A DNA stretch of 64,000 bases, taken from assembly GCA_963762145.1 (NCBI GenBank), contig CAVXJS010000009.1:320001-384000 (forward strand), in the 5' to 3' direction. A model generated the notes under the pieces. It did not search any database, was not told the origin of the DNA, and was given only the letters and a program-made list of their open reading frames with translations. Numbering within the stretch: the first letter of the stretch is position 1; every line of letters starts with the position of its first letter. This stretch comes from an uncultured Candidatus Rokubacteria bacterium. Lineage in GTDB: Bacteria > Methylomirabilota > Methylomirabilia > Rokubacteriales > CSP1-6. The position numbers were made by a program, and so were the translations under genes. Of the stretch, positions 1-64,000 are shown one piece after another.

Positions 1-2317
1 CGCCGCCTATGTCCTCGCCGGCAAGCTCGGGCTGCTCTTCGCCTCCGTCCACGCCAGCGCGACCGCGGTCTGGCCCCCCACCGGTATCGCCCTCGCGGCG
101 CTGCTCATCCTCGGCGTCCGGATGTGGCCGGCGATCGCAGCGGGAGCCTTTCTCGTCAACGTGACCACCGCGGGCACGGTCGCGACCTCGCTCGGCATCG
201 CGCTGGGCAACACGCTCGAGGCGGTGGTCGGCGCCTGGCTCGTCGGGTGGCTCGCCCACGGCCGGAGCGCGTTCGAGCGGCCGCGTCGCATCTTCGCCTT
301 CGCGGCCGCGGTCGTGCCCGGCGCGGCCATCGCCGCCACCATCGGCGTGGCGAGCCTCGTGCTCGGCGACGTCGCGCCGCCCGCCGACGTACCGGTGATC
401 TGGATCACGTGGGCGCTCGGCGACATCACCGGCGCGCTCATCATCGCGCCGCTCCTGATCCTGTGGACCGCGGACCCTCGCTCCGTGGCCCTGCGCGGCC
501 GGCCGCTCGAGGCCCTCGTCCTGCTCCTGAGCGTGGTCGGCATCACCCTGGTCGTCTTCGGCGGGCTGGCGGGGGCCGCGTGGCGCCAGTACCCGCTGGC
601 GTTCCTGGCGATCCCGCCGCTGCTGTGGGCCGCCGTCCGGTTCGGCCGGCGCGAGGCCGCGATCGTGGTGGTCGTGCTCATGGCGATCGCGGTTCGCGGC
701 ACGATGCGGGGGTTCGGGGCATTCGCGGCCCTGCCGCCGGCCCACTCGCTGCTCGTGCTGCAGTCGTTCGTGGCCACGATGGCCCTGATGACCCTGATCG
801 TGGCCGCGCTGGCCCGGAGCCGCGAGCGGGAGCGGATCCTCCTCCAGGCCATCATCGACCGGATCCCGGTGATGATCACGATGTACGACGCCGGTGCGCG
901 CGTCCTTCGTCTGAACCGGGAGTTCGAGCGCATCACCGGCTGGTCCACCGCCGCCGCGCGGGACGTGGACCTGATGGAGCGCTGCTACCCGGACCCGGCC
1001 GACCGCGCCGAGGCCCGCGCGTACATGGACTCGATGCGGGAGGGCTGGCGCGATTTCACCTTGACGGCGCGGGACGGTCGAGTCCTGAAAACCTCGTGGT
1101 CGAACATCCGGCTTCCGGACGACACCCGCATCGGCATCGGGCTCGACGTGACGGAGCGCCGGCGGAGCGAGGAGGACCGCGAGCGGGCCCGGGCGGAGGC
1201 GGAGGAGGCGAGCCGCATCAAGGACGAGTTCTTCGCCATGCTCGGCCACGAGCTCCGCAACCCCCTGGGCGCGATCACGACCGCGCTCTTCGTGATCGAC
1301 ACCGGCGAGCCGGGCGACGAGCGGAGCGCGCAGGCGCGGGAGATCATCGCGCGTCAGGTGCGCCACCTCGTCCGGCTCGTGGACGACCTGCTCGACGTGA
1401 CCCGGCTCACCACCGGCAAGGTCACGCTCGGCCGGCGCGCGGTGGACCTGGCCGCGGTCGCGCGGCGCCTGGTGGCCGCGCAGGTCGCCACCACGCCGAC
1501 GCGGCACCTGCAGTGCGAGGCGGACGGATCGGTGTGGATCGAGGCCGACGAGACCCGCCTCGAGCAGATCCTCACCAACCTCCTCGGCAATGCCGTGAAG
1601 TTCACGCCGGCGGATGGCCGGGTGACCGTCGCCATCGCGGCCCGCGACGGCGAGGCGGTGCTCTCCGTGACGGACACGGGCGCCGGCATCCCCGCCGATC
1701 TCCTGCCCCGGATCTTCGACCTGTTCGTGCAGGGCCACACCGGGCTTCATCGGCCGGCGGCCGGGCTCGGCATCGGCCTCACCCTGGTGAGGCGGCTCGT
1801 GGACCTGCACGGCGGTCGCATCGAGGTGGCGAGCGAGGGACCCGGCCGGGGCAGCGTGTTCACGGTCCGCTTTCCGCTCCAGACGGCTCCGCGGGCAGCC
1901 GCGACGGCGGCGCCGACTCCCGCCGGCACCTCGGTCCGGCGGCGGGTGCTGATCGTCGAGGACAATGACGACGCCCGGACCATGCTGCGCCACCTGCTCG
2001 AGCGGAGCGGACACGAGGTGCACGAGGCCGCCGATGGCCTCACCGGACTCGACCGGGCCCTCTGGCTGGAGATCGACGCGGCGGTCGTCGACATCGGCCT
2101 GCCCGAGATGGACGGGTACGAGGTCGCCCGGCGTGTCCGGGCCGCCGGCCGCGCCGGCGTGCTCCTGGTCGCGATCACCGGCTATGGGCAGGCCAGCGAC
2201 CGCCAGCGCTCGAGCGAGGCCGGCTTCGATGCTCACCTCACGAAACCGGTGGATCCCCTCGCGCTCGAGACGCTGCTGGCGAACCTGCCGCTTGACCCCC
2301 GGAGGACGGGCCGCTAG
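1..2317 (+). CDS. MASE1-PAS hybrid sensor histidine kinase/response regulator (5' end outside window)
   Basis: Frame open from base 2 (AAYVLAGKLGLLFASVHASATAVWPPTGIAL, MASE1-like), multiple TM helices, PAS-like segment, H-box FAMLGHELRNPL, N-box NLLGNAVKFT, G-boxes DTGAGI/GLGIGL, C-terminal receiver (VLIVEDNDD...DIGLP...TKPV). Confidence 0.92.
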   Translation, partial: AAYVLAGKLGLLFASVHASATAVWPPTGIALAALLILGVRMWPAIAAGAFLVNVTTAGTVATSLGIALGNTLEAVVGAWLVGWLAHGRSAFERPRRIFAFAAAVVPGAAIAATIGVASLVLGDVAPPADVPVIWITWALGDITGALIIAPLLILWTADPRSVALRGRPLEALVLLLSVVGITLVVFGGLAGAAWRQYPLAFLAIPPLLWAAVRFGRREAAIVVVVLMAIAVRGTMRGFGAFAALPPAHSLLVLQSFVATMALMTLIVAALARSRERERILLQAIIDRIPVMITMYDAGARVLRLNREFERITGWSTAAARDVDLMERCYPDPADRAEARAYMDSMREGWRDFTLTARDGRVLKTSWSNIRLPDDTRIGIGLDVTERRRSEEDRERARAEAEEASRIKDEFFAMLGHELRNPLGAITTALFVIDTGEPGDERSAQAREIIARQVRHLVRLVDDLLDVTRLTTGKVTLGRRAVDLAAVARRLVAAQVATTPTRHLQCEADGSVWIEADETRLEQILTNLLGNAVKFTPADGRVTVAIAARDGEAVLSVTDTGAGIPADLLPRIFDLFVQGHTGLHRPAAGLGIGLTLVRRLVDLHGGRIEVASEGPGRGSVFTVRFPLQTAPRAAATAAPTPAGTSVRRRVLIVEDNDDARTMLRHLLERSGHEVHEAADGLTGLDRALWLEIDAAVVDIGLPEMDGYEVARRVRAAGRAGVLLVAITGYGQASDRQRSSEAGFDAHLTKPVDPLALETLLANLPLDPRRTGR

Positions 2318-2320
2318 GCT
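2292..2320 (+). promoter_or_regulatory. sigma-70-type promoter for the acyl-CoA ligase
   Basis: TTGACC-N17-TAGGCT, 9 nt before the ATG at 2330, no SD in between. Confidence 0.55.
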
Positions 2321-2329
2321 CACCTGACC

Positions 2330-3925
2330 ATGATCTCGACCAGCCCGCCCGTCACCATTCCGGATGTGACCATCACCGACTACGTGCTGCGCCACGCCGC
2401 TCGGCTCGGCGACAAGCCGGCCCTCATCGACGGCCCGACCGGCCGGACCCTCAGCTATCGTCAGCTCGCCGACGGCGCCCGACGCGCGGCGGCGGGGCTG
2501 GCCCGGCGGGGCTTCGGCAAGGGCGACGTGCTCGCGATCTACTGCCCGAACCTCCCCGAGTACGCCATCGTCTTCCTCGGCGTGGCGATGGCGGGCGGCG
2601 TCAACACCACCGTGAACCCGCTGTATACCGCCGACGAGCTGGCCAAGCAGCTCCAGGACTCCGGCGCGCGCTTCCTCGTCACGGTGCCGCCCTTCCTCGA
2701 GAAGGCCAGGGAGGGCGCGGCCAAGAGCCGGGTCGAGGAGATCTTCGTCCTGGGCGCGGCCGACGGCGCCCGGCCCTTCACCGATCTGATGCAGGCGGGC
2801 GATCAGCCGCCCGCGATCACGATGAACCCGGCGGACGACCTCGTGGCGCTGCCGTACTCGAGCGGCACCACCGGCCTGCCCAAGGGCGTGATGCTGACCC
2901 ACCGCAACCTGGTGGCCAATCTCTGCCAGGCCGAGGGCATGCGGAACTTCGAGTGCTTCAGCGAGCGGGACATCACGATCGCGGTGCTGCCGTTCTTCCA
3001 CATCTACGGCATGGTCGTGATCATGATGCTCGGCCTCGCCGGCGGCGGCACCATCCTGGTCATGCCCCGCTTCGACATGATGGAGTTCCTCACCCTCGTG
3101 CAGAAGTACCGCGCGACGGTCCTGCCCCTGGTGCCGCCCATCGTGCTCGGCCTGGTGAAGCATCCCGCGGTGGCCCAGTTCGACCTCTCGAGCGTGCGCC
3201 TGACCTTCTCGGGCGCGGCACCGCTCGGCGAGGAGATGGCTCGGGCGCTCAGCGCCAAGCTCGGCTGCCCGGTCGTGCAGGGCTACGGCATGACCGAGGC
3301 GAGCCCGGTCACCCACCTGAGCCCCACCCACGACGAGCCGTTCAAGCCGGGCTCGGCGGGCAAGATCGTGCCCAACACCGAGGTGAAGATCGTCGAGGTG
3401 GGCTCGGGCGGAGACGCCGAGCTGCCGGTCGGCAAGGAAGGCGAGCTGTGGATCCGCGGACCGCAGATCATGAAGGGCTATCTCAACCGGCCCGAGGAGA
3501 CGGCGGACTGCCTCGACCGCGACGGCTGGTACCACACCGGCGACGTGGGCTACGTGGACGACGAGGGCTACTTCTTCATCGTGGATCGCACCAAGGAGCT
3601 GATCAAGTACAAGGGCCTGCAGGTGGCCCCCGCCGAGCTGGAGGCGCTGCTGCTCACGCATCCCGCCATCCTCGACGCGGCGGTGGTGCGGAAGGCCGAC
3701 GAGGAAGCCGGCGAGGTGCCGAAGGCCTACGTGGTGCTCAAGCCCGACGACGTCTCGAAGGCGACGGCGGCGGACGCCATCATGGGCTGGGTCGCCCAGC
3801 GGGTCGCCCCGCACAAGCGCATCCGCCACCTCGAGTACATCGACCAGATCCCGAAGTCGGCCTCCGGCAAGATCCTGCGCCGGGTGCTGATCGACCGCGA
3901 GAAGGCGCGCGGAGCGCGCGCATGA
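2330..3925 (+). CDS. 4-coumarate--CoA ligase-like AMP-binding acyl-CoA synthetase
   Basis: ANL motifs YSSGTTGLPKG, QGYGMTE, GELWIRGPQIMKGY, HTGD, DRTKELIKYKG, PKSASGKILRR. Confidence 0.92.
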   Translation: MISTSPPVTIPDVTITDYVLRHAARLGDKPALIDGPTGRTLSYRQLADGARRAAAGLARRGFGKGDVLAIYCPNLPEYAIVFLGVAMAGGVNTTVNPLYTADELAKQLQDSGARFLVTVPPFLEKAREGAAKSRVEEIFVLGAADGARPFTDLMQAGDQPPAITMNPADDLVALPYSSGTTGLPKGVMLTHRNLVANLCQAEGMRNFECFSERDITIAVLPFFHIYGMVVIMMLGLAGGGTILVMPRFDMMEFLTLVQKYRATVLPLVPPIVLGLVKHPAVAQFDLSSVRLTFSGAAPLGEEMARALSAKLGCPVVQGYGMTEASPVTHLSPTHDEPFKPGSAGKIVPNTEVKIVEVGSGGDAELPVGKEGELWIRGPQIMKGYLNRPEETADCLDRDGWYHTGDVGYVDDEGYFFIVDRTKELIKYKGLQVAPAELEALLLTHPAILDAAVVRKADEEAGEVPKAYVVLKPDDVSKATAADAIMGWVAQRVAPHKRIRHLEYIDQIPKSASGKILRRVLIDREKARGARA

Positions 3926-4052
3926 CCATCCGCGCCGCCCGGGAGGAATCGTCGAAGCAGGTTGGGTGAATCCCGGGGCTACAAGGGGTAAATCTCTACC
4001 TCTTGCGAGGCGTGCACACTCGAAAACTCGTGGAAAACATGGTGATTCCTGA

Positions 4053-4068
4053 TGGAATGACGCTTGCT
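4053..4068 (+). promoter_or_regulatory. sigma-54 (-24/-12) promoter
   Basis: TGGAATGACGCTTGCT = GG-N10-GC, close to consensus TGGCAC-N5-TTGCW, correctly oriented upstream of the 72-aa gene. Confidence 0.7.
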
Positions 4069-4095
4069 CTCACCCGGGGGCAGGAGGAGGGCCCG

Positions 4096-4314
4096 ATGAC
4101 CCCGAAGCTCATGACACTGGCCGCCGTCGTCGTCCTGACCGTCGTGTTCCTGAGCCCTGTCGCGTACATGGCGGGGCAGCGCGCCACCGTGTGGCTGACC
4201 GCGCCCGCGGCGGAGGCCAACGGCCCCTGGCCGAGCGTGGACGAGGCCGAGCGCGAGCACGGCCCGACCGAGCGCGCCAAGCCGCCCGTACGGCCCGGCT
4301 TCGGCGACATCTAG
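4096..4314 (+). CDS. small exported/membrane-anchored hypothetical protein (72 aa)
   Basis: Strong SD AGGAGG before ATG 4096. N-terminal hydrophobic helix (MTPKLMTLAAVVVLTVVFLSPVAYMAG). Confidence 0.65.
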   Translation: MTPKLMTLAAVVVLTVVFLSPVAYMAGQRATVWLTAPAAEANGPWPSVDEAEREHGPTERAKPPVRPGFGDI

Positions 4315-4339
4315 GCCGCACCCGGTCGATACTCGAGGC

Positions 4340-4985
4340 ATGGCCACGCTGACGGCCGGCCTCGACGCCCTGCTCCACGACGCGAGCCTGGTCTATCTCG
4401 GGACTCTTCCTGGCCGCACTGATCGACGCGACCGGATTCCCGTTTCCCGGGCGCGCGCTGCTCGTGGCCGCGGGCGCCGCCATGGCGAGAGACTGGGGGC
4501 AGGTCGCCCTGATGACCGCGGCGGGCGCGCTCGGCGCCGTCGTCGGTGATCACCTCTGGTACGCCGCCGGACGGCTGGGCGCGGCCGACCGGCTGACCCG
4601 GCTCTACTGCAAGCTCTCGCTCGCCTCCGGACGCTGCGAGGCCCGGGCCCGCTCCCGTTTCGACCGCTTCGGGCCGTTGGCCATCGTGATCGGGCGGTTC
4701 GTGGCCGGGGTGCGCCTCTTCGCGGCGCCGATGGCCGGCGGCGGGGCCATCTCCTACCCGCGCTTCCTCCTCTTCGAGCTGATCGGCGGCGTCGCCTGGG
4801 CCGGCCTCTTCGTCGCGGTCGGCTACGCGCTGGGTGCGCCGGCGCGCGCGCTGATCGAGCGCCACGGCTGGGGCGTGCCACTCGCCATCTTCGCGGGGCT
4901 GACGGTGCTCGGCCCCGCCGCGATCATCCTGGTGCGCCTGGCCCGCCGCCGGCGCCACGGGCCGGCGGGCGCGCCTACAGGGTGA
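4340..4985 (+). CDS. DedA family membrane protein (one apparent frameshift near 4402)
   Basis: Joined reading: YLG/LFLAALIDATGFPFPGRALLVAAG ... GDHLWYAAGR ... GRFVAGVRLFAAPMAG, all DedA motifs. Confidence 0.85.
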
Positions 4986-5712
4986 CCACCAGGCCGTCGT
5001 GGGCGCACTGCTCCGGCACGTCGGCCGCGGCGCGAGCATCTCGCGGCTCATGTGGGTGAGGATCAGGCGCCGGGCCCCGACCCGGCCCGCGTGGGCCACG
5101 ATGTCGGGGTAGTTCAGGTGCCACTTCACGGGCTTGTCGTAGAAGTAGGACTCCGCGATCAGAGATCGTATCCGGCGCGGCGCGGGCGATGTCGTCGGTC
5201 CATTCCGTGTCGCCGGTGTAGCAGATGGTCTTGTCGCCCACCTGGATGCGGAGCGCGGTCGGATTGGTCTCCTGCGGTGTGGCGGGCGCGCTCCGGGGTC
5301 ACGAGCAGATCGAGCACCGCGTGGGGCCGGCCCGGCTCCATCTCGACCCAGTCGAGCGGGAATCGGGGCGTCATCACGTGCGAGCCGGGGAAGAGCGCCT
5401 CGCGGATGGCGTCCATGCGCGGCGGAGCTCCCGCGGGCCCGCGATGACGAGGGGGCGGGTGCGCCGGGCCGCCAGCATCGCGTCCATGAGGAGGAACGGC
5501 ACCCCGGCGGCGTGATCGCCGTGCAGATGCGTGAGCAGGATGGCGTCGATCGAGTTGGGCTCGATGCCCTGCTGGGCCAGCGCGATGAGCGACGAGGCGC
5601 CGAAGTCGACCGCGAAGCGGCAGCGCGGCCCGTCCACCAGGAGGCAGGTCTGGAAGCGTCCTCCGCTCCCGAAGGAATCGCCGGAGCCGACGAAGCGCAC
5701 GGTGACGGGCAC
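4975..5712 (-). CDS. MBL-fold metallo-hydrolase, RNase Z/BN-like (several frameshifts)
   Basis: FVGSGDSFGSGGRFQTC, THLHGDH, YTGDT and LILTHMS motifs spread over three frames. Confidence 0.85.
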
Positions 5713-5800
5713 GGCCCGATCTTATGCGTCCAGGATCCGGCGCGAAAGGCGTGACGCGAAAAAGCTCCCGGGCCACGGCGCGGCCTGCGAGGATAGGCGC

Positions 5801-6625
5801 GTGCGGCTCTTCGACCGGAAGTTCGGCGCCGCATTCCTGGACGAGGTGCCCGCCGCGCCCGGCGTCTACCGCTTCCACGATGCGGCCGGCGCGCTCTTCT
5901 ACGTCGGGATGGCCACGAACCTGCGCCGGCGCCTCGGGCAGTATCGCCTCACGGGCCGCCGCAAGAAGGAGCGCAAGCGCCGCGCGCTCGTGAAGGCGGC
6001 CGCGCGCATCACCTGGGAGGTCTGCGAGTCGCCGCTGGCCGCCGCGCTCGCCGAGATCCGCCTCATCCAGACGCTCCGGCCGCCGCAGAACGTGGCGAGC
6101 GCCTTCCCGTTCCTCTACCCCTACGTCGGCGTCGCGACCGAAGGCGGGAGACCTACTTCTGCCTCACCACCGCGCCCGAGGCCTTCCCGGCCTTCACGTT
6201 CCACGGCGCCTTCCGCTCCCGCGAGGTGACCGGCGAGGCGTTCTTCCGCCTCATGGACCTGCTGCGCTACGTCGGCCACCCGGTGCCGCGCCATCGCTGC
6301 CGCCGCCTCGGCGCGGCCCGGCACTCCCACGTGCGCGGGTTCCGGCGCCTGCCCGCCGACAGCGCGGAGGCGTGGAGCGCGCTGCTGCGCGGGATCTCGC
6401 GGGAGGCGCTCGAAGGCGCTCGCCCTGCGCCTGCTGGATCACGCCGGGGCCCGGGCCCGGCGCGAGGAGACGCACAGGGCCCTCCGCGCGGTCGGACGGT
6501 TCTTCCGGCACGAGGCCCGGGTGCTGGCCCGGGTGCGGACGGCCACCGGCTACGCCCCCTACCCCGTGCCCCAGCGGGAGCGGGACCTGCTCTTCGCCCG
6601 CTACCGGGTCGAGGCCCTGACGTGA
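5801..6625 (+). CDS. GIY-YIG nuclease domain protein, UvrC N-terminal-like (frameshifted)
   Basis: PAAPGVYRFHD...FYVGMATNLRRRLGQY...AALAEIRLIQTLRPPQN. Continues through indels near 6150 and 6415 to TGA at 6623-6625. Confidence 0.8.
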
Positions 6626-6710
6626 CAGCGCTTGTCAAGCGAGGCGCACGTTTCGTAACTCGGTAAGAATGCTAGCGTTGTAAGGTGCCGTGCCTACACG
6701 CTCTCCCGGG

Positions 6711-6726
6711 TGGCACTTTCGGTGCA
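6711..6726 (+). promoter_or_regulatory. sigma-54 (-24/-12) promoter
   Basis: TGGCACTTTCGGTGCA = GG-N10-GC. Upstream TGACA-N5-TGTCA palindrome at 6623-6637. Confidence 0.7.
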
Positions 6727-6738
6727 CATCTCCCGGGC

Positions 6739-7142
6739 ATGCCCGCCGAACCCGCTGTCCAGGCGCATCCTCGTCGTCGACGACGACGCGGAGATCCGTG
6801 ATCTCCTGGCGACCGCTCTGGGCGCCGACGGGCACACGGTGGACGGGGCCCGGGACGGCGGCGAGGCCCTGGCGCTGCTCGAGCAGCACCCCTACGACCT
6901 GGTGCTGAGCGACCTGCGCATGCCCCACGTGGACGGCGCCCTCCCTCTACGAGACGCTCCAGACCCGCCACCACTTTCCGGTTCGCTTCGCCACCAAGCT
7001 GCCTCGCGTGATCTTCATGACCGGCAATCCCGCCGAGCACGCCGACTTCCTCCGCGGCACCACCGACCCGATCCTGGAAAAGCCCTTCGCGATCCGGATC
7101 GTCCGGAAGATGGTCCGCGTGCTCCTCTCCGCCACGTCCTAG
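6739..7142 (+). CDS. single-domain response regulator (frameshifted, start uncertain)
   Basis: RILVVDDDAEIRDLL...DLVLSDLRMPHVDG, then in another frame VIFMTG...ILEKPF, TAG at 7140-7142. Confidence 0.8.
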
Positions 7143-7151
7143 GCCGGCTCG

Positions 7152-8615
7152 ATGCGCCTCGCCACCAAGATCTTCCTCGTCTCGGCCCTCGTCATCCTCG
7201 TCCTCTGCGGCACCGCGCTGTGGAGCCTGCTCACGGTCAAGCGCCTCGTCACCGCGAACCAGGAGATCGCCACGCGCGCGGTGCCCGCGCTGCGCCTGCA
7301 GGGCGCGCTGCGCGAGGCGGTGCACGGGCTGGTGCGCCTCGAGGCCCGGGCCCTCGTGCTCCAGGACCGGGACTACGCGGCGATGTGGAACGACCGCGCC
7401 ACGCGCGTGACCCGCGACATGGACAAGCTCGGCTCGTACCTGGAGCAGGCCGAGGAGCGGACCGCGCACGCGCGCGCCCGCGAGGCCTTCGCGACGTACC
7501 GTGGCCACGTCGAGGCAGGAGCGCCGGCTCGTCGCGCTCGGCCAGACCCGGGCCGCGCTGCAGATCGCGGAGGGCACCGCGCGCGAGGCGGCGGAGCGCG
7601 TGGAGGCCGCCCTCACCGACGCCACCGCCGCGACCGAGGCGGGGCTGGCCGCGGGCCAGGCGCGCGCCCGCGCGCTCGAGGCCCGCACCTGGCGCGCGGT
7701 CAGCGCCGCGCTGGCCGCGAGCCTGCTCCTGGCCCTGGTGGCCAGCGCGCTGCTCGCCTACCGGATGGCGCGGTCGCTCGGCCGCCTGTCCGCGGCCACC
7801 ACGTCGCTCGCGGCCGGCACCTGGACCGGGCCCCTCGCGGTCACGGGCCGCGACGAGATCAGCGAGCTCGGCCGCGCCTTCAACCAGATGGCGGATCGGC
7901 TCAGCGAGGTCGACCGCCTCAAGGAAGAGTTCTTCTCGCACATCACGCACGACCTGCGGAACCCGCTGTCCTCCATCCGTCTCGCCGCCGAGGGCCTCGA
8001 GGAGCGGGCCAAGCTCGCGGGCGACGCGAAGCAGGCGCGGTTCGCCTACCTCATCGAGATCAGCGCGGCCCGCATGATGGCCATGATCAACCAGATTCTC
8101 GATTTCTCGCGCCTGCGCGCGCGCGCGGTGCCGCTGGAGCGCAAGCCGACCGACATCCTGAAGGTGGCCGGGCAGGCGATGGACGAGCTCCGGCCGCTGT
8201 CCGAGGAGAAGCGGATCCGCGTCGACCTCGCGGCGGAGGGCCAGGACTTCACGATGCTGGGGGACGAGGGCAGCCTGGTGCGCGTGGTCGTGAACCTGCT
8301 CGGCAATGCCCTGCACTTCACCGCGGTCGGGGGGAACGGTGCACGCGCGACTGGTGGAGCGGGCGGATCGGCTCGATCTCGCCATCGAGGACACCGGGGT
8401 CGGGATTCCCGGCCGACGCGCTGCCCTGGATCTTCGAGCCCTATCGTCAGGCCCACGGGCCGCGCAAGGGAACGGGCCTCGGCCTCGCGGTGGTGAAGGG
8501 TCTGGTGGAGGCGCACGGCGGCACGGTGGAGCGTGCGGTCGGAGGTGGGGAAGGGAGCCTGCTTCACGGTCACGATCCCGAAGGCGCCGATGGACCGTGG
8601 CGGTCGGCGACATGA
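7152..8615 (+). CDS. HAMP-domain sensor histidine kinase, GlrK/QseE-like (frameshifted)
   Basis: TM-periplasmic-TM, HAMP (GRDEISELGRAFNQM), H-box [38 protein letters not shown] across frames. Confidence 0.85.
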   Translation: MRLATKIFLVSALVILVLCGTALWSLLTVKRLVTANQEIATRAVPALRLQGALREAVHGLVRLEARALVLQDRDYAAMWNDRATRVTRDMDKLGSYLEQAEERTAHARAREAFATYRGHVEAGAPARRARPDPGRAADRGGHRARGGGARGGRPHRRHRRDRGGAGRGPGARPRARGPHLARGQRRAGREPAPGPGGQRAARLPDGAVARPPVRGHHVARGRHLDRAPRGHGPRRDQRARPRLQPDGGSAQRGRPPQGRVLLAHHARPAEPAVLHPSRRRGPRGAGQARGRREAGAVRLPHRDQRGPHDGHDQPDSRFLAPARARGAAGAQADRHPEGGRAGDGRAPAAVRGEADPRRPRGGGPGLHDAGGRGQPGARGREPARQCPALHRGRGERCTRDWWSGRIGSISPSRTPGSGFPADALPWIFEPYRQAHGPRKGTGLGLAVVKGLVEAHGGTVERAVGGGEGSLLHGHDPEGADGPWRSAT

Positions 8616-9142
8616 GCGCCCGGACGCGACGGCTCTCGTGGATCGCGCCGCTGCTGCTGCTCGCCGCATCGGGATGCAGCACGGGACGGCCGTCCCTGTG
8701 GGGCAGCGCGGCGCGGCCCGATCCATCTCTCGTGCGGCCCGCGGTCCGGCTGGTCGTCGAGGCGGACGACCTCGCGCGGCAGGGCGAGGCGCGGGCCGCC
8801 CTCGTCGCCTACGAGCGGGTGCTGCGCGAGCATCCCGGCGATCCGGCGGGCGCCGCCGCCCTGCACGGCCAGGGCCGCCTGCAGGCCGATCCGGCCAGCG
8901 GCGTCCGCAACTACCGGGCCGCGCAGCGCGCCTACGCGCAGCTCCTGGCCGAGTACCCGGACAGCCGCTGGGAGGCCGACGCGCGCGCGTGGCAGGTCGT
9001 GCTCGCCGACCTGATCGCTCGCGAGGCCGAGGCCGCGCGGCTCCGGGAGGAAACCGCGCGCCTCAAGGAAGAAGCGGTGCGGCTCCGGACGCAGATCGAG
9101 CGGCTGCGGCGCACCGACCTGGATCTCGAGCGGCGCCGCTAG
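8612..9142 (+). CDS. TPR/coiled-coil lipoprotein, QseG-like accessory protein
   Basis: ATGA overlap with the kinase, lipobox LAASGC, TPR-like helices (AYERVLREHPGDP; YAQLLAEYPDSRW), C-terminal coiled coil ending DLDLERRR. Confidence 0.75.
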   Translation: MSARTRRLSWIAPLLLLAASGCSTGRPSLWGSAARPDPSLVRPAVRLVVEADDLARQGEARAALVAYERVLREHPGDPAGAAALHGQGRLQADPASGVRNYRAAQRAYAQLLAEYPDSRWEADARAWQVVLADLIAREAEAARLREETARLKEEAVRLRTQIERLRRTDLDLERRR

Positions 9143-9149
9143 ACGGACC

Positions 9150-10426
9150 TCACCAGAGATTGCGGCCGTAGCGATCCTGCTGGATCGGATCGAACGTGCG
9201 GCCGCCGTCGCCCCGGCAGCCGCCGCCGCCCCACGACCCACCCGCCGCCCCGCACGCGCCCTTGCCGAAGCCGTCCTCGATCGGCTGGAGCGTGCGCTCG
9301 AACTTGTTGCGCTCCTCCGAGAGCCACATGTTGCGCTGGTGCAAGGACCCGAAGGCGCGGCCCGTCGGCTCCGCGCAGATGAAGAGGAACCGCTCGCGCT
9401 CCCACTCGTTGCGGTAGCCAACGCAGTTCTCCTCCTTCACCCGGAGCCATCGCGCGAAGAACTTCGACTGCCCGTCGCCCTGATCCTCCGCGCGCTCGAA
9501 CAGGCGGACGGCCTGCCGGCGGTCGTACACGACGCCGATGGCAAACTGGTGGTGGCGGGCCAGACAGTACAGCCCCAGCCGGTCGAACTGCCGCGCGCTC
9601 TTGAGGCAACAGGCATGGGAGTCCGTCCAGCTCTCGGCCACTCCCTCCCCCGCCTCGTAGGCCAGGCCGAGCTGGGCCTGGGCGCGGCCGTAGCCGCGGT
9701 CGGCCGCCTGCCGGTAGAGGCGCACCGCCGCCGCGGGATCGCGCGCGGTCCCCTGCCCGGTGCGCAGCAGCGTGCCGAGCGTCTCCTGCGCCACCGCATT
9801 ACCCGCCTCGGCGGCGGCGCGGTAGAGCGACACGGCACGGGGGAGATCGCCGGCTCGATAGGCCTGGTAGGCGGCACCGGCCTGCTCGGCCGCCGGCTTC
9901 TTGAGCTCCTGCTCGCGCGCGTCGCGGAGCGCGATCGCGGCGTCCACGCTCCCCGCCCGGAGCGCCTTCTCGAGCACTGGCGCGACTCGGACTCGCTCTT
10001 CGGCACGCCCTGCCCGCGGGCGTGAAGGCGGCCCAGGTTGAACGTCGCGTCGCCATAGCCCTGCGCGATCGCGGCGCGCAGCAGGCGAACCGCCTCCGCA
10101 TCGCTCTGCGCCACCCCGAGGCCCCGTCCGTACTGGTAGGCCAGCATGGTCTGGGCGCCCGGGTGTCCCTGGCGCGCCGCGTGTCCCCACCACCGCGCCG
10201 ACTGCGCGGGATCCTTCGGGACGGGCCCGGTGCCGCTCCAGTAGGCGAAGCCCAGACAGAACTGGTCGGCCGCAGTCACCGCGGTGGCCGCGCCCGCCTT
10301 CTTCAGGCGCGGGTAGTACTAGTACTCGTCCATGCAGGCTCGGAACTCGTCATGCACGTCCGCCCGGGCGGGGACCGGCGCGAGCAGGATCAGCAGGAGC
10401 GGGGTGACGCGCGGGAACCGGAACAC
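9150..10426 (-). CDS. secreted Sel1-repeat protein (in-frame TAG at 10319-10321, frameshift near 9980)
   Basis: Signal peptide VFRFPRVTPLLLILLAPVPARA. Sel1 repeats (AQTMLAYQYGRGLGV, AQETLGTLLRTGQGT, AQAQLGLAYEAGEGV). Cys/Gly-rich C-terminus. Confidence 0.8.
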
Positions 10427-10485
10427 GCGCGCCAGGATACCCCATCACGCGGCCCGCTTCCGCGCCCTGCTTCGCGCCGTCCCGG

Positions 10486-10815
10486 TCAACTCGCCCGCAC
10501 TTGCAGGTTGTTCACGACCTGGCGGACGCCCTTGACCCCGCGCGCGACCTCCGAGGCCCGGGCCCGCATCTCCGCCGACGTCACGGTCCCGTTGAGCGCC
10601 ACGATGCCCTGGTTGGTATCCACGTCGATCCGGGTCACGGTGGAGATCTTCTCGCCGGCCAGCTTCGCCTTGACCTGCGACGTGATGCCCGCGTCGTCGA
10701 TGTTCTCGCCGAGGGTCTTGCCGGTCATGCTGGTGCACGCCGCCAGCACCATCATGATCGCTACCGCGACTCCCACCATCCCGTTCACGCTGCGCACCCG
10801 CGCCATCCACCTCAT
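10486..10815 (-). CDS. BON-domain (OsmY-like) lipoprotein
   Basis: Lipobox VLAAC. DDAGITSQVKAKL...IDVDTNQGIVALNGTV...GVKGVRQVVNNLQV is a classic BON domain. Confidence 0.9.
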   Translation of the reverse strand: MRWMARVRSVNGMVGVAVAIMMVLAACTSMTGKTLGENIDDAGITSQVKAKLAGEKISTVTRIDVDTNQGIVALNGTVTSAEMRARASEVARGVKGVRQVVNNLQVRAS

Positions 10816-10862
10816 CGTCACGTCTCCCCCCACCCTATCTACCTGCTGGTGAGCGGCAAGAT

Positions 10863-10878
10863 AGCAAGGAGCATGCCC
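10863..10878 (-). promoter_or_regulatory. sigma-54 (-24/-12) promoter for the BON gene
   Basis: Minus strand GGGCATGCTCCTTGCT = GG-N10-GC. Confidence 0.72.
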
Positions 10879-10996
10879 TGAGGCGCGGGTGCGGGCGGGG
10901 CGCCGCCGCGGCCGATGCGACGCGAGTTTGCGCGACGCGCGGCCGCGCTCTACCGGGAAGCGTGACGAGGTTACCGAGTCGATCCTGACCGCGAGC

Positions 10997-11572
10997 TCAG
11001 CGGGACCAGGGCAGCGGAGTCGTCTCGTTCCAGGCGTCGGGCCGGATGCCGAACGCCTCGATCAGGCGCTGCCAGCCGGACGCGACGGTCAGCGCGGCGC
11101 CCAGCTCGAGGATCTGCCCGTCGTCGAAGTGCTGCCGCAGCGTGGCGAAGAGCGCGTCGTCGACCCGCGGGCGCTCCCCGCTCAGGCAGTCGGCAAGCCG
11201 CAGCGCCGCCACCGTCGCGGTGGGGAGATCAGCGTGGTCGAGATCGCCGAGCGCCTGCTGTACCTCGCTCTCGGTCAAGCCCTTGCGCACCAACGATGCG
11301 CTGCGCGCGAGGCTTCAGTGCACGCACTGGTTGCCCTGGGCGAGGCGAATGCGGCAGAGCTCCACCACCGCGGGATCGAGGCTCGCGCCGCCCGCGTAGA
11401 TGAAGGTGACCCAGGAGAGGAACAGGTCGAGCACCGCGGGCCGGCGGGCGAGGGTGAGAAAGAGGTTGTCGTCCTGATACGCCTTGGCGCGCCAGACGTC
11501 GAGGCGGCGGCGCAGCTCCGGATCGAGCCCCTCCGGATCGGCCTTGGGCAGGCGGCCGTGCTCGTTGGCCAT
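10997..11572 (-). CDS. AhpD/carboxymuconolactone decarboxylase-like protein, probable selenoprotein (CxxU, TGA at 11315-11317)
   Basis: SD GGAGG before ATG 11572. Two ORF-track pieces are in the same frame, joined by ...ELCRIRLAQGNQCVH-TGA-SLARSASLVRKG...; C-terminal half ATLRQHFDDGQILEL is AhpD-like. 191 codons, TGA at codon 86. Confidence 0.85.
11277..11315 (-). promoter_or_regulatory. putative bacterial SECIS element
   Basis: Immediately 3' of the in-frame UGA: upper stem GCGCAUC-(GUU)-GGUGCGC with G first in the loop, 20 nt from the UGA; lower stem AAGCC/GGCUU. Confidence 0.65.
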
Positions 11573-11654
11573 GTGGACACCTCCGCGGGAAATGTCGGCG
11601 GGCCAGTCTAGCATGCGCTGGCACGCATGCCGGAGCGGCAGTAGGCTGCATGGT

Positions 11655-12242
11655 ATGTCGGCTCTGGCGACGGCCGCGCTCCTGGCGACGCTGCTCCTGC
11701 TGGTCCCGGCCCAGGGCCACGCCGACGACCGGCCTCCTCCCTCGGGGGACCGATTCAAGCTGGTGGAGCACGTCCGGGTCGTCGGCTCGTGCGTCGAGGA
11801 CCACGGCGGCGAGGCCGCGCAGTACACCGGGTTCATCGATCGGTGGCGCGACGTGAGGAAGAACCGAGATCTGCTGCACGGCTCGGTGACCAACTTCGAT
11901 CGTCTCGGGCCGACCCGGCCGAAGACGCTCCCACCCGCCGTCATCGAGTTCGGTGAGGTCGCGGGGAATCAACTGGCGGACACCCGGGTGGTGCTGAAGG
12001 GGTTCACGAGCGGAGACCGGCCGAGCGCCGCGACGTGCACCCTCGACGTCCGGAAGCGGGAGCGGCCCGGCGGCGCGAGCGCGATCCGGGTGACCACACG
12101 GCACGCGCTGAGCGGGCTGGCGCTCGTCATCGGGGTGGTCGCGGGAATCCGGCTGAGCCGCCACCAGGTGCGCCACACCGCCGCGCCGCTGCTCCTCGCG
12201 CTGGCCTTCCTGCTCCAGCTCGTCTCCCTGCTGCTGCCGTAG
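11655..12242 (+). CDS. hypothetical exported membrane-anchored protein
   Basis: Signal peptide (MSALATAALLATLLLLVPAQGHA), soluble domain with two Cys, two C-terminal hydrophobic helices. TAGGCT 7 nt before ATG. Confidence 0.65.
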   Translation: MSALATAALLATLLLLVPAQGHADDRPPPSGDRFKLVEHVRVVGSCVEDHGGEAAQYTGFIDRWRDVRKNRDLLHGSVTNFDRLGPTRPKTLPPAVIEFGEVAGNQLADTRVVLKGFTSGDRPSAATCTLDVRKRERPGGASAIRVTTRHALSGLALVIGVVAGIRLSRHQVRHTAAPLLLALAFLLQLVSLLLP

Positions 12243-12254
12243 CCGGACGGGCCC

Positions 12255-13313
12255 TCAGGCCTTGCGGAACCGGTGCACGCCCGCGCGGTCCACGAGGCGG
12301 GCGACCTGACCCCGCGCCTCCAGGAAGTGCAGGTGCGCGACGGTCTCGCCGATGGCGAAGCCGAGCTGGTGCGTGTCGAGCTGCCGGCGGAAGAGCACCG
12401 GCACCAGCTCGTGAGCGGTCCGCGGCTCCGCGACGGCGTCGATCGCCTCGCTGAGGCGCTCGTCGTGGTGGTGCTGCAGGTAGTCCAGGCGCTTGTGCAG
12501 GCCGACGAACGGCAGCCCGTGCGACGGCAGCACCAGCGTCTCCTCGGGCAGCGGCCGGAAGCGCCCGAGCGAATCGAGATAGAGCTTCAGCGGGTTGCCG
12601 TTGGGCTGGTCCGGCCACACGCTCACGTTGGTGGTGATCTTGGGCAGCACCTGATCGCCCGAGATCAGCACGTTCGCCTCGGGGGAGAAGAGGCAGGCGT
12701 GCTCGGGCGCGTGCCCCATCACCGTGAAGGCGTGCCACCGGCGCCCGCCGATCGTGACCACGTCGCCCTCGCGCACCGCCCGGAAGCTCGGCGCGACCGA
12801 CGGTACCAGCTTCCGGTAGTTGTTGCCGAGCCCGCGAAAGGCCTCGGCCTGCTCGGCGGGGACGCCGTGACGGCGATAGTGGTTGAGCCGCTTCTCCGAG
12901 TCGTTGCCGCCCATCCCCTGCCAGGCCAGGTGGGCCATGAGCCACTCGGCCTGCGGGCACCAGAGCTCGACTCCGAAGCGCTGGGCCAGCCAGTCCGCGT
13001 TGCCGATGTGATCCGGATGGAAATGCGTCACGAGCACGCGCACGAGGGGCCGGCCGGCCAGCTCTCCCGCGAAGAGCTTCTCCCACAGCTCGCGGGTCGG
13101 CGGCAGGCCGATGCCAGTGTCCACCACCGTCACGCCGGCCTCGTCGTCGAGCAGCCACAGGTTGATGTGGTTGAGCTGGAAGGGCAGCGGCATCCGGATC
13201 CAGCGGATGCCCGGCGCCACCAGGATGCTCGTGCCCCCTTCGGGCGGCTCGGGCCAGGGGTGCGTGAGACCAGGGGCGGGCGCGGCCAGCGGATGCTCGG
13301 GCTCGGGTTTCAT
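12255..13313 (-). CDS. MBL-fold metallo-hydrolase (glyoxalase II-like)
   Basis: PLPFQLNHINLWLL, VDTG, THFHPDHIG, GHAPEH, ISGDQVLPKITTN, LPSHG. Confidence 0.9.
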   Translation of the reverse strand: MKPEPEHPLAAPAPGLTHPWPEPPEGGTSILVAPGIRWIRMPLPFQLNHINLWLLDDEAGVTVVDTGIGLPPTRELWEKLFAGELAGRPLVRVLVTHFHPDHIGNADWLAQRFGVELWCPQAEWLMAHLAWQGMGGNDSEKRLNHYRRHGVPAEQAEAFRGLGNNYRKLVPSVAPSFRAVREGDVVTIGGRRWHAFTVMGHAPEHACLFSPEANVLISGDQVLPKITTNVSVWPDQPNGNPLKLYLDSLGRFRPLPEETLVLPSHGLPFVGLHKRLDYLQHHHDERLSEAIDAVAEPRTAHELVPVLFRRQLDTHQLGFAIGETVAHLHFLEARGQVARLVDRAGVHRFRKA

Positions 13314-13403
13314 GGCCCCTACTGTACTCCGGTCGGCCGGGCCGTGGCGGTTGTCGCGATCAACTACCGGCCCTGAAGGTATTACCGGGCGGAAAACCTG
13401 ACC

Positions 13404-13496
13404 GGGAAGATTGTTCCTGAATAATCTTCCCTGACATCGTCTGGCGCCTCGCAACTAGTTAATTTACAGACTCTCTGTTCTGGCATGCGCTGTGCC
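13404..13496 (+). promoter_or_regulatory. sigma-54 promoter with IHF-like site and palindromic enhancer
   Basis: Inverted repeat GGGAAGATTGTTC-CT-GAATAATCTTCCC (13404-13431). IHF-like AATTAACTAGTTG on minus strand (13452-13464, one mismatch to WATCAANNNNTTR). TGGCATGCGCTGTGCC -24/-12 at 13481-13496. Confidence 0.75.
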
Positions 13497-13553
13497 TCCC
13501 GTAGCGACCTTCCCATCCGCCAGACGCCTGCTCGTGATCAATGGAGGATCAGC

Positions 13554-16500
13554 ATGGCAACAGTCCTGACCACGCCCGCCGTGGAGGAGATCGACCTCAC
13601 GGCGCTGCTCACCGCCTTGCGTGCCCTGCACAAGGGGGACTTCTCGGCCCGGCTACCCGTCAAGTGGCTGGGCCTGGCCGGCAAGGTCGCCGACACGTTC
13701 AACGACATCGTGGAGATGAACGAGCGGCTCGCTTCGGAGCTGGAGCGGCTGAACCGAGTGGTCGGCAAGCAGGGCAAGATCACGCAACGGGGCACGACCT
13801 CCGGAATGACCGGCGGATGGGTCGAGTGCGTCGCCGCGGTCAACTCGCTGATCGACGACCTGGTCTCTCCGACCCAGGAGATGGCGCGAGTGATCGGCGC
13901 GGTGGCCAAGGGCGACCTGTCGCAGTCGATGGCCCTCGAGACCGACGGCGGGCGGGTGGAAGGCGAGTTCCGGCGTACCGCGATGGTCGTCAACAGCATG
14001 GTCGACCAGCTCAGCTCGTTCGCCTCCGAGGTCACCCGGGTGGTCCGCGAGGTGGGCACCGAGGGCAAGCTCGGCGGCCAGGCCAAGGTCAAGCGGGTCG
14101 CGGGCACCTGGAAGGACCTCACCGATAGCGTCAACTCGATGGCGGGCAACCTCACCGGCCAGGTCCGCAACATCGCCGACGTCACCACCGCGGTGGCCAA
14201 CGGCGACCTGTCCAAGAAGATCACGGTGGACGTGAAGGGCGAGTTCTTCGAGCTGAAGAACACCATCAACACCATGGTCGATCAGCTGCGCTCCTTCGGC
14301 TCCGAGGTCACCCGGGTGGCCCGGGAGGTCGGCACCGAGGGCCGCCTCGGCGGCCAGGCGAAGGTCGAGGGCGTGTCCGGCACCTGGAAGGACCTCACCG
14401 ACAGCGTCAACTTCATGGCGAGCAACCTCACCAGCCAGGTCCGCAACATCGCCGAGGTCACCAAGGCGGTCGCGGCCGGCGACCTGTCCAAGAAGATCAC
14501 CGTCGAGGTCAAGGGCGAGATCCTCGAGCTCAAGAACATCGTCAACACCATGGTCGATCAGCTCAGCTCCTTCGCCGCCGAGGTCACCCGCGTCGCCCGC
14601 GAGGTCGGCACCGAGGGCAAGCTCGGCGGCCAGGCCGACGTCCGCGACGTGGCCGGCACCTGGAAGGACCTCACCGACAGCGTCAACTTCATGGCGAGCA
14701 ACCTCACCAGCCAGGTCCGCAACATCGCCGACGTCACCAAGGCGGTCGCGGCCGGCGACCTGTCCAAGAAGATCACCGTCGACGTCAAGGGCGAGATCCT
14801 GGAGCTGAAGAACACCATCAACACGATGGTCGATCAGCTGCGCTCCTTCGCCGCCGAGGTCACCCGCGTCGCCCGCGAGGTCGGCACCGACGGCAAGCTC
14901 GGCGGCCAGGCCGACGTCCGCGACGTGGCCGGCACCTGGAAGGACCTCACCGACAGCGTCAACTTCATGGCGAGCAACCTCACCAGCCAGGTCCGCAACA
15001 TCGCCGAGGTCACCACCGCGGTCGCGCGGGGCGACCTGTCCAAGCAGATCACCGTCGACGTCAAGGGCGAGATCCTGGAAGTGAAGAACACGGTCAACAC
15101 GATGGTCGACCAGCTGCGCTCCTTCGCCGCCGAGGTCACCCGCGTCGCCCGCGAGGTCGGCACCGACGGCAAGCTCGGCGGGCAGGCCGACGTCAAGGGC
15201 GTGGCCGGCACCTGGAAGGACCTCACCGACAGCGTCAACTTCATGGCGAGCAACCTCACCAACCAGGTCCGCAACATCGCCGAGGTCACCACCGCGGTCG
15301 CGCGGGGCGACCTGTCCAAGCAGATCACCGTCGACGTCAAGGGCGAGATCCTGGAGCTCAAGAACACCGTCAACACCATGGTGGATCAGCTCAGCTCCTT
15401 CGCCTCCGAGGTCACCCGCGTCGCCCGCGAGGTCGGCACCGAGGGGCGGCTCGGCGGGCAGGCCGACGTCAAGGGCGTGGCGGGCACCTGGAAGGACCTC
15501 ACCGACAGCGTCAACTCGATGGCGGGCAACCTCACCGGCCAGGTCCGCAACATCGCCGACGTCACCACCGCGGTGGCCAACGGCGACCTGTCGCGCAAGA
15601 TCACGGTGGACGTCCGCGGCGAGATCCTCGAGCTCAAGAACACCATCAACACCATGGTCGATCAGCTGCGCTCCTTCGCCGCCGAGGTCACCCGCGTCGC
15701 CCGCGAGGTCGGCACCGAGGGTCGCCTCGGCGGCCAGGCCCAGGTGCGCGGGGTCGCCGGCACCTGGAAGGACCTCACCGACAGCGTCAACTTCATGGCG
15801 AGCAACCTCACCAGCCAGGTCCGCAACATCGCCGACGTCACCAAGGCGGTCGCGGCCGGCGACCTGTCCAAGAAGATCACCGTCGAGGTCAAGGGCGAGA
15901 TTTTGGAATTGAAGAATACGGTTAATACCATGGTGGATCAGCTCAGCTCCTTTGCCGCCGAGGTCACCCGCGTCGCCCGCGAGGTCGGCACCGAGGGCAA
16001 GCTCGGCGGCCAGGCCCAGGTCCAGGGCGTCTCCGGGACCTGGCGCGGCCTCACCGAGAACGTGAACTTCATGGCCGCGAATCTCACCAGCCAGGTCCGG
16101 GGCATCGCCAAGGTCGTCACCGCGGTCGCCAACGGAGATCTCCGGCTCAAGCTGACCGTGGAGGCGAAGGGGGAGATCGCCGAGCTCGCGGACACCATCA
16201 ACAGCATGATCGAGACCCTCGCGACCTTCGCGGACCAGGTCACCACCGTGGCGCGGGAGGTCGGCGTCGACGGCAAGCTGGGCGGCCAGGCCCGGGTGCC
16301 CGGCGCGGCCGGCACCTGGAAGGACCTGACCGACAACGTCAACCAGCTCGCGGCAAACCTCACCACCCAGGTGCGGGCGATCGCGGAGGTCGCGACCGCG
16401 GTCACCAAGGGCGATCTGACCCAGTCGATCACCGTCGAGACCCAGGGGGAAGTCGCGGTCCTGAAGGACAACATCAACACGATGATCCGCAACCTCAAGG

Positions 16501-19253
16501 ACACCACGCTCAAGAACAGCGGGCAGGACTGGCTCAAGACGAACCTGGCCAAGTTCAGCCGCATGCTTCAGGGCCAGAAAGACCTGCTCACCGTCGCCCG
16601 GCTCATCCTGTCCGAGCTGGCGCCGGTCGTGAAGGCCCAGCACGGCGTGTTCTACATTCTCAAGGCCGCCGAGGGGCCGGGCCGGCTCGCCCTCCTCGCG
16701 AGCTACGCGCACGAGCGGCCGGGCACGGTCGCCGACGAGTTCGGGCTGGGCGAAGGTCTCATCGGCCAGTGCGCGGTCGAGCGCGAGAAGATCATGCTGA
16801 CCGTGCCCCCCGACTACATCCGCATCTCGTCCGGGCTCGGTCACTCCGCTCCGGTGAACATCATCGTGCTCCCCATCCTGTTCGAAGGGCAGGTCAAGGC
16901 CGTCCTCGAGCTCGCGTCCTTCGAGCAATTCAACGCGAGCGACCACGCGCTCCTCGACCAGCTCACCGAAAGCATCGGGATCGTGATCAATACCATCGAG
17001 GCCAACATGCGGACGGAGGGGCTCCTGGCCCAGTCCCAGTCCCTCGCGGGGGAATTGCAGAGCCGCCAGGAGGAGCTCCAGAACACCAACCAGGAGCTCC
17101 AGGAGAAGGCCCGGCTCCTGGCCCACCAGAACGTCGAGGTCGAGCGCAAGAACCAGGAGGTCGAGCAAGCGCGCAAGGCCCTCGAGGAAAAGGCCGAGCA
17201 GCTCGCGCTCACCTCCAAGTACAAGTCCGAGTTCCTCGCCAACATGTCGCACGAGCTCCGGACTCCATTGAACAGCCTGCTCATCCTCTCCGACCAGCTC
17301 TCGAAGAACTCGGATGGAAACCTCACCGGGAAGCAGACCGAGTTCGCCAAGACCATCCACTCCTCCGGCACCGATCTCCTCATGCTGATCAACGACATCC
17401 TCGATCTCTCCAAGATCGAGTCCGGCACCGTCGCGGTGGACATCCGCGAGCTGCGCCTCGCCGATCTGCACGCCTACGTCGAGCGGACCTTCCGGCACGT
17501 GGCCGAGTCGAAGAATCTCGAGTTCTCGGTCCGCGTGGACCCGGACGTCCCGCCGAGCATGCTGACCGACGCCAAGCGGCTGCAGCAGGTGCTCAAGAAC
17601 CTCCTCGCGAACGCGTTCAAGTTCACGAGACACGGGCAGGTGTCCCTCACGATCTCGAAGGCGGGCCGCGACGCCTACGGCGACAACGAGCTCCTGCGCA
17701 GCGCGAGCGGCGTGCTCTCCTTCGCGGTCTCCGACACCGGGATCGGCATCTCCCCCGACAAGCAGCACATCATCTTCGAAGCGTTCCAGCAGGCGGACGG
17801 CAGCACGAGCCGCAAGTACGGAGGCACCGGACTCGGTCTCGCCATCAGCCGGGAGATCGCTCGCCTGCTCGCGGGCGAGATCCAGCTGGTGAGCGCCCCC
17901 GGGCGCGGCAGCACCTTCACCCTCCTCCTGCCGCACGCGTTCGCCCTGCCGAGCTCGCCTCGTCTGGCGCGCCCGCTGGCTCCGTCGACCTGGCCGGCGG
18001 TCCAGGCCTCGGAGGAACGAGACAGCGCGCCGGCCACGATCCAGAATGAGATCGACGACGACCGTGACATCGTCCAGCCCGGGGACCGCACGCTCCTGAT
18101 CGTCGAGAACGACCTGGGGTTCGCCCGGCTCCTGGTCGACGCGGCCCGGGACGCGGGCTTCAAGACCCTGGTCACCGCATTCGGGGCCACCGCGCTGGCC
18201 CTCACCCGCCAGTACCGGCCCGCCGCGGTCACGCTCGACATCTCCCTGCCCGACATCGACGGCTGGCGCGTCCTCGATCGCCTCAAGAACGACCTCGATA
18301 GCCGTCACATCCCGGTGGAGGTCATCACCACCGGTGACGATCTGTCGCGCGGCCGCCTGCTGGGGGCGGTCTCGGCCCTGCGCAAGCCGGTCCGGACTCG
18401 CGAAGAGCTGCTCGCCGCGCTCGAGCGCCTGCGGGACTTCGTCGAGCGGCCCGAGAAGGATCTCGTCATCATCCATCCGCACGCGCCGGTGCGGGACGCA
18501 CTGGCGATGCTCCTCGCCTCGGCGGACGTCAACGTGCTCGCGCTGCCGAGCCTGTCGGAGGCCGCGGAGCGGCTCCGCGCCGACCGCGTCGACTGCCTCG
18601 TCCTGGCCTCCGGGCCCGACGAGGCGATCCCGGACGTCGACACTCCGTTCGAGACCGTGCGCGACATCCCGGTGATCGCGTACGGGCCGGCGGAGTGGAG
18701 CGAGCGGGTGGAGCGCCGGCTGAGAGCGGGGGGCGGCGATGTCACCGTGGTCCCGGTGGCCTCGCCGGAGCGGCTCCTGGACCAGTGCACCCTCCGGCTG
18801 CACCAGGCGTTCACCCGCCTGTCCGAGCGGCAGCGGCAGGTCCTGCGGGGACTCCACCAGGGCACCACCGCCCTGGCCGGGCGCAAGGTCCTCATCGTCG
18901 ACGACGACATCCGGAACATCTTCGCCCTGACCAGCGTTCTCGAGCGCCAGGACATGGTCGTCGTCTCGGCCGAGACCGGCCGCGACGCCATCTCGATGCT
19001 GGAGAAGTACCAGGACATCGACGTGGTGCTCATGGACGTGATGATGCCGGAGATGGACGGGTTCGAGACGATGCGCGCGATCCGCGAGAACGAGAACCCC
19101 CGGGACCGGAGCCTGCCCATCATCGCGGTGACCGCGAAAGCCATGAAGGGCGACCGGGAGAAGTGCATCGAGGCGGGTGCCTCGGACTACATCGCGAAGC
19201 CGGTCGATCCGGAGGAGCTGGTCGCCCGGCTGCGCGACTGGCTCGTCCGCTAG
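13554..19253 (+). CDS. cytoplasmic poly-HAMP hybrid histidine kinase (HAMP repeats-GAF-HisKA-HATPase-multiple REC; OsaA/Nik1-like architecture)
   Basis: SD GGAGG before ATG 13554. About 10 tandem 92-aa repeats, GAF, coiled coil, [38 protein letters not shown], two clear receivers and one degenerate. No TM helix. Confidence 0.95.
13812..16490 (+). repeat. 276-bp intragenic tandem repeats encoding the poly-HAMP array
   Basis: GGCACCTGGAAGGACCT recurs at 14103, 14379, 14655, 14931, 15207, 15483, 15759 and 16311, with a divergent copy at 16035. Period 276 nt. Confidence 0.95.
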
Positions 19254-19261
19254 AGGCGCGC

Positions 19262-21328
19262 GTGATTCCGGGAACCGCGCGGGGTCCGGACCGAGCCAAT
19301 ATCCTCGTGGTCGACGATCGGCGGTCCAAGCTGGTCGCGATGAACGCGGTGCTCGCCGAGCTCGGCGAGAACGTGATCTGCGTGGAATCGGGCGCCGACG
19401 CCCTTCGTCAGCTCCTCGCGCGCGAGTTCGCGGTGATCCTGCTCGACGTCAACATGCCGGACATGGACGGGTTCGAGGCCGCGGCCCTGATCCGGCAGCG
19501 GCCGCGCCTGCAGCACGTTCCCATCATCTTCATGACCGCGGCCAGCGACGACACTCACGCGCTGCGCGGCTACTCACTCGGGGCGGTCGACTACATCCTG
19601 ACCCCGGTGGTGCCCGAGGTGCTCCGCTCGAAGGTGAAGGTCTTCGTCGACCTCTTCCGGATGACCGAACAGCTGAAGCGCCGGGCCGAGGAGCGGGTGG
19701 CCCTCGCCGAGGAGCAGGCCGGCCGGGCGGCCGCCGAGGCGGCGAGCCGCCGGGCCGCCTTCCTGGCCGACGCGGGCAAGAACATGGCCCGATCCCTCGA
19801 TCTCGAGACCACCGTCCAGGCGATCCTCGGGCTCGCGGTGCCGGCCCTCGGCGATCTCGCCGTCCTGCAGCTCCGTGGCACCGGCGACGCGGTGACCCAC
19901 GTGCGTCACCGCCGAGCGGAGGCGTCCGCCGATCCTCTGGACGGGGTGCTGGTGGAGGGAATCGGCCGGGTGAGCCGCACCCTCACCCGCCAGACCATCG
20001 CCCGTGAGGGTGACGGCGGGGACGCGGCGCGCGGCGTGGTATGCCCGCTGCTGGCGCGCGGAGCCATGGTCGGGGTCCTCGCGGTGGTAGCCGAGGAGCC
20101 GCGACGCCCATTCGACCCCGCCACCGTGGTGATGATCGAGGAATTCGCGGGGCGCGCCGGGATCGCGCTCGACAACTGTCTGCTCTATGGAGAGATCCAG
20201 GAGCGCGATCTCCGCAAGGAGCAGTTCGTGGCCATGCTCGCGCACGAGCTGCGGAACCCCCTCGGGGCGATCAGCTCGGCGGTCGGCGTCCTCGAGATGG
20301 TCGGGGGTGACCCGGCCGACCGGGCCCGCGGCATCATCAAGCGCCAGATCCAGCACCTCACGCAGCTCGTCGACGATCTCCTGGACACGGCCCGGATCAC
20401 GACCGGCAAGATCGCGCTGACCCACACCGCCGTCAACCTGGCCGAGAGCGCGGCGCGCTGTCTCAAGACGCTCGAGGTGGCCGGCCGCACCGACGGCCAC
20501 GTCATCGAGGTGGACATCGAGGATGCCTGGGTCTCGGCGGACACGGCCCGCATCGATCAGATCATGGCCAACCTGATCGGCAATGCGGTGAAGTACACGC
20601 CGGCCGGCGGGCACATCACGATCCGCATCCATCCCCGGGGCGACCATGCGGTCCTGGAGATCGCGGATACCGGCGTCGGCATATCCCCGGAGGCCCTGGA
20701 GCACGTCTTCGATCTGTTCTTCCAGGAGGACCGCTCTCAGGATCGGCTTCGAGGTGGCCTGGGGATCGGCCTGACCCTGGTCCGCCAGCTGGTCCTGCTG
20801 CACGGCGGACAGGTCGAGGCCGCCAGCGACGGGCCGGGACGGGGCAGCCGGTTCACGGTCCGGATGCCCCTGTCTACTCCTGCGGTCTCGGGAGAGCCGG
20901 AGCCCGCCGCCGCCGGGGCCGCGCCGGGCCGGAGCCGCATCCTCATCATCGAGGACAACGAGGACGCCCGCCAGATGCTGCAGATGCTGCTCGTCCTGGC
21001 CGGCCACGAGGTCGATGCCGCCGCCGATGGTCCGACCGGTGTCGAGATGGCGCGGCAGAAGCGGCCTGACATTGCGGTGATCGATCTCGGGTTGCCCGGC
21101 ATGGACGGATACGAGGTCGCCCGCCGGCTCCGGAGGGAGCCGCGACCGGACCTGCGGCTCATCGCCCTGACCGGCTATGGGCAGGCCGAGGACCGTCGCA
21201 AGACGCTCGAAGCCGGCTTCGACATGCACCTCGTGAAGCCGGTGGATCCGGCCCGCCTCTCGGTCGCGATCGCCTCGCTGGAAGCGCGGCGAGACGAGAA
21301 GAAAGACCTCGACTGCCCCGGCCGTTGA
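19262..21328 (+). CDS. REC-GAF-histidine kinase-REC hybrid protein
   Basis: NILVVDD...ILLDVNMPDMDG, GAF-like region, FVAMLAHELRNPL, NLIGNAVKYT, GGLGIGL, C-terminal receiver. Starts 8 nt after the poly-HAMP kinase. Confidence 0.92.
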   Translation: MIPGTARGPDRANILVVDDRRSKLVAMNAVLAELGENVICVESGADALRQLLAREFAVILLDVNMPDMDGFEAAALIRQRPRLQHVPIIFMTAASDDTHALRGYSLGAVDYILTPVVPEVLRSKVKVFVDLFRMTEQLKRRAEERVALAEEQAGRAAAEAASRRAAFLADAGKNMARSLDLETTVQAILGLAVPALGDLAVLQLRGTGDAVTHVRHRRAEASADPLDGVLVEGIGRVSRTLTRQTIAREGDGGDAARGVVCPLLARGAMVGVLAVVAEEPRRPFDPATVVMIEEFAGRAGIALDNCLLYGEIQERDLRKEQFVAMLAHELRNPLGAISSAVGVLEMVGGDPADRARGIIKRQIQHLTQLVDDLLDTARITTGKIALTHTAVNLAESAARCLKTLEVAGRTDGHVIEVDIEDAWVSADTARIDQIMANLIGNAVKYTPAGGHITIRIHPRGDHAVLEIADTGVGISPEALEHVFDLFFQEDRSQDRLRGGLGIGLTLVRQLVLLHGGQVEAASDGPGRGSRFTVRMPLSTPAVSGEPEPAAAGAAPGRSRILIIEDNEDARQMLQMLLVLAGHEVDAAADGPTGVEMARQKRPDIAVIDLGLPGMDGYEVARRLRREPRPDLRLIALTGYGQAEDRRKTLEAGFDMHLVKPVDPARLSVAIASLEARRDEKKDLDCPGR

Positions 21329-21332
21329 GCGG

Positions 21333-22946
21333 TCAGTCGACCGGCGCGGGCAGCGGGCGCACCTGACCGGGGGCGTCCTCCTCGCGGGGCGCGGGAGGCT
21401 CGGCGTGCACGCGCCGCATGAGCGGCAGGAAGAGCGGCACGATCGAGAACAGGATGGCGAGGAGCCAGAAGTCGTCCGCATAGGCCAGCACCTGGGCCTG
21501 GCCGACCACGTCGTGGTAGAGCATGGCGAGCGCGCGCCGCTGCGCGGTGAACGAATCGGCGCCCTGGGCCAGGAAGTGGCTCGTCCACTGGGCCAGGCGC
21601 TCCTGGGTCGCGGGATCCCAGATCGTGACGTGGCTCACCAGGTTGTTCTGGTGGAACTGGCTGCGCTGGGCCAGGTAGGTGGTGGCGAGCGCGATGCCCA
21701 CGCTGCCCCCGAGGTTGCGCAGGACGTTGTAGGCCGACGTCGCGTTGACGAGCTTGTCGCGCCGGATGGTGGCCAGGGTCAGCGTGGAGAGCGGCACGAA
21801 GATGAAGCCGAGCGCGAAGCCCTGGATGATGCGCGGCAGGGTCAGGCTCCAGTAGTCCATCCCCAGCGTCAGGTTCGACATCATGTAGAGGCTGATCGCG
21901 TTGACCAGGCAGCCGAAGGTGAGGAGCAGGCGCTGGTCCACGCGGGTCACGAGGCGCCCGCACAGGATGAGCGAGAACATGTTGCCGAGGCCGCCGGGGG
22001 CGAGCACGAGGCCCGAGGTCAGGGCGTCGTAGCCGAGGAGCTTCTGGGAATAGAGGGCGAGCAGGACCATGCTCGAGAACATCCCGAGGCCGATCAGGGC
22101 GATGAAGGTGGCCCCGAAGGCGAAGTTGCGGTCGGTGAATACCCGCAGGTCCAGCACCGGATCCTTCGCCATCAGCTCGCGCGCGAGGAAGCCCACCAGG
22201 GAGACGCTCGCGATGATCGCGAGCGCGACGATCAGGGAGGAGTCGAACCAGTCCTCGCGCTCCCCGCGATCCAGCATGAGCTGGAGGCAGCCGAAGCCCA
22301 GCACCATCAGCACGAGGCCGGGCCAGTCCACCCGGCTCGGCTTGCGGAGATACGGCGGATCGAAGAGGAAAGCGCTGGCCATGAAGAAACCGAGCAGCCC
22401 GACCGGGAGGTTGATGTAGAAGATCCACCGCCACGACCAGTTGTCCGCGATGTAGCCGCCGAGGGTCGGGCCGATGATCGGCCCCATCATGAAGCCGACA
22501 CCCCACACCGCCATCGCGAGGCCGCGCTGCCCGAGCGGGAAGATCTCCCACAGAATGGCCTGGGAGAGGGGGATGATCGGGCCGCCCCCGATCCCCTGCG
22601 CGATCCGCGCCAGGACCAGGAACGTGAGATTCGGCGCCATGCCCGACAGGACCGAGCTCACCGTGAACAGCACGCAGCAGATCAGGAAGAAGCGCTTGCG
22701 GCCCAGGACCCCCGCGAGCCAGCCGGTGGCGGGAATGATGATCGCGTTGGCGGCCAGGTAGGAGGTGATGACCCACGACACCTCCTCGAGCCCGGCGGAG
22801 AGCGAGCCCTGCAGGTGCGGGAGCACCACGTTGGTCACGCTGGTGTCGAGCACCTGCATGAAGGCCACCACCATCACCGACAGGGTGATGGCCCACTTGC
22901 GGGCCGCCGAGATCGGCCCGAGGTCCGTGGCGGGGGACGCGCTCAC
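21333..22946 (-). CDS. emrB: DHA2 family MFS efflux permease, EmrB/QacA
   Basis: FMQVLDTSVTNV, SWVITSYL, GPTLGGYIADNWSWRWIFYINLPVG, RNLGGSVGIA; many TM helices. Confidence 0.92.
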   Translation of the reverse strand: MSASPATDLGPISAARKWAITLSVMVVAFMQVLDTSVTNVVLPHLQGSLSAGLEEVSWVITSYLAANAIIIPATGWLAGVLGRKRFFLICCVLFTVSSVLSGMAPNLTFLVLARIAQGIGGGPIIPLSQAILWEIFPLGQRGLAMAVWGVGFMMGPIIGPTLGGYIADNWSWRWIFYINLPVGLLGFFMASAFLFDPPYLRKPSRVDWPGLVLMVLGFGCLQLMLDRGEREDWFDSSLIVALAIIASVSLVGFLARELMAKDPVLDLRVFTDRNFAFGATFIALIGLGMFSSMVLLALYSQKLLGYDALTSGLVLAPGGLGNMFSLILCGRLVTRVDQRLLLTFGCLVNAISLYMMSNLTLGMDYWSLTLPRIIQGFALGFIFVPLSTLTLATIRRDKLVNATSAYNVLRNLGGSVGIALATTYLAQRSQFHQNNLVSHVTIWDPATQERLAQWTSHFLAQGADSFTAQRRALAMLYHDVVGQAQVLAYADDFWLLAILFSIVPLFLPLMRRVHAEPPAPREEDAPGQVRPLPAPVD

Positions 22947-22962
22947 GGGCAGCTCGCGCCGG

Positions 22963-24216
22963 CTACTTCACGCGGATGACGACGTACGCCGACATGCCGG
23001 CGCGGAGCGTGTGCGGGTTGCCGAACTCCTTGGCGTTCAGCCGGATCTTCACCGGCACCCGCTGCACGACCTTGACCCAGTTGCCGGTGGCATTCTCGGG
23101 CGGCAGGAGCGAGAAGCGCGCCCCGGTGCCCGCGCTGAGCGAGTCCACCGTGCCGTGGAACACCTGGCCGGGGAAGGTGTCGATCTCGACCTCGGCGGGC
23201 ATGCCCGGCTTCACGCGCGCGAGCTGGGTCTCCTTGAAGTTGGCGAGCACCCAGACTTCGTGCAGCGGCACGATGGCGAGCAGGGGCTGGCCCATCTGCA
23301 CCACCTGCCCCGCTTCCACGCTCTTCTTGGCGATGACCCCGTCGGCGGGCGCGCGGACCTCGGTGTGCTGGAGCTGCAGCTCCGCGAAGGCCAGATCGGC
23401 CTGGGCCTGGCTCAGCGTCGCCGACGCGCGCGCGATCTCGGCCTCCTTCACCGCGACCTGCCGCCGCTGGCTCTCGACGCGCCCGAGCGCGGCGCGCGCC
23501 TCGTTGATGCGCTGCCGGGCCTGGCTCACCGCGAGCACCCGGCTCGCGAGGGCGGCCTCCGCCTGCTGCACTTCCTTCTCGGTCTGGTTGAGGCGCCGCT
23601 GGGTCGACTCGAAGGCGGCGGCGGAGGTCCCCGCGCTCATCTCCGCCTGGTCGAAATCGCGCTGGGACACGAAGCCGCCCTTGAGCAGGGTCCGCATCCG
23701 CTCCATCTCGCGCGCGTTCTGGCGCTGGGTGCTCTGGGCGCCCGCCACGTCCGCGGTCATCGCGGCCACCGCGGCGCGCTTGGCCTCCACGGTGGCGCGC
23801 GCCTCCGCCACCGCGGACTCGGCGGCCTGCTCCGCGACCCGGGCCGACTCCAGTGCGGCGCGCGCCTCCTCGGCCAGGGCGCTCGTGGTCTCGCGGGTGA
23901 GCTGGGTCTCGGAGCTCGTGGCCTGGTGGCTCGCCTGGGCCACGGCCACCGAGGCCCGGGCCTGGTCGCGCCGGGCCTGGTAGTCGCGCGGATCGATGCG
24001 GAGCAGGAGATCGCCCGCCTTCACCGCGCGGTTGTCCTCCAGGTGGAGCTCGGCGACGTGGCCCGACACCTTGGCGCTGATGACCACGATGCTGCCCTCG
24101 ACGTAGGCGTCGTCCGTGGTGATGCGCTTCGTGCTCTGCCACCAGGCGTACCCGCCCCAGCCGACGGCGGCGAGAGCCGCCACGACGGCCAGGATGATCA
24201 GACGCCGGTGTCTCAT
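22963..24216 (-). CDS. emrA: HlyD/EmrA family membrane fusion protein
   Basis: TTDDAYVEG, long coiled coil, WVLANFKETQL, FSLLPPENATGNWVKVVQRVPV. Confidence 0.93.
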   Translation of the reverse strand: MRHRRLIILAVVAALAAVGWGGYAWWQSTKRITTDDAYVEGSIVVISAKVSGHVAELHLEDNRAVKAGDLLLRIDPRDYQARRDQARASVAVAQASHQATSSETQLTRETTSALAEEARAALESARVAEQAAESAVAEARATVEAKRAAVAAMTADVAGAQSTQRQNAREMERMRTLLKGGFVSQRDFDQAEMSAGTSAAAFESTQRRLNQTEKEVQQAEAALASRVLAVSQARQRINEARAALGRVESQRRQVAVKEAEIARASATLSQAQADLAFAELQLQHTEVRAPADGVIAKKSVEAGQVVQMGQPLLAIVPLHEVWVLANFKETQLARVKPGMPAEVEIDTFPGQVFHGTVDSLSAGTGARFSLLPPENATGNWVKVVQRVPVKIRLNAKEFGNPHTLRAGMSAYVVIRVK

Positions 24217-24323
24217 CGGGGGTATGCTATCACCCCCCGGACGCGACTACACGAGGCCGTCAGCCGCCGCGGCGGCCCGGATCTACGTAGATCTACGTGA
24301 GCTGAACGGGCGACCCCGGAGCG

Positions 24324-24659
24324 TCAGATTCTGGTATTCGCCGTCCCGCGACTCTTCGGCGCGGCCCGCCCCTTCCGGACCTCGGCCACGACTTCGTGCC
24401 AGCCCGGATCGGTCGGCCCATCCGCCATCTCGTCGAGCCGCCGGCGCATCTCGGTGAACTCGGGAGCGTGGTGCCACTTCTCCCAGTCCTCCTGACTCTG
24501 CCACGTGCCGACGATCACCCGGCCGTTCGGCGACCGCAGCAGCTGGCCACCGACCCAGCCGGGGTGTTTCTTGGCCGCCTGCATGCGCTCGAGCATGAGG
24601 CTATCCCACTCCTCCTCCGATCCCGGCTTCAGCGGAACATGGGTCACCACGGTCATCAT
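24324..24659 (-). CDS. antibiotic biosynthesis monooxygenase (ABM) family protein
   Basis: VVTHVPLKPGSEEEW...HPGWVGGQLL...GTWQSQEDWEKWH. SD AGGAG; ATGA overlap with the upstream gene. Confidence 0.8.
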   Translation of the reverse strand: MMTVVTHVPLKPGSEEEWDSLMLERMQAAKKHPGWVGGQLLRSPNGRVIVGTWQSQEDWEKWHHAPEFTEMRRRLDEMADGPTDPGWHEVVAEVRKGRAAPKSRGTANTRI

Positions 24660-24979
24660 CGCTCTCCTCCTTCGAGGCCGTTCTCGGTGTGGAACGGGCC
24701 GGAGCGGGTGATGACCAGATCGTCCCCCGGCTCCGCGTCGATGGTGGCGTCCGACAATGCGTCCGCCAGGCCTTCCTCCACGAGCAGAACCTTGGTCCCG
24801 CCGTACTCGACGACCTGATCGCCAAGGCTCTCGCGGTCCACGCGCAGCCCGAACTGGCCCTGCCCGGGCTCGAGGCTCGCCGCCAGCGAGAGGCGGAGGG
24901 CCACGTCGTCGTCCTCGATCTCACACTGTCGCTTCAGCCGGGCGAGAGTCGCCTTCGCGTGCTCGGTCACGGTGAGCAT
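24656..24979 (-). CDS. HesB/IscA-fold protein lacking Fe-S cysteines
   Basis: MLTVTEHA...ALRL...GDQVVEYGGTKVLLVEEGLADALSDATID pattern. SD AAGGAG. Confidence 0.7.
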   Translation of the reverse strand: MLTVTEHAKATLARLKRQCEIEDDDVALRLSLAASLEPGQGQFGLRVDRESLGDQVVEYGGTKVLLVEEGLADALSDATIDAEPGDDLVITRSGPFHTENGLEGGER

Positions 24980-25005
24980 GTGGGTCTCCTTTCGGCGGCG
25001 AGGTC

Positions 25006-25021
25006 TGCAGAGGCTGTGCCA
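25006..25021 (-). promoter_or_regulatory. sigma-54 (-24/-12) promoter for the HesB-like/ABM operon
   Basis: Minus strand TGGCACAGCCTCTGCA = GG-N10-GC. Confidence 0.75.
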
Positions 25022-25174
25022 GCGATGCTCCCCGGGGCGGAAGCGCGATCCGCGGCCGGGAAAGCCCGGGCGCCCCGGCCCGGCGGGTACGACTTACCGT
25101 GCAGAAATTCCCGGGCGTGCAGTTCTGACGAGTGGCGGCTTGACGACGCTGCGGCGACGGGCCAGTATCTCGGC

Positions 25175-26225
25175 GTGCACGTCGGGATCTTCGTCGAGGA
25201 GCTGCGGCACGGGGCCACCCAGGCCGGGGCGTTCCGGGACATCTTCGAGACGGCGGACCACGCGGAGGCGTGGGGCATCGACTGCGTCTGGCTCGGCGAG
25301 ATCCACTTCACGCCCTCGCGATCGATCATCTCCGCGTCGCTCCAGGTCGCGAGCGCGATCGCGGCGCGCACGACGCCGCCTCCGGGTCGGCACCGCGGTC
25401 CAGGTGCTGCCGCTCAACCATCCGCTGCGGATCGCCGAGGAGGTCGCCACCGTCGACCACATCAGCGAGGGGCGCTTCGAGTTCGGCATCGGCCGCAGCG
25501 GCGTCGTGCGCACCTACGATACCTACGGGATGCGCTACGACGAGAGCCAGGCCCGCTTCCGCGAGGCCCTCGACATCGTACGGCGGGCGTGGACGGGGGA
25601 GCCGTTCAGCTACGAGGGCGAGTTCTATCGCATCCGGGACGCGACGGTCGCGCCCCGCCCCTACCAGGTGCCGCATCCCCCGATCCGGATGGCGGCCACG
25701 AGCGACGAGACGTTCCCGGCCGCCGGCCGCCTGGGCCTGCCCATCTTCGTGGGGCTGCGGGCCACCGAGATCTCCGATCTGCAGGCCCAGCTCGCGCCGT
25801 ACCGCGAGGCCTGGCGGCAAGCGGGCCATCCGGGCGAGCCGAGCGTCTACCTGCGCATCCCGGTCTACTGCTCGCCCACCGCCCGCGGCGCGGTGGAGGA
25901 GCCGCGCGAGAGCCTGACGTCGTTCTTCGCCCGCCAGACCGAGCTGGCCCGCAGCGCGGTGGGACGCGCCGGCGCGGGGCCGGCCGACCGGCGCCTCATG
26001 CAGGCCGAGCGGATGGCCGCGCTCTCGTACGACGACATGCTCGCCCGCAAGGTGGTCTTCGGCACCGCCCCCGCGGTCGTCGAGCGCCTCACCGAGCTGC
26101 GCGAGCAGCTCCAGCTCGACGGCATCGTGGCCGAGCTGAATCCGGGCGGCCGCATTCCCCACGAGCTCGAGACCCGCAGCCTCCAGATCCTCGCGCGCGA
26201 CGTCCTGCCCGCCTTCAAGGCCTGA
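25175..26225 (+). CDS. LLM-class flavin-dependent oxidoreductase (frameshift near 25375)
   Basis: VWLGEIHF, VGTAVQVLPLNHPLRIAEEVATVDHISEGRFEFGIGR, PRPYQVPHPPI. Promoter TTGACG-N17-CAGTAT 6 nt before GTG. Confidence 0.88.
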
Positions 26226-26234
26226 CCCGATCCC

Positions 26235-27182
26235 ATGAGCGAGGAAGCCCTCCGCGCGATCGCCCTGCAGGTGCGGAACTGGGGCCGGTGGGGTCCGGAC
26301 GACGAGATCGGCACGCTCAACTACATCACGCCCGAGCGCATCGCGGCCGCGTGCCGGCTCGCCACCACCGGCAAGGTCTTCGCCCTCGGGATTCCCCTCG
26401 ACCGCAACGGCCCCCAGAGCGGCACGCGCGCGCGCTTCAACCCGATCCACACCATGTTCCGCGACGGGGGCGACGCGCCCAAGACGCCCGCCGAGGTCCG
26501 GGCGATGGAAGGCTACGGCGGCTCCGACGACTGGATCGTGATGCCGCTGCAGTGCGTGACCCAGTGGGACAGCCTGGCCCACATCTTCTACGAGGGGAAG
26601 ATGTACAACGGCTACGACGCCGCGCTGGTCACCAGCAGCGGCGCGGCCAAGAACAGCATCGACAAGACCACGAGCCGGCTGGCCGGCCGCGGCGTGCTCC
26701 TCGACGTGGCCCGGCACAAGGGCGTGAAGGCGCTCGAGCCCGGCTACGCGATCACGGTGGCCGACCTGGAGGCCACCGCCGCGGCCCAGCGGGTCGAGGT
26801 GCTGCCGGGAGACATCCTCCTCGTCCGCACCGGGCACATGTCCCGCTATCTCGACCGGAACGACTGGCGGCACTACGATCTCGATCCGTTCCCGGGCGTC
26901 TCGGTGCACACCGCGCCGTGGCTGCACGCCCGGCAGATCGCCGCCATCGCGAGCGACAACTACGCGGTGGAGGTCCGGCCGTCGGAGATCGCGGGCTTTC
27001 GCAACCCCTTCCACGTGGTCGCGATCCCCAACATGGGCCTCACCCTGGGCGAGATCTTCTTCCTGGAAGACCTCGCGTCCGACTGCGCGGCCGACGGCCA
27101 CTACGCGTTCCTGCTCGTCGCGCCGCCGCTGCCGGTGGCGCGCGCGGTGGGCACGCCGATCAATCCCTACGCCCTGAAGTAG
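26235..27182 (+). CDS. cyclase family protein (kynurenine formamidase-like metal hydrolase)
   Basis: NWGRWGPDDEIGTLN, TQWDSLAH, GRGVLLDVAR, GDILLVRTG, GTPINP. Confidence 0.9.
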   Translation: MSEEALRAIALQVRNWGRWGPDDEIGTLNYITPERIAAACRLATTGKVFALGIPLDRNGPQSGTRARFNPIHTMFRDGGDAPKTPAEVRAMEGYGGSDDWIVMPLQCVTQWDSLAHIFYEGKMYNGYDAALVTSSGAAKNSIDKTTSRLAGRGVLLDVARHKGVKALEPGYAITVADLEATAAAQRVEVLPGDILLVRTGHMSRYLDRNDWRHYDLDPFPGVSVHTAPWLHARQIAAIASDNYAVEVRPSEIAGFRNPFHVVAIPNMGLTLGEIFFLEDLASDCAADGHYAFLLVAPPLPVARAVGTPINPYALK

Positions 27183-27213
27183 TCCGTCCCAGACCGACCC
27201 GAGGAGGTCGCCG

Positions 27214-27849
27214 ATGACCGATCGCGAAGAGGCGGGACAGAAGGCGCTGGAGTTCTCGGAGAACCTGTGGAAGCGCGGCGACTTCTGGGAGTTCGAGACC
27301 TCGGACTACGAGCGCGCCCGTTTCGCGCGGACGGTCCAGATCCTCCAGGACGCGCGCTTCGCCCGGGGCGTCGAGCTGGGCTGCGGGGCGGGCTACTTCA
27401 CCCGGCTGCTCGCCCCCTACGTGGATCGCCTCGTCGCCTACGACATCTCCCCGACCGCGATCGAGCGCGCCCGGGCCGCGATCGGACCGTCCAGCGCGAT
27501 CGACTTCCGCGCGGGCAACGCCATGGACTACGCGTGGCGCGCCGACGGGCCGTGGGATCTGATAGTGATGAACGACACCATCTGCTATCTCGGGTGGCTG
27601 TACTCGTTCTTCGACATCGCGTGGTTCGCGTCCGAGGTCCACGAGGCGATCCGGCCGGGCGGCCGGTTCCTGATGGCCAACACCATGGACAAGCACGGGT
27701 ACGACAAGCTCCTCCTGCCCCACATCACCCGGAGCTACCGCGATCTCGTCCTCAACGTCGGCTTCACGCTGGATCGGGAGGAGACGATCCAGGGCACGAA
27801 GAATGGGGTGGAGTTCGCGACGCTGATCTCGCTCTTCGCCCGGCGCTGA
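27214..27849 (+). CDS. class I SAM-dependent methyltransferase, NodS-like
   Basis: DFWEFETSDYERARF, VELGCGAGYFT, DISPTAIERAR, DLIVMNDTICYL. SD GAGGAGG. Confidence 0.8.
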   Translation: MTDREEAGQKALEFSENLWKRGDFWEFETSDYERARFARTVQILQDARFARGVELGCGAGYFTRLLAPYVDRLVAYDISPTAIERARAAIGPSSAIDFRAGNAMDYAWRADGPWDLIVMNDTICYLGWLYSFFDIAWFASEVHEAIRPGGRFLMANTMDKHGYDKLLLPHITRSYRDLVLNVGFTLDREETIQGTKNGVEFATLISLFARR

Positions 27850-27870
27850 GGCCTCCCCGGCGTCCTTCGC

Positions 27871-28579
27871 TCAGGCCGCGCCGCCGCTGTCGAGGCACGC
27901 GACCGCGCGCCTGAGCTCGTGGTAGCTGATGAGCTCGACCGCCTGGTCGCGCAGCAGGCCGGGCAGGCGGGGATCGGCGAGGGTCTCACGCTCCCACTCC
28001 CGGTCGCGATGGTAGACGTAGTCCGCGGCCGCGTCGAGGTAGCCGGGATGCACGGCCAGCTCGTAGATGCCGCGCCGGAGCTCGGTGGACAGGATGCGCG
28101 TCGAGCGCCTCGAAGCTCACCTTCTCCGGCTCCGAGACCCCGTACTCCCACTGCCCGTAGAAGCCGCCCTTGAAGGTGACCGGCGGCCGATCGCGCAGCG
28201 GCAGGCCGTGCTCCTCGGCCAGCTCCTGGAAGCTCGCCTTGCATGCGGCCGCCGGTGCACGTGCTGGTGCGAATCGAGATGGGTGGGCGGCCGGCCGGTC
28301 AGGTCCACGAACCGGTCGAACTGCCGGCGCAGCTCGCGCCGGCAGACCGCCGGATCGTCGAACTCCACCAGGCGCTGGGCCTCGTTGGTGAAGTTCACGT
28401 GCAGGCCGAGCGAGAGCCGGGGGCGCGTCGCCGCCAGCGCCACCGCCTCGTCCGTGCCCGGCGTGTTGACCATCAGCGCGGCCGAGGTCACCACGCCCTG
28501 GTCGTGGAGCCTCGGCGATGCCGCGGTTGACCCCGCGGCCGTAGCCGAAGTCGTCCGCGTTGATGATCAGGAATTTCAT
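27871..28579 (-). CDS. ChbG/HpnK (YdjC) family carbohydrate deacetylase (frameshifted)
   Basis: IINADDFG, VTSAALMVN, LGLHVNF, PTHLDSHQHVH, HPGY. Confidence 0.88.
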
Positions 28580-28597
28580 CCGGCTCTGGCTCCCGGG

Positions 28598-29785
28598 CTA
28601 CAGCCCGATGTCCTCGAGGAGCTTGCCGCAGACGCGTGTGGCCTCCAGGTACTCCTCGGCCACCGCGCGCGCCGCGCGGCACGCGGCGCGCGTAGTCGGA
28701 CTCGATGGTGTCGATGGCCGCCAGCCGATCTCGTCCATGTCGCGAAACGCGAACAGCCCCTTGCCGGTGGGCAGCACGTTCTCGAAGCCGGTGCTCTGGG
28801 CGATCACCGGCTTGCCGGTGGCCAGGTAGCAGGCGTCGCGCTCGCTGAACCAGCCGCTGCGCAGCCGGACGTTCTGGTCCTTGGCCACCGTCCACTCCGC
28901 CCGCGAGGTCCGGAAGAACTCCTGGTAGGTCCGACGGGTCGAGCGAGGCGGCCAGCGGGCTCGTCACCGTCCAGCCGTGGGCTCGCAGCCGGTCGCAGGT
29001 CGGCGGCGTCGTCGATGTTCAGCGCAGAGCTCGAAGCGTTGCCGGGGCCGGCGCCGGGGCAGGTCGAGGAACTTCAGGAACTCGTGGTGCTTGCTCCAGC
29101 GGTAGGTCTCGCCGCGCCAGATCGACGTCGTGGCCGGGCTGCTTCCAGTTGCCGATGGTCGTGTAGCGGGCGGCCGCCGGGTCGAAGGCCATCGGCCAGA
29201 GCTCGAGGTCGATCGGCTGGCGCGTCTTGAGATAGCGGATGCCGGGCGGCAGCGGCACGCCGCAGTCGGGCGCGCCGTAGTTCTCGCCGTAGGTCACGAT
29301 CGTGTCGTGGGCGGCCAGCACCGCGCGCGTCTTCGCCCGCCGGTCGCGAGCTCCAGCTGGTTGGTGACCGGGTCGGTCTCGACGTAGACCCGCCGGCGCG
29401 GCCAGCGCGTGGTCGTCGTTCAGGACGGTGGCGCCGCAGAGGTTGAGCAGCGCGTCGCAGTCGCCGGTAGAGATCGCGCAGGCCGCCGACCGGCAGCCCG
29501 TAGCACTCCTCCCCGCCCCGGTAGAGCGGCCGGTAGGCCCAGCGGTCGCCCAGCCCGATGGCGCGACAGCGGTGCGGTGCAGGTACCGGGCGGCGTACGC
29601 GGGGTCGTCGGCTGATCGTGTCGGTGACGCGGGTCGTACGGCCACGTGGCGTCGTCCTCGACGTACCAGACGTCGTGCCCGAGCCGCTGGAAGCCGCGCA
29701 GCCAGTTGAGATAGAGCCAGGTCTGCCCGCCGAACGGGCAGCGGCCCATCATGCCGAGGACGACGAGCACCCGGCGGCGGGCCAC
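28598..29785 (-). CDS. putative glycosyltransferase (GT-B/CgeB-like; many frameshifts)
   Basis: GGQTWLYLNWLRGFQRLGHDVWYVED, DALLNLCGA, YTTIGNW, VAKDQNVRLRSGWFSERDACYLATGKPVIAQSTGF. Confidence 0.65.
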
Positions 29786-31613
29786 CTACCGCTCCTCCGG
29801 CGACGGCGGCGGCCGCGGACTCGGCTCCGTGCCGCTGCCAGAGATCGGCGTACGCGCCGCGCCGGGCCATCAGCTCGTCGTGGGGCCCTGCTCGACGATG
29901 GCGCCGTCCTCGATCACCACGATGCGGTCGCAGCGGCGGGCGGTGCTCAGCCGGTGCGCGATCACGAGCGCGGTCCGCCCGCGCAGCAGCTCCTCGAGGT
30001 TCTCGCCAGACCTTGGCCTCGGTGGCCACGTCGAGCGCGCTGGTCGGCTCGTCCAGGATCGACGATCGGCGCGTCGCGCACGAGCGCCCGCGCCAGGGCC
30101 AGGCGCTGGCGCTGGCCGCCGGAGAGCGTCGAGCCGTCCTGGCCCAGGATCGTGTCGTAGCCCTGCGGCAGCTCCTGGATGAAGGACTCGGCCTCGGTGC
30201 GGCGGGCCGCCTCCCGCACCTTCGCGGGATCCGCGTTCCGCGAGCCCCACGCGATGTTCTCGAACGCGGTGGCCCGGAAGATGATCGGCTCCTGCAGCAT
30301 CAGGGTGACCTGACGCCGGAGCGACGCCAGGCGTGACCCGGCGCAGATCGTGGCCGTCGATGGTGACGCGTCCGCGCTGGGGATCGAAGAAGCGCAGCAC
30401 GAGCCCGGCCAGGGTGCTCTTGCCCGCCCCGGTGCGCCCCACGATGGCCACGTGCTCGCCGGGCTCGATGCGCAGGTCGATGTCGCGAAGCACCGGCCGG
30501 CCGTCGTCGTAGGCGAAGCTCACGTTCTCGAACCGGATCTCGCCGGTGATCGGCGGGAGCGGTCTGCGCGTCGGGGGCGTCCTTGACGTCGAGCTCGGTG
30601 TCGAGCACCGAGAAGACGCGCTCCAGGCCCACCCGGGCCGAGCTGATCTCGGCGAAGTTCTGGCTGAGGCTCAGGATGGGCTGGTAGAGATCGCGCAGGT
30701 AGGACAGGAACACGGTCAGCTCGCCGATGGTCAGGGCGCCGCTCATCACCCGCAGCGCGCCGAGCCACACGATCGCGGCGGTGCCCGCGGCCAGGAGGGA
30801 CTCCACCACCAGCACGAACAGGGTCTCCGTCCCGTAGAGGCGGAGCGACAGGGCCAGGCTCTTCTCGCTGCCGGCCCGGAAGTCCTGCACCACCCGGTCC
30901 TCGCGCCCGTAGGCCTGCACCAGCTTCACCGCCCCGATGGCGGTCTCCGCGCGGCTGTAGAGGTCGCTCTCGGCCTCCTTGGCCGCGGTCGCGTGGCCGT
31001 GGATCCGGATCGTCAGCCAGCGGATCGCGAGGTACAGCGGCGGGCTCACCACCAGGGCCACGCAGGCCAGCACCCAGTCGTAGCGCAGCATGACCACGAA
31101 CATCCCGGTCAGCATCAGCGCCGCGCTGATCAGCGGCAGGGCTCCATTCATCACGATGCCCTGGATCGCGTAGGTATCGGCCATCACCCGGAAGAGCAAA
31201 TCGCCGGTCTGCTGCTTGTTGTGAAACCGGAGCGAGAGCTTCTGCAGGTGGGTCCAGATCGCGAGGCGCAGGTCGTTGACCATGCGCTGGCCCACGTCGA
31301 TCGAGATGTGGTTCGCCAGCATCGTGGTCATGCCGCGGCAGACCGCGATCAGCACGATCGCCGCGGCGGCGAGCCCGAGCTGGGCCATCGGGGCGAGCTG
31401 CGCGAACCACGGCCCGAGGAGCGCGGGGGGCGGCTTGTTGCCGAGGATGCTGTCGAGCACGATGGCCAGCGGCAGCGGCTTGGCCAGATCCAGGGCGATG
31501 CCGAGCGCCGAGAGCCCGAACCCCATCGTCATGGGGGCGCGGTGGGGGCGCGCGTACCGGGCGATACGCGGAAGCAGGGCCAGGAGGCCGCGCGATCCGG
31601 CGACGCCGGTCAT
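29786..31613 (-). CDS. ABC transporter fused permease/ATP-binding exporter (frameshifted)
   Basis: TM domain, Walker A GRTGAGKST, LSGGQRQRLALARA, Walker B followed by DEPTSALD, IAHRLST. Confidence 0.9.
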
Positions 31614-31714
31614 GGGAGTGCCCTCGGCTGACGGTGTCTCATCGGTGGTGTAACTCCACGGCGGTGGACGGCGTTCCCCCGTCCATTACACGGATTTTCG
31701 CACATCCGGATAGC

Positions 31715-32047
31715 TCACGGATAGATCTGCCGGTACGCCAGGCGGGCCCGCTCCCCCGCCCCGCCGAAGCGGGCGTTGTAGTCCCGGGTCATCGCCCGCA
31801 GCGTGTCGGACCGGACGAAGGCCTGCAGCGACGCCTCGGAATCGAACTCGTAGCAGACCATGTACTGCCACGGCTCCGCGCCGGCGTGGTCGCTCTCGAG
31901 CGACAGCGCAGCGTAGCGTCGCATCCCGAGACAGCCGGGGACCTGGGCCGCCTCCCGCGACCGGACCGTGTCGTACCAGTGGTTGAAGGCCGCCTCGAGC
32001 TCGGGGGTGATGGTGGCCTTGACGACGAAGAGGGCGGGACGAGTCAT
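31715..32047 (-). CDS. DUF4286/EthD-like dimeric alpha-beta barrel protein
   Basis: EAAFNHWYD...QVPGCLGMRRY...YMVCYEFDS. SD GAGGAGG. Confidence 0.75.
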   Translation of the reverse strand: MTRPALFVVKATITPELEAAFNHWYDTVRSREAAQVPGCLGMRRYAALSLESDHAGAEPWQYMVCYEFDSEASLQAFVRSDTLRAMTRDYNARFGGAGERARLAYRQIYP

Positions 32048-32109
32048 GCCGTGAGCCTCCTCAATGGGGTGCGCCTCCTGCCGCGCCACGGTAGCAGGTC
32101 GCGGGGACG

Positions 32110-32138
32110 TTGCCGAGCTTCGGATGCCGGGGTATAAC
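32110..32138 (+). promoter_or_regulatory. sigma-70-type promoter, leaderless transcript
   Basis: TTGCCG-N17-TATAAC, 7 nt before ATG 32146. Confidence 0.65.
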
Positions 32139-32145
32139 CTCGCCC

Positions 32146-33384
32146 ATGTCCGCCTTGCCCCGCGACGGTCGGAGCTGGCCCGAGCTCGCCCAGACGCTCC
32201 GCGAGCTCAAGCGCGACGACCTCGACTGGCGTCGCGGCCGGCACGCGGCCTTCGTCTGGCACGCCGACGACGCGGTGGAGGAAGTCGCCCGCGAGGCCCA
32301 CGCGCTCTTCATGACCGAGAACGGCCTCGGCCTGCGCGTCTTCCCCAGCCTGCGGCGCATGGAGGCCGACCTCGTCGCGATCGTGCGCGACCTCTTGGGC
32401 GGTGACGCGGCCACCGCCGGCCACCTCACGTCCGGCGGCACCGAGAGCATCTTCCTCGCCACCCACGCGGCCCGGGAGTGGGCGCGGCGACGGCGCCCGG
32501 AGATCGCCGAGCCCGAGATCGTGGCCGCGTGGTCGGCGCATCCCGCCGTGAACAAGGCGGCCCACTACCTCGGCATGACGGTGCGCCGCGTGCCGGTCGG
32601 AGCCGGATTCCGCGCCGACGTGGCCGCGATGGCCGCCGCGATCACCCCGCTCACCGTCATGCTCTACGGCTCGGCGCCCACCTATTCGCTCGGGGTCATC
32701 GATCCCATCGCGGAGCTGGCCGATCTCGCGCGGGCGCGCGGGCTGTGGCTGCACGTGGACGCCTGCGTGGGCGGCATCCTCGGACCGTTCGTCCGGGCGC
32801 TCGGTCACCCGGTGCCCGAGTTCGGTCTGGCGCTGCCCGGCGTGACGTCGGTGTCCGCCGATCTCCACAAGTCGGGCTATGCGGCCAAGGGCGCCTCGGT
32901 GGTCCTCTTCCGGACCGCGGAGCACCAGGCGGCGGGGCGCTACGACTTCGACGACTGGCCCACCGGGCTCTACAGCGTCAACACCTTCACCGGCACCCGC
33001 CCCGGCGGCGCCGTCGCCGCCGCGTGGGCGGTGATGCATTTCCTGGGCGAGACGGGATACCGCCGCATCGCGGCCACCGTCATGGCGGCGAAGGCGCGCC
33101 TCGTCGACGGCCTCGCCCGTGTCGGCGGGGGGCTGCACGTCTGGGGCGAGCCCGAGCTCTGGGCGGTGGGCTTCGGCAGTGAGGCCCACGACATCCTCAC
33201 CGTCGCCGATCGGATGACCGCCCGGGGCTGGTCGGTGGGGCGCATCCGCGAGCCGCGCGGGATCCACCTCATGGTGACGCCGGTGCACGCGCCGATCATC
33301 GAGGAGTACCTGGCGGATCTCGCCCGCTCCGTGACCGAGGCCGCGACGGCCACGAGCCCGTCGCCGACGCGCGCCGTCTACTGA
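32146..33384 (+). CDS. group II PLP-dependent decarboxylase / sphingosine-1-phosphate lyase-like
   Basis: TSGGTESI, SAHPAVNKAAHY, GVIDPI, LHVDACVGG, SADLHKSGYAAKGAS, GTRPGG. Confidence 0.88.
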   Translation: MSALPRDGRSWPELAQTLRELKRDDLDWRRGRHAAFVWHADDAVEEVAREAHALFMTENGLGLRVFPSLRRMEADLVAIVRDLLGGDAATAGHLTSGGTESIFLATHAAREWARRRRPEIAEPEIVAAWSAHPAVNKAAHYLGMTVRRVPVGAGFRADVAAMAAAITPLTVMLYGSAPTYSLGVIDPIAELADLARARGLWLHVDACVGGILGPFVRALGHPVPEFGLALPGVTSVSADLHKSGYAAKGASVVLFRTAEHQAAGRYDFDDWPTGLYSVNTFTGTRPGGAVAAAWAVMHFLGETGYRRIAATVMAAKARLVDGLARVGGGLHVWGEPELWAVGFGSEAHDILTVADRMTARGWSVGRIREPRGIHLMVTPVHAPIIEEYLADLARSVTEAATATSPSPTRAVY

Positions 33385-34170
33385 GTGCGGGCCGGGGTCG
33401 CGCTCGCGGTTGCCGCGCTCCTCCTGCTGATCGCCTGCGTCGTGTGGCTCGACCGCTTCATCTTCTTTCCCGACCGGCGGGTCGGGCCGCCGCCCGCCGG
33501 CGTGGAGGAGCGCGGGATCACGACCCCGGACGGCGTCCGCCTGCACGCGTGGTACGTCCCGCCCCGCGACGGCGGCCCCGTGCTCCTGTGGTCGCACGGC
33601 AACGCGGGGAACATCGACTCGCGCCGGGCGCTGCTGGCCGCCCTGGCCGCCCGAGGACTCGGGGTCCTCGCCTACGACTACCGCGGCTACGGGCGCAGCG
33701 AGGGCTCGCCCGACGAGCCCGGCGTCTACCTCGACGCGGCCGCCGCCTTCGACGACCTGGTCACGCGCGGGACGGACCCGGCCACCATCGTGTGCTTCGG
33801 GGAATCGCTGGGCGGGGCGGTCTCCATCGAGGTCGCCACCCGGCGCGCGTGCGGGGCGGTGATCGCCGTGTCGGCGTTCACGCGGCTGGCCGATGTCGCA
33901 CGCCGGCACTACGGCCCGCTCGGCTCGCTCGCGGGCGACCGTTTCGACTCGCTGGCGCGCCTGCCGCACGTGGCGGCGCCGATCCTCGTCGCCCACGGCG
34001 ACCAGGACGAGATCGTCCCCTTCGCGCTGGGAGAGCGGCTGTTCGCGGCGGCCCAGGAGCCGAAGCGCTTCGTCCGCGTCGCCGGCGCCGACCACAACGA
34101 CGCCCTGGGCCACGCCGCCTTGCTCGACGCCATCGCCGCGTTCGCCCGGGAGGCGGTGGGCGCCGATTGA
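33385..34170 (+). CDS. alpha/beta hydrolase (ABHD13/BEM46-like) with N-terminal anchor
   Basis: HGNAGN, YDYRGYGRSEG, GESLGG, HGDQDEIVP, HND. Confidence 0.9.
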   Translation: MRAGVALAVAALLLLIACVVWLDRFIFFPDRRVGPPPAGVEERGITTPDGVRLHAWYVPPRDGGPVLLWSHGNAGNIDSRRALLAALAARGLGVLAYDYRGYGRSEGSPDEPGVYLDAAAAFDDLVTRGTDPATIVCFGESLGGAVSIEVATRRACGAVIAVSAFTRLADVARRHYGPLGSLAGDRFDSLARLPHVAAPILVAHGDQDEIVPFALGERLFAAAQEPKRFVRVAGADHNDALGHAALLDAIAAFAREAVGAD

Positions 34171-34228
34171 CATGACCGGGCGGCCGGGCATAATCGGGCC
34201 ACCAGACCGTCTCTCCAAGGAGGATCCC

Positions 34229-35782
34229 ATGCGATTTCCGACCTGGGTCCGTCCGCTCGGTCCCGCGCTGATCATCGCGCTCCTTCTCGCCGCCTCCCCT
34301 CCCCTCGCGCGCGCCACCCCCGAGGGCCAGATGACGTGGGCGGTGCACGTGTCGATCGCGCCCACGTGGTTCGATCCCGGCGAGCACCCGGGCATCGTCA
34401 CCAGCATGATGATCTTCTACGCGCTCCACGACGCGCTGGTGAAGCCGATGCCGGGCAAGCCGGCCGCGCCGTCGCTCGCCGAGTCGTGGACGGTGTCGCC
34501 GGACGGGCTCGTCCACGAGTTCGTCCTGCGCCGCGGGGTCGTCTTCCACAACGGCGACCCCCTGACCGCGGAGGACGTCAAGTTCTCGTTCGAGCGCTAC
34601 CGCGGAGCGGCGGCCAAGCTGTTCAAGGAAAAGGTCGCGGCGGTCGAGGTGGTGGATCCCCTGCGGGTTCGCTTCCGCCTGAGCGAGCCCTGGCCCGACT
34701 TCATGGCCTTCTACGCCACCCCCGCGACCGGAGCCGGCTGGATCGTGCCGAAGGCCTACCTGCAGAAGGTGGGCGACGAGGGATTCAAGAAGGCCCCGAT
34801 CGGCGCCGGCCCCTACAAGCTCGTCTCGTTCAATCCCGGGGTCGAGATGGTCCTGGAGGCGCACGAGCGCTACTGGCGCAAGACGCCGCACGTGAAGCGG
34901 CTGGTCTTCCGGGTCATCCCCGACGAGGCGACCCGGCTCGCCGTCCTCAAGCGCGGGGAGGCCGACGTGGCGTACTCGATCCGCGGCGCGCTCGCCGAGG
35001 AGGTGAAGCGCACCGCCGGGCTCAGGCTCGCTCCCACGCTGCTGCCCGCGACGTTCTGGATCGACTTCACCACCGAGCAGTGGAACGCGAAGTCGCCGTG
35101 GCACGATCGGCGGGTGCGCCTGGCCGCGAGCCTGGCCATCGACCGGCAGGCGATCAACCAGGCCGAGACGCTGGGCTTCTCGAAGGTCGCGTCGAGCATC
35201 ATCCCCTCCTCGTACGAGTACTACTGGGGCCCGCCGCCCATCGCGTACGATCCGGCTCAGGCCCGGCGGCTCCTCGCCGAGGCCGGGCACCCCAACGGCT
35301 TCGACGCGGGCGACCTCGCCTGCGACGCCTCCTACACCAACGTGGCCGAGGCGGCGGCCAACTATCTCAAGGCGGTGGGGATCCAGACGCGGGTGCGCCC
35401 GATCGAGCGGGTGGCCTTCCTGGGCCAGTGGCGCGAGAAGAAGATCCGCGGCGGGCTCATGCAGGGCGGGGCGGGCGCGTTCGGCAACGCGGCCACCCGG
35501 ATCGAGAACTACATGACCTCGCGCGGCACCTACGTGTACGGCACGTACCCGGAGATCGACGATCTCTTCGCGCAGCAGGCCCGGGAGACCGACCGCAAGA
35601 AGCGCGAGGCCCTGCTCCAGCAGATCCAGCGCATCGCCCACGACCGCGTCATGTTCGCGCCGATCTGGGAGCTGGCGTTCCTGAACGGGGTCGGCCCGCG
35701 CGTCGACGAGGCCGGCCTCGGCCTCATCGAGCACCATCCCTACTCCTCGCCCTACGAGGATCTGAAGCTCAAGGCCCGCTGA
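34229..35782 (+). CDS. ABC transporter substrate-binding protein, family 5 (peptide/nickel)
   Basis: Signal peptide, PSLAESW, FHNGDPLTAEDVKFSFER, PIGAGPYK, YDPAQARRLLAEAG. Promoter TTGACA-N16-CATAAT and SD AAGGAGG. Confidence 0.92.
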   Translation: MRFPTWVRPLGPALIIALLLAASPPLARATPEGQMTWAVHVSIAPTWFDPGEHPGIVTSMMIFYALHDALVKPMPGKPAAPSLAESWTVSPDGLVHEFVLRRGVVFHNGDPLTAEDVKFSFERYRGAAAKLFKEKVAAVEVVDPLRVRFRLSEPWPDFMAFYATPATGAGWIVPKAYLQKVGDEGFKKAPIGAGPYKLVSFNPGVEMVLEAHERYWRKTPHVKRLVFRVIPDEATRLAVLKRGEADVAYSIRGALAEEVKRTAGLRLAPTLLPATFWIDFTTEQWNAKSPWHDRRVRLAASLAIDRQAINQAETLGFSKVASSIIPSSYEYYWGPPPIAYDPAQARRLLAEAGHPNGFDAGDLACDASYTNVAEAAANYLKAVGIQTRVRPIERVAFLGQWREKKIRGGLMQGGAGAFGNAATRIENYMTSRGTYVYGTYPEIDDLFAQQARETDRKKREALLQQIQRIAHDRVMFAPIWELAFLNGVGPRVDEAGLGLIEHHPYSSPYEDLKLKAR

Positions 35783-35785
35783 CGA

Positions 35786-37312
35786 TCAGAAATCGGTATC
35801 GGGAGCATCGGCGGCCCCCGCTCCAGTGCGGTGCTGCCGCCGGTGCTGCCAGAGGGCGAGGACGACGGAGACGACCGACAGGAGCAGCATGCCGCCCGAG
35901 ATCGGCCGGGTGAGGAAGAGGAGCGGATCGCCGTCCGTCATGAGGGCGCGCACCAGGTTGACCTCGATCTGGTCGCCGAGGATCACCCCCAGGATCAGCG
36001 GGGCGAGCGGGAACCCGAACTTCACGAGCAGGTACCCCATTACGCCGAAGAGCAGCAGGGCGTAGACGTTCGCCATGACGTTGTTCAGCGCGTAGGCCCC
36101 GATCACGCAGAGCACCAGGATCTGCGGGATCAGGACCGCCTTCGGCACCCGGACGATGCGGAGATACACGCCGGCCAAGAGCCACTGCAGCACGATCATC
36201 ACCGGGTGGGCCAGGATGTAGGCCGCGAAGATCCCGTAGGCCACGTGCGGCTGCTGGCTCATGAACAGCGGGCCCGGCTGGATGCCGTGGATGGTCATGG
36301 CCCCGAGCATCACCGCGGTGACCGCGTCGCCCGGGATCCCGAAGGCCATGATCGTGACCAGCGAGCCGGCCACGTTGGAATTGTTGGAGGCTTCCGAGGC
36401 GATGATCCCTTCCGGGATCCCGGTGCCGAACTTCTCCGGGTGCTTGGAGAACTTCTTGGCCTGATCGTAGGCCATGACGTTGGCCGCGCTGCCGCCGATG
36501 GCGGGCAGCACGCCGATGAGCAGGCCGATGATCGTGGACCAGAGCAGCAGGAACGGCCGGCTCAGGATCTCCCAGATCACCGCGAGGTGGGACACCTTCA
36601 AGTCCGGCGCGTCCACCGAATCGGGCCGCGTCCCCGCCGCGATCCGCTCCAGGTCGGTCATGATCTGGGCGAACGCGAAGATGCCGATCAGCACCGGCAG
36701 GAACTGGAAGCCGGATTGCAAGAAGTCGCTGCCGAACGTGAAGCGCGGCACCGCCATGATGGGATCGGTGCCGATGACGGTGATGACGAGGCCGATCGCC
36801 CCGCTGAGCAGGCCCTTGAGCAGCGAGGCCTCGGTCAGGCCCGCCACCATGGACAGCGCGAAGACGAAGAGCGAGAAGTACTCCCACGGCCCGAACTGCA
36901 GCGCGAAGGCCGCGAGGGGCCCGGTCGCGCCCACCAGGAAGAACGCCCCGAGCAGGCCGCCGATGAACGACGCCCACGTGCCGAGCCAGATCGCGCGGCC
37001 GGGCTCGCCCCGGCGCGCCATCGGAAAGCCGTCGAACGTCGTGGCCACCGCCGACGGCTTGCCGGGAATGCCGAGCAGGCTCGACGTGACGAGCCCGCCC
37101 GACTCGCCGCCCACGTAGACCCCGATCATCGCGGCGAGGCCCGCGAGCGGCTCCAGGCCGAAGGTGAAGGGCAGCACGATGATGATCGTCATGGTGATGG
37201 TCACGCCGGGCAGCACGCCGCCGATCAGCCCGACCGTGGTGCCGATGACGAGCGGCACGAGGTACTGGAGCTGGAGGACCTCGCCGAAGCTCGTGAAGAG
37301 GGGGCCGAACAC
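35786..37312 (-). CDS. tctA: tripartite tricarboxylate transporter permease TctA
   Basis: GVLPG, IPGKPSAVATTFDGFPMA, SEASNNS, GIPGDAVTAVMLGA, GIQPGP, PLILGVILG. Confidence 0.93.
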   Translation of the reverse strand: MFGPLFTSFGEVLQLQYLVPLVIGTTVGLIGGVLPGVTITMTIIIVLPFTFGLEPLAGLAAMIGVYVGGESGGLVTSSLLGIPGKPSAVATTFDGFPMARRGEPGRAIWLGTWASFIGGLLGAFFLVGATGPLAAFALQFGPWEYFSLFVFALSMVAGLTEASLLKGLLSGAIGLVITVIGTDPIMAVPRFTFGSDFLQSGFQFLPVLIGIFAFAQIMTDLERIAAGTRPDSVDAPDLKVSHLAVIWEILSRPFLLLWSTIIGLLIGVLPAIGGSAANVMAYDQAKKFSKHPEKFGTGIPEGIIASEASNNSNVAGSLVTIMAFGIPGDAVTAVMLGAMTIHGIQPGPLFMSQQPHVAYGIFAAYILAHPVMIVLQWLLAGVYLRIVRVPKAVLIPQILVLCVIGAYALNNVMANVYALLLFGVMGYLLVKFGFPLAPLILGVILGDQIEVNLVRALMTDGDPLLFLTRPISGGMLLLSVVSVVLALWQHRRQHRTGAGAADAPDTDF

Positions 37313-37315
37313 GGC

Positions 37316-37774
37316 TCAGAACCCGGTGAGGCGCCCGCGAGGCAGGAGCACGTTCAGGTACGCCTCGAAGAGGTGATAGGTGACCAGCATGCAGCCGAGC
37401 GCGCAGGCCACCACGACCGCCGCGGCGCGGACGGTACGCGGCGGATCGAGCGTGGCCTGGAGCGCACCCACGAACAGGACGGTGGCGACGCGGTAGCCGA
37501 CCAGCGGCAGGAGAAACACGTAGACCGTGAAGATGCCGAAGGCGAGGAGCACGAGCCGGTAGCGGCCCGCCGGCCGCGCGGGGTGGCGCCCGCGGCGCCA
37601 GAGGTCGGCCACCAGCAGGGCGGCGCTCAGCACCGCGGTCACCCCGAAGAGGATGCGCGGATAGAACCCGGGCCCGATCGGGACGAGCGCCGGCTGCGGC
37701 AGCCCCCGGCTCACCCACAGAAGCAGCAGCGAGCCGGCGAGGCAGACGAGGCCGGCGACCCCGTCCCGGCTCAA
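37316..37774 (-). CDS. tctB: tripartite tricarboxylate transporter TctB
   Basis: About 152 aa, 4-5 TM helices, IGPGFYPR, C-terminal LNVLLPRG. Lies between tctC and tctA. Confidence 0.88.
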   Translation of the reverse strand: MSRDGVAGLVCLAGSLLLLWVSRGLPQPALVPIGPGFYPRILFGVTAVLSAALLVADLWRRGRHPARPAGRYRLVLLAFGIFTVYVFLLPLVGYRVATVLFVGALQATLDPPRTVRAAAVVVACALGCMLVTYHLFEAYLNVLLPRGRLTGF

Positions 37775-38718
37775 CGCTTCAGGAGCCCGAGATCGCGCGC
37801 CAGCGCCTTGTTCAGATCGTCGTTCTGCTTGAGGAACTCGCCGTAGCCCTTGCGATCCAGGAAGCGCACGAAGGTGCCCTGCTTGGCCATGTCCTCGGCG
37901 AACTTCGCCTCCGCGGTCGCCTTCCGGCACGCGTCCTCGATCTTCGCGATCACGTCGGCGGGCGTGCCCTTGGGCACCATGATCCCGCGGGTCACCGCGT
38001 AGACCACGTTCACGCCCAGCTCCTTGAGGGTGGGCACGTTGGGCGCGTCGGGCAGGCGCTGCTCGGTGGCGACCGCGAGGAACTTGAGCTGCCCCGCGTC
38101 CACCTTGCCCTTCTGGGTGAGGTTGGAGTCGGTCAGGTCGATGTGGCTGCCCAGGATCGCGTTCATGCGCGGCGCGAGGCCCTCGTAGGAGACGTACTTG
38201 AACTTGATGTCGGCCGACTTCTCGATCAGGGCCGGGAAGAAGTGGCTGGTGGAGCCGAGCGTGGCCCCCACCGTGATCTGGCCGGGCCGCGCCTTGGCGT
38301 CGCCCAGGAGCTCCTGCCAGGAGGACCACTTCGTCTTCGGGCTCGCGGTGAGGACCGAGGGCGTGTTCGACACCGAGCAGATGGCCTCGAAGTCGGTGTA
38401 GGCCACGTCGGCCACGCCGGTGTAGTAGGTCGAGTGGATGTAGTCGTGCACCGCGTAGAGCGTGTAGCCGTCCGCCGGGGAGCCCTTGGCCTCCCGCGCC
38501 CCCGCGGTCCCGGAGGCGCCGGTCACGTTGGCGATGACCACGGTCTGCCCGAGGTGCTTCTGGAGCTGCTGGCCGAAGGGCCGGAAGATCGCGTCGGTGT
38601 CGCCCCCCGCGGCCCACGGCACGATCAGCTTCACGGGACGCTCGGGATAGGCGGCGAAGCCGGCCGACGCCGCGAGGGCGAAGGCGAGCAGACAGGCGAG
38701 AACCGTCAGTCGTCGCAT
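37771..38718 (-). CDS. tctC: tripartite tricarboxylate transporter substrate-binding protein TctC (Bug)
   Basis: Signal peptide, YPERPVKLIVPWAAGGDTD, NVTGASG, PADGYTL, PNVPTLKELG. Confidence 0.93.
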   Translation of the reverse strand: MRRLTVLACLLAFALAASAGFAAYPERPVKLIVPWAAGGDTDAIFRPFGQQLQKHLGQTVVIANVTGASGTAGAREAKGSPADGYTLYAVHDYIHSTYYTGVADVAYTDFEAICSVSNTPSVLTASPKTKWSSWQELLGDAKARPGQITVGATLGSTSHFFPALIEKSADIKFKYVSYEGLAPRMNAILGSHIDLTDSNLTQKGKVDAGQLKFLAVATEQRLPDAPNVPTLKELGVNVVYAVTRGIMVPKGTPADVIAKIEDACRKATAEAKFAEDMAKQGTFVRFLDRKGYGEFLKQNDDLNKALARDLGLLKR

Positions 38719-38861
38719 GGGAGTAGTCTCCTTTGGCCGGCGATCGCACGCCCGGCGGGCCGATGATAGCAGACCGCGGCGGGCGCGCTATAGGCACACA
38801 TTGTCTTTGACAGCGCCGCCTCTCCTCTCGCACGATGCCATGGGCTCGAGGAGGTGACGCC

Positions 38862-39401
38862 ATGGCCGCGAAGCGCACGCGCAAGCCGAAGCCGCGAACC
38901 CGCCGCCGCCCGGCGCGCCCCCGGATCCGCGCGCAGCGTATCGACGCACGCGCGAAGACCCTCGCCATCGGGGCCGAGCCGCCCATCGATCGCGACCCGG
39001 ATCATCTGGTCCCGGAATTCTGGACCCGTCTCCGCCGCGCGCTCGAGCAGCTCGCGGCGGCGGGCACCCCGTTCCGGTTCCACGAGGGATTCCGCACCGT
39101 CGAGCGCCAGCAGTGGCTCTACGGATCGGGCCGGCCCCGGGCCGCACTCGGGCGGCCGGGCGCCATCGTCACCAATGCCGACGGCGTCACCGTGCGGTCC
39201 AACCACCAGGGCAGCGGCACGGCGGGCTCGGGGCGCGCCGCGGATTGCTACCCGCTGCGCGACGGGCGCGTGATCATCCCGGCGGCCTCGGATCCCCTCT
39301 GGCGGGCCTACGCCGAGGCCGTCCGCGCGCAGGGCCTGACCGCCGGTCTCTACTGGCCGCGGCTCAAGGACGCGCCCCACTGCGAGCTTCCCACCGGATA
39401 A
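38862..39401 (+). CDS. M15 family Zn peptidase (L-Ala-D-Glu endopeptidase/endolysin-like)
   Basis: EGFRTVERQQWLYGSGR, IVTNA, SNH, AAD, DAPHCE. SD GAGGAGG. Arg/Lys-rich N-terminus, no signal peptide. Confidence 0.85.
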   Translation: MAAKRTRKPKPRTRRRPARPRIRAQRIDARAKTLAIGAEPPIDRDPDHLVPEFWTRLRRALEQLAAAGTPFRFHEGFRTVERQQWLYGSGRPRAALGRPGAIVTNADGVTVRSNHQGSGTAGSGRAADCYPLRDGRVIIPAASDPLWRAYAEAVRAQGLTAGLYWPRLKDAPHCELPTG

Positions 39402-39419
39402 CGACACGGAGGCCTCACC

Positions 39420-41756
39420 ATGGCAAAGACCCGGAAACGGCGCGCGACTCCTTCCCGGACCGCCCAGGCCGGCGCGGCGCACGCCGCGGCCGTCACGGAC
39501 GGCGCGCGGACCATCATCTTCGTCCACGGGATCGGCAACAAGCCGATCCAGTCCGTCCTCAAGTGCCAGTGGGACAACGCTCTCTTCGACTTCGACCTGG
39601 GCGAGCGGAGCCGGCTCGCGTACTGGGTCAACCGCGAGTTCTACCCAGACCCGACCACCGACACGTGCCAGAGCGGCGACACCGTGAAGCTCGAGGACGA
39701 GCCGACCGGGCGGGGCCTCAGCATCCGGAGCCATCTCGAGGCCGTCACCCTGAACGACGAGGTCGCCGCGGTGACCGACAACGAGCGGCAGCAGCGCCTC
39801 CTCCTGTCCATCGCGCGCAAGATGCAGACGAGCGCCGCCGTGCCGAAGGTTCGCGGGGTCGGGGCCCGCGGCGTCGGTGCCAAGGTCCTCCCGTTCGCCG
39901 GGCTGCGCGACTTCGTCACCCGGTCCTTGACGCGCGCGTTTCTCCGCGACGTCAACGACTACTTCTTCGTCCCGGCGCGCCGCGAGGCGATGCGCCGCAG
40001 CGTGCTCGAGCGGATCGAAGCGGGCGGCGGCCCCTTCGTGGTGATCGGGCACAGCCAGGGCTCGATGGTCGCGTACGACGTCCTGCAGAGCCTCCCGGCC
40101 GACGTGGACGTGCCCCTGTTCGTGACGATCGGCTCCCCGCTCGGCATCACCGAGGTGCAGGACCAGGTCAAGCGCCTGACCAACCAGCGGAGCCTCGCGG
40201 TGCCGGCCTGCGTCCGGGAATGGGTGAACGTCGCCGATCCGCTGGACCCGGTCGCGCTCGACAAGGACCTCAGCAACGACTTCGCGCCGTCGTCGCGCAT
40301 CCGCAACGTCCGGCACGGGAACCCGGACAGCCCGCGCAATCCCCACTCGGGCACCGGGTATCTCCGGACCCCGCCGGTCCAGGACGCGGTCCACGACGCG
40401 GTCTCGATCGGCCTGTTCCAGCCGGTCGCCGACTTCGTCGTCACGCGCGATCTGGTCCGGAACCTCGAGAACTGCCCCCCGGAGGAGCGGCACCCGGTCC
40501 TGATCGAGCTCTCCCAGGAGCCGGCCCAGGCCGCCGGGCCCGGCCAGGACCTGGAGGCGGTCCGGCAGACCGTGACCGCCCACGTCCGCCGCCTCACGCG
40601 GGCGTCCGACGAGGTCCTGAACCTGGAGGAGCTGCGGCACTTCGTCGCGGCAAAGCTGAGCCGCACCGAGGTCGAGACGCTCGCCTCCAACCCGGAGCTG
40701 CGCAGCCTCAAGGTCCGGCGCGTCTGGCGGAACGCGGTGAAGCGTGCGCTGCTCGACGTGTCGGTCCACACCGTGCAGGCGTTCCCGGCGCACGCGGGTT
40801 ATCGGGCGAGCGGCCGGGCGATCGACTGGGCCATCCTGGACACCGGCGTCAACGCGGGGCACCCGCACTTCAAGACCTTCGGAAACATCGGACCGCAGTA
40901 CGACTGCACGGCGCGGGGCCCGCTCAAGGTCGGGGTCGCGCCGGACGAGAACGGACACGGCACCCACGTGGCCGGCATCATCGCGGGAACCTACACCGTT
41001 CCCGGGCCGGTCCCTCGCGTGCTCTCCGGCATGGCGCCGGAGGCGCGGCTGCACATCTACAAGGTCCTGGATCGCCGGGGCAACGGCGACGACGCCTGGA
41101 TCATCAAGGCGCTCGATCACATCGCGGAGACGAACCGCAAGGCGGGACGGCCCGTGATCCAGGGCGTGAACCTGAGCCTGGGCGGTCCGTTCGACCAGAG
41201 CGTCTTCGGCTGCGGGCACTCCCCGCTGTGCCAGGAGCTGCGCCGCCTCTGGCAGCAGGGCGTCGTGGTCGTGCTCGCGGCGGGCAACGAAGGGTTCGCG
41301 GTGCTGCAGACCCTGGACGGCACGGTGGACGCGAACATGGATCTCTCGATCGGCGACCCCGCGAACCTCGAGGAGGCGATCGCGGTGGGCTCCATCCACA
41401 AGCAGAATCCCCACACCTACGGCATCTCGTACTTTTCATCCCGTGGCCCGACTGCCGACGGGCGACAGAAGCCCGACCTGGTCGCGCCCGGCGAGCGCAT
41501 TCTCTCGTGCCGCCACCGCTTCGCGGCCGGCGCGCGCACCGCCCAGGATCTCTACGTGGAGATGAGCGGCACGAGCATGGCCGCCCCGCACGTCTCCGGC
41601 GTCCTGGCCGCCTTCCTGTCCATGCGCCGGGAGTTCATCGGCGATCCGGACGCGGCCAAGAAGATCCTCCTGGGCAACTGCACCGATCTGGCCCGCGACC
41701 GCCCCCAGCAGGGCGCGGGGATGCCCAACCTGGTGCGCATGATGCTGAGCACCTAG
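39420..41756 (+). CDS. fusion of N-terminal alpha/beta hydrolase (lipase-like) and C-terminal S8 subtilase
   Basis: FVHGIG, GHSQG nucleophile elbow, FVTIGSPL, DPLDPV, NPH. Then the S8 triad ILDTG / DENGHGTHVAG / MSGTSMAAPHVSG and oxyanion AAGNEG. Confidence 0.9.
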   Translation: MAKTRKRRATPSRTAQAGAAHAAAVTDGARTIIFVHGIGNKPIQSVLKCQWDNALFDFDLGERSRLAYWVNREFYPDPTTDTCQSGDTVKLEDEPTGRGLSIRSHLEAVTLNDEVAAVTDNERQQRLLLSIARKMQTSAAVPKVRGVGARGVGAKVLPFAGLRDFVTRSLTRAFLRDVNDYFFVPARREAMRRSVLERIEAGGGPFVVIGHSQGSMVAYDVLQSLPADVDVPLFVTIGSPLGITEVQDQVKRLTNQRSLAVPACVREWVNVADPLDPVALDKDLSNDFAPSSRIRNVRHGNPDSPRNPHSGTGYLRTPPVQDAVHDAVSIGLFQPVADFVVTRDLVRNLENCPPEERHPVLIELSQEPAQAAGPGQDLEAVRQTVTAHVRRLTRASDEVLNLEELRHFVAAKLSRTEVETLASNPELRSLKVRRVWRNAVKRALLDVSVHTVQAFPAHAGYRASGRAIDWAILDTGVNAGHPHFKTFGNIGPQYDCTARGPLKVGVAPDENGHGTHVAGIIAGTYTVPGPVPRVLSGMAPEARLHIYKVLDRRGNGDDAWIIKALDHIAETNRKAGRPVIQGVNLSLGGPFDQSVFGCGHSPLCQELRRLWQQGVVVVLAAGNEGFAVLQTLDGTVDANMDLSIGDPANLEEAIAVGSIHKQNPHTYGISYFSSRGPTADGRQKPDLVAPGERILSCRHRFAAGARTAQDLYVEMSGTSMAAPHVSGVLAAFLSMRREFIGDPDAAKKILLGNCTDLARDRPQQGAGMPNLVRMMLST

Positions 41757-41763
41757 GCCAGCC

Positions 41764-43365
41764 ATGACGACCGCGAGCGGCAAGAACATCGTGATCTGCT
41801 CGGACGGGACCGGCAACACCGCGATCAAGGGCCGCGGCACGAACGTGTTCAAGCTCTTCGAGGCGGTGGACCTGAACGGGCACCGCACCGACCCGCGCCT
41901 GCCGCCCCAGGTCGCGATCTACGACGACGGGGTGGGGACCGAGGACTTCAAGCCGGTCCGCGTGGTCGCCGGGGCCACCGGATACGGGCTCAGCCGGAAC
42001 GTCCGGCAGCTCTACAAGGAGCTGGTGCGGATCTACGATCCCGGCGACCGCATCTTCCTCTTCGGCTTCAGCCGCGGGGCGTTCACGGTGCGCACGCTGG
42101 CGGGCCTGATCGGCTTCTGCGGGATCGTGGACGTGCGGCGGCTCCCCACCGTCGACGCATTGACCGCCGCGGTGAAGCGCGCATACCGGGCCTACCGGGC
42201 GCGCTACCGCACCCCCCTCGGCAAGCTGCTCCGCGGCGAGGTCGATCCGCAGGCGATCGAGCGCTTCCGGGCCGAGTGCTGCCACGAGCTCCCGGCCCCG
42301 GTGCACTTCCTCGGCGTGTGGGACACGGTGGACGCGGTCGGCCTGCCGTTCCATCTCGGAGAGGTCATCAACCTGACGATCTACCGGTTCAAGTTCCCCG
42401 ACCAGCACCTCGGGCCCATCGTGCAGACGGCCTGTCACGCGCTCTCGGTGGATGACGAGCGGCACGCCTTCCACCCGCTCCTGTGGCATCACCGCGACGC
42501 GGGTGACGACCGGCGCATCGACCAGACCTGGTTCGCGGGCGCCCATTCCAACGTGGGCGGCGGCTATCCCAAGCAGGGCGTGTCGCTCGTCGCGCTGGAG
42601 TGGATGCTCCAGAAAGCCGAGACCGCCGGGCTCCGGCTGGTCCCGGGCGATCGCGGCTACTACCGCGACCACGCGAACGTGGACGACAAGGTCTACGACC
42701 CGCGGGCGGGGATCGGCATGTTCTACCGGTGGAAGCCGCGCGACGTGGCCGCGCTGTGCGACGCCAATCGGGTGGCGCCGACCGTGCATCTCAGCGTGCT
42801 GGAGCGCATCGCGCACGGCACGGAGGACTACGCTCCGGGCAACCTGGCCCCGAACGCCCGGGTCGTCATCACGCCGTCGGGGGAGGCCACCGCCGACGAG
42901 GCGGCCCGGGCCCGCGCCCGGGGCGTCGAGGCCGTCCTCCACGAGGCGCACCGAGCCGACCCGCGCCCGCTCCTCGCGCGGGTGCGCGGCCCGATCGTGA
43001 TCGGACTCCTCTCGTACTACGTCTACATCGCCGCGTGCGTGGCCGTGGTCGCCGCAGCGTCGGCCCCCGCGGATATTGGCACCACCGGATGGGCCTGGCG
43101 GTGGCTCACCGGCGCGGCCACCCTGATCGGGAACGTCGTGACGCTCCAGGTGGGCGAGCTCTGGAAGACGGTCAAGACGATGGCGACGTCGCCCTGGCTC
43201 TTCGGCCCGCTCGTCGCCGGGTTCTTGCTCTCCTACGCGCTCGCCTTCGTGGCCGACCGCCGCATGAGCCGTGTCTTCTCGGGCTTCTGGTACGAGCAGC
43301 AGCCCCGGCTACGCGCCGCCTTGAAAGCCGCGCGCAAGGAGTCCGGAGGGCCGGCCGGAGGATGA
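41764..43365 (+). CDS. DUF2235 (Tle1-like) phospholipase domain protein with C-terminal TM helices
   Basis: NIVICSDGTGN, TNVFKL, YDDGVGT, FGFSRGA, GVWDTV, HALSVDDER, WFAGAHSNVGGGY; hydrophobic segments near the C-terminus. Confidence 0.9.
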   Translation: MTTASGKNIVICSDGTGNTAIKGRGTNVFKLFEAVDLNGHRTDPRLPPQVAIYDDGVGTEDFKPVRVVAGATGYGLSRNVRQLYKELVRIYDPGDRIFLFGFSRGAFTVRTLAGLIGFCGIVDVRRLPTVDALTAAVKRAYRAYRARYRTPLGKLLRGEVDPQAIERFRAECCHELPAPVHFLGVWDTVDAVGLPFHLGEVINLTIYRFKFPDQHLGPIVQTACHALSVDDERHAFHPLLWHHRDAGDDRRIDQTWFAGAHSNVGGGYPKQGVSLVALEWMLQKAETAGLRLVPGDRGYYRDHANVDDKVYDPRAGIGMFYRWKPRDVAALCDANRVAPTVHLSVLERIAHGTEDYAPGNLAPNARVVITPSGEATADEAARARARGVEAVLHEAHRADPRPLLARVRGPIVIGLLSYYVYIAACVAVVAAASAPADIGTTGWAWRWLTGAATLIGNVVTLQVGELWKTVKTMATSPWLFGPLVAGFLLSYALAFVADRRMSRVFSGFWYEQQPRLRAALKAARKESGGPAGG

Positions 43366-43408
43366 GCGTCCGTTGCGCCCGGCCGCGGGGCCGGGTAGCA
43401 TCGGCCGC

Positions 43409-44593
43409 ATGACGACGGCGCGCACCGCGGAGGTGGTGATCATCGGGGGCGGCGTGACCGGCGCCAGCACCGCGTTTCACCTGACCCGGCGCGGGATCAC
43501 CGACGTGATCGTGGTGGACAAGGGCGCGATCGCCTCGGGCGGCACCGGGAAGAGCTCGGCGTGCGTACGCCAGCACTACTCGACGGCCGAGACCTGCCGG
43601 ATGATCCGGTACTCGCTCGACTTCTTCCAGCGCTTCGCTGAGCACACCGACGGCGGCTCGTGCGGGTTCCGCCACACCGGCTACCTCCTCGGGGTGGACG
43701 CGAAGATGCGCACGCCGATGGAGGCCTCGGTCGCGCTCCAGCGCTCGGTCGGCATCGACACGCGGCTCGTGTCGCCCACCGACATGCGCGAGATCGAGCC
43801 GCGCCTTCGCGCGGACGACCTGGTGGCCGGCTGCTACGAGCCGGCGTCGGGCTACTGCAACCCCGTCGAGACCGCGCAGGGCTTCGCGCGGGCCGCGCGC
43901 GCGGCGGGCGCGCGCATCCTGGAGGACACCGCGGTGATCGGCCTGCTCGTGGACGGCGACCGCGTGCGCGGCGTCCGCACCGTCGCGGGGGACATCCACT
44001 CTCCCGTGGTCGTCAACGCGGCGGGCCTGTGGAGCGCCCGGGTAGGCGCGATGGCGGGCGTCGAGCTGCCGATCCACGTATGCCGTCACCGGATCAGCAT
44101 CGTGGCCTGGCCGGAGGCCGATCGGCGCCCGCACCCGATGGTGTACGACTTCGTGACGAACATCTACACCCGGCCCGAGATGGGCGAGCACATCCTGGTC
44201 GGCGGGCTCGACGCCGAGGAATCGCAGGCCACCGCCGACCCCGACGCCTACCGGGAAGGCGTGAGCCTCGACGAGTCCACCGAGGCGCTCGCGCGCGTGA
44301 GCCATCGCTTCCCCGCCCTGGCCGACGGACACATCGCCCGCGGCTACGCGGGCTGCTTCGACGTCTCTCCCGACTGGCACCCCATCCTCGACCGGGTGGG
44401 CCCGGAGGGCTATCACGTGGCCGCGGGCTTCTCCGGCCACGGCTTCAAGCTCTCGCCGGCGGTGGGCCACATGATGGCCACCCTCATCGTCGAGGGGCCG
44501 GGCGGGCATCCGGATCTGCCCACCTTCCGCCTGGCCCGGTTCGCGGAGGGCAAGCCGATCCGAGGAACCTATGGCGACTGGCTGATGTGCTAG
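43409..44593 (+). CDS. FAD-dependent oxidoreductase (DadA/sarcosine oxidase beta-like)
   Basis: IIGGGVTG, GGTGKSSA, VNAAGLWS, SPDWHPIL, GFSGHGFK. Promoter TTGCGC-N17-TAGCAT 7 nt before ATG. Confidence 0.9.
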   Translation: MTTARTAEVVIIGGGVTGASTAFHLTRRGITDVIVVDKGAIASGGTGKSSACVRQHYSTAETCRMIRYSLDFFQRFAEHTDGGSCGFRHTGYLLGVDAKMRTPMEASVALQRSVGIDTRLVSPTDMREIEPRLRADDLVAGCYEPASGYCNPVETAQGFARAARAAGARILEDTAVIGLLVDGDRVRGVRTVAGDIHSPVVVNAAGLWSARVGAMAGVELPIHVCRHRISIVAWPEADRRPHPMVYDFVTNIYTRPEMGEHILVGGLDAEESQATADPDAYREGVSLDESTEALARVSHRFPALADGHIARGYAGCFDVSPDWHPILDRVGPEGYHVAAGFSGHGFKLSPAVGHMMATLIVEGPGGHPDLPTFRLARFAEGKPIRGTYGDWLMC

Positions 44594-45792
44594 CGCCGTC
44601 CCGTCCCTGGCTCGTCGTCGGCGCGGTCTGGATCACGCTCGCGATCGCCTCCGGCCTCTACTTCTCGTTCCCCATCTTCTTCGTCGCGCTCCTGGACGAG
44701 TTCGGCTGGTCGCGCGGCGCGACCGCGGCCGCGTTCTCCATCTCGTCGGTCGTGCAGGGCGTGCTGGCCCCGGTGGTCGGAATCCTCGTCGACCGCCTCG
44801 GGCCGCGGCGGGTGATGCTGGGAGGCGCAGGCGTGCTGGGGCTCGGGTGCGCGCTGTCGAGCCGCGTGGACTCGCTGTGGTCGCTCTACCTGATCGTCGG
44901 CGGGCTGACCGCGGCCGGGGCGTGCGCGGTGAGCTGGGTGCCCGCGGGCGCGCTGATCGCGCGCTGGTTCGCCGAGGGCCGGGGCACCGCGATGGGTGTG
45001 GCGTTCTCGGGCATGGGCGCGGGCGTGCTGACGGTGGGGCCGCTCGCCCAGTGGCTGATCGCGGGATCCGGCTGGCGCACCGCCTACCTCGCCCTGGGGC
45101 TCGGCACCCTCGCCGTGCTCCTGCCCCTCATCTGGCTGGGCGTGCACGACGGGCCGGGCGCGGCCGCGCCCGCGCGCGGCGCGAGCGCGGTCCCCCTCTC
45201 CTGGGGCGCGGAGATCGGCGACGCGCTGCGGACGCGCGCGTTCTGGGCCCTCTTCTTCGCGTACCTGTGCACCCCGCTGGCCGTCTTCTCGGTCGTCACG
45301 CACCAGGTGGCCTTCGCGGTCGACCACGGCTTCCCGCGGCTGTTCGTCGCCTCGATCTTCGGGCTCACCGGGCTGCTCTCGGTGGTGGGCCGCATCGGGT
45401 TCGGCGTCGCGGCGGACCGGATCGGGCGCGCTACCTCGGCCACGATCTCCTACGGCTGCACCGCGGTGGGGACGCTCTGCCTGCTCGGGCTCGAGGTGTG
45501 GCCGCACGTGGCCGCGCTCTACGCCTACGCGATCTTCTTCGGCCTGGGCTTCGGAGCCCGCGGGCCGATCATCACCGCGATGGCCTCCCAGCTCTTTCCG
45601 GGACGCTTCGGGGCGATCTACGGGCTGCTCAGCGTCGGCAACGGCATCGGCGGGGGCGTCGCGCCGTGGTTCGGCGGCTACGTCCACGACCTCACGGGGA
45701 GCTACCGGATCGCCTTCCTCACCGCGGTCGCCTTCTGCGCGGTCGGCGCGACGTGCTTCTGGCTCGCGCGCCCTCCGCGCGATGCGCTATGA
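44587..45792 (+). CDS. MFS transporter (OFA/MCT-like)
   Basis: About 12 TM helices, EFGWSR, GILVDRLGPRRV, ADRIGR, GYVHDLTGSY. Confidence 0.88.
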   Translation: MLAPSRPWLVVGAVWITLAIASGLYFSFPIFFVALLDEFGWSRGATAAAFSISSVVQGVLAPVVGILVDRLGPRRVMLGGAGVLGLGCALSSRVDSLWSLYLIVGGLTAAGACAVSWVPAGALIARWFAEGRGTAMGVAFSGMGAGVLTVGPLAQWLIAGSGWRTAYLALGLGTLAVLLPLIWLGVHDGPGAAAPARGASAVPLSWGAEIGDALRTRAFWALFFAYLCTPLAVFSVVTHQVAFAVDHGFPRLFVASIFGLTGLLSVVGRIGFGVAADRIGRATSATISYGCTAVGTLCLLGLEVWPHVAALYAYAIFFGLGFGARGPIITAMASQLFPGRFGAIYGLLSVGNGIGGGVAPWFGGYVHDLTGSYRIAFLTAVAFCAVGATCFWLARPPRDAL

Positions 45793-45800
45793 TCCGCCCG

Positions 45801-46595
45801 ATGCGCCTGGCGGGTCGCGTGGCGGCCATCACCGGAGGAGCGCTCGGGATCGGGCGCGCGACCGCGCGCACCTTCGCCGAGGAGGGCGCCATCGTCGCGC
45901 TCGGCGACGTGCAGGTCGAGGCCGCGGAGGCGGTGGCGCAGGAGATCCGCGGGCGCGGCGGCCGGGCGATCGCGATCGGCGTCGACGTGGGCGACGCGGC
46001 GGCGGTGCAGGCCTTCGTCGACCGCGTGGTCGCCGAGTTCGGGCGCCTCGACGTCATGTTCGCCAACGCGGGGATCGCGCACTCCGCGCCGTTCCTGGAG
46101 CACCCCGAGGCGCAGTGGCACCGGGTCCTGCGCGTCAACCTGACCGGCGTGTTCCTCTGCTGCCAGGCCGCCGCGCGCCAGATGGTGAAGCAGGGCGGCG
46201 GCCGGATCATCACCACCGCGTCGATCAACGCCTTCCGGGGCGTGGAGAACCTCGTCGGCTACAACGCGGCCAAGGCCGGCGTCATCGAGCTCACCCGCAC
46301 CATGGCGGTCGAGCTCGCGCACCATCGCATCGCGGTGAATGCGATCGCGCCTGCCCAGATCGACACCCGGCTGAGCCGGAGCCTCCCCGCGGACGCCCGG
46401 CGCCGGCGGGTGGAGCGCATCCCGATGGGCCGCTTCGGCGAGCCGGAGGAGGTGGCCCGGGTCGCGCTCTTCCTCGCCGGGGACGACGCCAGCTACGTCA
46501 CCGGCCACACGCTCGCGGTGGACGGCGGTTACCTGGCCGGGGGCCTCTGGTCGGGCGCGCCGGATGTCGGCGCCCCCGGCGGCACGCCGGGCTAG
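45801..46595 (+). CDS. SDR family NAD(P)-dependent oxidoreductase
   Basis: TGGALGIG, NAGI, YNAAK, VNAIAP, VDGG. TATGAT 7 nt before ATG 45801 (alternative start 45789). Confidence 0.92.
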   Translation: MRLAGRVAAITGGALGIGRATARTFAEEGAIVALGDVQVEAAEAVAQEIRGRGGRAIAIGVDVGDAAAVQAFVDRVVAEFGRLDVMFANAGIAHSAPFLEHPEAQWHRVLRVNLTGVFLCCQAAARQMVKQGGGRIITTASINAFRGVENLVGYNAAKAGVIELTRTMAVELAHHRIAVNAIAPAQIDTRLSRSLPADARRRRVERIPMGRFGEPEEVARVALFLAGDDASYVTGHTLAVDGGYLAGGLWSGAPDVGAPGGTPG

Positions 46596-46635
46596 CGTCC
46601 GGGCGGCCGTCCCGCGGCCGCTGCCACCGAGCCCG

Positions 46636-47848
46636 ATGGAACAGGCCCTGAGCGACGTCACGGTGATCGACCTCGGCCAGGTCATCGCGATGCCGTTCTG
46701 CACGATGCTCCTCGCCGACCTCGGCGCGCGGGTGATCAAGGTCGAGTCGCGGGAGCGCGGGCGCGAGCGCGTGTCGCTCGGGGTCAAGACGTCGCCGCGA
46801 CGGCGTCGAGGAGCGGGTGCCCGCCGCGCAGTACCGCGATCGCAACAAGCTCGGCGATCACGCTCGATCTGAAGACGCCGAGCCGGCGTCGAGCTCTTCC
46901 GCGAGCTGGTGCGACGCGCCGACGTGGTCACCGAGAACTTCAGCGTCGGCACGATGGCGCGCCTCGGCCTCGGCTACGAGGCGCTGCGCCGTCGTCAACC
47001 CCCGGCTCGTCTATGCCTCGATCACCGCGTTCGGCCAGCACCGGACCCTACGCGCCCCAGCGCGGCTACGACATGCTCGCGCAGGCGATCAGCGGCTACA
47101 TGAGCATCACCGGCGATCCCGACGGGCCGCCCACCCGATCCGGCCAGTCCATCTCCGACTACTACGCGGGCATGCTGTGCGCCTTCAGCATCGTCTCCGC
47201 GCTGCACTACCGGCAGCGCACCGGCCGAGGGCAGCACATCGACCTGGCCCTGCTCGACAGCCTCCTGGTGGCGCTGGACAACCTCGGCGAGCGCTACACG
47301 GTGGGCGGCGAGATCCTCACCCGCGCCGGCAACGTCTCGTTCGCCGGGTCGGCCACCGGGATCTACGCGACCACCGACGGCCACGTCGCCATCGCGGCCG
47401 CCGCGAGCAACGCGGTGTGGGCCCGCTTCTGCGCGGCCATCGGCCGCGGACGAGCTCGACGCGCGCCCCCGCGTTCGCCACCGCGGCGGCCCGGCGCGAC
47501 CGGCGCGACGAGATCGCCGCCATCATCCAGCGGTGGACCGGCGAACGGAGCAAGGCCGAGGCCGTGCGCGCCCTGACCATGGCCGGCGTGCCCGCCGCGC
47601 CGGTCAACAACGTGGCCGAGATGGTCGCCGATCCCCAGGTGCAGGCCCGCGAGATGTTCGTCGAGCTCGACCATCCGGTCTACGGGCCCTTGAAGACGAC
47701 CGGGACGCCGCTGAAGCTCTCGGAGACGCCCGGCCGGGTCCGCTGGCTGGCTCCCATGCCGGGGCAGGACAACCATGAGGTCTTCGTCGATCTCCTGGGC
47801 CACACGCCCGATGATCTCGAGCGCTGGCGCGCCGAGGGCGTGATCTGA
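46636..47848 (+). CDS. CaiB/BaiF family CoA transferase (frameshifted)
   Basis: VIDLGQVIAMPFCTMLLADLGARVIKVE, ADVVTENF, GYDMLAQAISG, TGRGQHID, PLKLSETPG. Confidence 0.9.
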
Positions 47849-47970
47849 CGGCCACCCGCGCGCCCCCGCTCTCTTAGCATTGTTCCGGTCGGCGCCTTGA
47901 CCCCACCTGGGGGCCATGGCCTCCGAGTCTTGGCCGGTTATGTCACGGGCACGGGACCCAAGCCGGGGCG

Positions 47971-47997
47971 CGCCCGCCGCCGGCGGGCGTTTCTGTT
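47971..47997 (+). terminator. intrinsic terminator-like hairpin
   Basis: CGCCCGCC-GCC-GGCGGGCG followed by TTTCTGTT. Confidence 0.55.
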
Positions 47998-48002
47998 GGC
48001 TA

Positions 48003-48129
48003 TTCTCTCCCGCTATAGGACGAAGGTCCCATGGTGCCGCCGGAGCACATGGATACACACTCCCCTGGAAGGCGCGACCTTCGAACCGGCGGACCGCGAT
48101 GTCAGCTATTCGCGGAGATCGGGAGGGAA
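48003..48129. ncRNA. candidate structured RNA of unknown class
   Basis: Nested helices: 48003-48012/48120-48129, 48021-48028/48076-48083 (perfect 8 bp), 48029-48037/48045-48052, 48094-48099/48110-48115. No family recognised. Confidence 0.35.
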
Positions 48130-48177
48130 CGTGCACAGCCCAATTGGGTTTCGGATGGGCTTGATGACGCAAGGCCA

Positions 48178-49272
48178 ATGAGCCAGCCGTGGCCGCCTGA
48201 CGACGAGCGCGAAAAGCGAGCGTCGTCGCGCCTTCTCGATGTACTGATCCGTGCCGGCCTGATCGGTGTATTGGCGGTGCTGTGCTACATCATCTTTGCA
48301 CCGTTCCTGGCACTGATGGCCTGGGCGATCATCCTGGCCGTCACGCTCTATCCGTTGCACCGATCGCTCGCCCAGAGGATTGGTGGCAAACAGGGCCTCG
48401 CCGCGACCCTGGTGGTTCTTGCCGGCCTCCTCCTGATCGTCACGCCGTCTGCACTACTGATGAATTCGTTTGGAAGCTCAATCTATGACCTTGCCAGGGC
48501 CGTGCAACACAACACCCTCGACATACCTGCACCGCGCGAGGCCATCAAAGAATGGCCGATCGCGGGCAACAAGATCTACGACACGTGGTCACGGGCCCAT
48601 ACGGACCTACCTGGCCTCGTCGAGCGCCTGCAGCCGAAAATCGGCGAGCTGGCCAGAAAAGCGCTCTTGGCCGTCGCAAGCATTGGTATCGGCATGCTGC
48701 AGTTTCTGGCGTCATTCATCGTCGCCGGCGTATTGATGGCGTACGGTGAGGCGGGCTCGCGCGGGAGTCGAGCGATCTTCGAGCGCATCATCGACAGAGA
48801 ACGAGGCGAACCGTTTGCCAGACTGTGCACGGCAACGATCCGCGCCGTGGCTCAGGGAGTCATCGGCATCGCTTTCGTTCAGGCGATCCTCGTCGGCCTT
48901 GCGCTCCTCCTGGCCGGCGTACCGTGGGCCGGTGTCCTGGCGATGATCACTCTCGTGTTGAGCATCGCCCAGGTGCCGGCGCTCATCGTCATCCTGCCAG
49001 CAGTCGCGTTCATCTGGTCGAGCGGCAACTACGGCCACGGTGCAGCCATCGCCTATACGGTCATCTTGCTGCTCTCCGGGATGGCCGACAATGTCTTGAA
49101 GCCGTTGATGTTGGGTCGCGGAGTCGATGCACCGATGCCGGTCATCCTGCTCGGGGCATTGGGTGGCATGGCGACCGGCGGAATCCTGGGAATGTTCGTG
49201 GGGGCCACGCTCCTGGCCCTCGGCTATCAGATCTTCATGAACTGGGTCGCAACCAATCCAGAAGCGACCTGA
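48178..49272 (+). CDS. AI-2E family transporter
   Basis: PFLALMAWAIILAVTLYPL, DNVLKPLMLGRGVDAPMPVILLGALGG, GILGMFVG. Visibly lower GC than flanks. Confidence 0.9.
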   Translation: MSQPWPPDDEREKRASSRLLDVLIRAGLIGVLAVLCYIIFAPFLALMAWAIILAVTLYPLHRSLAQRIGGKQGLAATLVVLAGLLLIVTPSALLMNSFGSSIYDLARAVQHNTLDIPAPREAIKEWPIAGNKIYDTWSRAHTDLPGLVERLQPKIGELARKALLAVASIGIGMLQFLASFIVAGVLMAYGEAGSRGSRAIFERIIDRERGEPFARLCTATIRAVAQGVIGIAFVQAILVGLALLLAGVPWAGVLAMITLVLSIAQVPALIVILPAVAFIWSSGNYGHGAAIAYTVILLLSGMADNVLKPLMLGRGVDAPMPVILLGALGGMATGGILGMFVGATLLALGYQIFMNWVATNPEAT

Positions 49273-49367
49273 AGTCCCTCAGATCGGCCGCGGCAATGGC
49301 TCGACACGAGCGTGTCACGGATTAGCGAGTTGGTGGTCGGCCGGCACGGGTGGCCCGGCGCGCCCGG

Positions 49368-50546
49368 TCACCCCATCGGATCCACGTCGGGGAAGCCCAG
49401 CAGGATCTGTCCGAGACGCTCGTAGGCCGAATCGCTCACCATGAGGTGCTGCGCGCCCGCGTTGATGTCGCGCAGGCAGCGCTGCAGCACGCCGGTGCGG
49501 TAGAGCGCGCCGCCGCCGGCCGCGCGGAAGAGCCCGGTCACGATCTCAACGGCGGTCTCGGTCGCATACGTGGCCACGCTGCGCAACTCGCTCTGCTGGC
49601 GGCGCGTCAGGATGCCGCCCGCGCCGACGGTGGCCCAGGCCGCCTCGAACAGCTCGATCGCGCCGGACCGGACCGCACGTAGCCGGATCTCGCCCTCGCC
49701 GAGCCGGGCCTGGAAGGCGGCACGCGCGGCCAGCGGCGAGGCGGTGACGAGGCCGCGCGACTTCGATTGCGCGAGCTCGGCGGCGGCGCCGAGGGCGCGG
49801 CGCATGATGCCCAGCGCGAAGGCCACGTGCTCGTAGGCCACGAAGGCCGGCATGCCCAGGCGGAACAGCGCGCCGCCCCGGCGCGGCTTCGCGGTGGCGG
49901 GATTCCAGACGAACGCGGCGGGCACGAAGCAATCAGTCACGGAGAAGTCGCTGCTGCCGGTGCCCTCGAGGCCGGCGACCTGCCAGTTGTCGTGGATCTG
50001 CGCGGCCGCCGCCGGGATGACCACGATGTGGCGCTCGCCCGGGTCCTGCGCGTCGCGCCGGACGATCGCGCCGGCGGTGAGCCACTCCGCGTGCCGCACG
50101 CCGCTGGCGAAGGGCCAGCGCCCGGTCAGCCGGTAGCCGCCGTCCACCGGCGTCGCGGTGCCGGTCGGCAGGATGGCGACCGCGGCGGGCGGGACGCGGC
50201 CGCCCGCCAGGATCGTCCCGATCGCCTCGTCGGGCAGGAAGCCGGCGGGCAGGCCCACCGCGGTGGTCGCGACCATGAGACACCAGCCGGCCGAGGCGTC
50301 GATGTAAGTGAGCGCCTCGATCACCTCGAGCTGGGTCACCGGATCGGCCTCGGCGCCGCCGAGTGACTCGGGCACCTTCAAGGCCAGGAGCCCCGAGTGG
50401 GCGAGCGCGCGCACCGTCGCGGGTGGCAACGTGCGCAGGCGCTCTCCTTCCTCCGCGCCCGCCGCGACCACGTCGCGCATCGCGTCCACCGCGGCGAGGA
50501 GACGAGCGCGCTTGGCGTCTCGATCGGCCGGCCGCGCTGCGCTCAT
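49368..50546 (-). CDS. acyl-CoA dehydrogenase-family flavin-dependent monooxygenase (HsaA-like)
   Basis: GYRLTGRWPFASG, DNWQVAGLEGTGS, AAGGGALY, LQRCLRDINAGAQH. Confidence 0.88.
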   Translation of the reverse strand: MSAARPADRDAKRARLLAAVDAMRDVVAAGAEEGERLRTLPPATVRALAHSGLLALKVPESLGGAEADPVTQLEVIEALTYIDASAGWCLMVATTAVGLPAGFLPDEAIGTILAGGRVPPAAVAILPTGTATPVDGGYRLTGRWPFASGVRHAEWLTAGAIVRRDAQDPGERHIVVIPAAAAQIHDNWQVAGLEGTGSSDFSVTDCFVPAAFVWNPATAKPRRGGALFRLGMPAFVAYEHVAFALGIMRRALGAAAELAQSKSRGLVTASPLAARAAFQARLGEGEIRLRAVRSGAIELFEAAWATVGAGGILTRRQQSELRSVATYATETAVEIVTGLFRAAGGGALYRTGVLQRCLRDINAGAQHLMVSDSAYERLGQILLGFPDVDPMG

Positions 50547-50691
50547 CTGCCCAGGAACGCGGCGCGGTACCCGCGCCCCGCGCGTCCCTTCATGCGGAGT
50601 CGGTAGGCCTTACCGGAAAGGTCTTCCTGACGAGGCGGCGCGGGACGCCGCACGGGTCGAGAAAGGCCGAACTTTGTGGCGAGGCTCCCGC

Positions 50692-50707
50692 TGGCAATCC
50701 GCTTGCA
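50692..50707 (+). promoter_or_regulatory. sigma-54 (-24/-12) promoter for the GT4 operon
   Basis: TGGCAATCCGCTTGCA, near consensus. Upstream GGAA-N5-TTCCTGA at 50615-50630. Confidence 0.78.
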
Positions 50708-50719
50708 CCCGAGTTTGCC

Positions 50720-51763
50720 ATGCGAGTCGCTCACATCGCTCCGCTTTACGAGCGCGTGCCGCCCACGCTCTACGGGGGCACCGAGCGCATTGTCTCTTAT
50801 CTGGTCGAGGAACAGGTCCGCCGGGGCCACGAGGTCACCCTCTTCGCGAGCGGGGACTCGCGCACCGCGGCGACCATCGTGGCCGCGGTCCCGCGCGCCC
50901 TGCGGCTGGACGCCGGGCACGGCGATCCGATCGCCCCGCACGTGGTAGAGCTCGCGCAGGTGTTCGAGCAGGCGGACGAGTTCGATCTGATCCACAGTCA
51001 CGTGGACTACCTAGCGTTCCCTTTCTCGCAGCTGGTATCGACGCCCACCGTGCACACGCTCCACGGCCGCCTCGATCTCCCGCATTTTCGGCCGATGATG
51101 GCCCACTTCGCCGACATTCCGCTCGTCTCGATCAGCAACGCGCAGCGCCGGCCGCTCGAGCCGCTCCCGCTCAACTGGACGGCTACGGTGTACCACGGGT
51201 TGCCGCTCGATTCCTACAGTCCGGGGCGCGGGGACGGGGGCTACGTCGCGTTCCTGGGACGGATCTCACCGGAGAAGGGCCCCGCGGTCGCCATCGCCGC
51301 GGCCAAGGCGGCCGGGGTACGGCTCAAGATCGCGGCCAAGGTCGACCCGGTGGATCGCCCGTTCTTCGAGTCCGAGATCGAGCCGCTGCTCGACGACCCG
51401 CTGATCGAGTACGTCGGCGAGATCGGCGAGGCCGACAAGCCGAGGTTCCTGGGCGAGGCGATAGCGCTGCTCTTCCCGATCGACTGGCCGGAGCCGTTCG
51501 GGCTCGTGATGATCGAGGCCCTCGCCTGCGGCACTCCGGTGGTCGCGCGGCCGTGCGGCTCGGTGCCCGAGATCATCACGCCGGGCCGCACCGGCTTCCT
51601 CGCGGATACCCTCGACGAGATCGTGGAAGCGCTGCGACGCGTGGAAAGTCTGGATCGGGCGCACTGCCGGCGCGAAGCGGAGGGGCGCTTCAGCGTCGAG
51701 CGGATGGTCAACGACTACGACGCGGTCTACGAGAGCCTCGCCACCGGCGCCCAGCTCACCTGA
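50720..51763 (+). CDS. glycosyltransferase family 4
   Basis: MRVAHIAPLYERVPPTLYGGTER, FLGRISPEKG, WPEPFGLVMIEALACGTPV. Confidence 0.93.
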   Translation: MRVAHIAPLYERVPPTLYGGTERIVSYLVEEQVRRGHEVTLFASGDSRTAATIVAAVPRALRLDAGHGDPIAPHVVELAQVFEQADEFDLIHSHVDYLAFPFSQLVSTPTVHTLHGRLDLPHFRPMMAHFADIPLVSISNAQRRPLEPLPLNWTATVYHGLPLDSYSPGRGDGGYVAFLGRISPEKGPAVAIAAAKAAGVRLKIAAKVDPVDRPFFESEIEPLLDDPLIEYVGEIGEADKPRFLGEAIALLFPIDWPEPFGLVMIEALACGTPVVARPCGSVPEIITPGRTGFLADTLDEIVEALRRVESLDRAHCRREAEGRFSVERMVNDYDAVYESLATGAQLT

Positions 51764-51781
51764 CCCGACGAGAACGATGAC

Positions 51782-53920
51782 ATGATCGAGCCAATCGACG
51801 AGGCCGGAGACCGCGATCCGTACTACATCCGCTCCTCCGCGACCAGCGCGGACATTCCCCACCTGGTCGTGAAGTGCGACGACGCCTTCGTGGTGGCCGA
51901 CGATCACGGCGACTTCCCGGAGCTGCCCGAGAGCGAGTTCGGCTTCTACGTGGGCGGGACGCGCTACCTGCGGCGACTGGACCTGGCCGTGCACGGTCAG
52001 CGGCCGCTGCTCCTGAGCGCGGCGGTGTCCGACGACGGCCGTCAGCTCGCCGCGGACCTCACGAATCCCGATCTCACCCACGGCGAGGTCGTGGTGCTGA
52101 AGGGCCGGACGCTGCGCCTGGCCCGCCGTCTCGCGCTCGGGCAGTCCGAGCTGACCCAGGTGCTCAGCGTGGAGAACTTCGGCTCCGCCCCGCACGAGCT
52201 GCGGCTCGGCTGGCGCTACTTCGCCGATTTCGCCGACGTCTTCGAGGTGCGCGGCATGGTGCGCGAGCGGCGCGGCGAGCTCCTCCCGCCGATCATCTCC
52301 GCCGACTCGGCGCGCCTGTCGTACCGGGGGCTCGACAGTATCCTCCGGAGCACGACGCTGCGATTCGACCCGCCCCCCGAGAAGGTGAGCGCCGGCGTCG
52401 CCCAGCACCGGCTCGTGATCCCGCCCGGAGGCGCGGTCCAGATCCGCCTGACCATCACCGCCGTCGAGGGCGACGCGGTGGCCGCCTGGACGCACGGCGC
52501 GACCCCGCGGGAAGACCGCGAGCCCGACACACCGGCCCGGGTGGTCAGCGCGAGCACCTCGCTGGACGCGTGGATCGCGCGCGCGTGGGCCGACCTGCAC
52601 ATGCTCACCACCGAGACCCCGCACGGGCGCATCGCCTACGCGGGCATCCCCTGGTTCGTCGCCCCGTTCGGGCGGGACAGCATCATCACCGCGCTCCAGC
52701 ATCTGCCGTTCGATCCGGGCCTGGCCCGCGGCACCCTCCGGTTCCTGGCCGCCTACCAGGGCCGGGAGGACGACGCGTTCACCGACCAGAGCCCGGGGAA
52801 GATCCTGCACGAGTACCGCCGGGGCGAGATGGCGAACTGCCGCGAGATCGCGTTCGTGCCGTATTACGGATCGGTGGACGCCACCCCGCTCTTCCTGATG
52901 CTCGCGGCCGAGTACCTGCGCTGGACCGACGATCGCGAGCTGCTCGCCGAGCTCCGGCCGGCCATCGACGCGGCCCTCGGCTGGCTCGAGCGCTCGGACT
53001 ACGTGTCGTACGTCTCCCGCTCCGCCCGTGGTCTCGTCAACCAGGGCTGGAAGGACTCCCACGACGCGATCATGCACGCGGACGGCGAGGACGCGCCGGG
53101 CCCGATCGCGCTCGCCGAGGTGCAGGGGTACAAGTACGCGGCCCTGCGCGCGGTGGCCGACATCGCCGACGCGGAAGAGCGCCCGTATCCGGCCCGGGCG
53201 CTCCGGGCGGAGGCCGGACGGCTGCGCGAGCAATTCATGCGCGACTACTGGATGGAGCCCGAAGGCTTCTCCGCCCTCGCCCTCGACGGCGACGGGGCGC
53301 CGTGTCGCGTCCTCTCCTCGAACCCCGCGCACTGCCTGTGGACCGGGCTGATCCCGGCCGAGCCGGCGGCGCAGATCGCCCGGCGCCTGATGGACGAGGA
53401 GCTGTTCACGGGCTGGGGCATCCGCACCCTGGGCGTTCACGAGCGACGCTACAACCCGATGAGCTACCACAACGGCTCGGTGTGGCCGCACGACACCGCG
53501 ATCGCCGCCGCCGGCCTCCGTCGCTACGGGTTCACCGAGGGGTTTCTCGCCCTGACCACCGGGCTCTTCGACGCCGCCCGGCATTGCGACGGGTTTCGAC
53601 TGCCCGAGCTCTTCTGCGGCTTTTCGCGCAGCCCCGGCTACGGGCCCACCCGGTATCCGAGCGCCTGCTCGCCCCAGGCCTGGGCGGCCGGGGTCGTCTC
53701 CCACCTCCTGGGCGAGATGCTCGGCCTCGCGCCGGAGGCACGGGAGAACCGGCTGACCTTCGTGCGTCCGGTGCTGCCGGAGTGGCTGCCGTCGATCGAG
53801 GTCCGGGGGCTGCGTCTCGGTCGCTCGCGGCTCGACGTCATGGTGACCGGAGGCCGCGCGGGAGCCGTGGTCGAGGTGCTCGAGTGTCAGGGCGACGCCG
53901 AGGTCGTGGTGAGGCGCTGA
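51782..53920 (+). CDS. amylo-alpha-1,6-glucosidase / glycogen debranching family protein
   Basis: YAGIPWFVAPFGRDS, PGKILHE, YYGSVDATPLF, NQGWKDS, SYHNGSVWPHD, RLPELFCG, PQAWAA. Confidence 0.93.
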   Translation: MIEPIDEAGDRDPYYIRSSATSADIPHLVVKCDDAFVVADDHGDFPELPESEFGFYVGGTRYLRRLDLAVHGQRPLLLSAAVSDDGRQLAADLTNPDLTHGEVVVLKGRTLRLARRLALGQSELTQVLSVENFGSAPHELRLGWRYFADFADVFEVRGMVRERRGELLPPIISADSARLSYRGLDSILRSTTLRFDPPPEKVSAGVAQHRLVIPPGGAVQIRLTITAVEGDAVAAWTHGATPREDREPDTPARVVSASTSLDAWIARAWADLHMLTTETPHGRIAYAGIPWFVAPFGRDSIITALQHLPFDPGLARGTLRFLAAYQGREDDAFTDQSPGKILHEYRRGEMANCREIAFVPYYGSVDATPLFLMLAAEYLRWTDDRELLAELRPAIDAALGWLERSDYVSYVSRSARGLVNQGWKDSHDAIMHADGEDAPGPIALAEVQGYKYAALRAVADIADAEERPYPARALRAEAGRLREQFMRDYWMEPEGFSALALDGDGAPCRVLSSNPAHCLWTGLIPAEPAAQIARRLMDEELFTGWGIRTLGVHERRYNPMSYHNGSVWPHDTAIAAAGLRRYGFTEGFLALTTGLFDAARHCDGFRLPELFCGFSRSPGYGPTRYPSACSPQAWAAGVVSHLLGEMLGLAPEARENRLTFVRPVLPEWLPSIEVRGLRLGRSRLDVMVTGGRAGAVVEVLECQGDAEVVVRR

Positions 53921-53923
53921 ACG

Positions 53924-55591
53924 ATGGGTGCGACCCGGAACCGCCCTGGAGCGCGACGCCCGACGCGGCCGAAGACCCGCCGCGCGGCGAAGCCGGCTCG
54001 CCCGAAGTCCCGGCGCCTCCGCGCGCCGGAAACCCCATCCCGCGAGGCCCGACCGGAGAGCGTGTCCCTGTGGATGGCGACCGAGACGATTCCGCCGCGG
54101 CCCCGTCTGACCCGGGGCCGGACCGTCGACGTGTGCGTGATCGGCGCCGGAATCGCCGGACTCAGCGCCGCCTATCAGCTCGCCCGCGCCGGCCAGTCGG
54201 TCGTCGTGCTCGACGACGGGCCCATCGGCGGGGGCCAGACCGGTCGCACCACCGCGCATCTCTCCCACGCGATGGACGTCGGGTACCAGACCATCCGGCG
54301 GCTGCACGGCGAGGAGGGCGCACGGCTGGCCGCGGCCAGCCATTCCGCGGCGATCGACGAGATCGAGACGATCGCGAGCCAGGAGGGCATCGCGTGCGAC
54401 TTCGAGCGGGTGCCCGGTCACCTGTTCGTCCCTCGGGGGGAATCCCCCGCGGTGCTCGAGCGGGAGCTAGAGGCGGCCCACGCCGCAGGCCTCGACCGCG
54501 TGGAGCTCCTCACGACGACTCCGACGCTCGGCGCCGGCGCCGGGCCCTGCCTGCGCTTCCCCGATCAGGCGCAATTTCACCCGCTGCGCTATCTGGCCGG
54601 GCTCGCGGCCGCGATCGAGCGCCGCGGCGGCGCGATCTTCACCAACGTCCACGCCGAGACCGTCGAGCCCAAGGGCGCCACCCAGCGCGTGAAGACCGCT
54701 GCCGGCCGCGCCGGCGTGACCGCGGGCGCGGTGATCGCCGCCACGAATGCCCCGATCCTCGGGCCGCAGACGCTCCACGCCAAGCAGGCCGCGTACCTGA
54801 CCTACGTGATCGGCGCGAGCATCCCGGCCGGCGCGGTGCCCCATGGGCTGTACTGGGACACCGAGGATCCGTACCACTACGTGCGCGTTCAAGCGCGGGA
54901 GCCCGCCGCGGCGGGCGAGGTCCTGATCGTGGGGGGTGAGGATCACAAGACCGGCCAGGCCCCCGGGGGTGCTGACGACAGCGCCAACCGCTACCGGGCG
55001 CTCGAGGCGTGGGCGCGCGCGCGCTTCCTGATGATCGAGGAGGTGGAGTTCCGCTGGTCCGGGCAGGTCATGAACTCGCTCGACGGGCTCGCCTTCATCG
55101 GCCGGGCGTCCGAGCAGGACCCCGGCGTGTACCTGGCCACCGGGGACACGGGCATGGGGATGACCCACGGCACGATCGCCGGCATGCTGCTTCGCGATCT
55201 CATCCTCGGCCGCGAGAATCCCTGGCGGGCCCTGTACGACCCGTCGCGGCTGATGCTCCGGGCCGCGCCGACCCTGGTACGCGAGAACGTGAACGTCGCG
55301 GCTCAGTACGCGGACTGGATCACCCCGGGGGCGGTCTCATCCGTCGACGAGATCCCGCCCGGGCAGGGCGCGCTCCTGCGGCGCGGCCTCGCCAAGATCG
55401 CGGCCTACCGGGATGACACGGGACGCGTGCACGAGCGCTCCGCGGTGTGTCCCCACATGGCCTGCATCGTGGCCTGGAACTCGGCGGAGAAGACCTGGGA
55501 CTGTCCGTGCCACGGCTCGCGCTTCGACGCGGTCGGGCACGTCATCAATGGACCGGCCAATGCCAACCTGGCGCCGGCGGAGGGCGAGTGA
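53924..55591 (+). CDS. FAD-dependent oxidoreductase with C-terminal Rieske domain (YhfW-like)
   Basis: IGAGIAG, TGRTTAHL, QAQFHPLRY, WSGQV, GMTHGT. Rieske CPHMAC and WDCPCHGSRF. Confidence 0.92.
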   Translation: MGATRNRPGARRPTRPKTRRAAKPARPKSRRLRAPETPSREARPESVSLWMATETIPPRPRLTRGRTVDVCVIGAGIAGLSAAYQLARAGQSVVVLDDGPIGGGQTGRTTAHLSHAMDVGYQTIRRLHGEEGARLAAASHSAAIDEIETIASQEGIACDFERVPGHLFVPRGESPAVLERELEAAHAAGLDRVELLTTTPTLGAGAGPCLRFPDQAQFHPLRYLAGLAAAIERRGGAIFTNVHAETVEPKGATQRVKTAAGRAGVTAGAVIAATNAPILGPQTLHAKQAAYLTYVIGASIPAGAVPHGLYWDTEDPYHYVRVQAREPAAAGEVLIVGGEDHKTGQAPGGADDSANRYRALEAWARARFLMIEEVEFRWSGQVMNSLDGLAFIGRASEQDPGVYLATGDTGMGMTHGTIAGMLLRDLILGRENPWRALYDPSRLMLRAAPTLVRENVNVAAQYADWITPGAVSSVDEIPPGQGALLRRGLAKIAAYRDDTGRVHERSAVCPHMACIVAWNSAEKTWDCPCHGSRFDAVGHVINGPANANLAPAEGE

Positions 55592-57027
55592 TGAATCGAG
55601 CATGGGGCATCGGCCTGGCGGTGGTGGGGATCGGGGCGTCGATCGCGATGGCGTGGACGCTCAGCGTGCAGGCACAAGGCGGCGCGACGACGGGCGCTCC
55701 GCCGCGCATGCCTCCGGCGCCCGCCAAGTCGAGCTACACGCCGGTCGTGGAGGAGCCGTTCGAGACCGTGTTCAAGCGGATGACCGCCGCGAAGGACGAC
55801 GTGATGAACCGCCAGATGGGCCTGCTCGCCGAGCGCTACGACCTGGCCGATCGTCCGGCCTCCGGCGTGACGATGAGCGGGGGCAAGGCGGTCCAGGCCG
55901 GCGTGCGCGTCAAGCTGCCTCCCGGAGCGACCTGGGACAGCCTGGCCCGCATGAGTCCGGACGAGATCCGCGACAAGAAGTTCTTCCCGTCCGGGTTCCT
56001 CCCCCTGCCCCATCCGAACCATCCGGAGGGCGGGATGGTCTTCCCGAAGTTCCAGATCGACGAGGTCCGCAAGCAGACCGGGCGGGACCTGACCCGGTTC
56101 GATCTCGACTTCGACCTGCCGGACCGATTCTTGCCCGAGTTCCCCGCGCCGATCTTCCTCATCACCCGGCCGGATCTGGGCGACGTCTCGAAGGGCCAGC
56201 TCGTCACGACCGATAACTTCTACGAGCTGTTCAACGGCATCCTGAATCCCAAGCAGATCGAGGGCCTCCGGCTCCTGCTGACCCCGTTCCCGCAGCAGCA
56301 GTTCAACCTGACCGCGGACCGCCGCAGCCCGCATCCGAGCCTCGGCGTGGCGTGCCTCGATTGCCACCAGAACGGCAGCAGCAACGGGGCGACGCACCTG
56401 GTCGGCGACATCCGGCCTCAGGAGTTCCGGCGGCGCATCGACACCCCCGCGCTGCGCGGCCTCAACATCCAGCGCCTCTTCGGCTCCCAGCGGGCGCTCA
56501 AGACGGTGGAGGACTTCACCGAGTTCGAGCAGCGCGCGGCCTACTTCGACGGGGATCCGGTCATCGCCACCAAGAAGGGCGTCAACCCACTCGAGCGCGG
56601 CAGCCAGGTGCACTTCATGGCCGAGTTCCAGGAGCTGCTCGACTTCCCGCCGGCGCCGAAGCTCGACGTCTTCGGGCGCCTGGACCCGAAGAAGGCGACC
56701 CCGGCCGAGCTGCGCGGCCAGGCCCTGTTCTTCGGCCGGGCCCAGTGCGGCACTTGCCACCCGGCTCCCTACTACACCGACAACTCGATGCACAACCTCC
56801 GCGCCGAGCGCTTCTACCGGCCGGTCGTGGTCAATGGCCGGATGGCATCCGCCGATGGCCCGATCAAGACGTTTCCCCTGCGCGGCATCAAGGACACGCC
56901 GCCCTATCTGCACGACGGCCGGCTGCTCACGCTGGACGACACGGTCGAGTTCTTCAGCCTCGTGCTGGGCATCCCGCTGACCGCGGCGGAGAAACAGGAC
57001 CTGGTCGTCTTCCTCCGCGCCCTGTAG
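55591..57027 (+). CDS. exported diheme cytochrome c (cytochrome c peroxidase/MauG superfamily)
   Basis: Signal peptide, two CxxCH motifs (CLDCH, CGTCH), DTPALRG, KTFPLRGIKDTPPYLHDGRLLTL, DLVVFLRAL. TGATG coupling to the upstream gene. Confidence 0.88.
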   Translation: MNRAWGIGLAVVGIGASIAMAWTLSVQAQGGATTGAPPRMPPAPAKSSYTPVVEEPFETVFKRMTAAKDDVMNRQMGLLAERYDLADRPASGVTMSGGKAVQAGVRVKLPPGATWDSLARMSPDEIRDKKFFPSGFLPLPHPNHPEGGMVFPKFQIDEVRKQTGRDLTRFDLDFDLPDRFLPEFPAPIFLITRPDLGDVSKGQLVTTDNFYELFNGILNPKQIEGLRLLLTPFPQQQFNLTADRRSPHPSLGVACLDCHQNGSSNGATHLVGDIRPQEFRRRIDTPALRGLNIQRLFGSQRALKTVEDFTEFEQRAAYFDGDPVIATKKGVNPLERGSQVHFMAEFQELLDFPPAPKLDVFGRLDPKKATPAELRGQALFFGRAQCGTCHPAPYYTDNSMHNLRAERFYRPVVVNGRMASADGPIKTFPLRGIKDTPPYLHDGRLLTLDDTVEFFSLVLGIPLTAAEKQDLVVFLRAL

Positions 57028-57095
57028 CCGGCCGGGGTCCGGCACGCTCGGCTTGACGCTGCGCCCGCGGCGGCGTCACTATCCCCCGAGTCCCC

Positions 57096-58268
57096 ATGAC
57101 CTCCGTGTCCCCCTTCGTCCCCGGCTCGGCGGTACGGATCGCCGGCGCCCCCGGCGGCCCGCTCGCCGGCCTGACATTCGCGGCCAAGGACCTCTTCGAC
57201 GTCGCGGGATATCCGACCGGCGGCGGCAACCCGGACTGGGCGCGGCAGCACGCGGTTCCGACGCGGCACGCCTGGGCGGTGCAGCGATTGCTCGACGCCG
57301 GCGCGACGCTGATCGGCAAGACCATCACCGACGAGATCTCGCTCGGCATCCTGGGCGAGAACGCCTTCGACGGCACCCCGCTCAATCCCCACGCGCCCGA
57401 TCGCGTGCCCGGCGGATCGTCCTCGGGCTCGGCCTCGGCGGTGGCCCAGGGTCTCTGCGACACCGCGCTCGGCACCGACACCGGCGGCTCGGTGCGGGTG
57501 CCGGCGAGCTTCTGCGGCCTGCACGGCATCCGCCCCACCCACGGCCGCCTCGACCTCACCGGCATGATGCCGCAGGCGCCCAGCTCGGACACCACCGGCT
57601 GGTTCGCCCGCGACGCGCAGACCTTCGCGCGGGTCAGCGAGGTGATGCTCGGCGAGCCGGTCCCGCCCGCGCTGCCCACGCGCCTCGTCGTCGCACAGGA
57701 CGCCTTCGGCCTGGCCGACGAGGAGACGGCCGGCGCGCTCCAGCCGATGGTGAGTCGCCTCGCCGCGCTCATGAAACACGTCCAGGAGGACGTCATGGCG
57801 CCGCCCGGCCTCACCGCCTGGGCGCGGGCCCAGCGCACCCTGCAGCCGTGGGAGGCGTGGCTCACCTTCAAGGAATGGATCGACCGGGACAACCCGCGCA
57901 TGGCGTTCGGCGTGGCCCGCAACCTCGCGCTCGGCAGCGCGATCCCCGAGAGCGAGCGGCAGTGGGCCGCGCTGGTGCGCGCCGAGGCCCGCGCCCGGCT
58001 CACCACGCTCCTCCCCGCGGGGACGATCCTCTGCCTGCCGACCACGCCGTTCCCCGCGCCGCTCCGGGGCCTGCCCCTCGCGACCCTCGAGCCGCTGCGC
58101 GCCCGCATCACGTGCCTGGCCGCGCACGGTGGCCTCGCCGGCTTCCCGCAGGTGAGCCTGCCCGGCGCGCACGTCGGCGGGCTGCCGGTGGGCCTGTCCG
58201 TCCTGGGCCGGCGCGGCAGCGACGCCACGCTGGTGGCGGTGGCGCAGGCCATGGAGGCTGCTCGATGA
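57096..58268 (+). CDS. amidase (amidase-signature family)
   Basis: GPLAGLTFAAKD, PGGSSSGSA, GTDTGGSVRVPASFCG. Confidence 0.92.
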   Translation: MTSVSPFVPGSAVRIAGAPGGPLAGLTFAAKDLFDVAGYPTGGGNPDWARQHAVPTRHAWAVQRLLDAGATLIGKTITDEISLGILGENAFDGTPLNPHAPDRVPGGSSSGSASAVAQGLCDTALGTDTGGSVRVPASFCGLHGIRPTHGRLDLTGMMPQAPSSDTTGWFARDAQTFARVSEVMLGEPVPPALPTRLVVAQDAFGLADEETAGALQPMVSRLAALMKHVQEDVMAPPGLTAWARAQRTLQPWEAWLTFKEWIDRDNPRMAFGVARNLALGSAIPESERQWAALVRAEARARLTTLLPAGTILCLPTTPFPAPLRGLPLATLEPLRARITCLAAHGGLAGFPQVSLPGAHVGGLPVGLSVLGRRGSDATLVAVAQAMEAAR

Positions 58269-58669
58269 CCGATCTGACGCCCAATCGCCCCGAGGTGGTC
58301 GCCGAGGTCCGCGCGCTGTTCGAGCGCTACGAGCAGGCGCTGATCGACAAGTCGGTCGACGTGCTCGACGCCACGTTCTGGAACAGCCCCCACACGATCC
58401 GCTACGCGCTGCACGAGAACGGCTACGGGTTCGACGCGATCCACGCCCACCGGGTCGCGCGCCCGCCCGGCCCCGGCATCAAGGAGCAGCGCCTGCGCCT
58501 CGAGATCCTCACGCTCGGGCGCGACCTGGCCACCGTGAACCTCGAGTTCAAGGTGCGCGGCCGCGACCTGGTCGGCCGCCAGAGCCAGACGTGGGTGCGC
58601 TTTCCCGATCTCGGCTGGAAGGTCGTCGCCGCCCACGTCTCCACGATGAACGCAGCGCCGCTCTGGTGA
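58265..58669 (+). CDS. hpxZ: oxalurate catabolism protein HpxZ / AtzH-like
   Basis: PEVVAEVRALFERYEQAL, FWNSPHTIRY, ENGYG, GRQSQTWVRF, GWKVVAAHVS. ATGA overlap with the amidase. Confidence 0.85.
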   Translation: MTDLTPNRPEVVAEVRALFERYEQALIDKSVDVLDATFWNSPHTIRYALHENGYGFDAIHAHRVARPPGPGIKEQRLRLEILTLGRDLATVNLEFKVRGRDLVGRQSQTWVRFPDLGWKVVAAHVSTMNAAPLW

Positions 58670-58715
58670 GCCCGGCGCCACCCTCCGCCGACCGACCGCT
58701 CGGGCCTTCTCTACG

Positions 58716-59144
58716 TCAGCGCGCGCCGCGCGATCGCCCCACGGGAAGCGCCTCGAGGGCGGCCTTGATCAGGAACGCGGCCGCCGCCGAGCCCGCCGCC
58801 GCGAGGATCCGCTGGGTGACCGTAGGCTCCGTCGCCACACGCTCGGGCCGATCGATCATGCGACCGACGGCCTCGCGCAGGCGGCCGCCGCGGGCGAGCA
58901 GGGTGTTCCGACGGCGGGCCCGCCAGACCCCGAGCGCAATCGCGCCCGCCGTCACGGCCCCCATGGCCAGCACGGTCGTGGTGACGCCCAGGGCGTGGCG
59001 CCGAACCTGGAGCCCGACGTCGGTGAGCTCGTGGCCCCGCTGGCTCAATTCCGCGACCCGCGCGGTGAGCTCCTGCCGCTGGCGCATGATCCCGGCCTCG
59101 ATCTGCCGGGGATCGCGCGGCGGCTCCTCCCGGATGTCGGTCAC
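58716..59144 (-). CDS. DUF3618-like small membrane protein
   Basis: RDPRQIEAGIMRQRQELTARVAEL followed by hydrophobic helices. GTGA overlap with the upstream gene. Confidence 0.65.
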   Translation of the reverse strand: MTDIREEPPRDPRQIEAGIMRQRQELTARVAELSQRGHELTDVGLQVRRHALGVTTTVLAMGAVTAGAIALGVWRARRRNTLLARGGRLREAVGRMIDRPERVATEPTVTQRILAAAGSAAAAFLIKAALEALPVGRSRGAR

Positions 59145-60592
59145 GCCACCTGGTCCTTGAGCCATTTCCAATCCGCCTTCAGTGACTTCCGCGTGAGCGC
59201 GAGGGCCGAGCGAGGACGCTGCGCCCAGCCGATGAAGCCGGCGGTCGCCCCCCCGACGAGCACGACTCCGCCCACGAGCAGCGCGGCCAGCCAGCCCGGC
59301 ATGAACGGGACGAGTGCCAGGACCACCGCCACCAGCAGGAGGGTGACGCCGATGATGGCCGCCACCACGGCCAGCACAAGCCCGACCGCGGTCCGGCGCG
59401 CGGCCTTCAGGTCGCTCGCCAGCTCCGCGCTCGCCAGCTCCACCTCGCTCTGGGCGAGCTGCAGGAGCCGGCCACCGACCTCGCCGACCAGCTTCCAGCT
59501 ACTCGGGCCGCCCTCCGTCCGCTTCGTCCCGTTCGTGCGCGCCCGGTCCTCGTATCGCTCCATCGTTTCCTCCTGGTGAATCAACCCGGCGAGCAGCTGT
59601 GGCTTGCCCTCGAGGGCACGGCTCACCTGCAGCGCCTTGCGATAGATGATCTGCCATTCGTCGTACGCGATGGGGAGGGCCTCGATCTCGCGCACGATCT
59701 CCCGGAGGCGCGCCGCGGGCACCGATTCCGGCGGCCCGGTCGTGGTTCCCCGCGCCGCCTGCCACAGGCGCGCGATCCGCCGCTCGATCGCCTGCGCCCG
59801 CGGGTCGGATGTCTGCCAGACGTCGAGATCGCTCACCCCTTCCACGACGAGACCCTGAGCCGGCGCCAGCACATCCGGCCGGCCCCGGATCAGGAGCCCA
59901 CTCGGGTAGAGCGCCAGGGTCAGATCCCGGCCCGCGAAATACGCGAGGTCGGCCGGAACACGGCTCTGGAAGGCGTCGTGATCCATGGCGCTGAGCACCC
60001 GCAGTGGGGCGGTCAGCCACCAGGGAGGCCGGGCACGTCCCACCACCCGGCCATGCTCTTCCAGGATGGTCGGTATCCGCTGCGCGACCTGCGCATACGA
60101 GGCCGCGTCGGTCAGCAGCGGCACCTGCACGTCCTTCCGCCGCCTCGCCGCGGAAATCAATCGCAGGACGGGCACGGTCACCAGGGTGATCGAGAGCGCG
60201 GCGGAGAGGCCGACGGTGATCGGGAACCCGCGGAGGAGCCGGATCGGCCATGACCGCTTCGGCCGATCCTCGGGCTGCCGGGCCGCCATGGCCGCTCCGA
60301 CCGCCAGGGGCACCGCCAGAGCCAGGCCGATCCAGAACCAGCGGACGACCGAGGACGGAACCCACTCTGGAATCGGCACGAACGCCAGCACGTACGCCGC
60401 GACCTTCGGCGCCGCCACCCCCAGGAGCAGCAGCGGCCAGGCGCCGGCCGCCGCCAGCAACGCGGACAGGAAGACCTTCTCGGTCCCACTCGCGTACCCG
60501 AAGATCGCGACGACGGCCCAGTCGAACAGCGCGCTCAGGATCTTCCCGAACGAGCGACTGACGAAGGCGACGAGGGCCTGGATGATCGCCAT
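59141..60592 (-). CDS. membrane protein with C-terminal phage-holin-like (YqjE-type) domain
   Basis: N-terminal multi-TM domain. C-terminal LLQLAQSEVELASAEL...PGWLAALLVGG...TRKSLKADWKWLK. Internal SD+ATG at 59563. Confidence 0.75.
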   Translation of the reverse strand: MAIIQALVAFVSRSFGKILSALFDWAVVAIFGYASGTEKVFLSALLAAAGAWPLLLLGVAAPKVAAYVLAFVPIPEWVPSSVVRWFWIGLALAVPLAVGAAMAARQPEDRPKRSWPIRLLRGFPITVGLSAALSITLVTVPVLRLISAARRRKDVQVPLLTDAASYAQVAQRIPTILEEHGRVVGRARPPWWLTAPLRVLSAMDHDAFQSRVPADLAYFAGRDLTLALYPSGLLIRGRPDVLAPAQGLVVEGVSDLDVWQTSDPRAQAIERRIARLWQAARGTTTGPPESVPAARLREIVREIEALPIAYDEWQIIYRKALQVSRALEGKPQLLAGLIHQEETMERYEDRARTNGTKRTEGGPSSWKLVGEVGGRLLQLAQSEVELASAELASDLKAARRTAVGLVLAVVAAIIGVTLLLVAVVLALVPFMPGWLAALLVGGVVLVGGATAGFIGWAQRPRSALALTRKSLKADWKWLKDQVA

Positions 60593-60604
60593 GCCGGATC
60601 ACAT

Positions 60605-60620
60605 AGCAAACGCCGTGCCC
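60605..60620 (-). promoter_or_regulatory. sigma-54 (-24/-12) promoter for the holin-like/DUF3618 operon
   Basis: Minus strand GGGCACGGCGTTTGCT = GG-N10-GC, 12 nt before the ATG. Confidence 0.75.
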
Positions 60621-60678
60621 GGACAGAACACGAGCGCCGAGAAGCCTCTCGACGCTCGCGTGTCCCTGGAGTCGTGCG

Positions 60679-61140
60679 CTACGGCTTCAGCTGACCGCGA
60701 ATCTCGCCCGCCGGGTTGGCCGCGCTGTGCACGTTGACGTAGAGGTTCCCCGACCGGTAGGAATCGAACTGGGAGCTCGACAGGACCGTGTTGCCGGGAA
60801 CCGACCAGACGTTCGCGCCCGTCTTGACCAGCGGGATGATGACCGGGCCGTTCTGCCCGCTCGCACCCTCGTGGATATGCGCGGCGGTGGCGTTGATGTT
60901 GCTGGTCTCCACCTGCCCGGTGATGACCTTGTCGCCGACGACCGTGATCGAGCTGCGGCCCGACGCCTGGGTGTTCACGGGCGGAACTTCCTGAGCGCCA
61001 CTCAGGACCATCAGGGTCTTGGCGCCGGACGCCTCCATCTTCTTCTCGACCCCTTCCATCTTCGCGCACCCGCTGAGGGCAAGGACCGCCGCGAGGACCG
61101 TTCCCGCCGTCCACATCGTCCGATTCCGTGAAACGCGCAT
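60679..61140 (-). CDS. CHRD-domain lipoprotein
   Basis: Lipobox LALSGC. LSGAQEVPPV, TAAHIH, NGPVIIPL, GNLYVNVHSAANPAGEIRGQL. SD GGAGG. Confidence 0.92.
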   Translation of the reverse strand: MRVSRNRTMWTAGTVLAAVLALSGCAKMEGVEKKMEASGAKTLMVLSGAQEVPPVNTQASGRSSITVVGDKVITGQVETSNINATAAHIHEGASGQNGPVIIPLVKTGANVWSVPGNTVLSSSQFDSYRSGNLYVNVHSAANPAGEIRGQLKP

Positions 61141-61205
61141 TGTCGCCTCCAAGAGTGCTGGGGTTAATAACGGATGGATCGCCGATTTCGCACGCACCGC
61201 CACTT

Positions 61206-61221
61206 AGCAATCGATGTGCCG
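61206..61221 (-). promoter_or_regulatory. sigma-54 (-24/-12) promoter for the CHRD gene
   Basis: Minus strand CGGCACATCGATTGCT. Palindrome CCCGGAA-N5-TTCCGGG at 61308-61326. Confidence 0.75.
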
Positions 61222-61386
61222 CGCGTGCCGAGGCTGCAAGGTCTCGGAGAGATTCGGGTCGGGCCCCCTCGAGTCCGAGCGTCGACATCGGACCCCGGTC
61301 AGGACAACCCGGAAATATCTTCCGGGGGACTCCGTTGACAGCCCGGCCGGCCGCCCGTATGGTGCGGGCACGAGGAGGCCCAACCC

Positions 61387-62256
61387 ATGCTGCAGCGCCA
61401 GGTCGGTGAGGTCGTCATCAATCGCGTCATCGAGTCCGAGCGGCCGGACTTCGACGCCGCCGGGTTCTTCCCGAAGGTCACGCCCGAGCAGTGGGCGCCC
61501 TACCGGGAGCGGCTCGCGGGCTGGGCCATGGACGTAGGCCTGAACGGCCTGGTCTTCCCGATGCAGTCGTTCCTGCTCCGCACGCGGCATCACACCATCG
61601 TGGTGGACACCTGCGTGGGCGACCACAAGGAGCGCGCGCGGCCCAACTGGAACATGACGTCGAGCGGCGACTACCTCAAGCGCTTCGCCGAGACCGGCGT
61701 CCGGCCGGAGCAGGTGGACTTCGTCATGACCACCCACTTCCACACCGACCACGTGGGCTGGAACACGCGGTGGGAGAACGGGCGCTGGGTGCCGACCTTC
61801 CCCAATGCGAAGTACGTCATGTCCGAGAAGGAGTGGACGTACTGGTCGGCCATGCACAAGGAGACGCCCCAGAACCAGATCGCGGACAGCGTGATCCCGA
61901 TCGTCGAGGCGGGCCGCGCCCAGCTCGTGCGCAACGACTTCGCGATCGACGACGAGGTCCGCTTCGAGTCGACCGCCGGGCACACCCCCGACCACATGAG
62001 CGTGCACGTGGAGTCCAATGGCCAGCACGCGGTGATCACGGGCGACCTGATCCACTCCCCGGTGCAGCTCCAGGAAACCGCGTGGGTCACGCGCCCCGAC
62101 TTCGACCCCCAGCAGGCCGCCGCGACCCGGCGCTCCTTCCTCGAGCGCTACTGCGAGCAGGACGTGCTCGTGTGCGCCTCGCACTTCCCCTCGCCCTCCT
62201 TCGGGCGCGTGGTGCGCGAGGGCAACGGGTTCTGGTTCGAGTACGCGAAGGCCTGA
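61387..62256 (+). CDS. MBL-fold metallo-hydrolase
   Basis: VDTCVG, THFHTDHVGWN, PTFPNAKY, GHTPDH, TGDLIH, SHF. Promoter TTGACA-N17-TATGGT and SD GAGGAGG. Confidence 0.92.
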   Translation: MLQRQVGEVVINRVIESERPDFDAAGFFPKVTPEQWAPYRERLAGWAMDVGLNGLVFPMQSFLLRTRHHTIVVDTCVGDHKERARPNWNMTSSGDYLKRFAETGVRPEQVDFVMTTHFHTDHVGWNTRWENGRWVPTFPNAKYVMSEKEWTYWSAMHKETPQNQIADSVIPIVEAGRAQLVRNDFAIDDEVRFESTAGHTPDHMSVHVESNGQHAVITGDLIHSPVQLQETAWVTRPDFDPQQAAATRRSFLERYCEQDVLVCASHFPSPSFGRVVREGNGFWFEYAKA

Positions 62257-63284
62257 TGGCCGCCCGGAAGAAGAACCACGACTGGCTCGCCCTGACCGTC
62301 GAGGAGCCCATCGAGCCTGACCTGCCGATCTGCGACCCGCACCACCACCTGTGGGACGGCGAGACCGCCCGCGTCGTCCCGCGCTATCTCCTCGACGAGA
62401 TCCTGGAGGACACCGGGGCCGGTCACAACGTCGTCTCCACCGTGTTCATCGAGTGCGGCGCGATGTTCAAGCCCGACGGGCCGGAAGCGCTCCGCTCCGT
62501 CGGGGAGACCGAGTTCGTGAACGGCATCGCGGCGATGAGCGCCTCCGGCCTCTACGGCAAGACGCGCGTCGCCGCCGGGATCGTGGGCACCGCCCAGCTG
62601 CGCCTGGGCGCGGCCGCCGCGCCGGTGCTCGACGCGCAGATCGCGGCCGGCGGGGGCCGCTTCCGCGGCATCCGCCTGGGCGCGGCCTGGGACGCCGATC
62701 CGGCGGTACCCAATCATCGCACCCGCCCCCCGCAGGGGATGCTCGGGCACGACGACTTCCGCGCCGGCTTCGCCTTGCTGGCGCCGCGACGACTCACCTT
62801 CGAGGCCTGGTGCTATCACCGCCAGATCCCCGACGTGACCGCGCTGGCCCGCGCCTACCCCGACACCACGATCATCCTCGACCACTTCGGCGGGCCGCCG
62901 GGCGTCGGCGCGTATGCGGGCCGGGCCAAGGAGGTCTACGCGGAGTGGCGCGGCTTCGTCACCGAGCTCGCCACGTGTCCCAACGTGGTGGCCAAGCTCG
63001 GCGGCATCAACATGGAGGTCAACGGCTTCGCCTGGCACGAGCGGCCCCGGCCGCCGTCCAGCCAGGAGCTGGCCGACGCCACGCGGCCCTACTACGAGTA
63101 CACCATCGAGAGGTTCGGCGTGGACCGCTGCATGTTCGAGTCGAACTTCCCGGTGGACGCGGTGAGCTGCAGCTACACGGTCTTGTGGAACTCGTTCAAG
63201 CGCCTCACCGCGAAGTACTCGGCGGCCGAGAAAGCCAAGCTCTACCACGACACCGCGGCGCGAGTGTACCGGCTCGCGTCCTAG
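62256..63284 (+). CDS. amidohydrolase family protein (amidohydrolase_2, lactonase-like)
   Basis: [49 protein letters not shown]. Confidence 0.92.
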
Positions 63285-64000
63285 TCGGCCAGGTCGGCGA
63301 AGAGCGGCGTGCTCAGGTAGCGCTCGCCGAACGAGGGGATGATCACGACGATCAGCTTCCCCGCGCTCTCCGGCCGGCGCGCGACCTCCACCGCGGCCCA
63401 CAGCGCGGCGCCCGACGAGATCCCGACCAGGAGCCCTTCCTCGCGCGCGGCCCGGCGGGCGGTCGCGAAGGCGTCGTCGTTCTTCACCCGCATGATCTCG
63501 TCGTAGATCTTGGTGTTGAGCACCTCGGGCACGAACCCCGCGCCGATGCCCTGGATCGGATGCGGGCCCTTCGCCCCGCCCGACAGGACCGGCGAGGCGT
63601 CGGGCTCCACCGCCACGCAGCGGAAGCTGGGCTTGCGCGCCTTCAGCACCTCGCCGACCCCGGTGATCGTGCCGCCGGTGCCGATGCCGGCCACCAGCAC
63701 GTCGGCCCGACCGTCGGTGTCCCGCCAGATCTCCTCCGCGGTGGTCCGGCGGTGGATCTCCGGGTTCGCCGGGTTCTGGAACTGCTGGGGGATGAAGTAG
63801 CGTGAGTCGCCGGCCGCCAGCTCCTCCGCCCGCTTGATCGCGCCCGCCATGCCCTCGGCGGCCGGAGTGAGGATGAGCTCGGCCCCGTAGGCGCGCAAGA
63901 GCAGCCGCCGCTCCTTGCTCATGCTCTCCGGCATCGTGAGCGCGAGCTTGTAACCCCGGGCCGCGCAGACGAACGCCAGCCCGATGCCGGTATTGCCGCT
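63281..64000 (-). CDS. cysK: cysteine synthase A (5' end outside window)
   Basis: [65 protein letters not shown]. Confidence 0.95.

Follow-up and report, generated by a model that had tools for sequence, protein, structure and literature searches.

Do the eight GG-N10-GC motifs in the window, i.e., the 64-kb stretch analysed here of the genome under study (G000), mark sigma-54 promoters, and do these promoters form one programme? A sequence-only reading had suggested that one activator and one shared GGAA-N5-TTCC enhancer run a single general-stress, desiccation or dormancy programme through sigma-54, fed by kinases and replacing RpoS, SigB or EcfG. Our analysis favours another answer: the window probably samples a very large, multi-activator sigma-54 network, one sub-regulon of which is marked by a dyad and would be served by an NtrC-type bEBP.

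Data and scoring

The host is an uncultured soil bacterium, Rokubacteria-type by its sequence, from the phylum Methylomirabilota; its RpoN is 62-98% identical to RpoN of Rokubacteria MAGs. Site positions refer to the first base of the 16-mer on the + strand and to its low end on the - strand. Promoter bit scores derive from a matrix trained on the genome's own sigma-54 sites, and the chance level in the window was obtained from 200 first-order Markov simulations scored with the same matrix. The genome was split into 5.23 Mb of coding and 1.03 Mb of non-coding sequence, and enrichment was assessed for 204 of its promoters versus 1585 control upstream regions. Since gene starts come from our own crude gene caller (83.5% coverage) and the assembly contains frameshifts, distances and operon membership are approximate.

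Promoters of the window

All eight motifs were found at the coordinates and on the strands that had been claimed, six of them strong and two weak:

4053..4068, + strand: sigma-54 core TGGAATGACGCTTGCT (TGGAAT-N5-TTGCT), 18.3 bits
6711..6726, + strand: sigma-54 core TGGCACTTTCGGTGCA (TGGCAC-N5-GTGCA), 13.6 bits
10863..10878, - strand: sigma-54 core GGGCATGCTCCTTGCT (GGGCAT-N5-TTGCT), 17.9 bits
13481..13496, + strand: weak sigma-54 core TGGCATGCGCTGTGCC (TGGCAT-N5-GTGCC), 9.8 bits
25006..25021, - strand: weak sigma-54 core TGGCACAGCCTCTGCA (TGGCAC-N5-CTGCA), 10.5 bits
50692..50707, + strand: sigma-54 core TGGCAATCCGCTTGCA (TGGCAA-N5-TTGCA), 16.6 bits
60605..60620, - strand: sigma-54 core GGGCACGGCGTTTGCT (GGGCAC-N5-TTGCT), 18.6 bits
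61206..61221, - strand: sigma-54 core CGGCACATCGATTGCT (CGGCAC-N5-TTGCT), 18.3 bits

The promoter at 4053 drives a 72-aa ORF (4096-4314) with a Shine-Dalgarno-type leader. That at 6711 precedes a response regulator, a HAMP-HisKA/HATPase kinase and a TPR/YfiO-like gene (6710-9142, frameshifted in the assembly), with an ATG 13 nt past the GC in a frame other than that of the assembled receiver ORF. A BON-domain gene (10486-10797; BON 67 bits) is driven from 10863, while 13481 precedes a poly-HAMP hybrid kinase (13485/13554-19253) and an RR-GAF-kinase-RR gene (to 21328), and 25006 a 107-aa ORF (24656-24979) and the ABM gene 24324-24659. Downstream of 50692 we find GT4 (ATG 50720, to 51763), a GDE/MGH1-like gene, a DAO-Rieske gene and an unknown gene; the GT4 start codon lies 13 nt past the -12 C, i.e., in leaderless geometry. 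The same distance separates the -12 C of 60605 from the ATG of a 483-aa protein (59141-60592) with a C-terminal Holin-X domain (Phage_holin_3_6), which is followed by a DUF3618 gene (58716-59171). Finally, 61206 drives a CHRD-domain gene (60679-61116; CHRD 110 bits). Pfam thus bears out the earlier labels BON, poly-HAMP kinase, ABM, GT4, GDE, DAO plus Rieske, DUF3618, Holin-X and CHRD, but yields no family at E <= 0.001 for the 72-aa ORF, the 'HesB-like' ORF 24656-24979 or the 'cytochrome' ORF 55447-57027.

These promoters are dispersed among ordinary genes, and the window is distinct from the stress island on C21 described below. No strong site had been overlooked, i.e., the remaining matches of 11.7 and 12.7 bits are inside coding sequence. 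TTGACN/TAnnnT promoters had been claimed as well; a strict sigma-70 scan of 30001-50000 gives one site versus 0.8 expected and lends this claim no support.

Could the motifs be chance matches in GC-rich DNA without promoter function? For the two weakest sites the question is a fair one: their scores (9.8 and 10.5 bits) are within the simulated range, the window holding 11 matches of at least 9.5 bits compared to 5.5 +/- 2.4 in simulation. On the motif alone 13481 and 25006 are near chance level, and we credit them only because of their position and their upstream dyads. At a threshold of at least 13.5 bits, six matches stand against a simulated mean of 0.75 (maximum 4). The genome as a whole speaks against chance even more clearly, given a site density in non-coding DNA about 37-fold above that in coding DNA, a strong bias of orientation towards genes, 42 matches to TGGCAYN5TTGCW versus 3 to the reversed control, a sharp spike of start codons 13-15 nt past the -12 C, and promoters that are kept in orthologues. 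We consider chance extremely improbable as an explanation.

Sigma-54 promoters across the genome

The genome encodes rpoN (210 bits), on which the earlier proposal depended, and about 22 bEBPs (21 ORFs above 190 bits on PF00158 and one that is frameshifted). A simple consensus scan returned 250 matches: 189 between genes that point at a gene start no more than 400 nt away, 29 others between genes and 32 in coding sequence. With the matrix, 200 non-coding versus 27 coding sites score at least 14 bits, and 247 versus 80 at least 12 bits. We estimate a total of 230-270 sigma-54 promoters. In each of the 101 genomes sampled from the phylum, TGGCAYN5TTGCW is likewise more frequent than its reversed control. 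Taken with the conservation of the GT4 promoter, these data uphold the window sites as real: they behave as classical -24/-12 sigma-54 promoters from which transcription would start. Such promoters appear to drive more than 200 genes, many of which have stress or cell-envelope functions.

At 49/204 promoters the start codon lies 13-15 nt past the -12 element, a spacing that implies leaderless mRNAs at these predicted promoters.

A dyad upstream of the promoters

The three GGAA-N5-TTCC sites of the sequence-only reading are present (13405-13417, 50615-50627, 61311-61323), and for the first two the distance from their end to the GG is 65 and 66 nt, as had been stated; for the third it is 91 nt. 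The motif belongs to a more general dyad, GGWA-N5-TWCC, which occurs in the window as follows (no strand assigned):

13374-13386, 13391-13403 and 13405-13417: dyad cluster TGAAGGTATTACC, GGAAAACCTGACC and GGAAGATTGTTCC, 15.2, 9.5 and 12.9 bits
25086..25098: dyad GGTAAGTCGTACC (- strand reading), exact GGWA-N5-TWCC, 15.7 bits
50602-50614 and 50615-50627: abutting dyads GGTAGGCCTTACC and GGAAAGGTCTTCC, 18.4 and 16.2 bits
61311..61323: dyad CCGGAAGATATTTCCGG, 21.2 bits, the top dyad of the window, with the -24 GG of the CHRD promoter 91 nt away

The enhancer-like cluster 13374..13417 comprises three dyads upstream of 13481, the last ending 65 nt before the -24 GG. The dyad at 25086..25098, about 80 nt from the -24 element of the 25006 promoter, had been missed. 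Four of the eight promoters (13481, 25006, 50692, 61206) have a dyad upstream, and a fifth has one at a greater distance: 6711 has a dyad-like site at 6494-6506 (GGACGGTTCTTCC, 11.9 bits). The other three are without a dyad, i.e., the sole candidate upstream of 4053 is an N6 variant (GGTAAATCTCTACC, 3987-4000), while the dyad matrix finds nothing above 2 bits upstream of 10863 and no dyad upstream of 60605.

Genome-wide, the exact dyad is found upstream of 28/204 promoters versus 22/1585 controls (Fisher 6.6e-15). The enrichment is specific to the spacer, with promoter versus control counts of 2 vs 16 for N3, 5 vs 5 for N4, 9 vs 9 for N6 and 2 vs 8 for N7. At a dyad-matrix score of at least 10 bits the counts are 49/204 versus 29/1585. 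In the reverse test, at 36 of the 68 intergenic dyads a sigma-54-like site lies at a distance of 30-220 nt and points away from the dyad, compared to 5.3% of random intergenic positions and 3/36 coding dyads. The dyad centre lies 54-106 nt before the -24 element with modes at 69-73 and 83-86, and helical phasing is modest (Rayleigh p 0.002-0.04 for six periods tried, uncorrected). Hence, what had been described as a shared GGAA-N5-TTCC enhancer is part of a position-specific, enhancer-like dyad enriched upstream of sigma-54 promoters. It appears to be an activator-binding site that has not been described before, common to about a quarter of the promoters.

The binder might instead be a protein other than a bEBP, e.g., a repressor, a nucleoid-associated or bending factor, or a co-regulator that accompanies sigma-54 promoters. 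In its favour, 32/68 intergenic dyads are without a sigma-54-like site of at least 9 bits within 30-220 nt and 29/1585 control regions also reach 10 bits; moreover, sigma-54 promoters drive a ROS/MucR-type regulator and an HU gene as well. The positions of the dyads are, however, typical of upstream activator sites, the palindrome is built like NtrC-type sites (5-N5-5), copies occur in tandem at several promoters, and two NtrC-type bEBP genes lie directly behind modules of dyad and promoter. We therefore regard a non-bEBP binder as quite unlikely and retain a bEBP as the probable one.

Candidate activators

The two bEBP genes, both outside the window (G000:C19:238387-239757 and C15:346802-348202), are each preceded by a dyad and a sigma-54 promoter. 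Their products are 55% identical, carry GAFTGA and GAFTDA, and have NNNKTRAAE.L...KTLHN in common in the recognition-helix region. The genomes richest in dyad modules also carry the closest orthologues of the C19 bEBP, with identities of at least 71% (89-93% in g1, 71% in G078). The C19 and C15 bEBPs are the best candidates for binding the dyad; this link is drawn from autoregulation and from co-occurrence in related genomes, i.e., in samples that are not independent.

Conservation in relatives

Conservation in orthologues is found for part of the promoters. At 45-50 nt ahead of the aligned start, the GT4 promoter is kept in 8/15 orthologous loci from 7 genera. In G019, a genome of the same genus, the dyad GGAAGTCTTTACC is kept in front of it; where the promoter is retained outside the genus, no dyad can be recognised. 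G019 also has a counterpart of the 60605 promoter, which scores 18.7 bits and lies 11 nt ahead of the aligned start. Its CHRD locus shows a promoter-like site of 11.8 bits with the dyad GGTAAGCCCTACC upstream, whereas four CHRD loci of other genera have neither promoter nor dyad. The joint pattern of dyad and promoter occurs 16 times in G000, 5, 6, 5 and 1 times in four genomes of the same genus, 0-4 times in the family's other genera and in 3/41 genomes of other families; its control gives 2 matches across all 101 genomes.

Regulon content and the stress question

With regard to the proposed single programme, the claimed enrichment of stress families is strong: predicted sigma-54 units include BON 6/10, Hsp20 4/5, CsbD 1/1 and Usp 4/17, compared to 390/6268 (6%) of all genes, and Transgly_assoc, PRC-barrel, HPF and DksA genes also lie behind sigma-54 promoters. 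The dyad class is large (49/204), and its targets include three BON genes, CHRD, PsiE, YHS, PRC, GT4-GDE and an alpha-amylase-family gene. The C19 bEBP adjoins an MscS-like gene and two alpha-amylase-family genes, which we take to be TreY/TreZ-like. In accordance with the proposal, no SigB/F/G-type sigma reaches its cut-off in the genome.

The expected absence of rpoS, on the other hand, is contradicted by a 313-aa group-2 sigma that scores 320 bits on the RpoS model (below the cut-off of 378.7). About 22 bEBPs are encoded rather than one activator, and the dyad is present at only four of the eight window promoters (five with the distal site) and at about a quarter of all. The genome's densest block of stress genes (C21:1.12-1.19 Mb; Hsp20, Usp, CBS, HPF, DksA) comprises 18 promoters with a different upstream motif (GCCCCA/TGGGGC-type) and its own bEBP. 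Small unknown proteins, together with envelope and signalling proteins, make up the majority of dyad targets. The regulon also holds single-domain response regulators, PilZ/GGDEF and kinase genes, and its envelope and exterior targets comprise Mla, LptC, AsmA-like, PG-binding, OmpA, pilin, exopolysaccharide and exopolysaccharide export, and PEP-CTERM genes; it is much broader than stress. Nothing ties the window kinases to the activator, and that they feed it is pure conjecture. A single programme under one activator is therefore unlikely, and we prefer the multi-activator network.

In this network, the RpoN holoenzyme would read the eight -24/-12 promoters, each requiring an ATP-dependent bEBP. 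The promoters 13481, 25006, 50692, 61206 and perhaps 6711 would be members of the genome's largest sub-regulon, marked by a palindromic enhancer, (C)GGWA-N5-TWCC(G), of which a promoter often has two or three copies; the centre of the dyad is mostly found 69-73 or 83-86 nt ahead of the -24 G. The most likely binder of the dyad is an NtrC-type response-regulator bEBP that forms dimers, assembles into a ring and remodels the closed complex via DNA looping; the self-regulated C19 and C15 paralogues would be the best candidates for this role. Other bEBPs are the probable activators of 4053, 10863 and 60605. To judge from its genes, the whole network appears to serve envelope, osmotic/desiccation, starvation and signalling functions, and stress genes would be split over at least two enhancer classes without one master switch.

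Comparison with known systems

The sigma-54 mechanism is classical. NtrC-type sigma-54 promoters such as glnAp2 have tandem upstream dyads and serve nitrogen assimilation. The promoters studied here share with them the -24 GG/-12 GC core at fixed spacing, palindromic sites roughly 100 bp upstream (often two or three copies), and candidate activators that are response regulators with REC, AAA+ (GAFTGA) and HTH_8. They differ in the half-site (CGGWA in place of an NtrC-type site), in a far larger regulon (about 49 promoters) and in targets from envelope, stress and signalling instead of nitrogen assimilation.

General stress regulons are governed by RpoS in Gammaproteobacteria, SigB in Firmicutes and EcfG in Alphaproteobacteria. 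Their gene families overlap with those of the present network, in which BON/OsmY-like, CsbD, Hsp20, Usp, Transgly_assoc, PRC-barrel, HPF and DksA genes stand behind the promoters. In contrast to these regulons, the promoters are of sigma-54 type and need ATP-driven activators, several enhancer classes take the place of one sigma-level switch, and an RpoS-like sigma is encoded in addition.

Sigma-54 has been called the 'controller of the bacterial exterior' (Francke et al. 2011, PMC3162934), and many of the targets found here do concern envelope and exterior. Unlike in our genome, Hsp20 and universal stress proteins have 0 occurrences each in the available part of that study, whose coverage apparently excludes Methylomirabilota.

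A study on Myxococcus xanthus, a soil bacterium with many bEBPs, describes the NtrC-like regulator NmpR, which acts at sigma-54 promoters via GCGCA-N5-TGCGC (two sites per promoter), controls oxygen-use genes and has its own operon among its targets (PMC11841059). Half-site sequence, targets and phylum are different here. Half-sites of 5 nt with an N5 spacer, as described there for NtrC-like regulators, often two sites at a promoter, a soil host with many bEBPs, and candidate bEBPs that are themselves targets are, in contrast, features that the dyad system has in common with NmpR.

Sigma-54 machinery and promoters of the source genome

The source genome (6.26 Mb in 25 contigs, 70% G+C, 88% complete) encodes the factor on which the sequence-only reading of the window depended, i.e., a 490-aa ORF reaches 210.5 bits on PF04552 (rpoN); the ORF beside it is presumably RapZ-like. 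The closest relatives of this RpoN (62-98% identity) are nearly all from MAGs whose titles read Candidatus Rokubacteria, Rokuibacteriota or Methylomirabilota. About 22 sigma-54 enhancer-binding proteins (bEBPs) are present; PF00158 gives more than 190 bits for 21 ORFs, to which a frameshifted copy is added.

Genes were predicted with a simple codon-usage caller (6268 genes, 83.5% of the genome, gene starts approximate). Each GG-N10-GC was scored on seven further consensus positions and kept at 6 or 7 matches. This results in 250 sites, with 189 in intergenic DNA that face a gene start no more than 400 nt away, 29 others in intergenic DNA and only 32 in coding sequence, although coding DNA (5.23 Mb) is five times more abundant than non-coding DNA (1.03 Mb). 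The following counts were obtained with a 22-nt matrix, for whose refinement sites of this genome served.

Matches of the sigma-54 matrix in the source genome by minimum score
At least 14 bits: 200 non-coding, 27 coding
At least 12 bits: 247 non-coding, 80 coding
At least 10 bits: 319 non-coding, 258 coding

With the rate in coding DNA used as that of false positives, an estimated 230-270 sites of the genome are real.

The consensus word TGGCAYN5TTGCW exceeds its reversed control in 101 of 101 sampled genomes of the phylum, which are related and hence non-independent (42 vs 3 in the source genome, typically 10-35 copies in the family's other genomes, 26-77 in one family of small genomes). The large scale on which sigma-54 is used thus characterizes the lineage. 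The per-genome counts include G029, G047 and G058, three genomes flagged as unpublished on which no claim depends.

Upstream of rpoN and on the same strand, a 21.4-bit sigma-54 promoter precedes lptC (contig C11, 883118-883139; locus L151). Judging from this arrangement, rpoN may be positively autoregulated via the promoter ahead of lptC.

Promoters of the window

All eight GG-N10-GC motifs proposed for the window were found at their positions and strands, each in an upstream region and aimed at the next gene. GG and GC are 10 nt apart in 8/8, and the other positions of the consensus TGGCAC-N5-TTGCW are matched at 5-6 of 7.

Predicted sigma-54 promoters of the window (position, strand, matrix score) and the genes behind them according to Pfam
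4053, plus strand, 18.3 bits: 72-aa ORF
6711, plus strand, 13.6 bits: regulator/kinase
10863, minus strand, 17.9 bits: BON gene, 10486-10833
13481, plus strand, 9.8 bits: 1922-aa hybrid kinase with nine to ten HAMP/HAMP_2 domains, then GAF, HisKA, HATPase and two receivers, 13485-19253
25006, minus strand, 10.5 bits: ABM gene, 24324-24659
50692, plus strand, 16.6 bits: GT4, GDE/MGH1-like glycosidase and DAO-Rieske protein, 50363-55591
60605, minus strand, 18.6 bits: DUF3618 and a 483-aa protein with C-terminal Holin-X domain, 58716-60592
61206, minus strand, 18.3 bits: CHRD gene, 60679-61203

Six sites thus score 13.6-18.6 bits. For a threshold of 13.5 bits, the window holds 6 matches vs 0.75 in simulation (maximum 4 among 200 simulated windows), which, together with the genome-wide excess of gene-directed intergenic sites, answers the question of chance occurrence that the sequence-only reading had raised. 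The remaining two sites (13481 and 25006) are not significant on the motif alone, since 11 matches of at least 9.5 bits compare with 5.5 simulated ones.

Most of the gene labels given along with the promoters are confirmed by Pfam; the poly-HAMP kinase, for instance, is followed by an RR-GAF-kinase-RR protein. No family was found at E <= 0.001 for the 72-aa ORF or for the ORFs labelled 'HesB-like' and 'cytochrome'. The domains of single genes are split across frames at 6710-8615 (regulator/kinase), 29019-30300 (ABC transporter), 46817-47848 (CoA-transferase) and 57053-58669 (amidase/AtzH-like). Because several window genes are split in this way, the assembly probably carries indel errors here, rather than these genes being pseudogenes.

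Sigma-70-type promoters had been proposed ahead of catabolic genes; a scan of 30001-50000 gave 1 match vs 0.8 expected and so does not support them. This sole strong match (34167-34194, TTGACA-16-CATAAT) lies directly before an SBP_bac_5 solute-binding gene. At 39420-43365, the gene after a subtilase (778 aa) encodes a catalytic domain of the T6SS Tle1-like phospholipase type (239 bits in Pfam); the window showed no secretion genes.

Soil metagenomes from at least 11 studies contain DNA of this organism. RNA-library contigs, i.e., contigs assembled from four RNA-labelled runs, map to 52000-61500, with starts that are not readable, non-coincident ends and possible DNA carry-over. Difference-free short contigs of two metatranscriptome runs, both belonging to a single study, lie on the CHRD, Holin-X and DAO-Rieske genes, DNA carry-over again being possible. 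In the bin 61193-61500, the assembled contigs have zero depth in three low-share RNA-labelled runs and some depth in a run that is possibly DNA, with the same caveat of carry-over.

Start codons at the promoters

The 204 best promoters (at least 12 bits, non-coding, gene start within 400 nt; from 105 regions) were examined further. An ATG or GTG that begins an ORF of 45 or more codons follows the -12 C after 13, 14 or 15 nt in 14, 27 and 8 promoters, respectively, i.e., in 49/204, compared to 0-13 promoters for every other offset from 0 to 59. Within the window, this holds for the GT4 gene (ATG at 50720; 50692-50722) and the Holin-X gene (ATG at 60592; 60590-60620), while the ATG after promoter 6711 does not lie in frame, the assembly being frameshifted there. 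The same geometry is found across the 101 genomes, where TGGCAYN5TTGC is followed by ATG after 13-14 nt in 395 cases vs 113 after 19-20 nt (332 vs 80 in the window's family).

The spike lends independent support to the predicted sites being functional. Its position gives an indirect hint to the predicted transcription starts, about 11-14 nt after the GC, and implies that sigma-54 transcripts are leaderless or nearly so. The available portion of a TSS-mapping study (PMC3616915) does not link leaderless mRNAs to sigma-54.

Targets of the promoters

Pfam was run on the first genes of 203 promoters, excluding one ORF of fewer than 20 residues, the E limit being 1e-4 in a first batch of 100 genes and 1e-5 in the remaining 103. 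At these limits, 77/203 first genes are without a family. Four groups dominate among the others. Signalling is represented by 13 single-domain response regulators, 4 PilZ, GGDEF/EAL, kinases, 4 bEBPs and 3 HTH_8 fragments. First genes related to the envelope or cell exterior encode 3 MlaC, 1 MlaA, LptC, 2 AsmA-like, OmpA and PG-binding proteins as well as 5 pilins, Poly_export, Bac_transf, PEP-CTERM and 4 FecR-domain proteins. The stress-type set comprises CBS (6), Hsp20 (3), BON (4), Usp (2), DksA (2), HPF, CsbD, Transgly_assoc, PRC, PsiE, hemerythrin, CHRD, Holin-X and YHS along with a proteasomal ATPase and an HtrA-like protease. The fourth group consists of KdpA and a few genes of metabolism.

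Genes in predicted sigma-54 transcription units
BON: 6/10
Hsp20: 4/5
CsbD: 1/1
Usp: 4/17
All genes: 390/6268

Compared with the share among all genes, stress families such as BON and Hsp20 are over-represented, so that the general-stress regulon proposed from the window stands in this respect; its restriction to stress does not, given the signalling and envelope targets.

The predicted GGWA-N5-TWCC enhancer

The enhancer that the window's promoters had been said to share, GGAA-N5-TTCC, is rare in its exact form. Of its 39 genomic copies, 18 are intergenic, and it lies ahead of only 6/189 strong promoters, which rules out the exact word as the common element of the regulon. We therefore adopted GGWA-N5-TWCC. 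This wider form results from a dyad enumeration that compared stretches of 200 nt ahead of the 204 promoters with 1585 control upstream regions and gave TAC-N3-GTA, GTA-N5-TAC and GGAA-N5-TTCC, here merged into one word. GGWA-N5-TWCC (the dyad) is found upstream of 28/204 promoters vs 22/1585 controls (Fisher 6.6e-15). Its enrichment is specific to N5, with little or nothing for other spacers. A symmetric 17-nt matrix (CCGGWA-N5-TWCCGG, at least 10 bits) raises the counts to 49/204 promoters vs 29/1585 controls. The reverse test agrees; for 36/68 intergenic dyads, a sigma-54-like site that points away from them lies at a distance of 30-220 nt, vs 5.3% of random intergenic positions.

Dyads start 47-143 nt before the -24 GG, mostly 74-91 nt, and the distance from dyad centre to -24 has modes at 69-73 and 83-86. 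Helical phasing is weak (Rayleigh p 0.002-0.04 over the periods tried, uncorrected). In the window, the following dyads were found.

Dyads upstream of window promoters
6494-6506: one distal dyad, before promoter 6711 (plus strand)
13374-13417: three dyads, before promoter 13481 (plus strand)
25086-25098: one dyad, before promoter 25006 (minus strand)
50602-50627: two abutting dyads, before promoter 50692 (plus strand)
61311-61323: one dyad, before promoter 61206 (minus strand)

The dyad at 25006 and the first of the two at 50692 were absent from the sequence-only reading. Promoter 4053 has only an N6 variant, and the dyad matrix finds none before promoters 10863 and 60605. Single copies, as at 25006 and 61206, are found at many other promoters, and many promoters have a third half-site. 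As an inverted repeat (CGGWA-N5-TWCCG) in an upstream position, the dyad has the form of an enhancer of NtrC-type bEBPs, for which binding is predicted.

Conservation in orthologues

The GT4 promoter is kept in 8/15 loci from 7 genera, 45-50 nt before the aligned start; five of the 15 loci have no promoter site. The same-genus genome G019 keeps the Holin-X and CHRD promoters and also the dyads of CHRD and GT4. Outside the genus, neither promoter nor dyad is found at the CHRD loci (0/4), and no dyad was seen before the GT4 orthologues of other genera, where the upstream DNA is coding. That is, the conservation expected of functional sites is observed for GT4 across genera and for Holin-X and CHRD within the genus, but not for CHRD beyond it.

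Candidate activators of the dyad class

Modules of dyad and promoter immediately precede two genes of the NtrC type (REC-AAA+-HTH_8), one on contig C19 (238387-239757) and one on contig C15 (346802-348202). Their products are 55% identical and have the HTH segment NNNKTRAAE.L...KTLHN in common. In an alignment, for which only these two of the about 22 bEBPs were inspected, the C19 protein shows GAFTGA and the C15 protein GAFTDA. The C19 gene is part of a cluster of four dyad promoters and adjoined by MscS-like, PsiE, RR-ANTAR and MlaC genes; downstream of the C15 gene, a HisKA fragment and a PAS kinase are encoded.

The joint pattern of dyad and promoter, searched in the 101 genomes, has 16 copies in the source genome, 5, 6, 5 and 1 in four other genomes of the genus and 0-4 in the family's other genera. 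It is nearly absent from other families, and a control pattern has 2 matches across all 101 genomes. Identity of the C19 bEBP to its closest orthologues is 89-93% within the genus, 71-72% for G078 and G030 and 64% for G097 and G042, whereas most other matches are at paralogue level (55-63%). These closest orthologues fall in genomes with the joint pattern, a co-occurrence that is only suggestive because the genomes are kin. Gene position and, for the C19 protein, co-occurrence give circumstantial evidence for the C19 and C15 proteins as candidate activators of the dyad class.

The dyad-regulated psiE-PCC-bEBP unit on C19 is adjoined by two alpha-amylase-family genes, which we take to be TreY/TreZ-like, and an MscS-like gene (L178, 10209-15778; C19, 231334-236906). 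This neighbourhood hints at an osmotic or desiccation theme for the C19 candidate activator.

A second predicted enhancer class and other sigma factors

The densest stress-gene block of the genome lies elsewhere, at 1119620-1190250 of contig C21 (1.12-1.19 Mb; loci L206-L209). Its 18 sigma-54 promoters precede CBS, Hsp20, Usp, BON, DksA, HPF, HU, OmpA and DUF308 genes. This island is without the dyad; its upstream motif consists of GCCCCA/TGGGGC inverted repeats with GCCTCA, and CCCCA is found in 12/18 island upstream regions vs 236/1771 others. A bEBP gene lies inside the island (C21, 1182686-1183186). Since the enhancer classes number two or more and the bEBPs about 22, the idea of one activator for the whole set has to be dropped.

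The same applies to a supposed absence of rpoS. Among 19 Sigma70_r2 matches in the genome, NCBIfam models distinguish one RpoD (716 bits), a second RpoD-like protein below cut-off and about 14 ECF sigmas. In addition, a 313-aa group-2 sigma (L244, 1267-2205; contig C5, 61025-61963) is closest to RpoS, with 320 bits on TIGR02394, i.e., below the cut-off of 378.7. The NCBIfam models of SigB/F/G and FliA have no match above cut-off in the genome. An RpoN-to-RpoS cascade exists in Borrelia; here, no sigma-54-like site of at least 8 bits precedes the RpoS-like gene.

At about 421.4-422.6 kb of contig C9 (L259, 1072-2226), a protein combines an N-terminal receiver with a subsequent ECF-sigma-like region 2, an order reverse to that of PhyR. 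It sits among sigma-54-driven HtrA-like and Transgly_assoc genes.

Significance and relation to known systems

A far-reaching reading of these data is that in this Rokubacteria lineage sigma-54, and not a sigma-70-family factor, has become the main route to stress, dormancy and envelope-remodelling functions, that it is organized in a small number of very large enhancer classes (the island and the dispersed GGWA-N5-TWCC one), and that about a quarter of its promoters are fused to start codons and yield leaderless mRNAs. We advance it as a speculation and consider it, taken as a whole, rather unlikely. If true, soil cells that grow slowly or are dormant would tightly couple activator-gated transcription with zero background to translation independent of Shine-Dalgarno sequences. 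Apart from this speculation, the predicted regulon would demonstrate that activator-dependent sigma-54 control can extend, at large scale, to gene families that are under RpoS, SigB or EcfG in other bacteria. Rokubacteria are abundant soil bacteria, for which to our knowledge neither a cultured representative nor a publication on gene regulation exists. More than 200 mapped predicted promoters, a defined enhancer word and two candidate activators provide testable handles.

Our literature search found no publication on Rokubacteria with sigma-54 or RpoN, nor on sigma-54 in this phylum. A combination of RpoN, Hsp20, universal stress protein and enhancer-binding gave nothing, and Methylomirabilis with sigma54 only unrelated items, as judged from the search listing. 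For an uncultured phylum, the predicted regulon, the enhancer word and the candidate regulators named above are new. Since the mechanism as such can be found in textbooks, the advance is one of scope and detail, not of principle.

The logic of promoter and enhancer is the same as in classical sigma-54 systems. According to the accessible part of PMC11841059, the NmpR site of M. xanthus, GCGCA-N5-TGCGC, has the same 5-N5-5 palindrome layout as the dyad. Sigma-54 has furthermore been proposed to serve the 'bacterial exterior' (PMC3162934, as far as its available text goes), a theme which the wide predicted regulon described here fits.

Follow-up and report, generated by a model that had tools for sequence, protein, structure and literature searches.

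Our analysis of a three-gene cluster from an uncultured Candidatus Rokubacteria bacterium showed that it is not a widely conserved system and that its genes are found together only in one narrow bacterial lineage. Its middle gene belongs to a widespread mobile family whose members lie beside, or are fused to, different effector-like enzymes in different clades. The cluster is located in a 64,000-nt stretch of DNA (the window) on an 886-kb contig and consists of an M15-type gene (g1), a gene for an alpha/beta-hydrolase/S8 fusion (g2) and a DUF2235 gene (g3). An earlier note had interpreted these genes as a self-contained attack or defence module. As a general three-gene system this interpretation failed, with a counterpart in none of 77 loci carrying g2 relatives; a role in protease-centred self-attack or defence stays plausible as an inference. 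We tentatively read the trio as what is probably one transcription unit that would encode a lineage-specific, protease-centred self-attack module, acting in regulated autolysis or in abortive-infection-type defence.

Gene organization and genomic context

Table 1. Features of the three-gene cluster, with positions given for the 64,000-nt window.
Feature	Position	Strand	Basis
Putative promoter TTGACA-N18-CACGAT	38807..38836	+	sequence read; weak
g1, 179-aa M15-type (VanY-like) L-Ala-D-Glu peptidase homologue	38862..39401	+	public records, PDB matches, conserved ligands
g2, 778-aa alpha/beta-hydrolase + propeptide-like segment + S8 subtilase, predicted cytoplasmic	39420..41756	+	profiles, conservation, model
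g2 residues 28-345, alpha/beta-hydrolase domain: HG motif, GHSQG nucleophile elbow, conserved D276 and H309	39501..40454	+	sub-threshold Pfam, conservation, model
g2 residues ~355-445, propeptide-like segment (beta-alpha-beta-beta-alpha-beta)	40482..40754	+	model, Foldseek
g2 residues 465-778, S8 catalytic domain (D474, H513, N623, S719)	40812..41753	+	PF00082, conservation, 3afg
g3, 533-aa DUF2235 (Tle1-like) hydrolase, C-terminal two-helix membrane anchor	41764..43365	+	PF09994, conservation
g3 residues 409-498, two hydrophobic helices (409-440, 478-498), then basic tail	42988..43257	+	Kyte-Doolittle scan

The ORF coordinates agree with the tight packing described in the earlier note: all three genes lie on the + strand, separated by 18 nt (g1-g2) and 7 nt (g2-g3). 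A GGAGG motif precedes g2, and the 7-nt gap leaves g3 without space for a promoter. The g1 ORF, which ends at 39401, has alternative starts at 38835 and 38862. While the ORF itself is real, its extent had to be corrected to the ATG at 38862, which has a GGAGG upstream and is the start in public records, where the 179-aa product is named 'M15 family metallopeptidase'; the 188-aa form is absent from the protein collection. GC3 values of 0.88-0.95 are as expected of real genes at the 72% GC of the window, and the base composition of the trio is native-like, with no sign of recent transfer. The promoter proposed upstream of g1 is present as a sequence, and its position is compatible with a transcript starting ahead of the GGAGG and the ATG of g1. 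As a promoter it is weak: the -10 box agrees with the consensus at three of six positions, and a consensus promoter scan of 38400-45000 called no site.

As noted earlier, tctCBA lies upstream in divergent orientation. Downstream on the same strand, a DAO gene, for which the earlier note had supposed a promoter of its own, starts at 43409, 43 nt past the end of g3 and with no terminator-like site in between, followed by MFS, SDR and CoA-transferase genes. Because the DAO/MFS/SDR string is also tightly spaced (gaps of ~8 nt for both DAO-MFS and MFS-SDR), tight packing is not peculiar to the trio. Among the window ORFs scanned we detected no phage, T6SS, eCIS, VgrG/PAAR or immunity genes and no PADLOC system, in line with the earlier statement that no phage, T6SS structural or obvious immunity gene is adjacent; an immunity or inhibitor gene for the trio was not evident. 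Proximity to a defence island, named in the earlier note as a check, was not borne out, as the trio is set among transport and metabolic genes and none of the 38 other window ORFs gave a specific PADLOC match. Candidate att-type repeats flanking the trio were merely GC-rich chance matches, Rfam searches returned no match and ARAGORN no tRNA. The co-direction of the trio with a metabolic string, without a terminator between them, in a window that is no defence island, speaks against a module.

Domain architecture of the three proteins

The S8 domain of g2 matches PF00082 over residues 471-766 (163.1 bits, cut-off 21.8; E 1.2e-47) and the PDB profile 3afg (E 4e-42). Its D474/H513/S719 triad, previously described as intact, is invariant in 103 sequences, as is the oxyanion Asn N623. 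In the N-terminal domain, H211, G214 and H309 are invariant and S212 and D276 at least 90% conserved (103 sequences). Thus, of the lipase-subtilase fusion that had been proposed, the S8 domain and the conserved GHSQG/D/H motif stand, and the designation 'lipase' is unsupported: the Pfam matches of this domain are to hydrolases and thioesterases and all fall below their cut-offs (Thioesterase 19.6 versus 26.4, Abhydrolase_6 18.9 versus 26.3, Palm_thioest 16.3 versus 26.8), and the Atlas matches to PGAP1/LCAT/DUF900/Lipase_3 (score 0.85) are weak and serve as leads only.

An AlphaFold model of g2 built with 103 sequences has pLDDT values mostly above 90 across residues 160-330; a model from 20 sequences (mean pLDDT 62.8) was set aside. 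The top Foldseek matches are unautoprocessed pro-subtilisins, which align over 433-478 columns compared to ~330 for mature enzymes, and the segment at residues ~355-445 may, to judge from the model, act as an inhibitory propeptide. Pfam I9 has no match in g2. As the whole-model search is dominated by the S8 domain, it is uninformative on the N-terminal domain. The structure 8JMW was dismissed as irrelevant, being that of the extracellular peptidase Vpr. The g2 protein starts with a basic low-complexity tail.

For g3, a match to PF09994 over residues 7-283 (238.8 bits, E 1e-70) and two C-terminal hydrophobic helices confirm the DUF2235 identity and the membrane anchor assigned earlier. The motifs GFSRG, WDTV and AHSNVGGG are all present, and S103, D187 and H261 are invariant in 32 sequences. 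The C-terminal region is kept in relatives, with conserved positions as far as R524, and the catalytic domain presumably faces the cytoplasm. A search against solved structures gave no sequence match at E 0.01. The family comprises more than 4000 relatives of similar length and architecture, with 57-65% identity in other phyla. DUF2235 is the domain of the Tle1 T6SS effectors. The best DUF2235 match in the plasmid collection is a 941-aa protein (H1) encoded beside PAAR and DUF2169 genes, a T6SS context.

By sequence, g1 has clear homologues among solved L-Ala-D-Glu endolysin domains (2vo9, E 1.1e-9; 6akv, E 4.6e-7). Its M15 identity therefore stands on PDB homology and conserved zinc ligands, although the Pfam match to M15_4 (PF13539) is sub-threshold (19.5 bits, cut-off 25). 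The motifs SNH, AAD and DAPHCE are all intact; H115 and D128 are invariant, and D170, H173 and E175 at least 90% conserved, in 94 sequences. Compared to 2vo9, g1 has six residues inserted between His and Asp, the first two zinc ligands, and its N-terminal tail is basic and disordered-looking. The family forms 469 representative clusters, in varied fusions, one of which (P0315) joins the g1-type M15 domain to an eCIS_core domain. Identity to phage endolysins in 38 phage records is ~35%. No holin or phage genes adjoin g1, and phage endolysin was rejected as its functional class, given the lack of phage context, of an adjacent holin and of a signal-like segment.

Overall, the catalytic motifs of all three proteins are intact, as had been claimed, with residues conserved among relatives. 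The reported absence of signal peptides also holds: neither g1 nor g2 has a 19-residue hydrophobic stretch anywhere, and the two stretches in g3 are its C-terminal helices.

Distribution of the g2 family and of the trio

Relatives of g2 occur in at least 617 species-representative genomes; the family is highly conserved and horizontally scattered, with a patchy distribution and a tree at odds with taxonomy, and some members adjoin integrases or smpB. The protein matches the PADLOC model 'subtilase' (PDLC03014) with 245.5 bits (E 3e-73), and a relative from Microvirga (locus L011) covers positions 1-391 of this model with 285 bits. Any PADLOC match was found for 26 of 130 neighbours of g2 relatives and for 7 of 38 window ORFs, a rate that is no higher around the relatives, so that only the kind of match differs.

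Most g2-relative loci have unrelated or housekeeping neighbours, e.g., aldehyde dehydrogenase, PGI, DnaB or SmpB, and in two loci (L004 and L045) FAD amine-oxidase or DAO genes follow. SIR2_2+pYEATS is encoded directly downstream in two loci (L029 and L061), and three loci from three phyla (L031, L040 and L066) encode a SIR2-like protein of 355-357 aa at a downstream distance of 0-4 nt. Trypsin-like proteins are encoded upstream in four (L024, with Endonuclease_NS, L026, L028 and L048), and single loci have an adjacent PLD (L035), a patatin (L025), a caspase (L018) or a DUF900 neighbour (L054). This adjacency of other g2 clades to toxic-effector-type enzymes, along with the PADLOC match, is in favour of a functional link. 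So is the fusion of a separate g2 clade to another peptidoglycan hydrolase domain: an N-terminal Amidase_2 is present on 4 of 120 g2 relatives among the matches listed, all in a single clade.

Co-conservation of the three families in other genomes, which the earlier note had put forward as a check, was analyzed in 77 loci with g2 relatives (68 full-length, 14 phyla). Outside one narrow clade it was not found: tblastn detected a g1 or g3 relative in 0/77 loci, and family HMMs detected g3 in 0/77 and M15 in 1/77, a weak and distant match ~7 kb off and thus not adjacent. Even the most frequent neighbour family is limited to 10 or fewer of these loci.

The association of the trio is limited to relatives at or above ~83% identity, as seen from matching contig sizes and consecutive accessions. 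Among close relatives, a 5912-bp contig is common to g1, g2 and g3; same-size contigs of 570967, 8159, 12485 and 4802 bp are shared by g2 and g3, and those of 192139 and 100840 bp by g1 and g3. At 83-88% identity, g2 and g3 share contig sizes of 22814, 31812, 5139, 5260 and 3224 bp, with 5139 bp also found for g1, and further same-size contigs measure 4959 and 4163 bp. Consecutive accessions link M15 to S8 (HET9855995.1/HET9855996.1) and DUF2235 to S8 (HSL50710.1/HSL50711.1), the latter in a MAG labelled Candidatus Deferrimicrobiaceae, a phylum other than Methylomirabilota. This cross-phylum label could be a binning error, and synteny at this level of identity may reflect simple shared ancestry. 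That the trio is intact down to ~83-88% identity, also in MAG records that carry the labels of two different phyla, counts in favour of a functional link. Numerous relatives with 55-75% identity exist for g1 and for g3 separately, on contigs that are unmatched to g2-relative contigs among the matches listed, and in the g2 tree the M15+DUF2235 arrangement falls within a single small clade.

The plasmid collection contains no full-length relative of g2 or g3. Its S8-only relatives of g2 belong to a separate two-gene cassette, whose partner is not supported as a split-off copy of the g2 hydrolase domain (hhalign probability 6.9%). In the phage collection, matches were restricted to endolysin and S8 domains, with none for g3.

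A possible mechanism and its alternatives

In the reading that we tentatively prefer, g2 would be the core, a cytoplasmic protein in which a propeptide-like segment connects an esterase/lipase-like alpha/beta-hydrolase with a subtilisin-type protease. Such a hydrolase/propeptide-like/protease arrangement suggests a zymogen that is inactive until a trigger frees the protease. In the lineage of the trio, g2 would have gained two partners: g3, a membrane-anchored phospholipase-type DUF2235 enzyme with its catalytic domain on the cytoplasmic side, and g1, an endolysin-type L-Ala-D-Glu peptidase without an export signal, which could reach the wall only once the membrane is breached. A trigger would activate the g2 subtilase, and the active protease would release or activate the hydrolases. 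Membrane damage by g3, and perhaps also by the hydrolase domain of g2, would then give g1 access to the peptidoglycan and lead to lysis. Here we infer co-transcription, zymogen behaviour, proteolytic activation, the trigger and any phenotype of the trio.

A serious rival, although in our view a somewhat unlikely one, is chance adjacency of independent accessory genes, with g2 a stand-alone single-gene system, g3 a membrane lipase and g1 a peptidase. It would account for the 77 of 77 loci in which g2 relatives have no adjacent g1 or g3, for the lack of any neighbour family in more than 10 loci and for the confinement of the M15+DUF2235 arrangement to one small clade, and it fits the size of the g3 (>4000 relatives) and g1 (469 clusters) families, neither of which requires g2. 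In a compact co-directional region, short gaps are also undistinctive. However, gaps of 7 and 18 nt without promoter space ahead of g3, three hydrolases with envelope-type targets of which none has a signal-like N-terminal segment, the independent Amidase_2-g2 fusion clade and the g2-g3 pair in a MAG labelled as another phylum all argue against pure coincidence.

The metabolic setting, with tctCBA upstream and DAO, MFS, SDR and CoA-transferase genes following on the same strand without a terminator, would instead suit a housekeeping role in envelope turnover or nutrient scavenging, with g1 cleaving muropeptides in the cytoplasm, g2 serving as an intracellular protease/esterase, g3 as a lipase that remodels membrane lipids, and all three expressed together with the transport and catabolic genes around them. 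The FAD amine-oxidase or DAO genes behind two g2 relatives, the native-like composition and GC3 of the trio and the very high degree to which the g2 and g3 sequences are conserved between phyla, which is unusual among fast-evolving defence genes, point the same way. We nevertheless judge this explanation improbable: the g2 family is patchy, conflicts with phylogeny, includes members next to integrases, matches a PADLOC model and recurs beside SIR2 and trypsin-like genes, and g1 is closest to phage endolysin domains. Least credible, and very unlikely in our estimation, is that the proteins are exported antagonistic effectors whose secretion or injection system is encoded in another part of the genome. 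The Tle1 domain of g3, the PAAR and DUF2169 genes beside its plasmid match and the M15-eCIS_core fusion recall such effectors, and the basic low-complexity tails at the start of g1, its relatives and g2 might serve as loading signals. Yet the window ORFs scanned include no T6SS, eCIS, VgrG/PAAR or immunity gene, a two-helix membrane anchor is atypical of a secreted effector, and g2 relatives are solitary in most genomes.

Beyond the self-attack module that we prefer for the trio itself, a broader proposal, which we consider rather unlikely, is that the hydrolase-propeptide-S8 fusion forms the conserved core of undescribed, horizontally mobile, protease-gated suicide or defence modules with interchangeable effectors (SIR2 NADases, trypsin-nuclease, PLD, patatin or DUF2235 phospholipases, peptidoglycan hydrolases). 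The trio would then represent a variant with two effectors, a holin-free lysis cassette by which membrane and wall are dissolved from the inside. If the self-attack reading were right, it would assign a function to a family present in at least 617 species-representative genomes. Activation of a killing effector by a protease, a principle familiar from gasdermins and caspase-like systems, would then also apply to effectors that attack membrane and wall enzymatically, and the trio would illustrate self-lysis without a holin. Under chance adjacency, we would be dealing with three unrelated accessory hydrolases that one soil lineage happens to have side by side; the g2 family with its recurrent SIR2 partners would still be a worthwhile lead.

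Comparison with known systems

The literature that we searched on subtilase, DUF2235, PADLOC and phage defence or defence islands contains no description of the fusion family or of the trio. Searches for DUF2235 with anti-phage returned T6SS studies only, and DUF2235 alone returned, among the matches listed, T6SS or comparative-genomics studies. Like the Tle1 effectors of T6SS, g3 combines a PF09994 domain with a conserved Ser-Asp-His set. In contrast to these, it carries a C-terminal two-helix anchor and belongs to a family widespread in lineages for which no T6SS context is shown. No T6SS or immunity genes were found among the window ORFs scanned, and an assignment of g3 as a Tle1 effector by linkage was rejected, as VgrG/PAAR/Hcp and a Tli immunity gene are missing there.

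The catalytic domain of g1 is homologous to those of the phage M15 endolysins Ply500 and LysB4, with conserved zinc ligands. Unlike these, g1 has the ligand insertion and the basic N-terminal tail, its relatives are fused to unrelated domains, and its locus offers no wall-binding domain, holin or prophage. With IetAS, which consists of the S8 protease IetS and the ATPase IetA, the trio shares an S8 protease of the kind used in anti-phage defence. It was rejected as an IetAS system: g2 matches IetS models only weakly (55 bits in PADLOC; 43.9 bits for NCBIfam NF042956, far under the cut-off of 900), and no ATPase gene is adjacent. A genuine IetA is encoded upstream of one g2 relative (L004), beside a second, more distant S8 match, and thus belongs to a separate system.

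The best structural matches to the propeptide-like segment and catalytic domain of g2 are pro-Tk-SP and pro-subtilisin E. Unlike those secreted enzymes, g2 lacks a signal peptide, and an alpha/beta-hydrolase of ~345 residues comes ahead of its propeptide-like segment. The PADLOC model 'subtilase' matched by g2, which we take to be a member of the gasdermin set, has an accession near those of the models 'caspase' and 'nacht'. The bGSDM models gave no match in g1, g3 or the 130 neighbours of g2 relatives, and the trio was accordingly rejected as a bacterial gasdermin-protease system. Bacterial gasdermin operons encode cell-killing effectors that are activated by proteases, and subtilase is listed as one of the protease domains associated with them (bioRxiv 10.1101/2021.06.07.447441). 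The trio resembles these operons in that a dedicated protease is encoded beside a candidate membrane-damaging effector. It differs in that, in place of a gasdermin, the candidate effectors are the DUF2235 and M15 enzymes, and the protease carries an additional hydrolase domain.

Conservation of the trio

To assess conservation of the neighborhood of g2 (alpha/beta-hydrolase and S8 subtilase fusion), genomes were scanned for a sequence pattern, a single genome for each species, which yielded at least 617 confirmed g2 relatives; 77 loci were kept, with flanks of up to 8 kb per side. In 68 of them, from 14 phyla, the relative is a full-length fusion, and the other 9 carry S8-only relatives. Searches of the 77 loci with g1 (M15-type peptidase) and g3 (DUF2235/Tle1-like hydrolase) by tblastn gave no matches. 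With family HMMs, built from 119 and 121 sequences, g3 relatives were likewise absent and a single weak M15 match came up, 7 kb off in locus L022. All-against-all clustering of the flanking ORFs revealed no neighbor family in more than 10 of the 77 loci. Thus, in the g2 family at large the three genes are not co-conserved, a result that the earlier note had named as refuting its reading.

In contrast, the genes are kept together in relatives of at least about 83% identity, as judged indirectly from same-size contigs and accession numbers matched between cluster members of the three proteins (best 120 matches, up to 15 members for each cluster). Because the genome scan covered g2 only, this matching is also the basis for the surroundings of g1 and g3 relatives. 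Above about 88% identity, contigs of 5912, 570967, 8159, 12485, 4802, 192139 and 100840 bp recur between trio genes, and at 83–88% identity those of 22814, 31812, 5139, 5260, 3224, 4959 and 4163 bp. In line with this, HET9855995.1 (M15) and HET9855996.1 (S8) are consecutive records, as are HSL50710.1 (DUF2235) and HSL50711.1 (S8), the latter pair from a MAG labelled Candidatus Deferrimicrobiaceae, i.e., another phylum. Among the matches listed, no matching contig was seen for g2 relatives of 80% identity or less (contigs of 10767, 7617 and 17477 bp) or for g1 or g3 relatives of 81% or less. The M15 plus DUF2235 arrangement corresponds to one small clade of the g2 tree.

Gene organization in the window

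The window has a GC content of ~72%, and its proteins are encoded on an 886,409-bp contig (exact-match look-up); close relatives carry the names of Methylomirabilota/Rokuibacteriota MAGs. Third-position GC of 0.88–0.95 marks g1, g2 and g3 as real genes. The ORF coordinates bear out the tight packing described in the earlier note, with 18 nt between g1 and g2 and 7 nt between g2 and g3, and annotation of the neighboring ORFs confirms the divergent tctCBA. The proposed promoter is present as a sequence, but its −10 box is poor and a consensus scan of 38400–45000 called 0 promoters and 0 terminators. Public records start g1 at the downstream position, 38862 (179 aa), with GGAGG upstream of it, and the 188-aa form was not found in the protein collection. 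Further along, the split CoA-transferase gene (46564–47848) points to a pseudogene or assembly frameshifts. GC drops to 0.62–0.66, compared with about 0.72, at 47500–49500, a stretch that holds an AI-2E family transporter gene. The Holin-X-type protein lies about 16 kb away from the trio.

Features of the window and of loci with g2 relatives (L handles)
Feature	Sequence	Coordinates	Strand	Remark
g1	window	38835/38862-39401	+	ORF
g2	window	39420-41756	+	ORF
g3	window	41764-43365	+	ORF
TTGACA-N18-CACGAT	window	38807-38836
tctCBA	window			upstream of trio, divergent
DAO-type oxidoreductase	window	start 43409	+	43 nt past g3
MFS transporter	window	about 44602-45792	+
SDR	window	about 45801-46595	+
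CoA-transferase family III, three frame pieces	window	46564-46872, 47013-47576, 46817-47848	+	each a different part of PF02515
AI-2E family transporter	window	48031-49272
Hybrid histidine kinase, 1922 aa	window	13485-19253		about ten tandem HAMP, GAF, two receiver domains
483-aa protein	window	59141-60592	-	C-terminus Holin-X family (PF07332, 72 bits)
SIR2_2+pYEATS	L029, L061			directly downstream of g2 relative
SIR2-like protein, 355-357 aa	L031, L040, L066	10334-11407, 6997-8070, 10251-11318		0-4 nt downstream of g2 relative
SIR2-TPR protein	L053			adjoins g2 relative
Trypsin-like proteins	L024 (with Endonuclease_NS), L026, L028, L048			upstream of g2 relative
Caspase; PLD; patatin	L018; L035; L025			adjoins g2 relative
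DUF900; astacin; SLT	L054; L038; L001			adjoins g2 relative
~250-aa protein	L015, L022	10149-10919, 7135-7884		adjoins g2 relative
IetA match and second S8	L004 (Coleofasciculus)	4852-7687		immediately upstream of g2 relative
S8-only arrangement	L078 (Rhizobium johnstonii pRL11)	4527-7541

Catalytic domains and predicted location

Against Pfam M15_4, g1 scores 19.5 bits, under the cut-off of 25, yet it is homologous to L-Ala-D-Glu peptidase domains of known structure from two phage endolysins (2vo9, E 1e-9; 6akv, 5e-7); endolysins in 38 phage records are ~35% identical to it. H115 and D128 are invariant in 94 relatives and D170, H173 and E175 nearly so, and members of the family share a basic tail at the N-terminus as well as an insertion of 6 residues between the first ligand and the second. 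A related 1430-aa protein, P0318, has about eleven tandem copies of the C-terminal third of the g1 domain.

The S8 domain of g2 has a confident Pfam match and an invariant catalytic triad, and family matches of the N-terminal alpha/beta-hydrolase, which carries a GHSQG motif, are all sub-threshold. In a good structure model (mean pLDDT 84.7), the segment between the two follows a subtilase propeptide in its fold order, and the top Foldseek matches are unprocessed pro-subtilisins (433–478 aligned columns). g3 is a DUF2235/Tle1-like hydrolase (239 bits, Pfam) with S103, D187 and H261 invariant in relatives. It also has two hydrophobic helices at the C-terminus. A hydropathy scan found no hydrophobic segments in g1 and g2, and all three catalytic domains are therefore predicted to lie on the cytoplasmic side.

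The g2 family and its neighbors

The g2 family is unusually conserved (58–66% identity between phyla), and its tree conflicts with taxonomy, grouping, for example, Nitrospirota with Lysobacteraceae and Verrucomicrobiota with Synechococcus. Integrases lie beside the relatives in L058 and L060, and smpB beside those in L036 and L047. The PADLOC model "subtilase" matches g2 with 245 bits, and a Microvirga relative spans the entire profile. The genes next to g2 relatives are mostly unrelated or housekeeping, but a subset stands out (see the table). By raw rates, 26 of 130 neighbors (two long ORFs left out) have any PADLOC match at E ≤1e-5, equal to 7 of 38 window ORFs, so that the argument is one from the types of domain present. 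SIR2_2, rare in genomes, is among them. The 355–357-aa proteins, from three phyla and 41–58% identical between loci, have SIR2 motifs and a Cys-rich insert, with weak SIR2 matches (PDB profile E 0.004, Pfam 7.7e-4); each forms a conserved gene pair with its g2 relative. Amidase_2 is fused to the g2-type protein in 4 of 120 listed relatives, all in one clade.

Several loci show other arrangements. The S8-only relatives (450–560 aa; L069–L077 and L078) are mostly followed by a conserved 440–540-aa protein with HGW and GHSFGG motifs and an alpha/beta-hydrolase look, and the pair is a separate subtilase-plus-hydrolase cassette; homology of this partner to the g2 N-terminal domain is unsupported (hhalign probability 6.9%). 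Upstream in L004 are an IetA gene, strongly matched at 294 bits, and a second, distant S8 match, so that two different S8-based genes stand side by side. The ~250-aa protein of L015 and L022 (two phyla, 31–34% identity) has no Pfam or PADLOC match and lies downstream in one locus and upstream in the other.

Proposed mechanism and alternatives

We tentatively read the trio as a lineage-specific module, each mechanistic step of which we infer. The g2 subtilase would be kept in check by its own propeptide-like segment until some trigger frees it and unleashes the hydrolases inside the cell; g3, possibly also the g2 hydrolase domain, would then attack the inner membrane, after which g1 would gain access to peptidoglycan. 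The absent export signals and the g3 membrane anchor fit such an attack from within, as do the coherence of the three hydrolase activities, the independent Amidase_2 fusion and the variable effector-type partners of g2. Protease-activated killing effectors are a known principle (bioRxiv 10.1101/2021.06.07.447441), with which the module would agree.

The genes beyond g3, from DAO to CoA-transferase, form a same-strand run, and compact packing is thus a trait of the whole region. That the three are independent accessory genes, neighbors by chance, is a serious alternative, somewhat less probable than the module. A housekeeping role in envelope turnover, linked to the metabolic genes on either side, is unlikely for the trio. 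Finally, the g1 domain occurs in varied fusions, one with eCIS_core (P0315), and a secretion or injection system with its genes in another part of the genome might carry the proteins as cargo, which we consider quite improbable. The earlier note had stated that no phage or T6SS structural gene is adjacent; the examined parts of the window contain no phage, T6SS or eCIS gene, tRNA, Rfam element or PADLOC system.

Comparison with known systems

IetAS is excluded by the IetS score of g2 (43.9, where the cut-off is 900) and by the absence of IetA. Nor is the trio a T6SS Tle1 locus (no T6SS or immunity gene among the window ORFs scanned, g3 membrane-anchored), a gasdermin system (no bGSDM) or a phage lysis cassette. 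No description of the g2-type fusion family or of the trio was found in the literature searched. The trio does resemble protease-plus-effector conflict modules.
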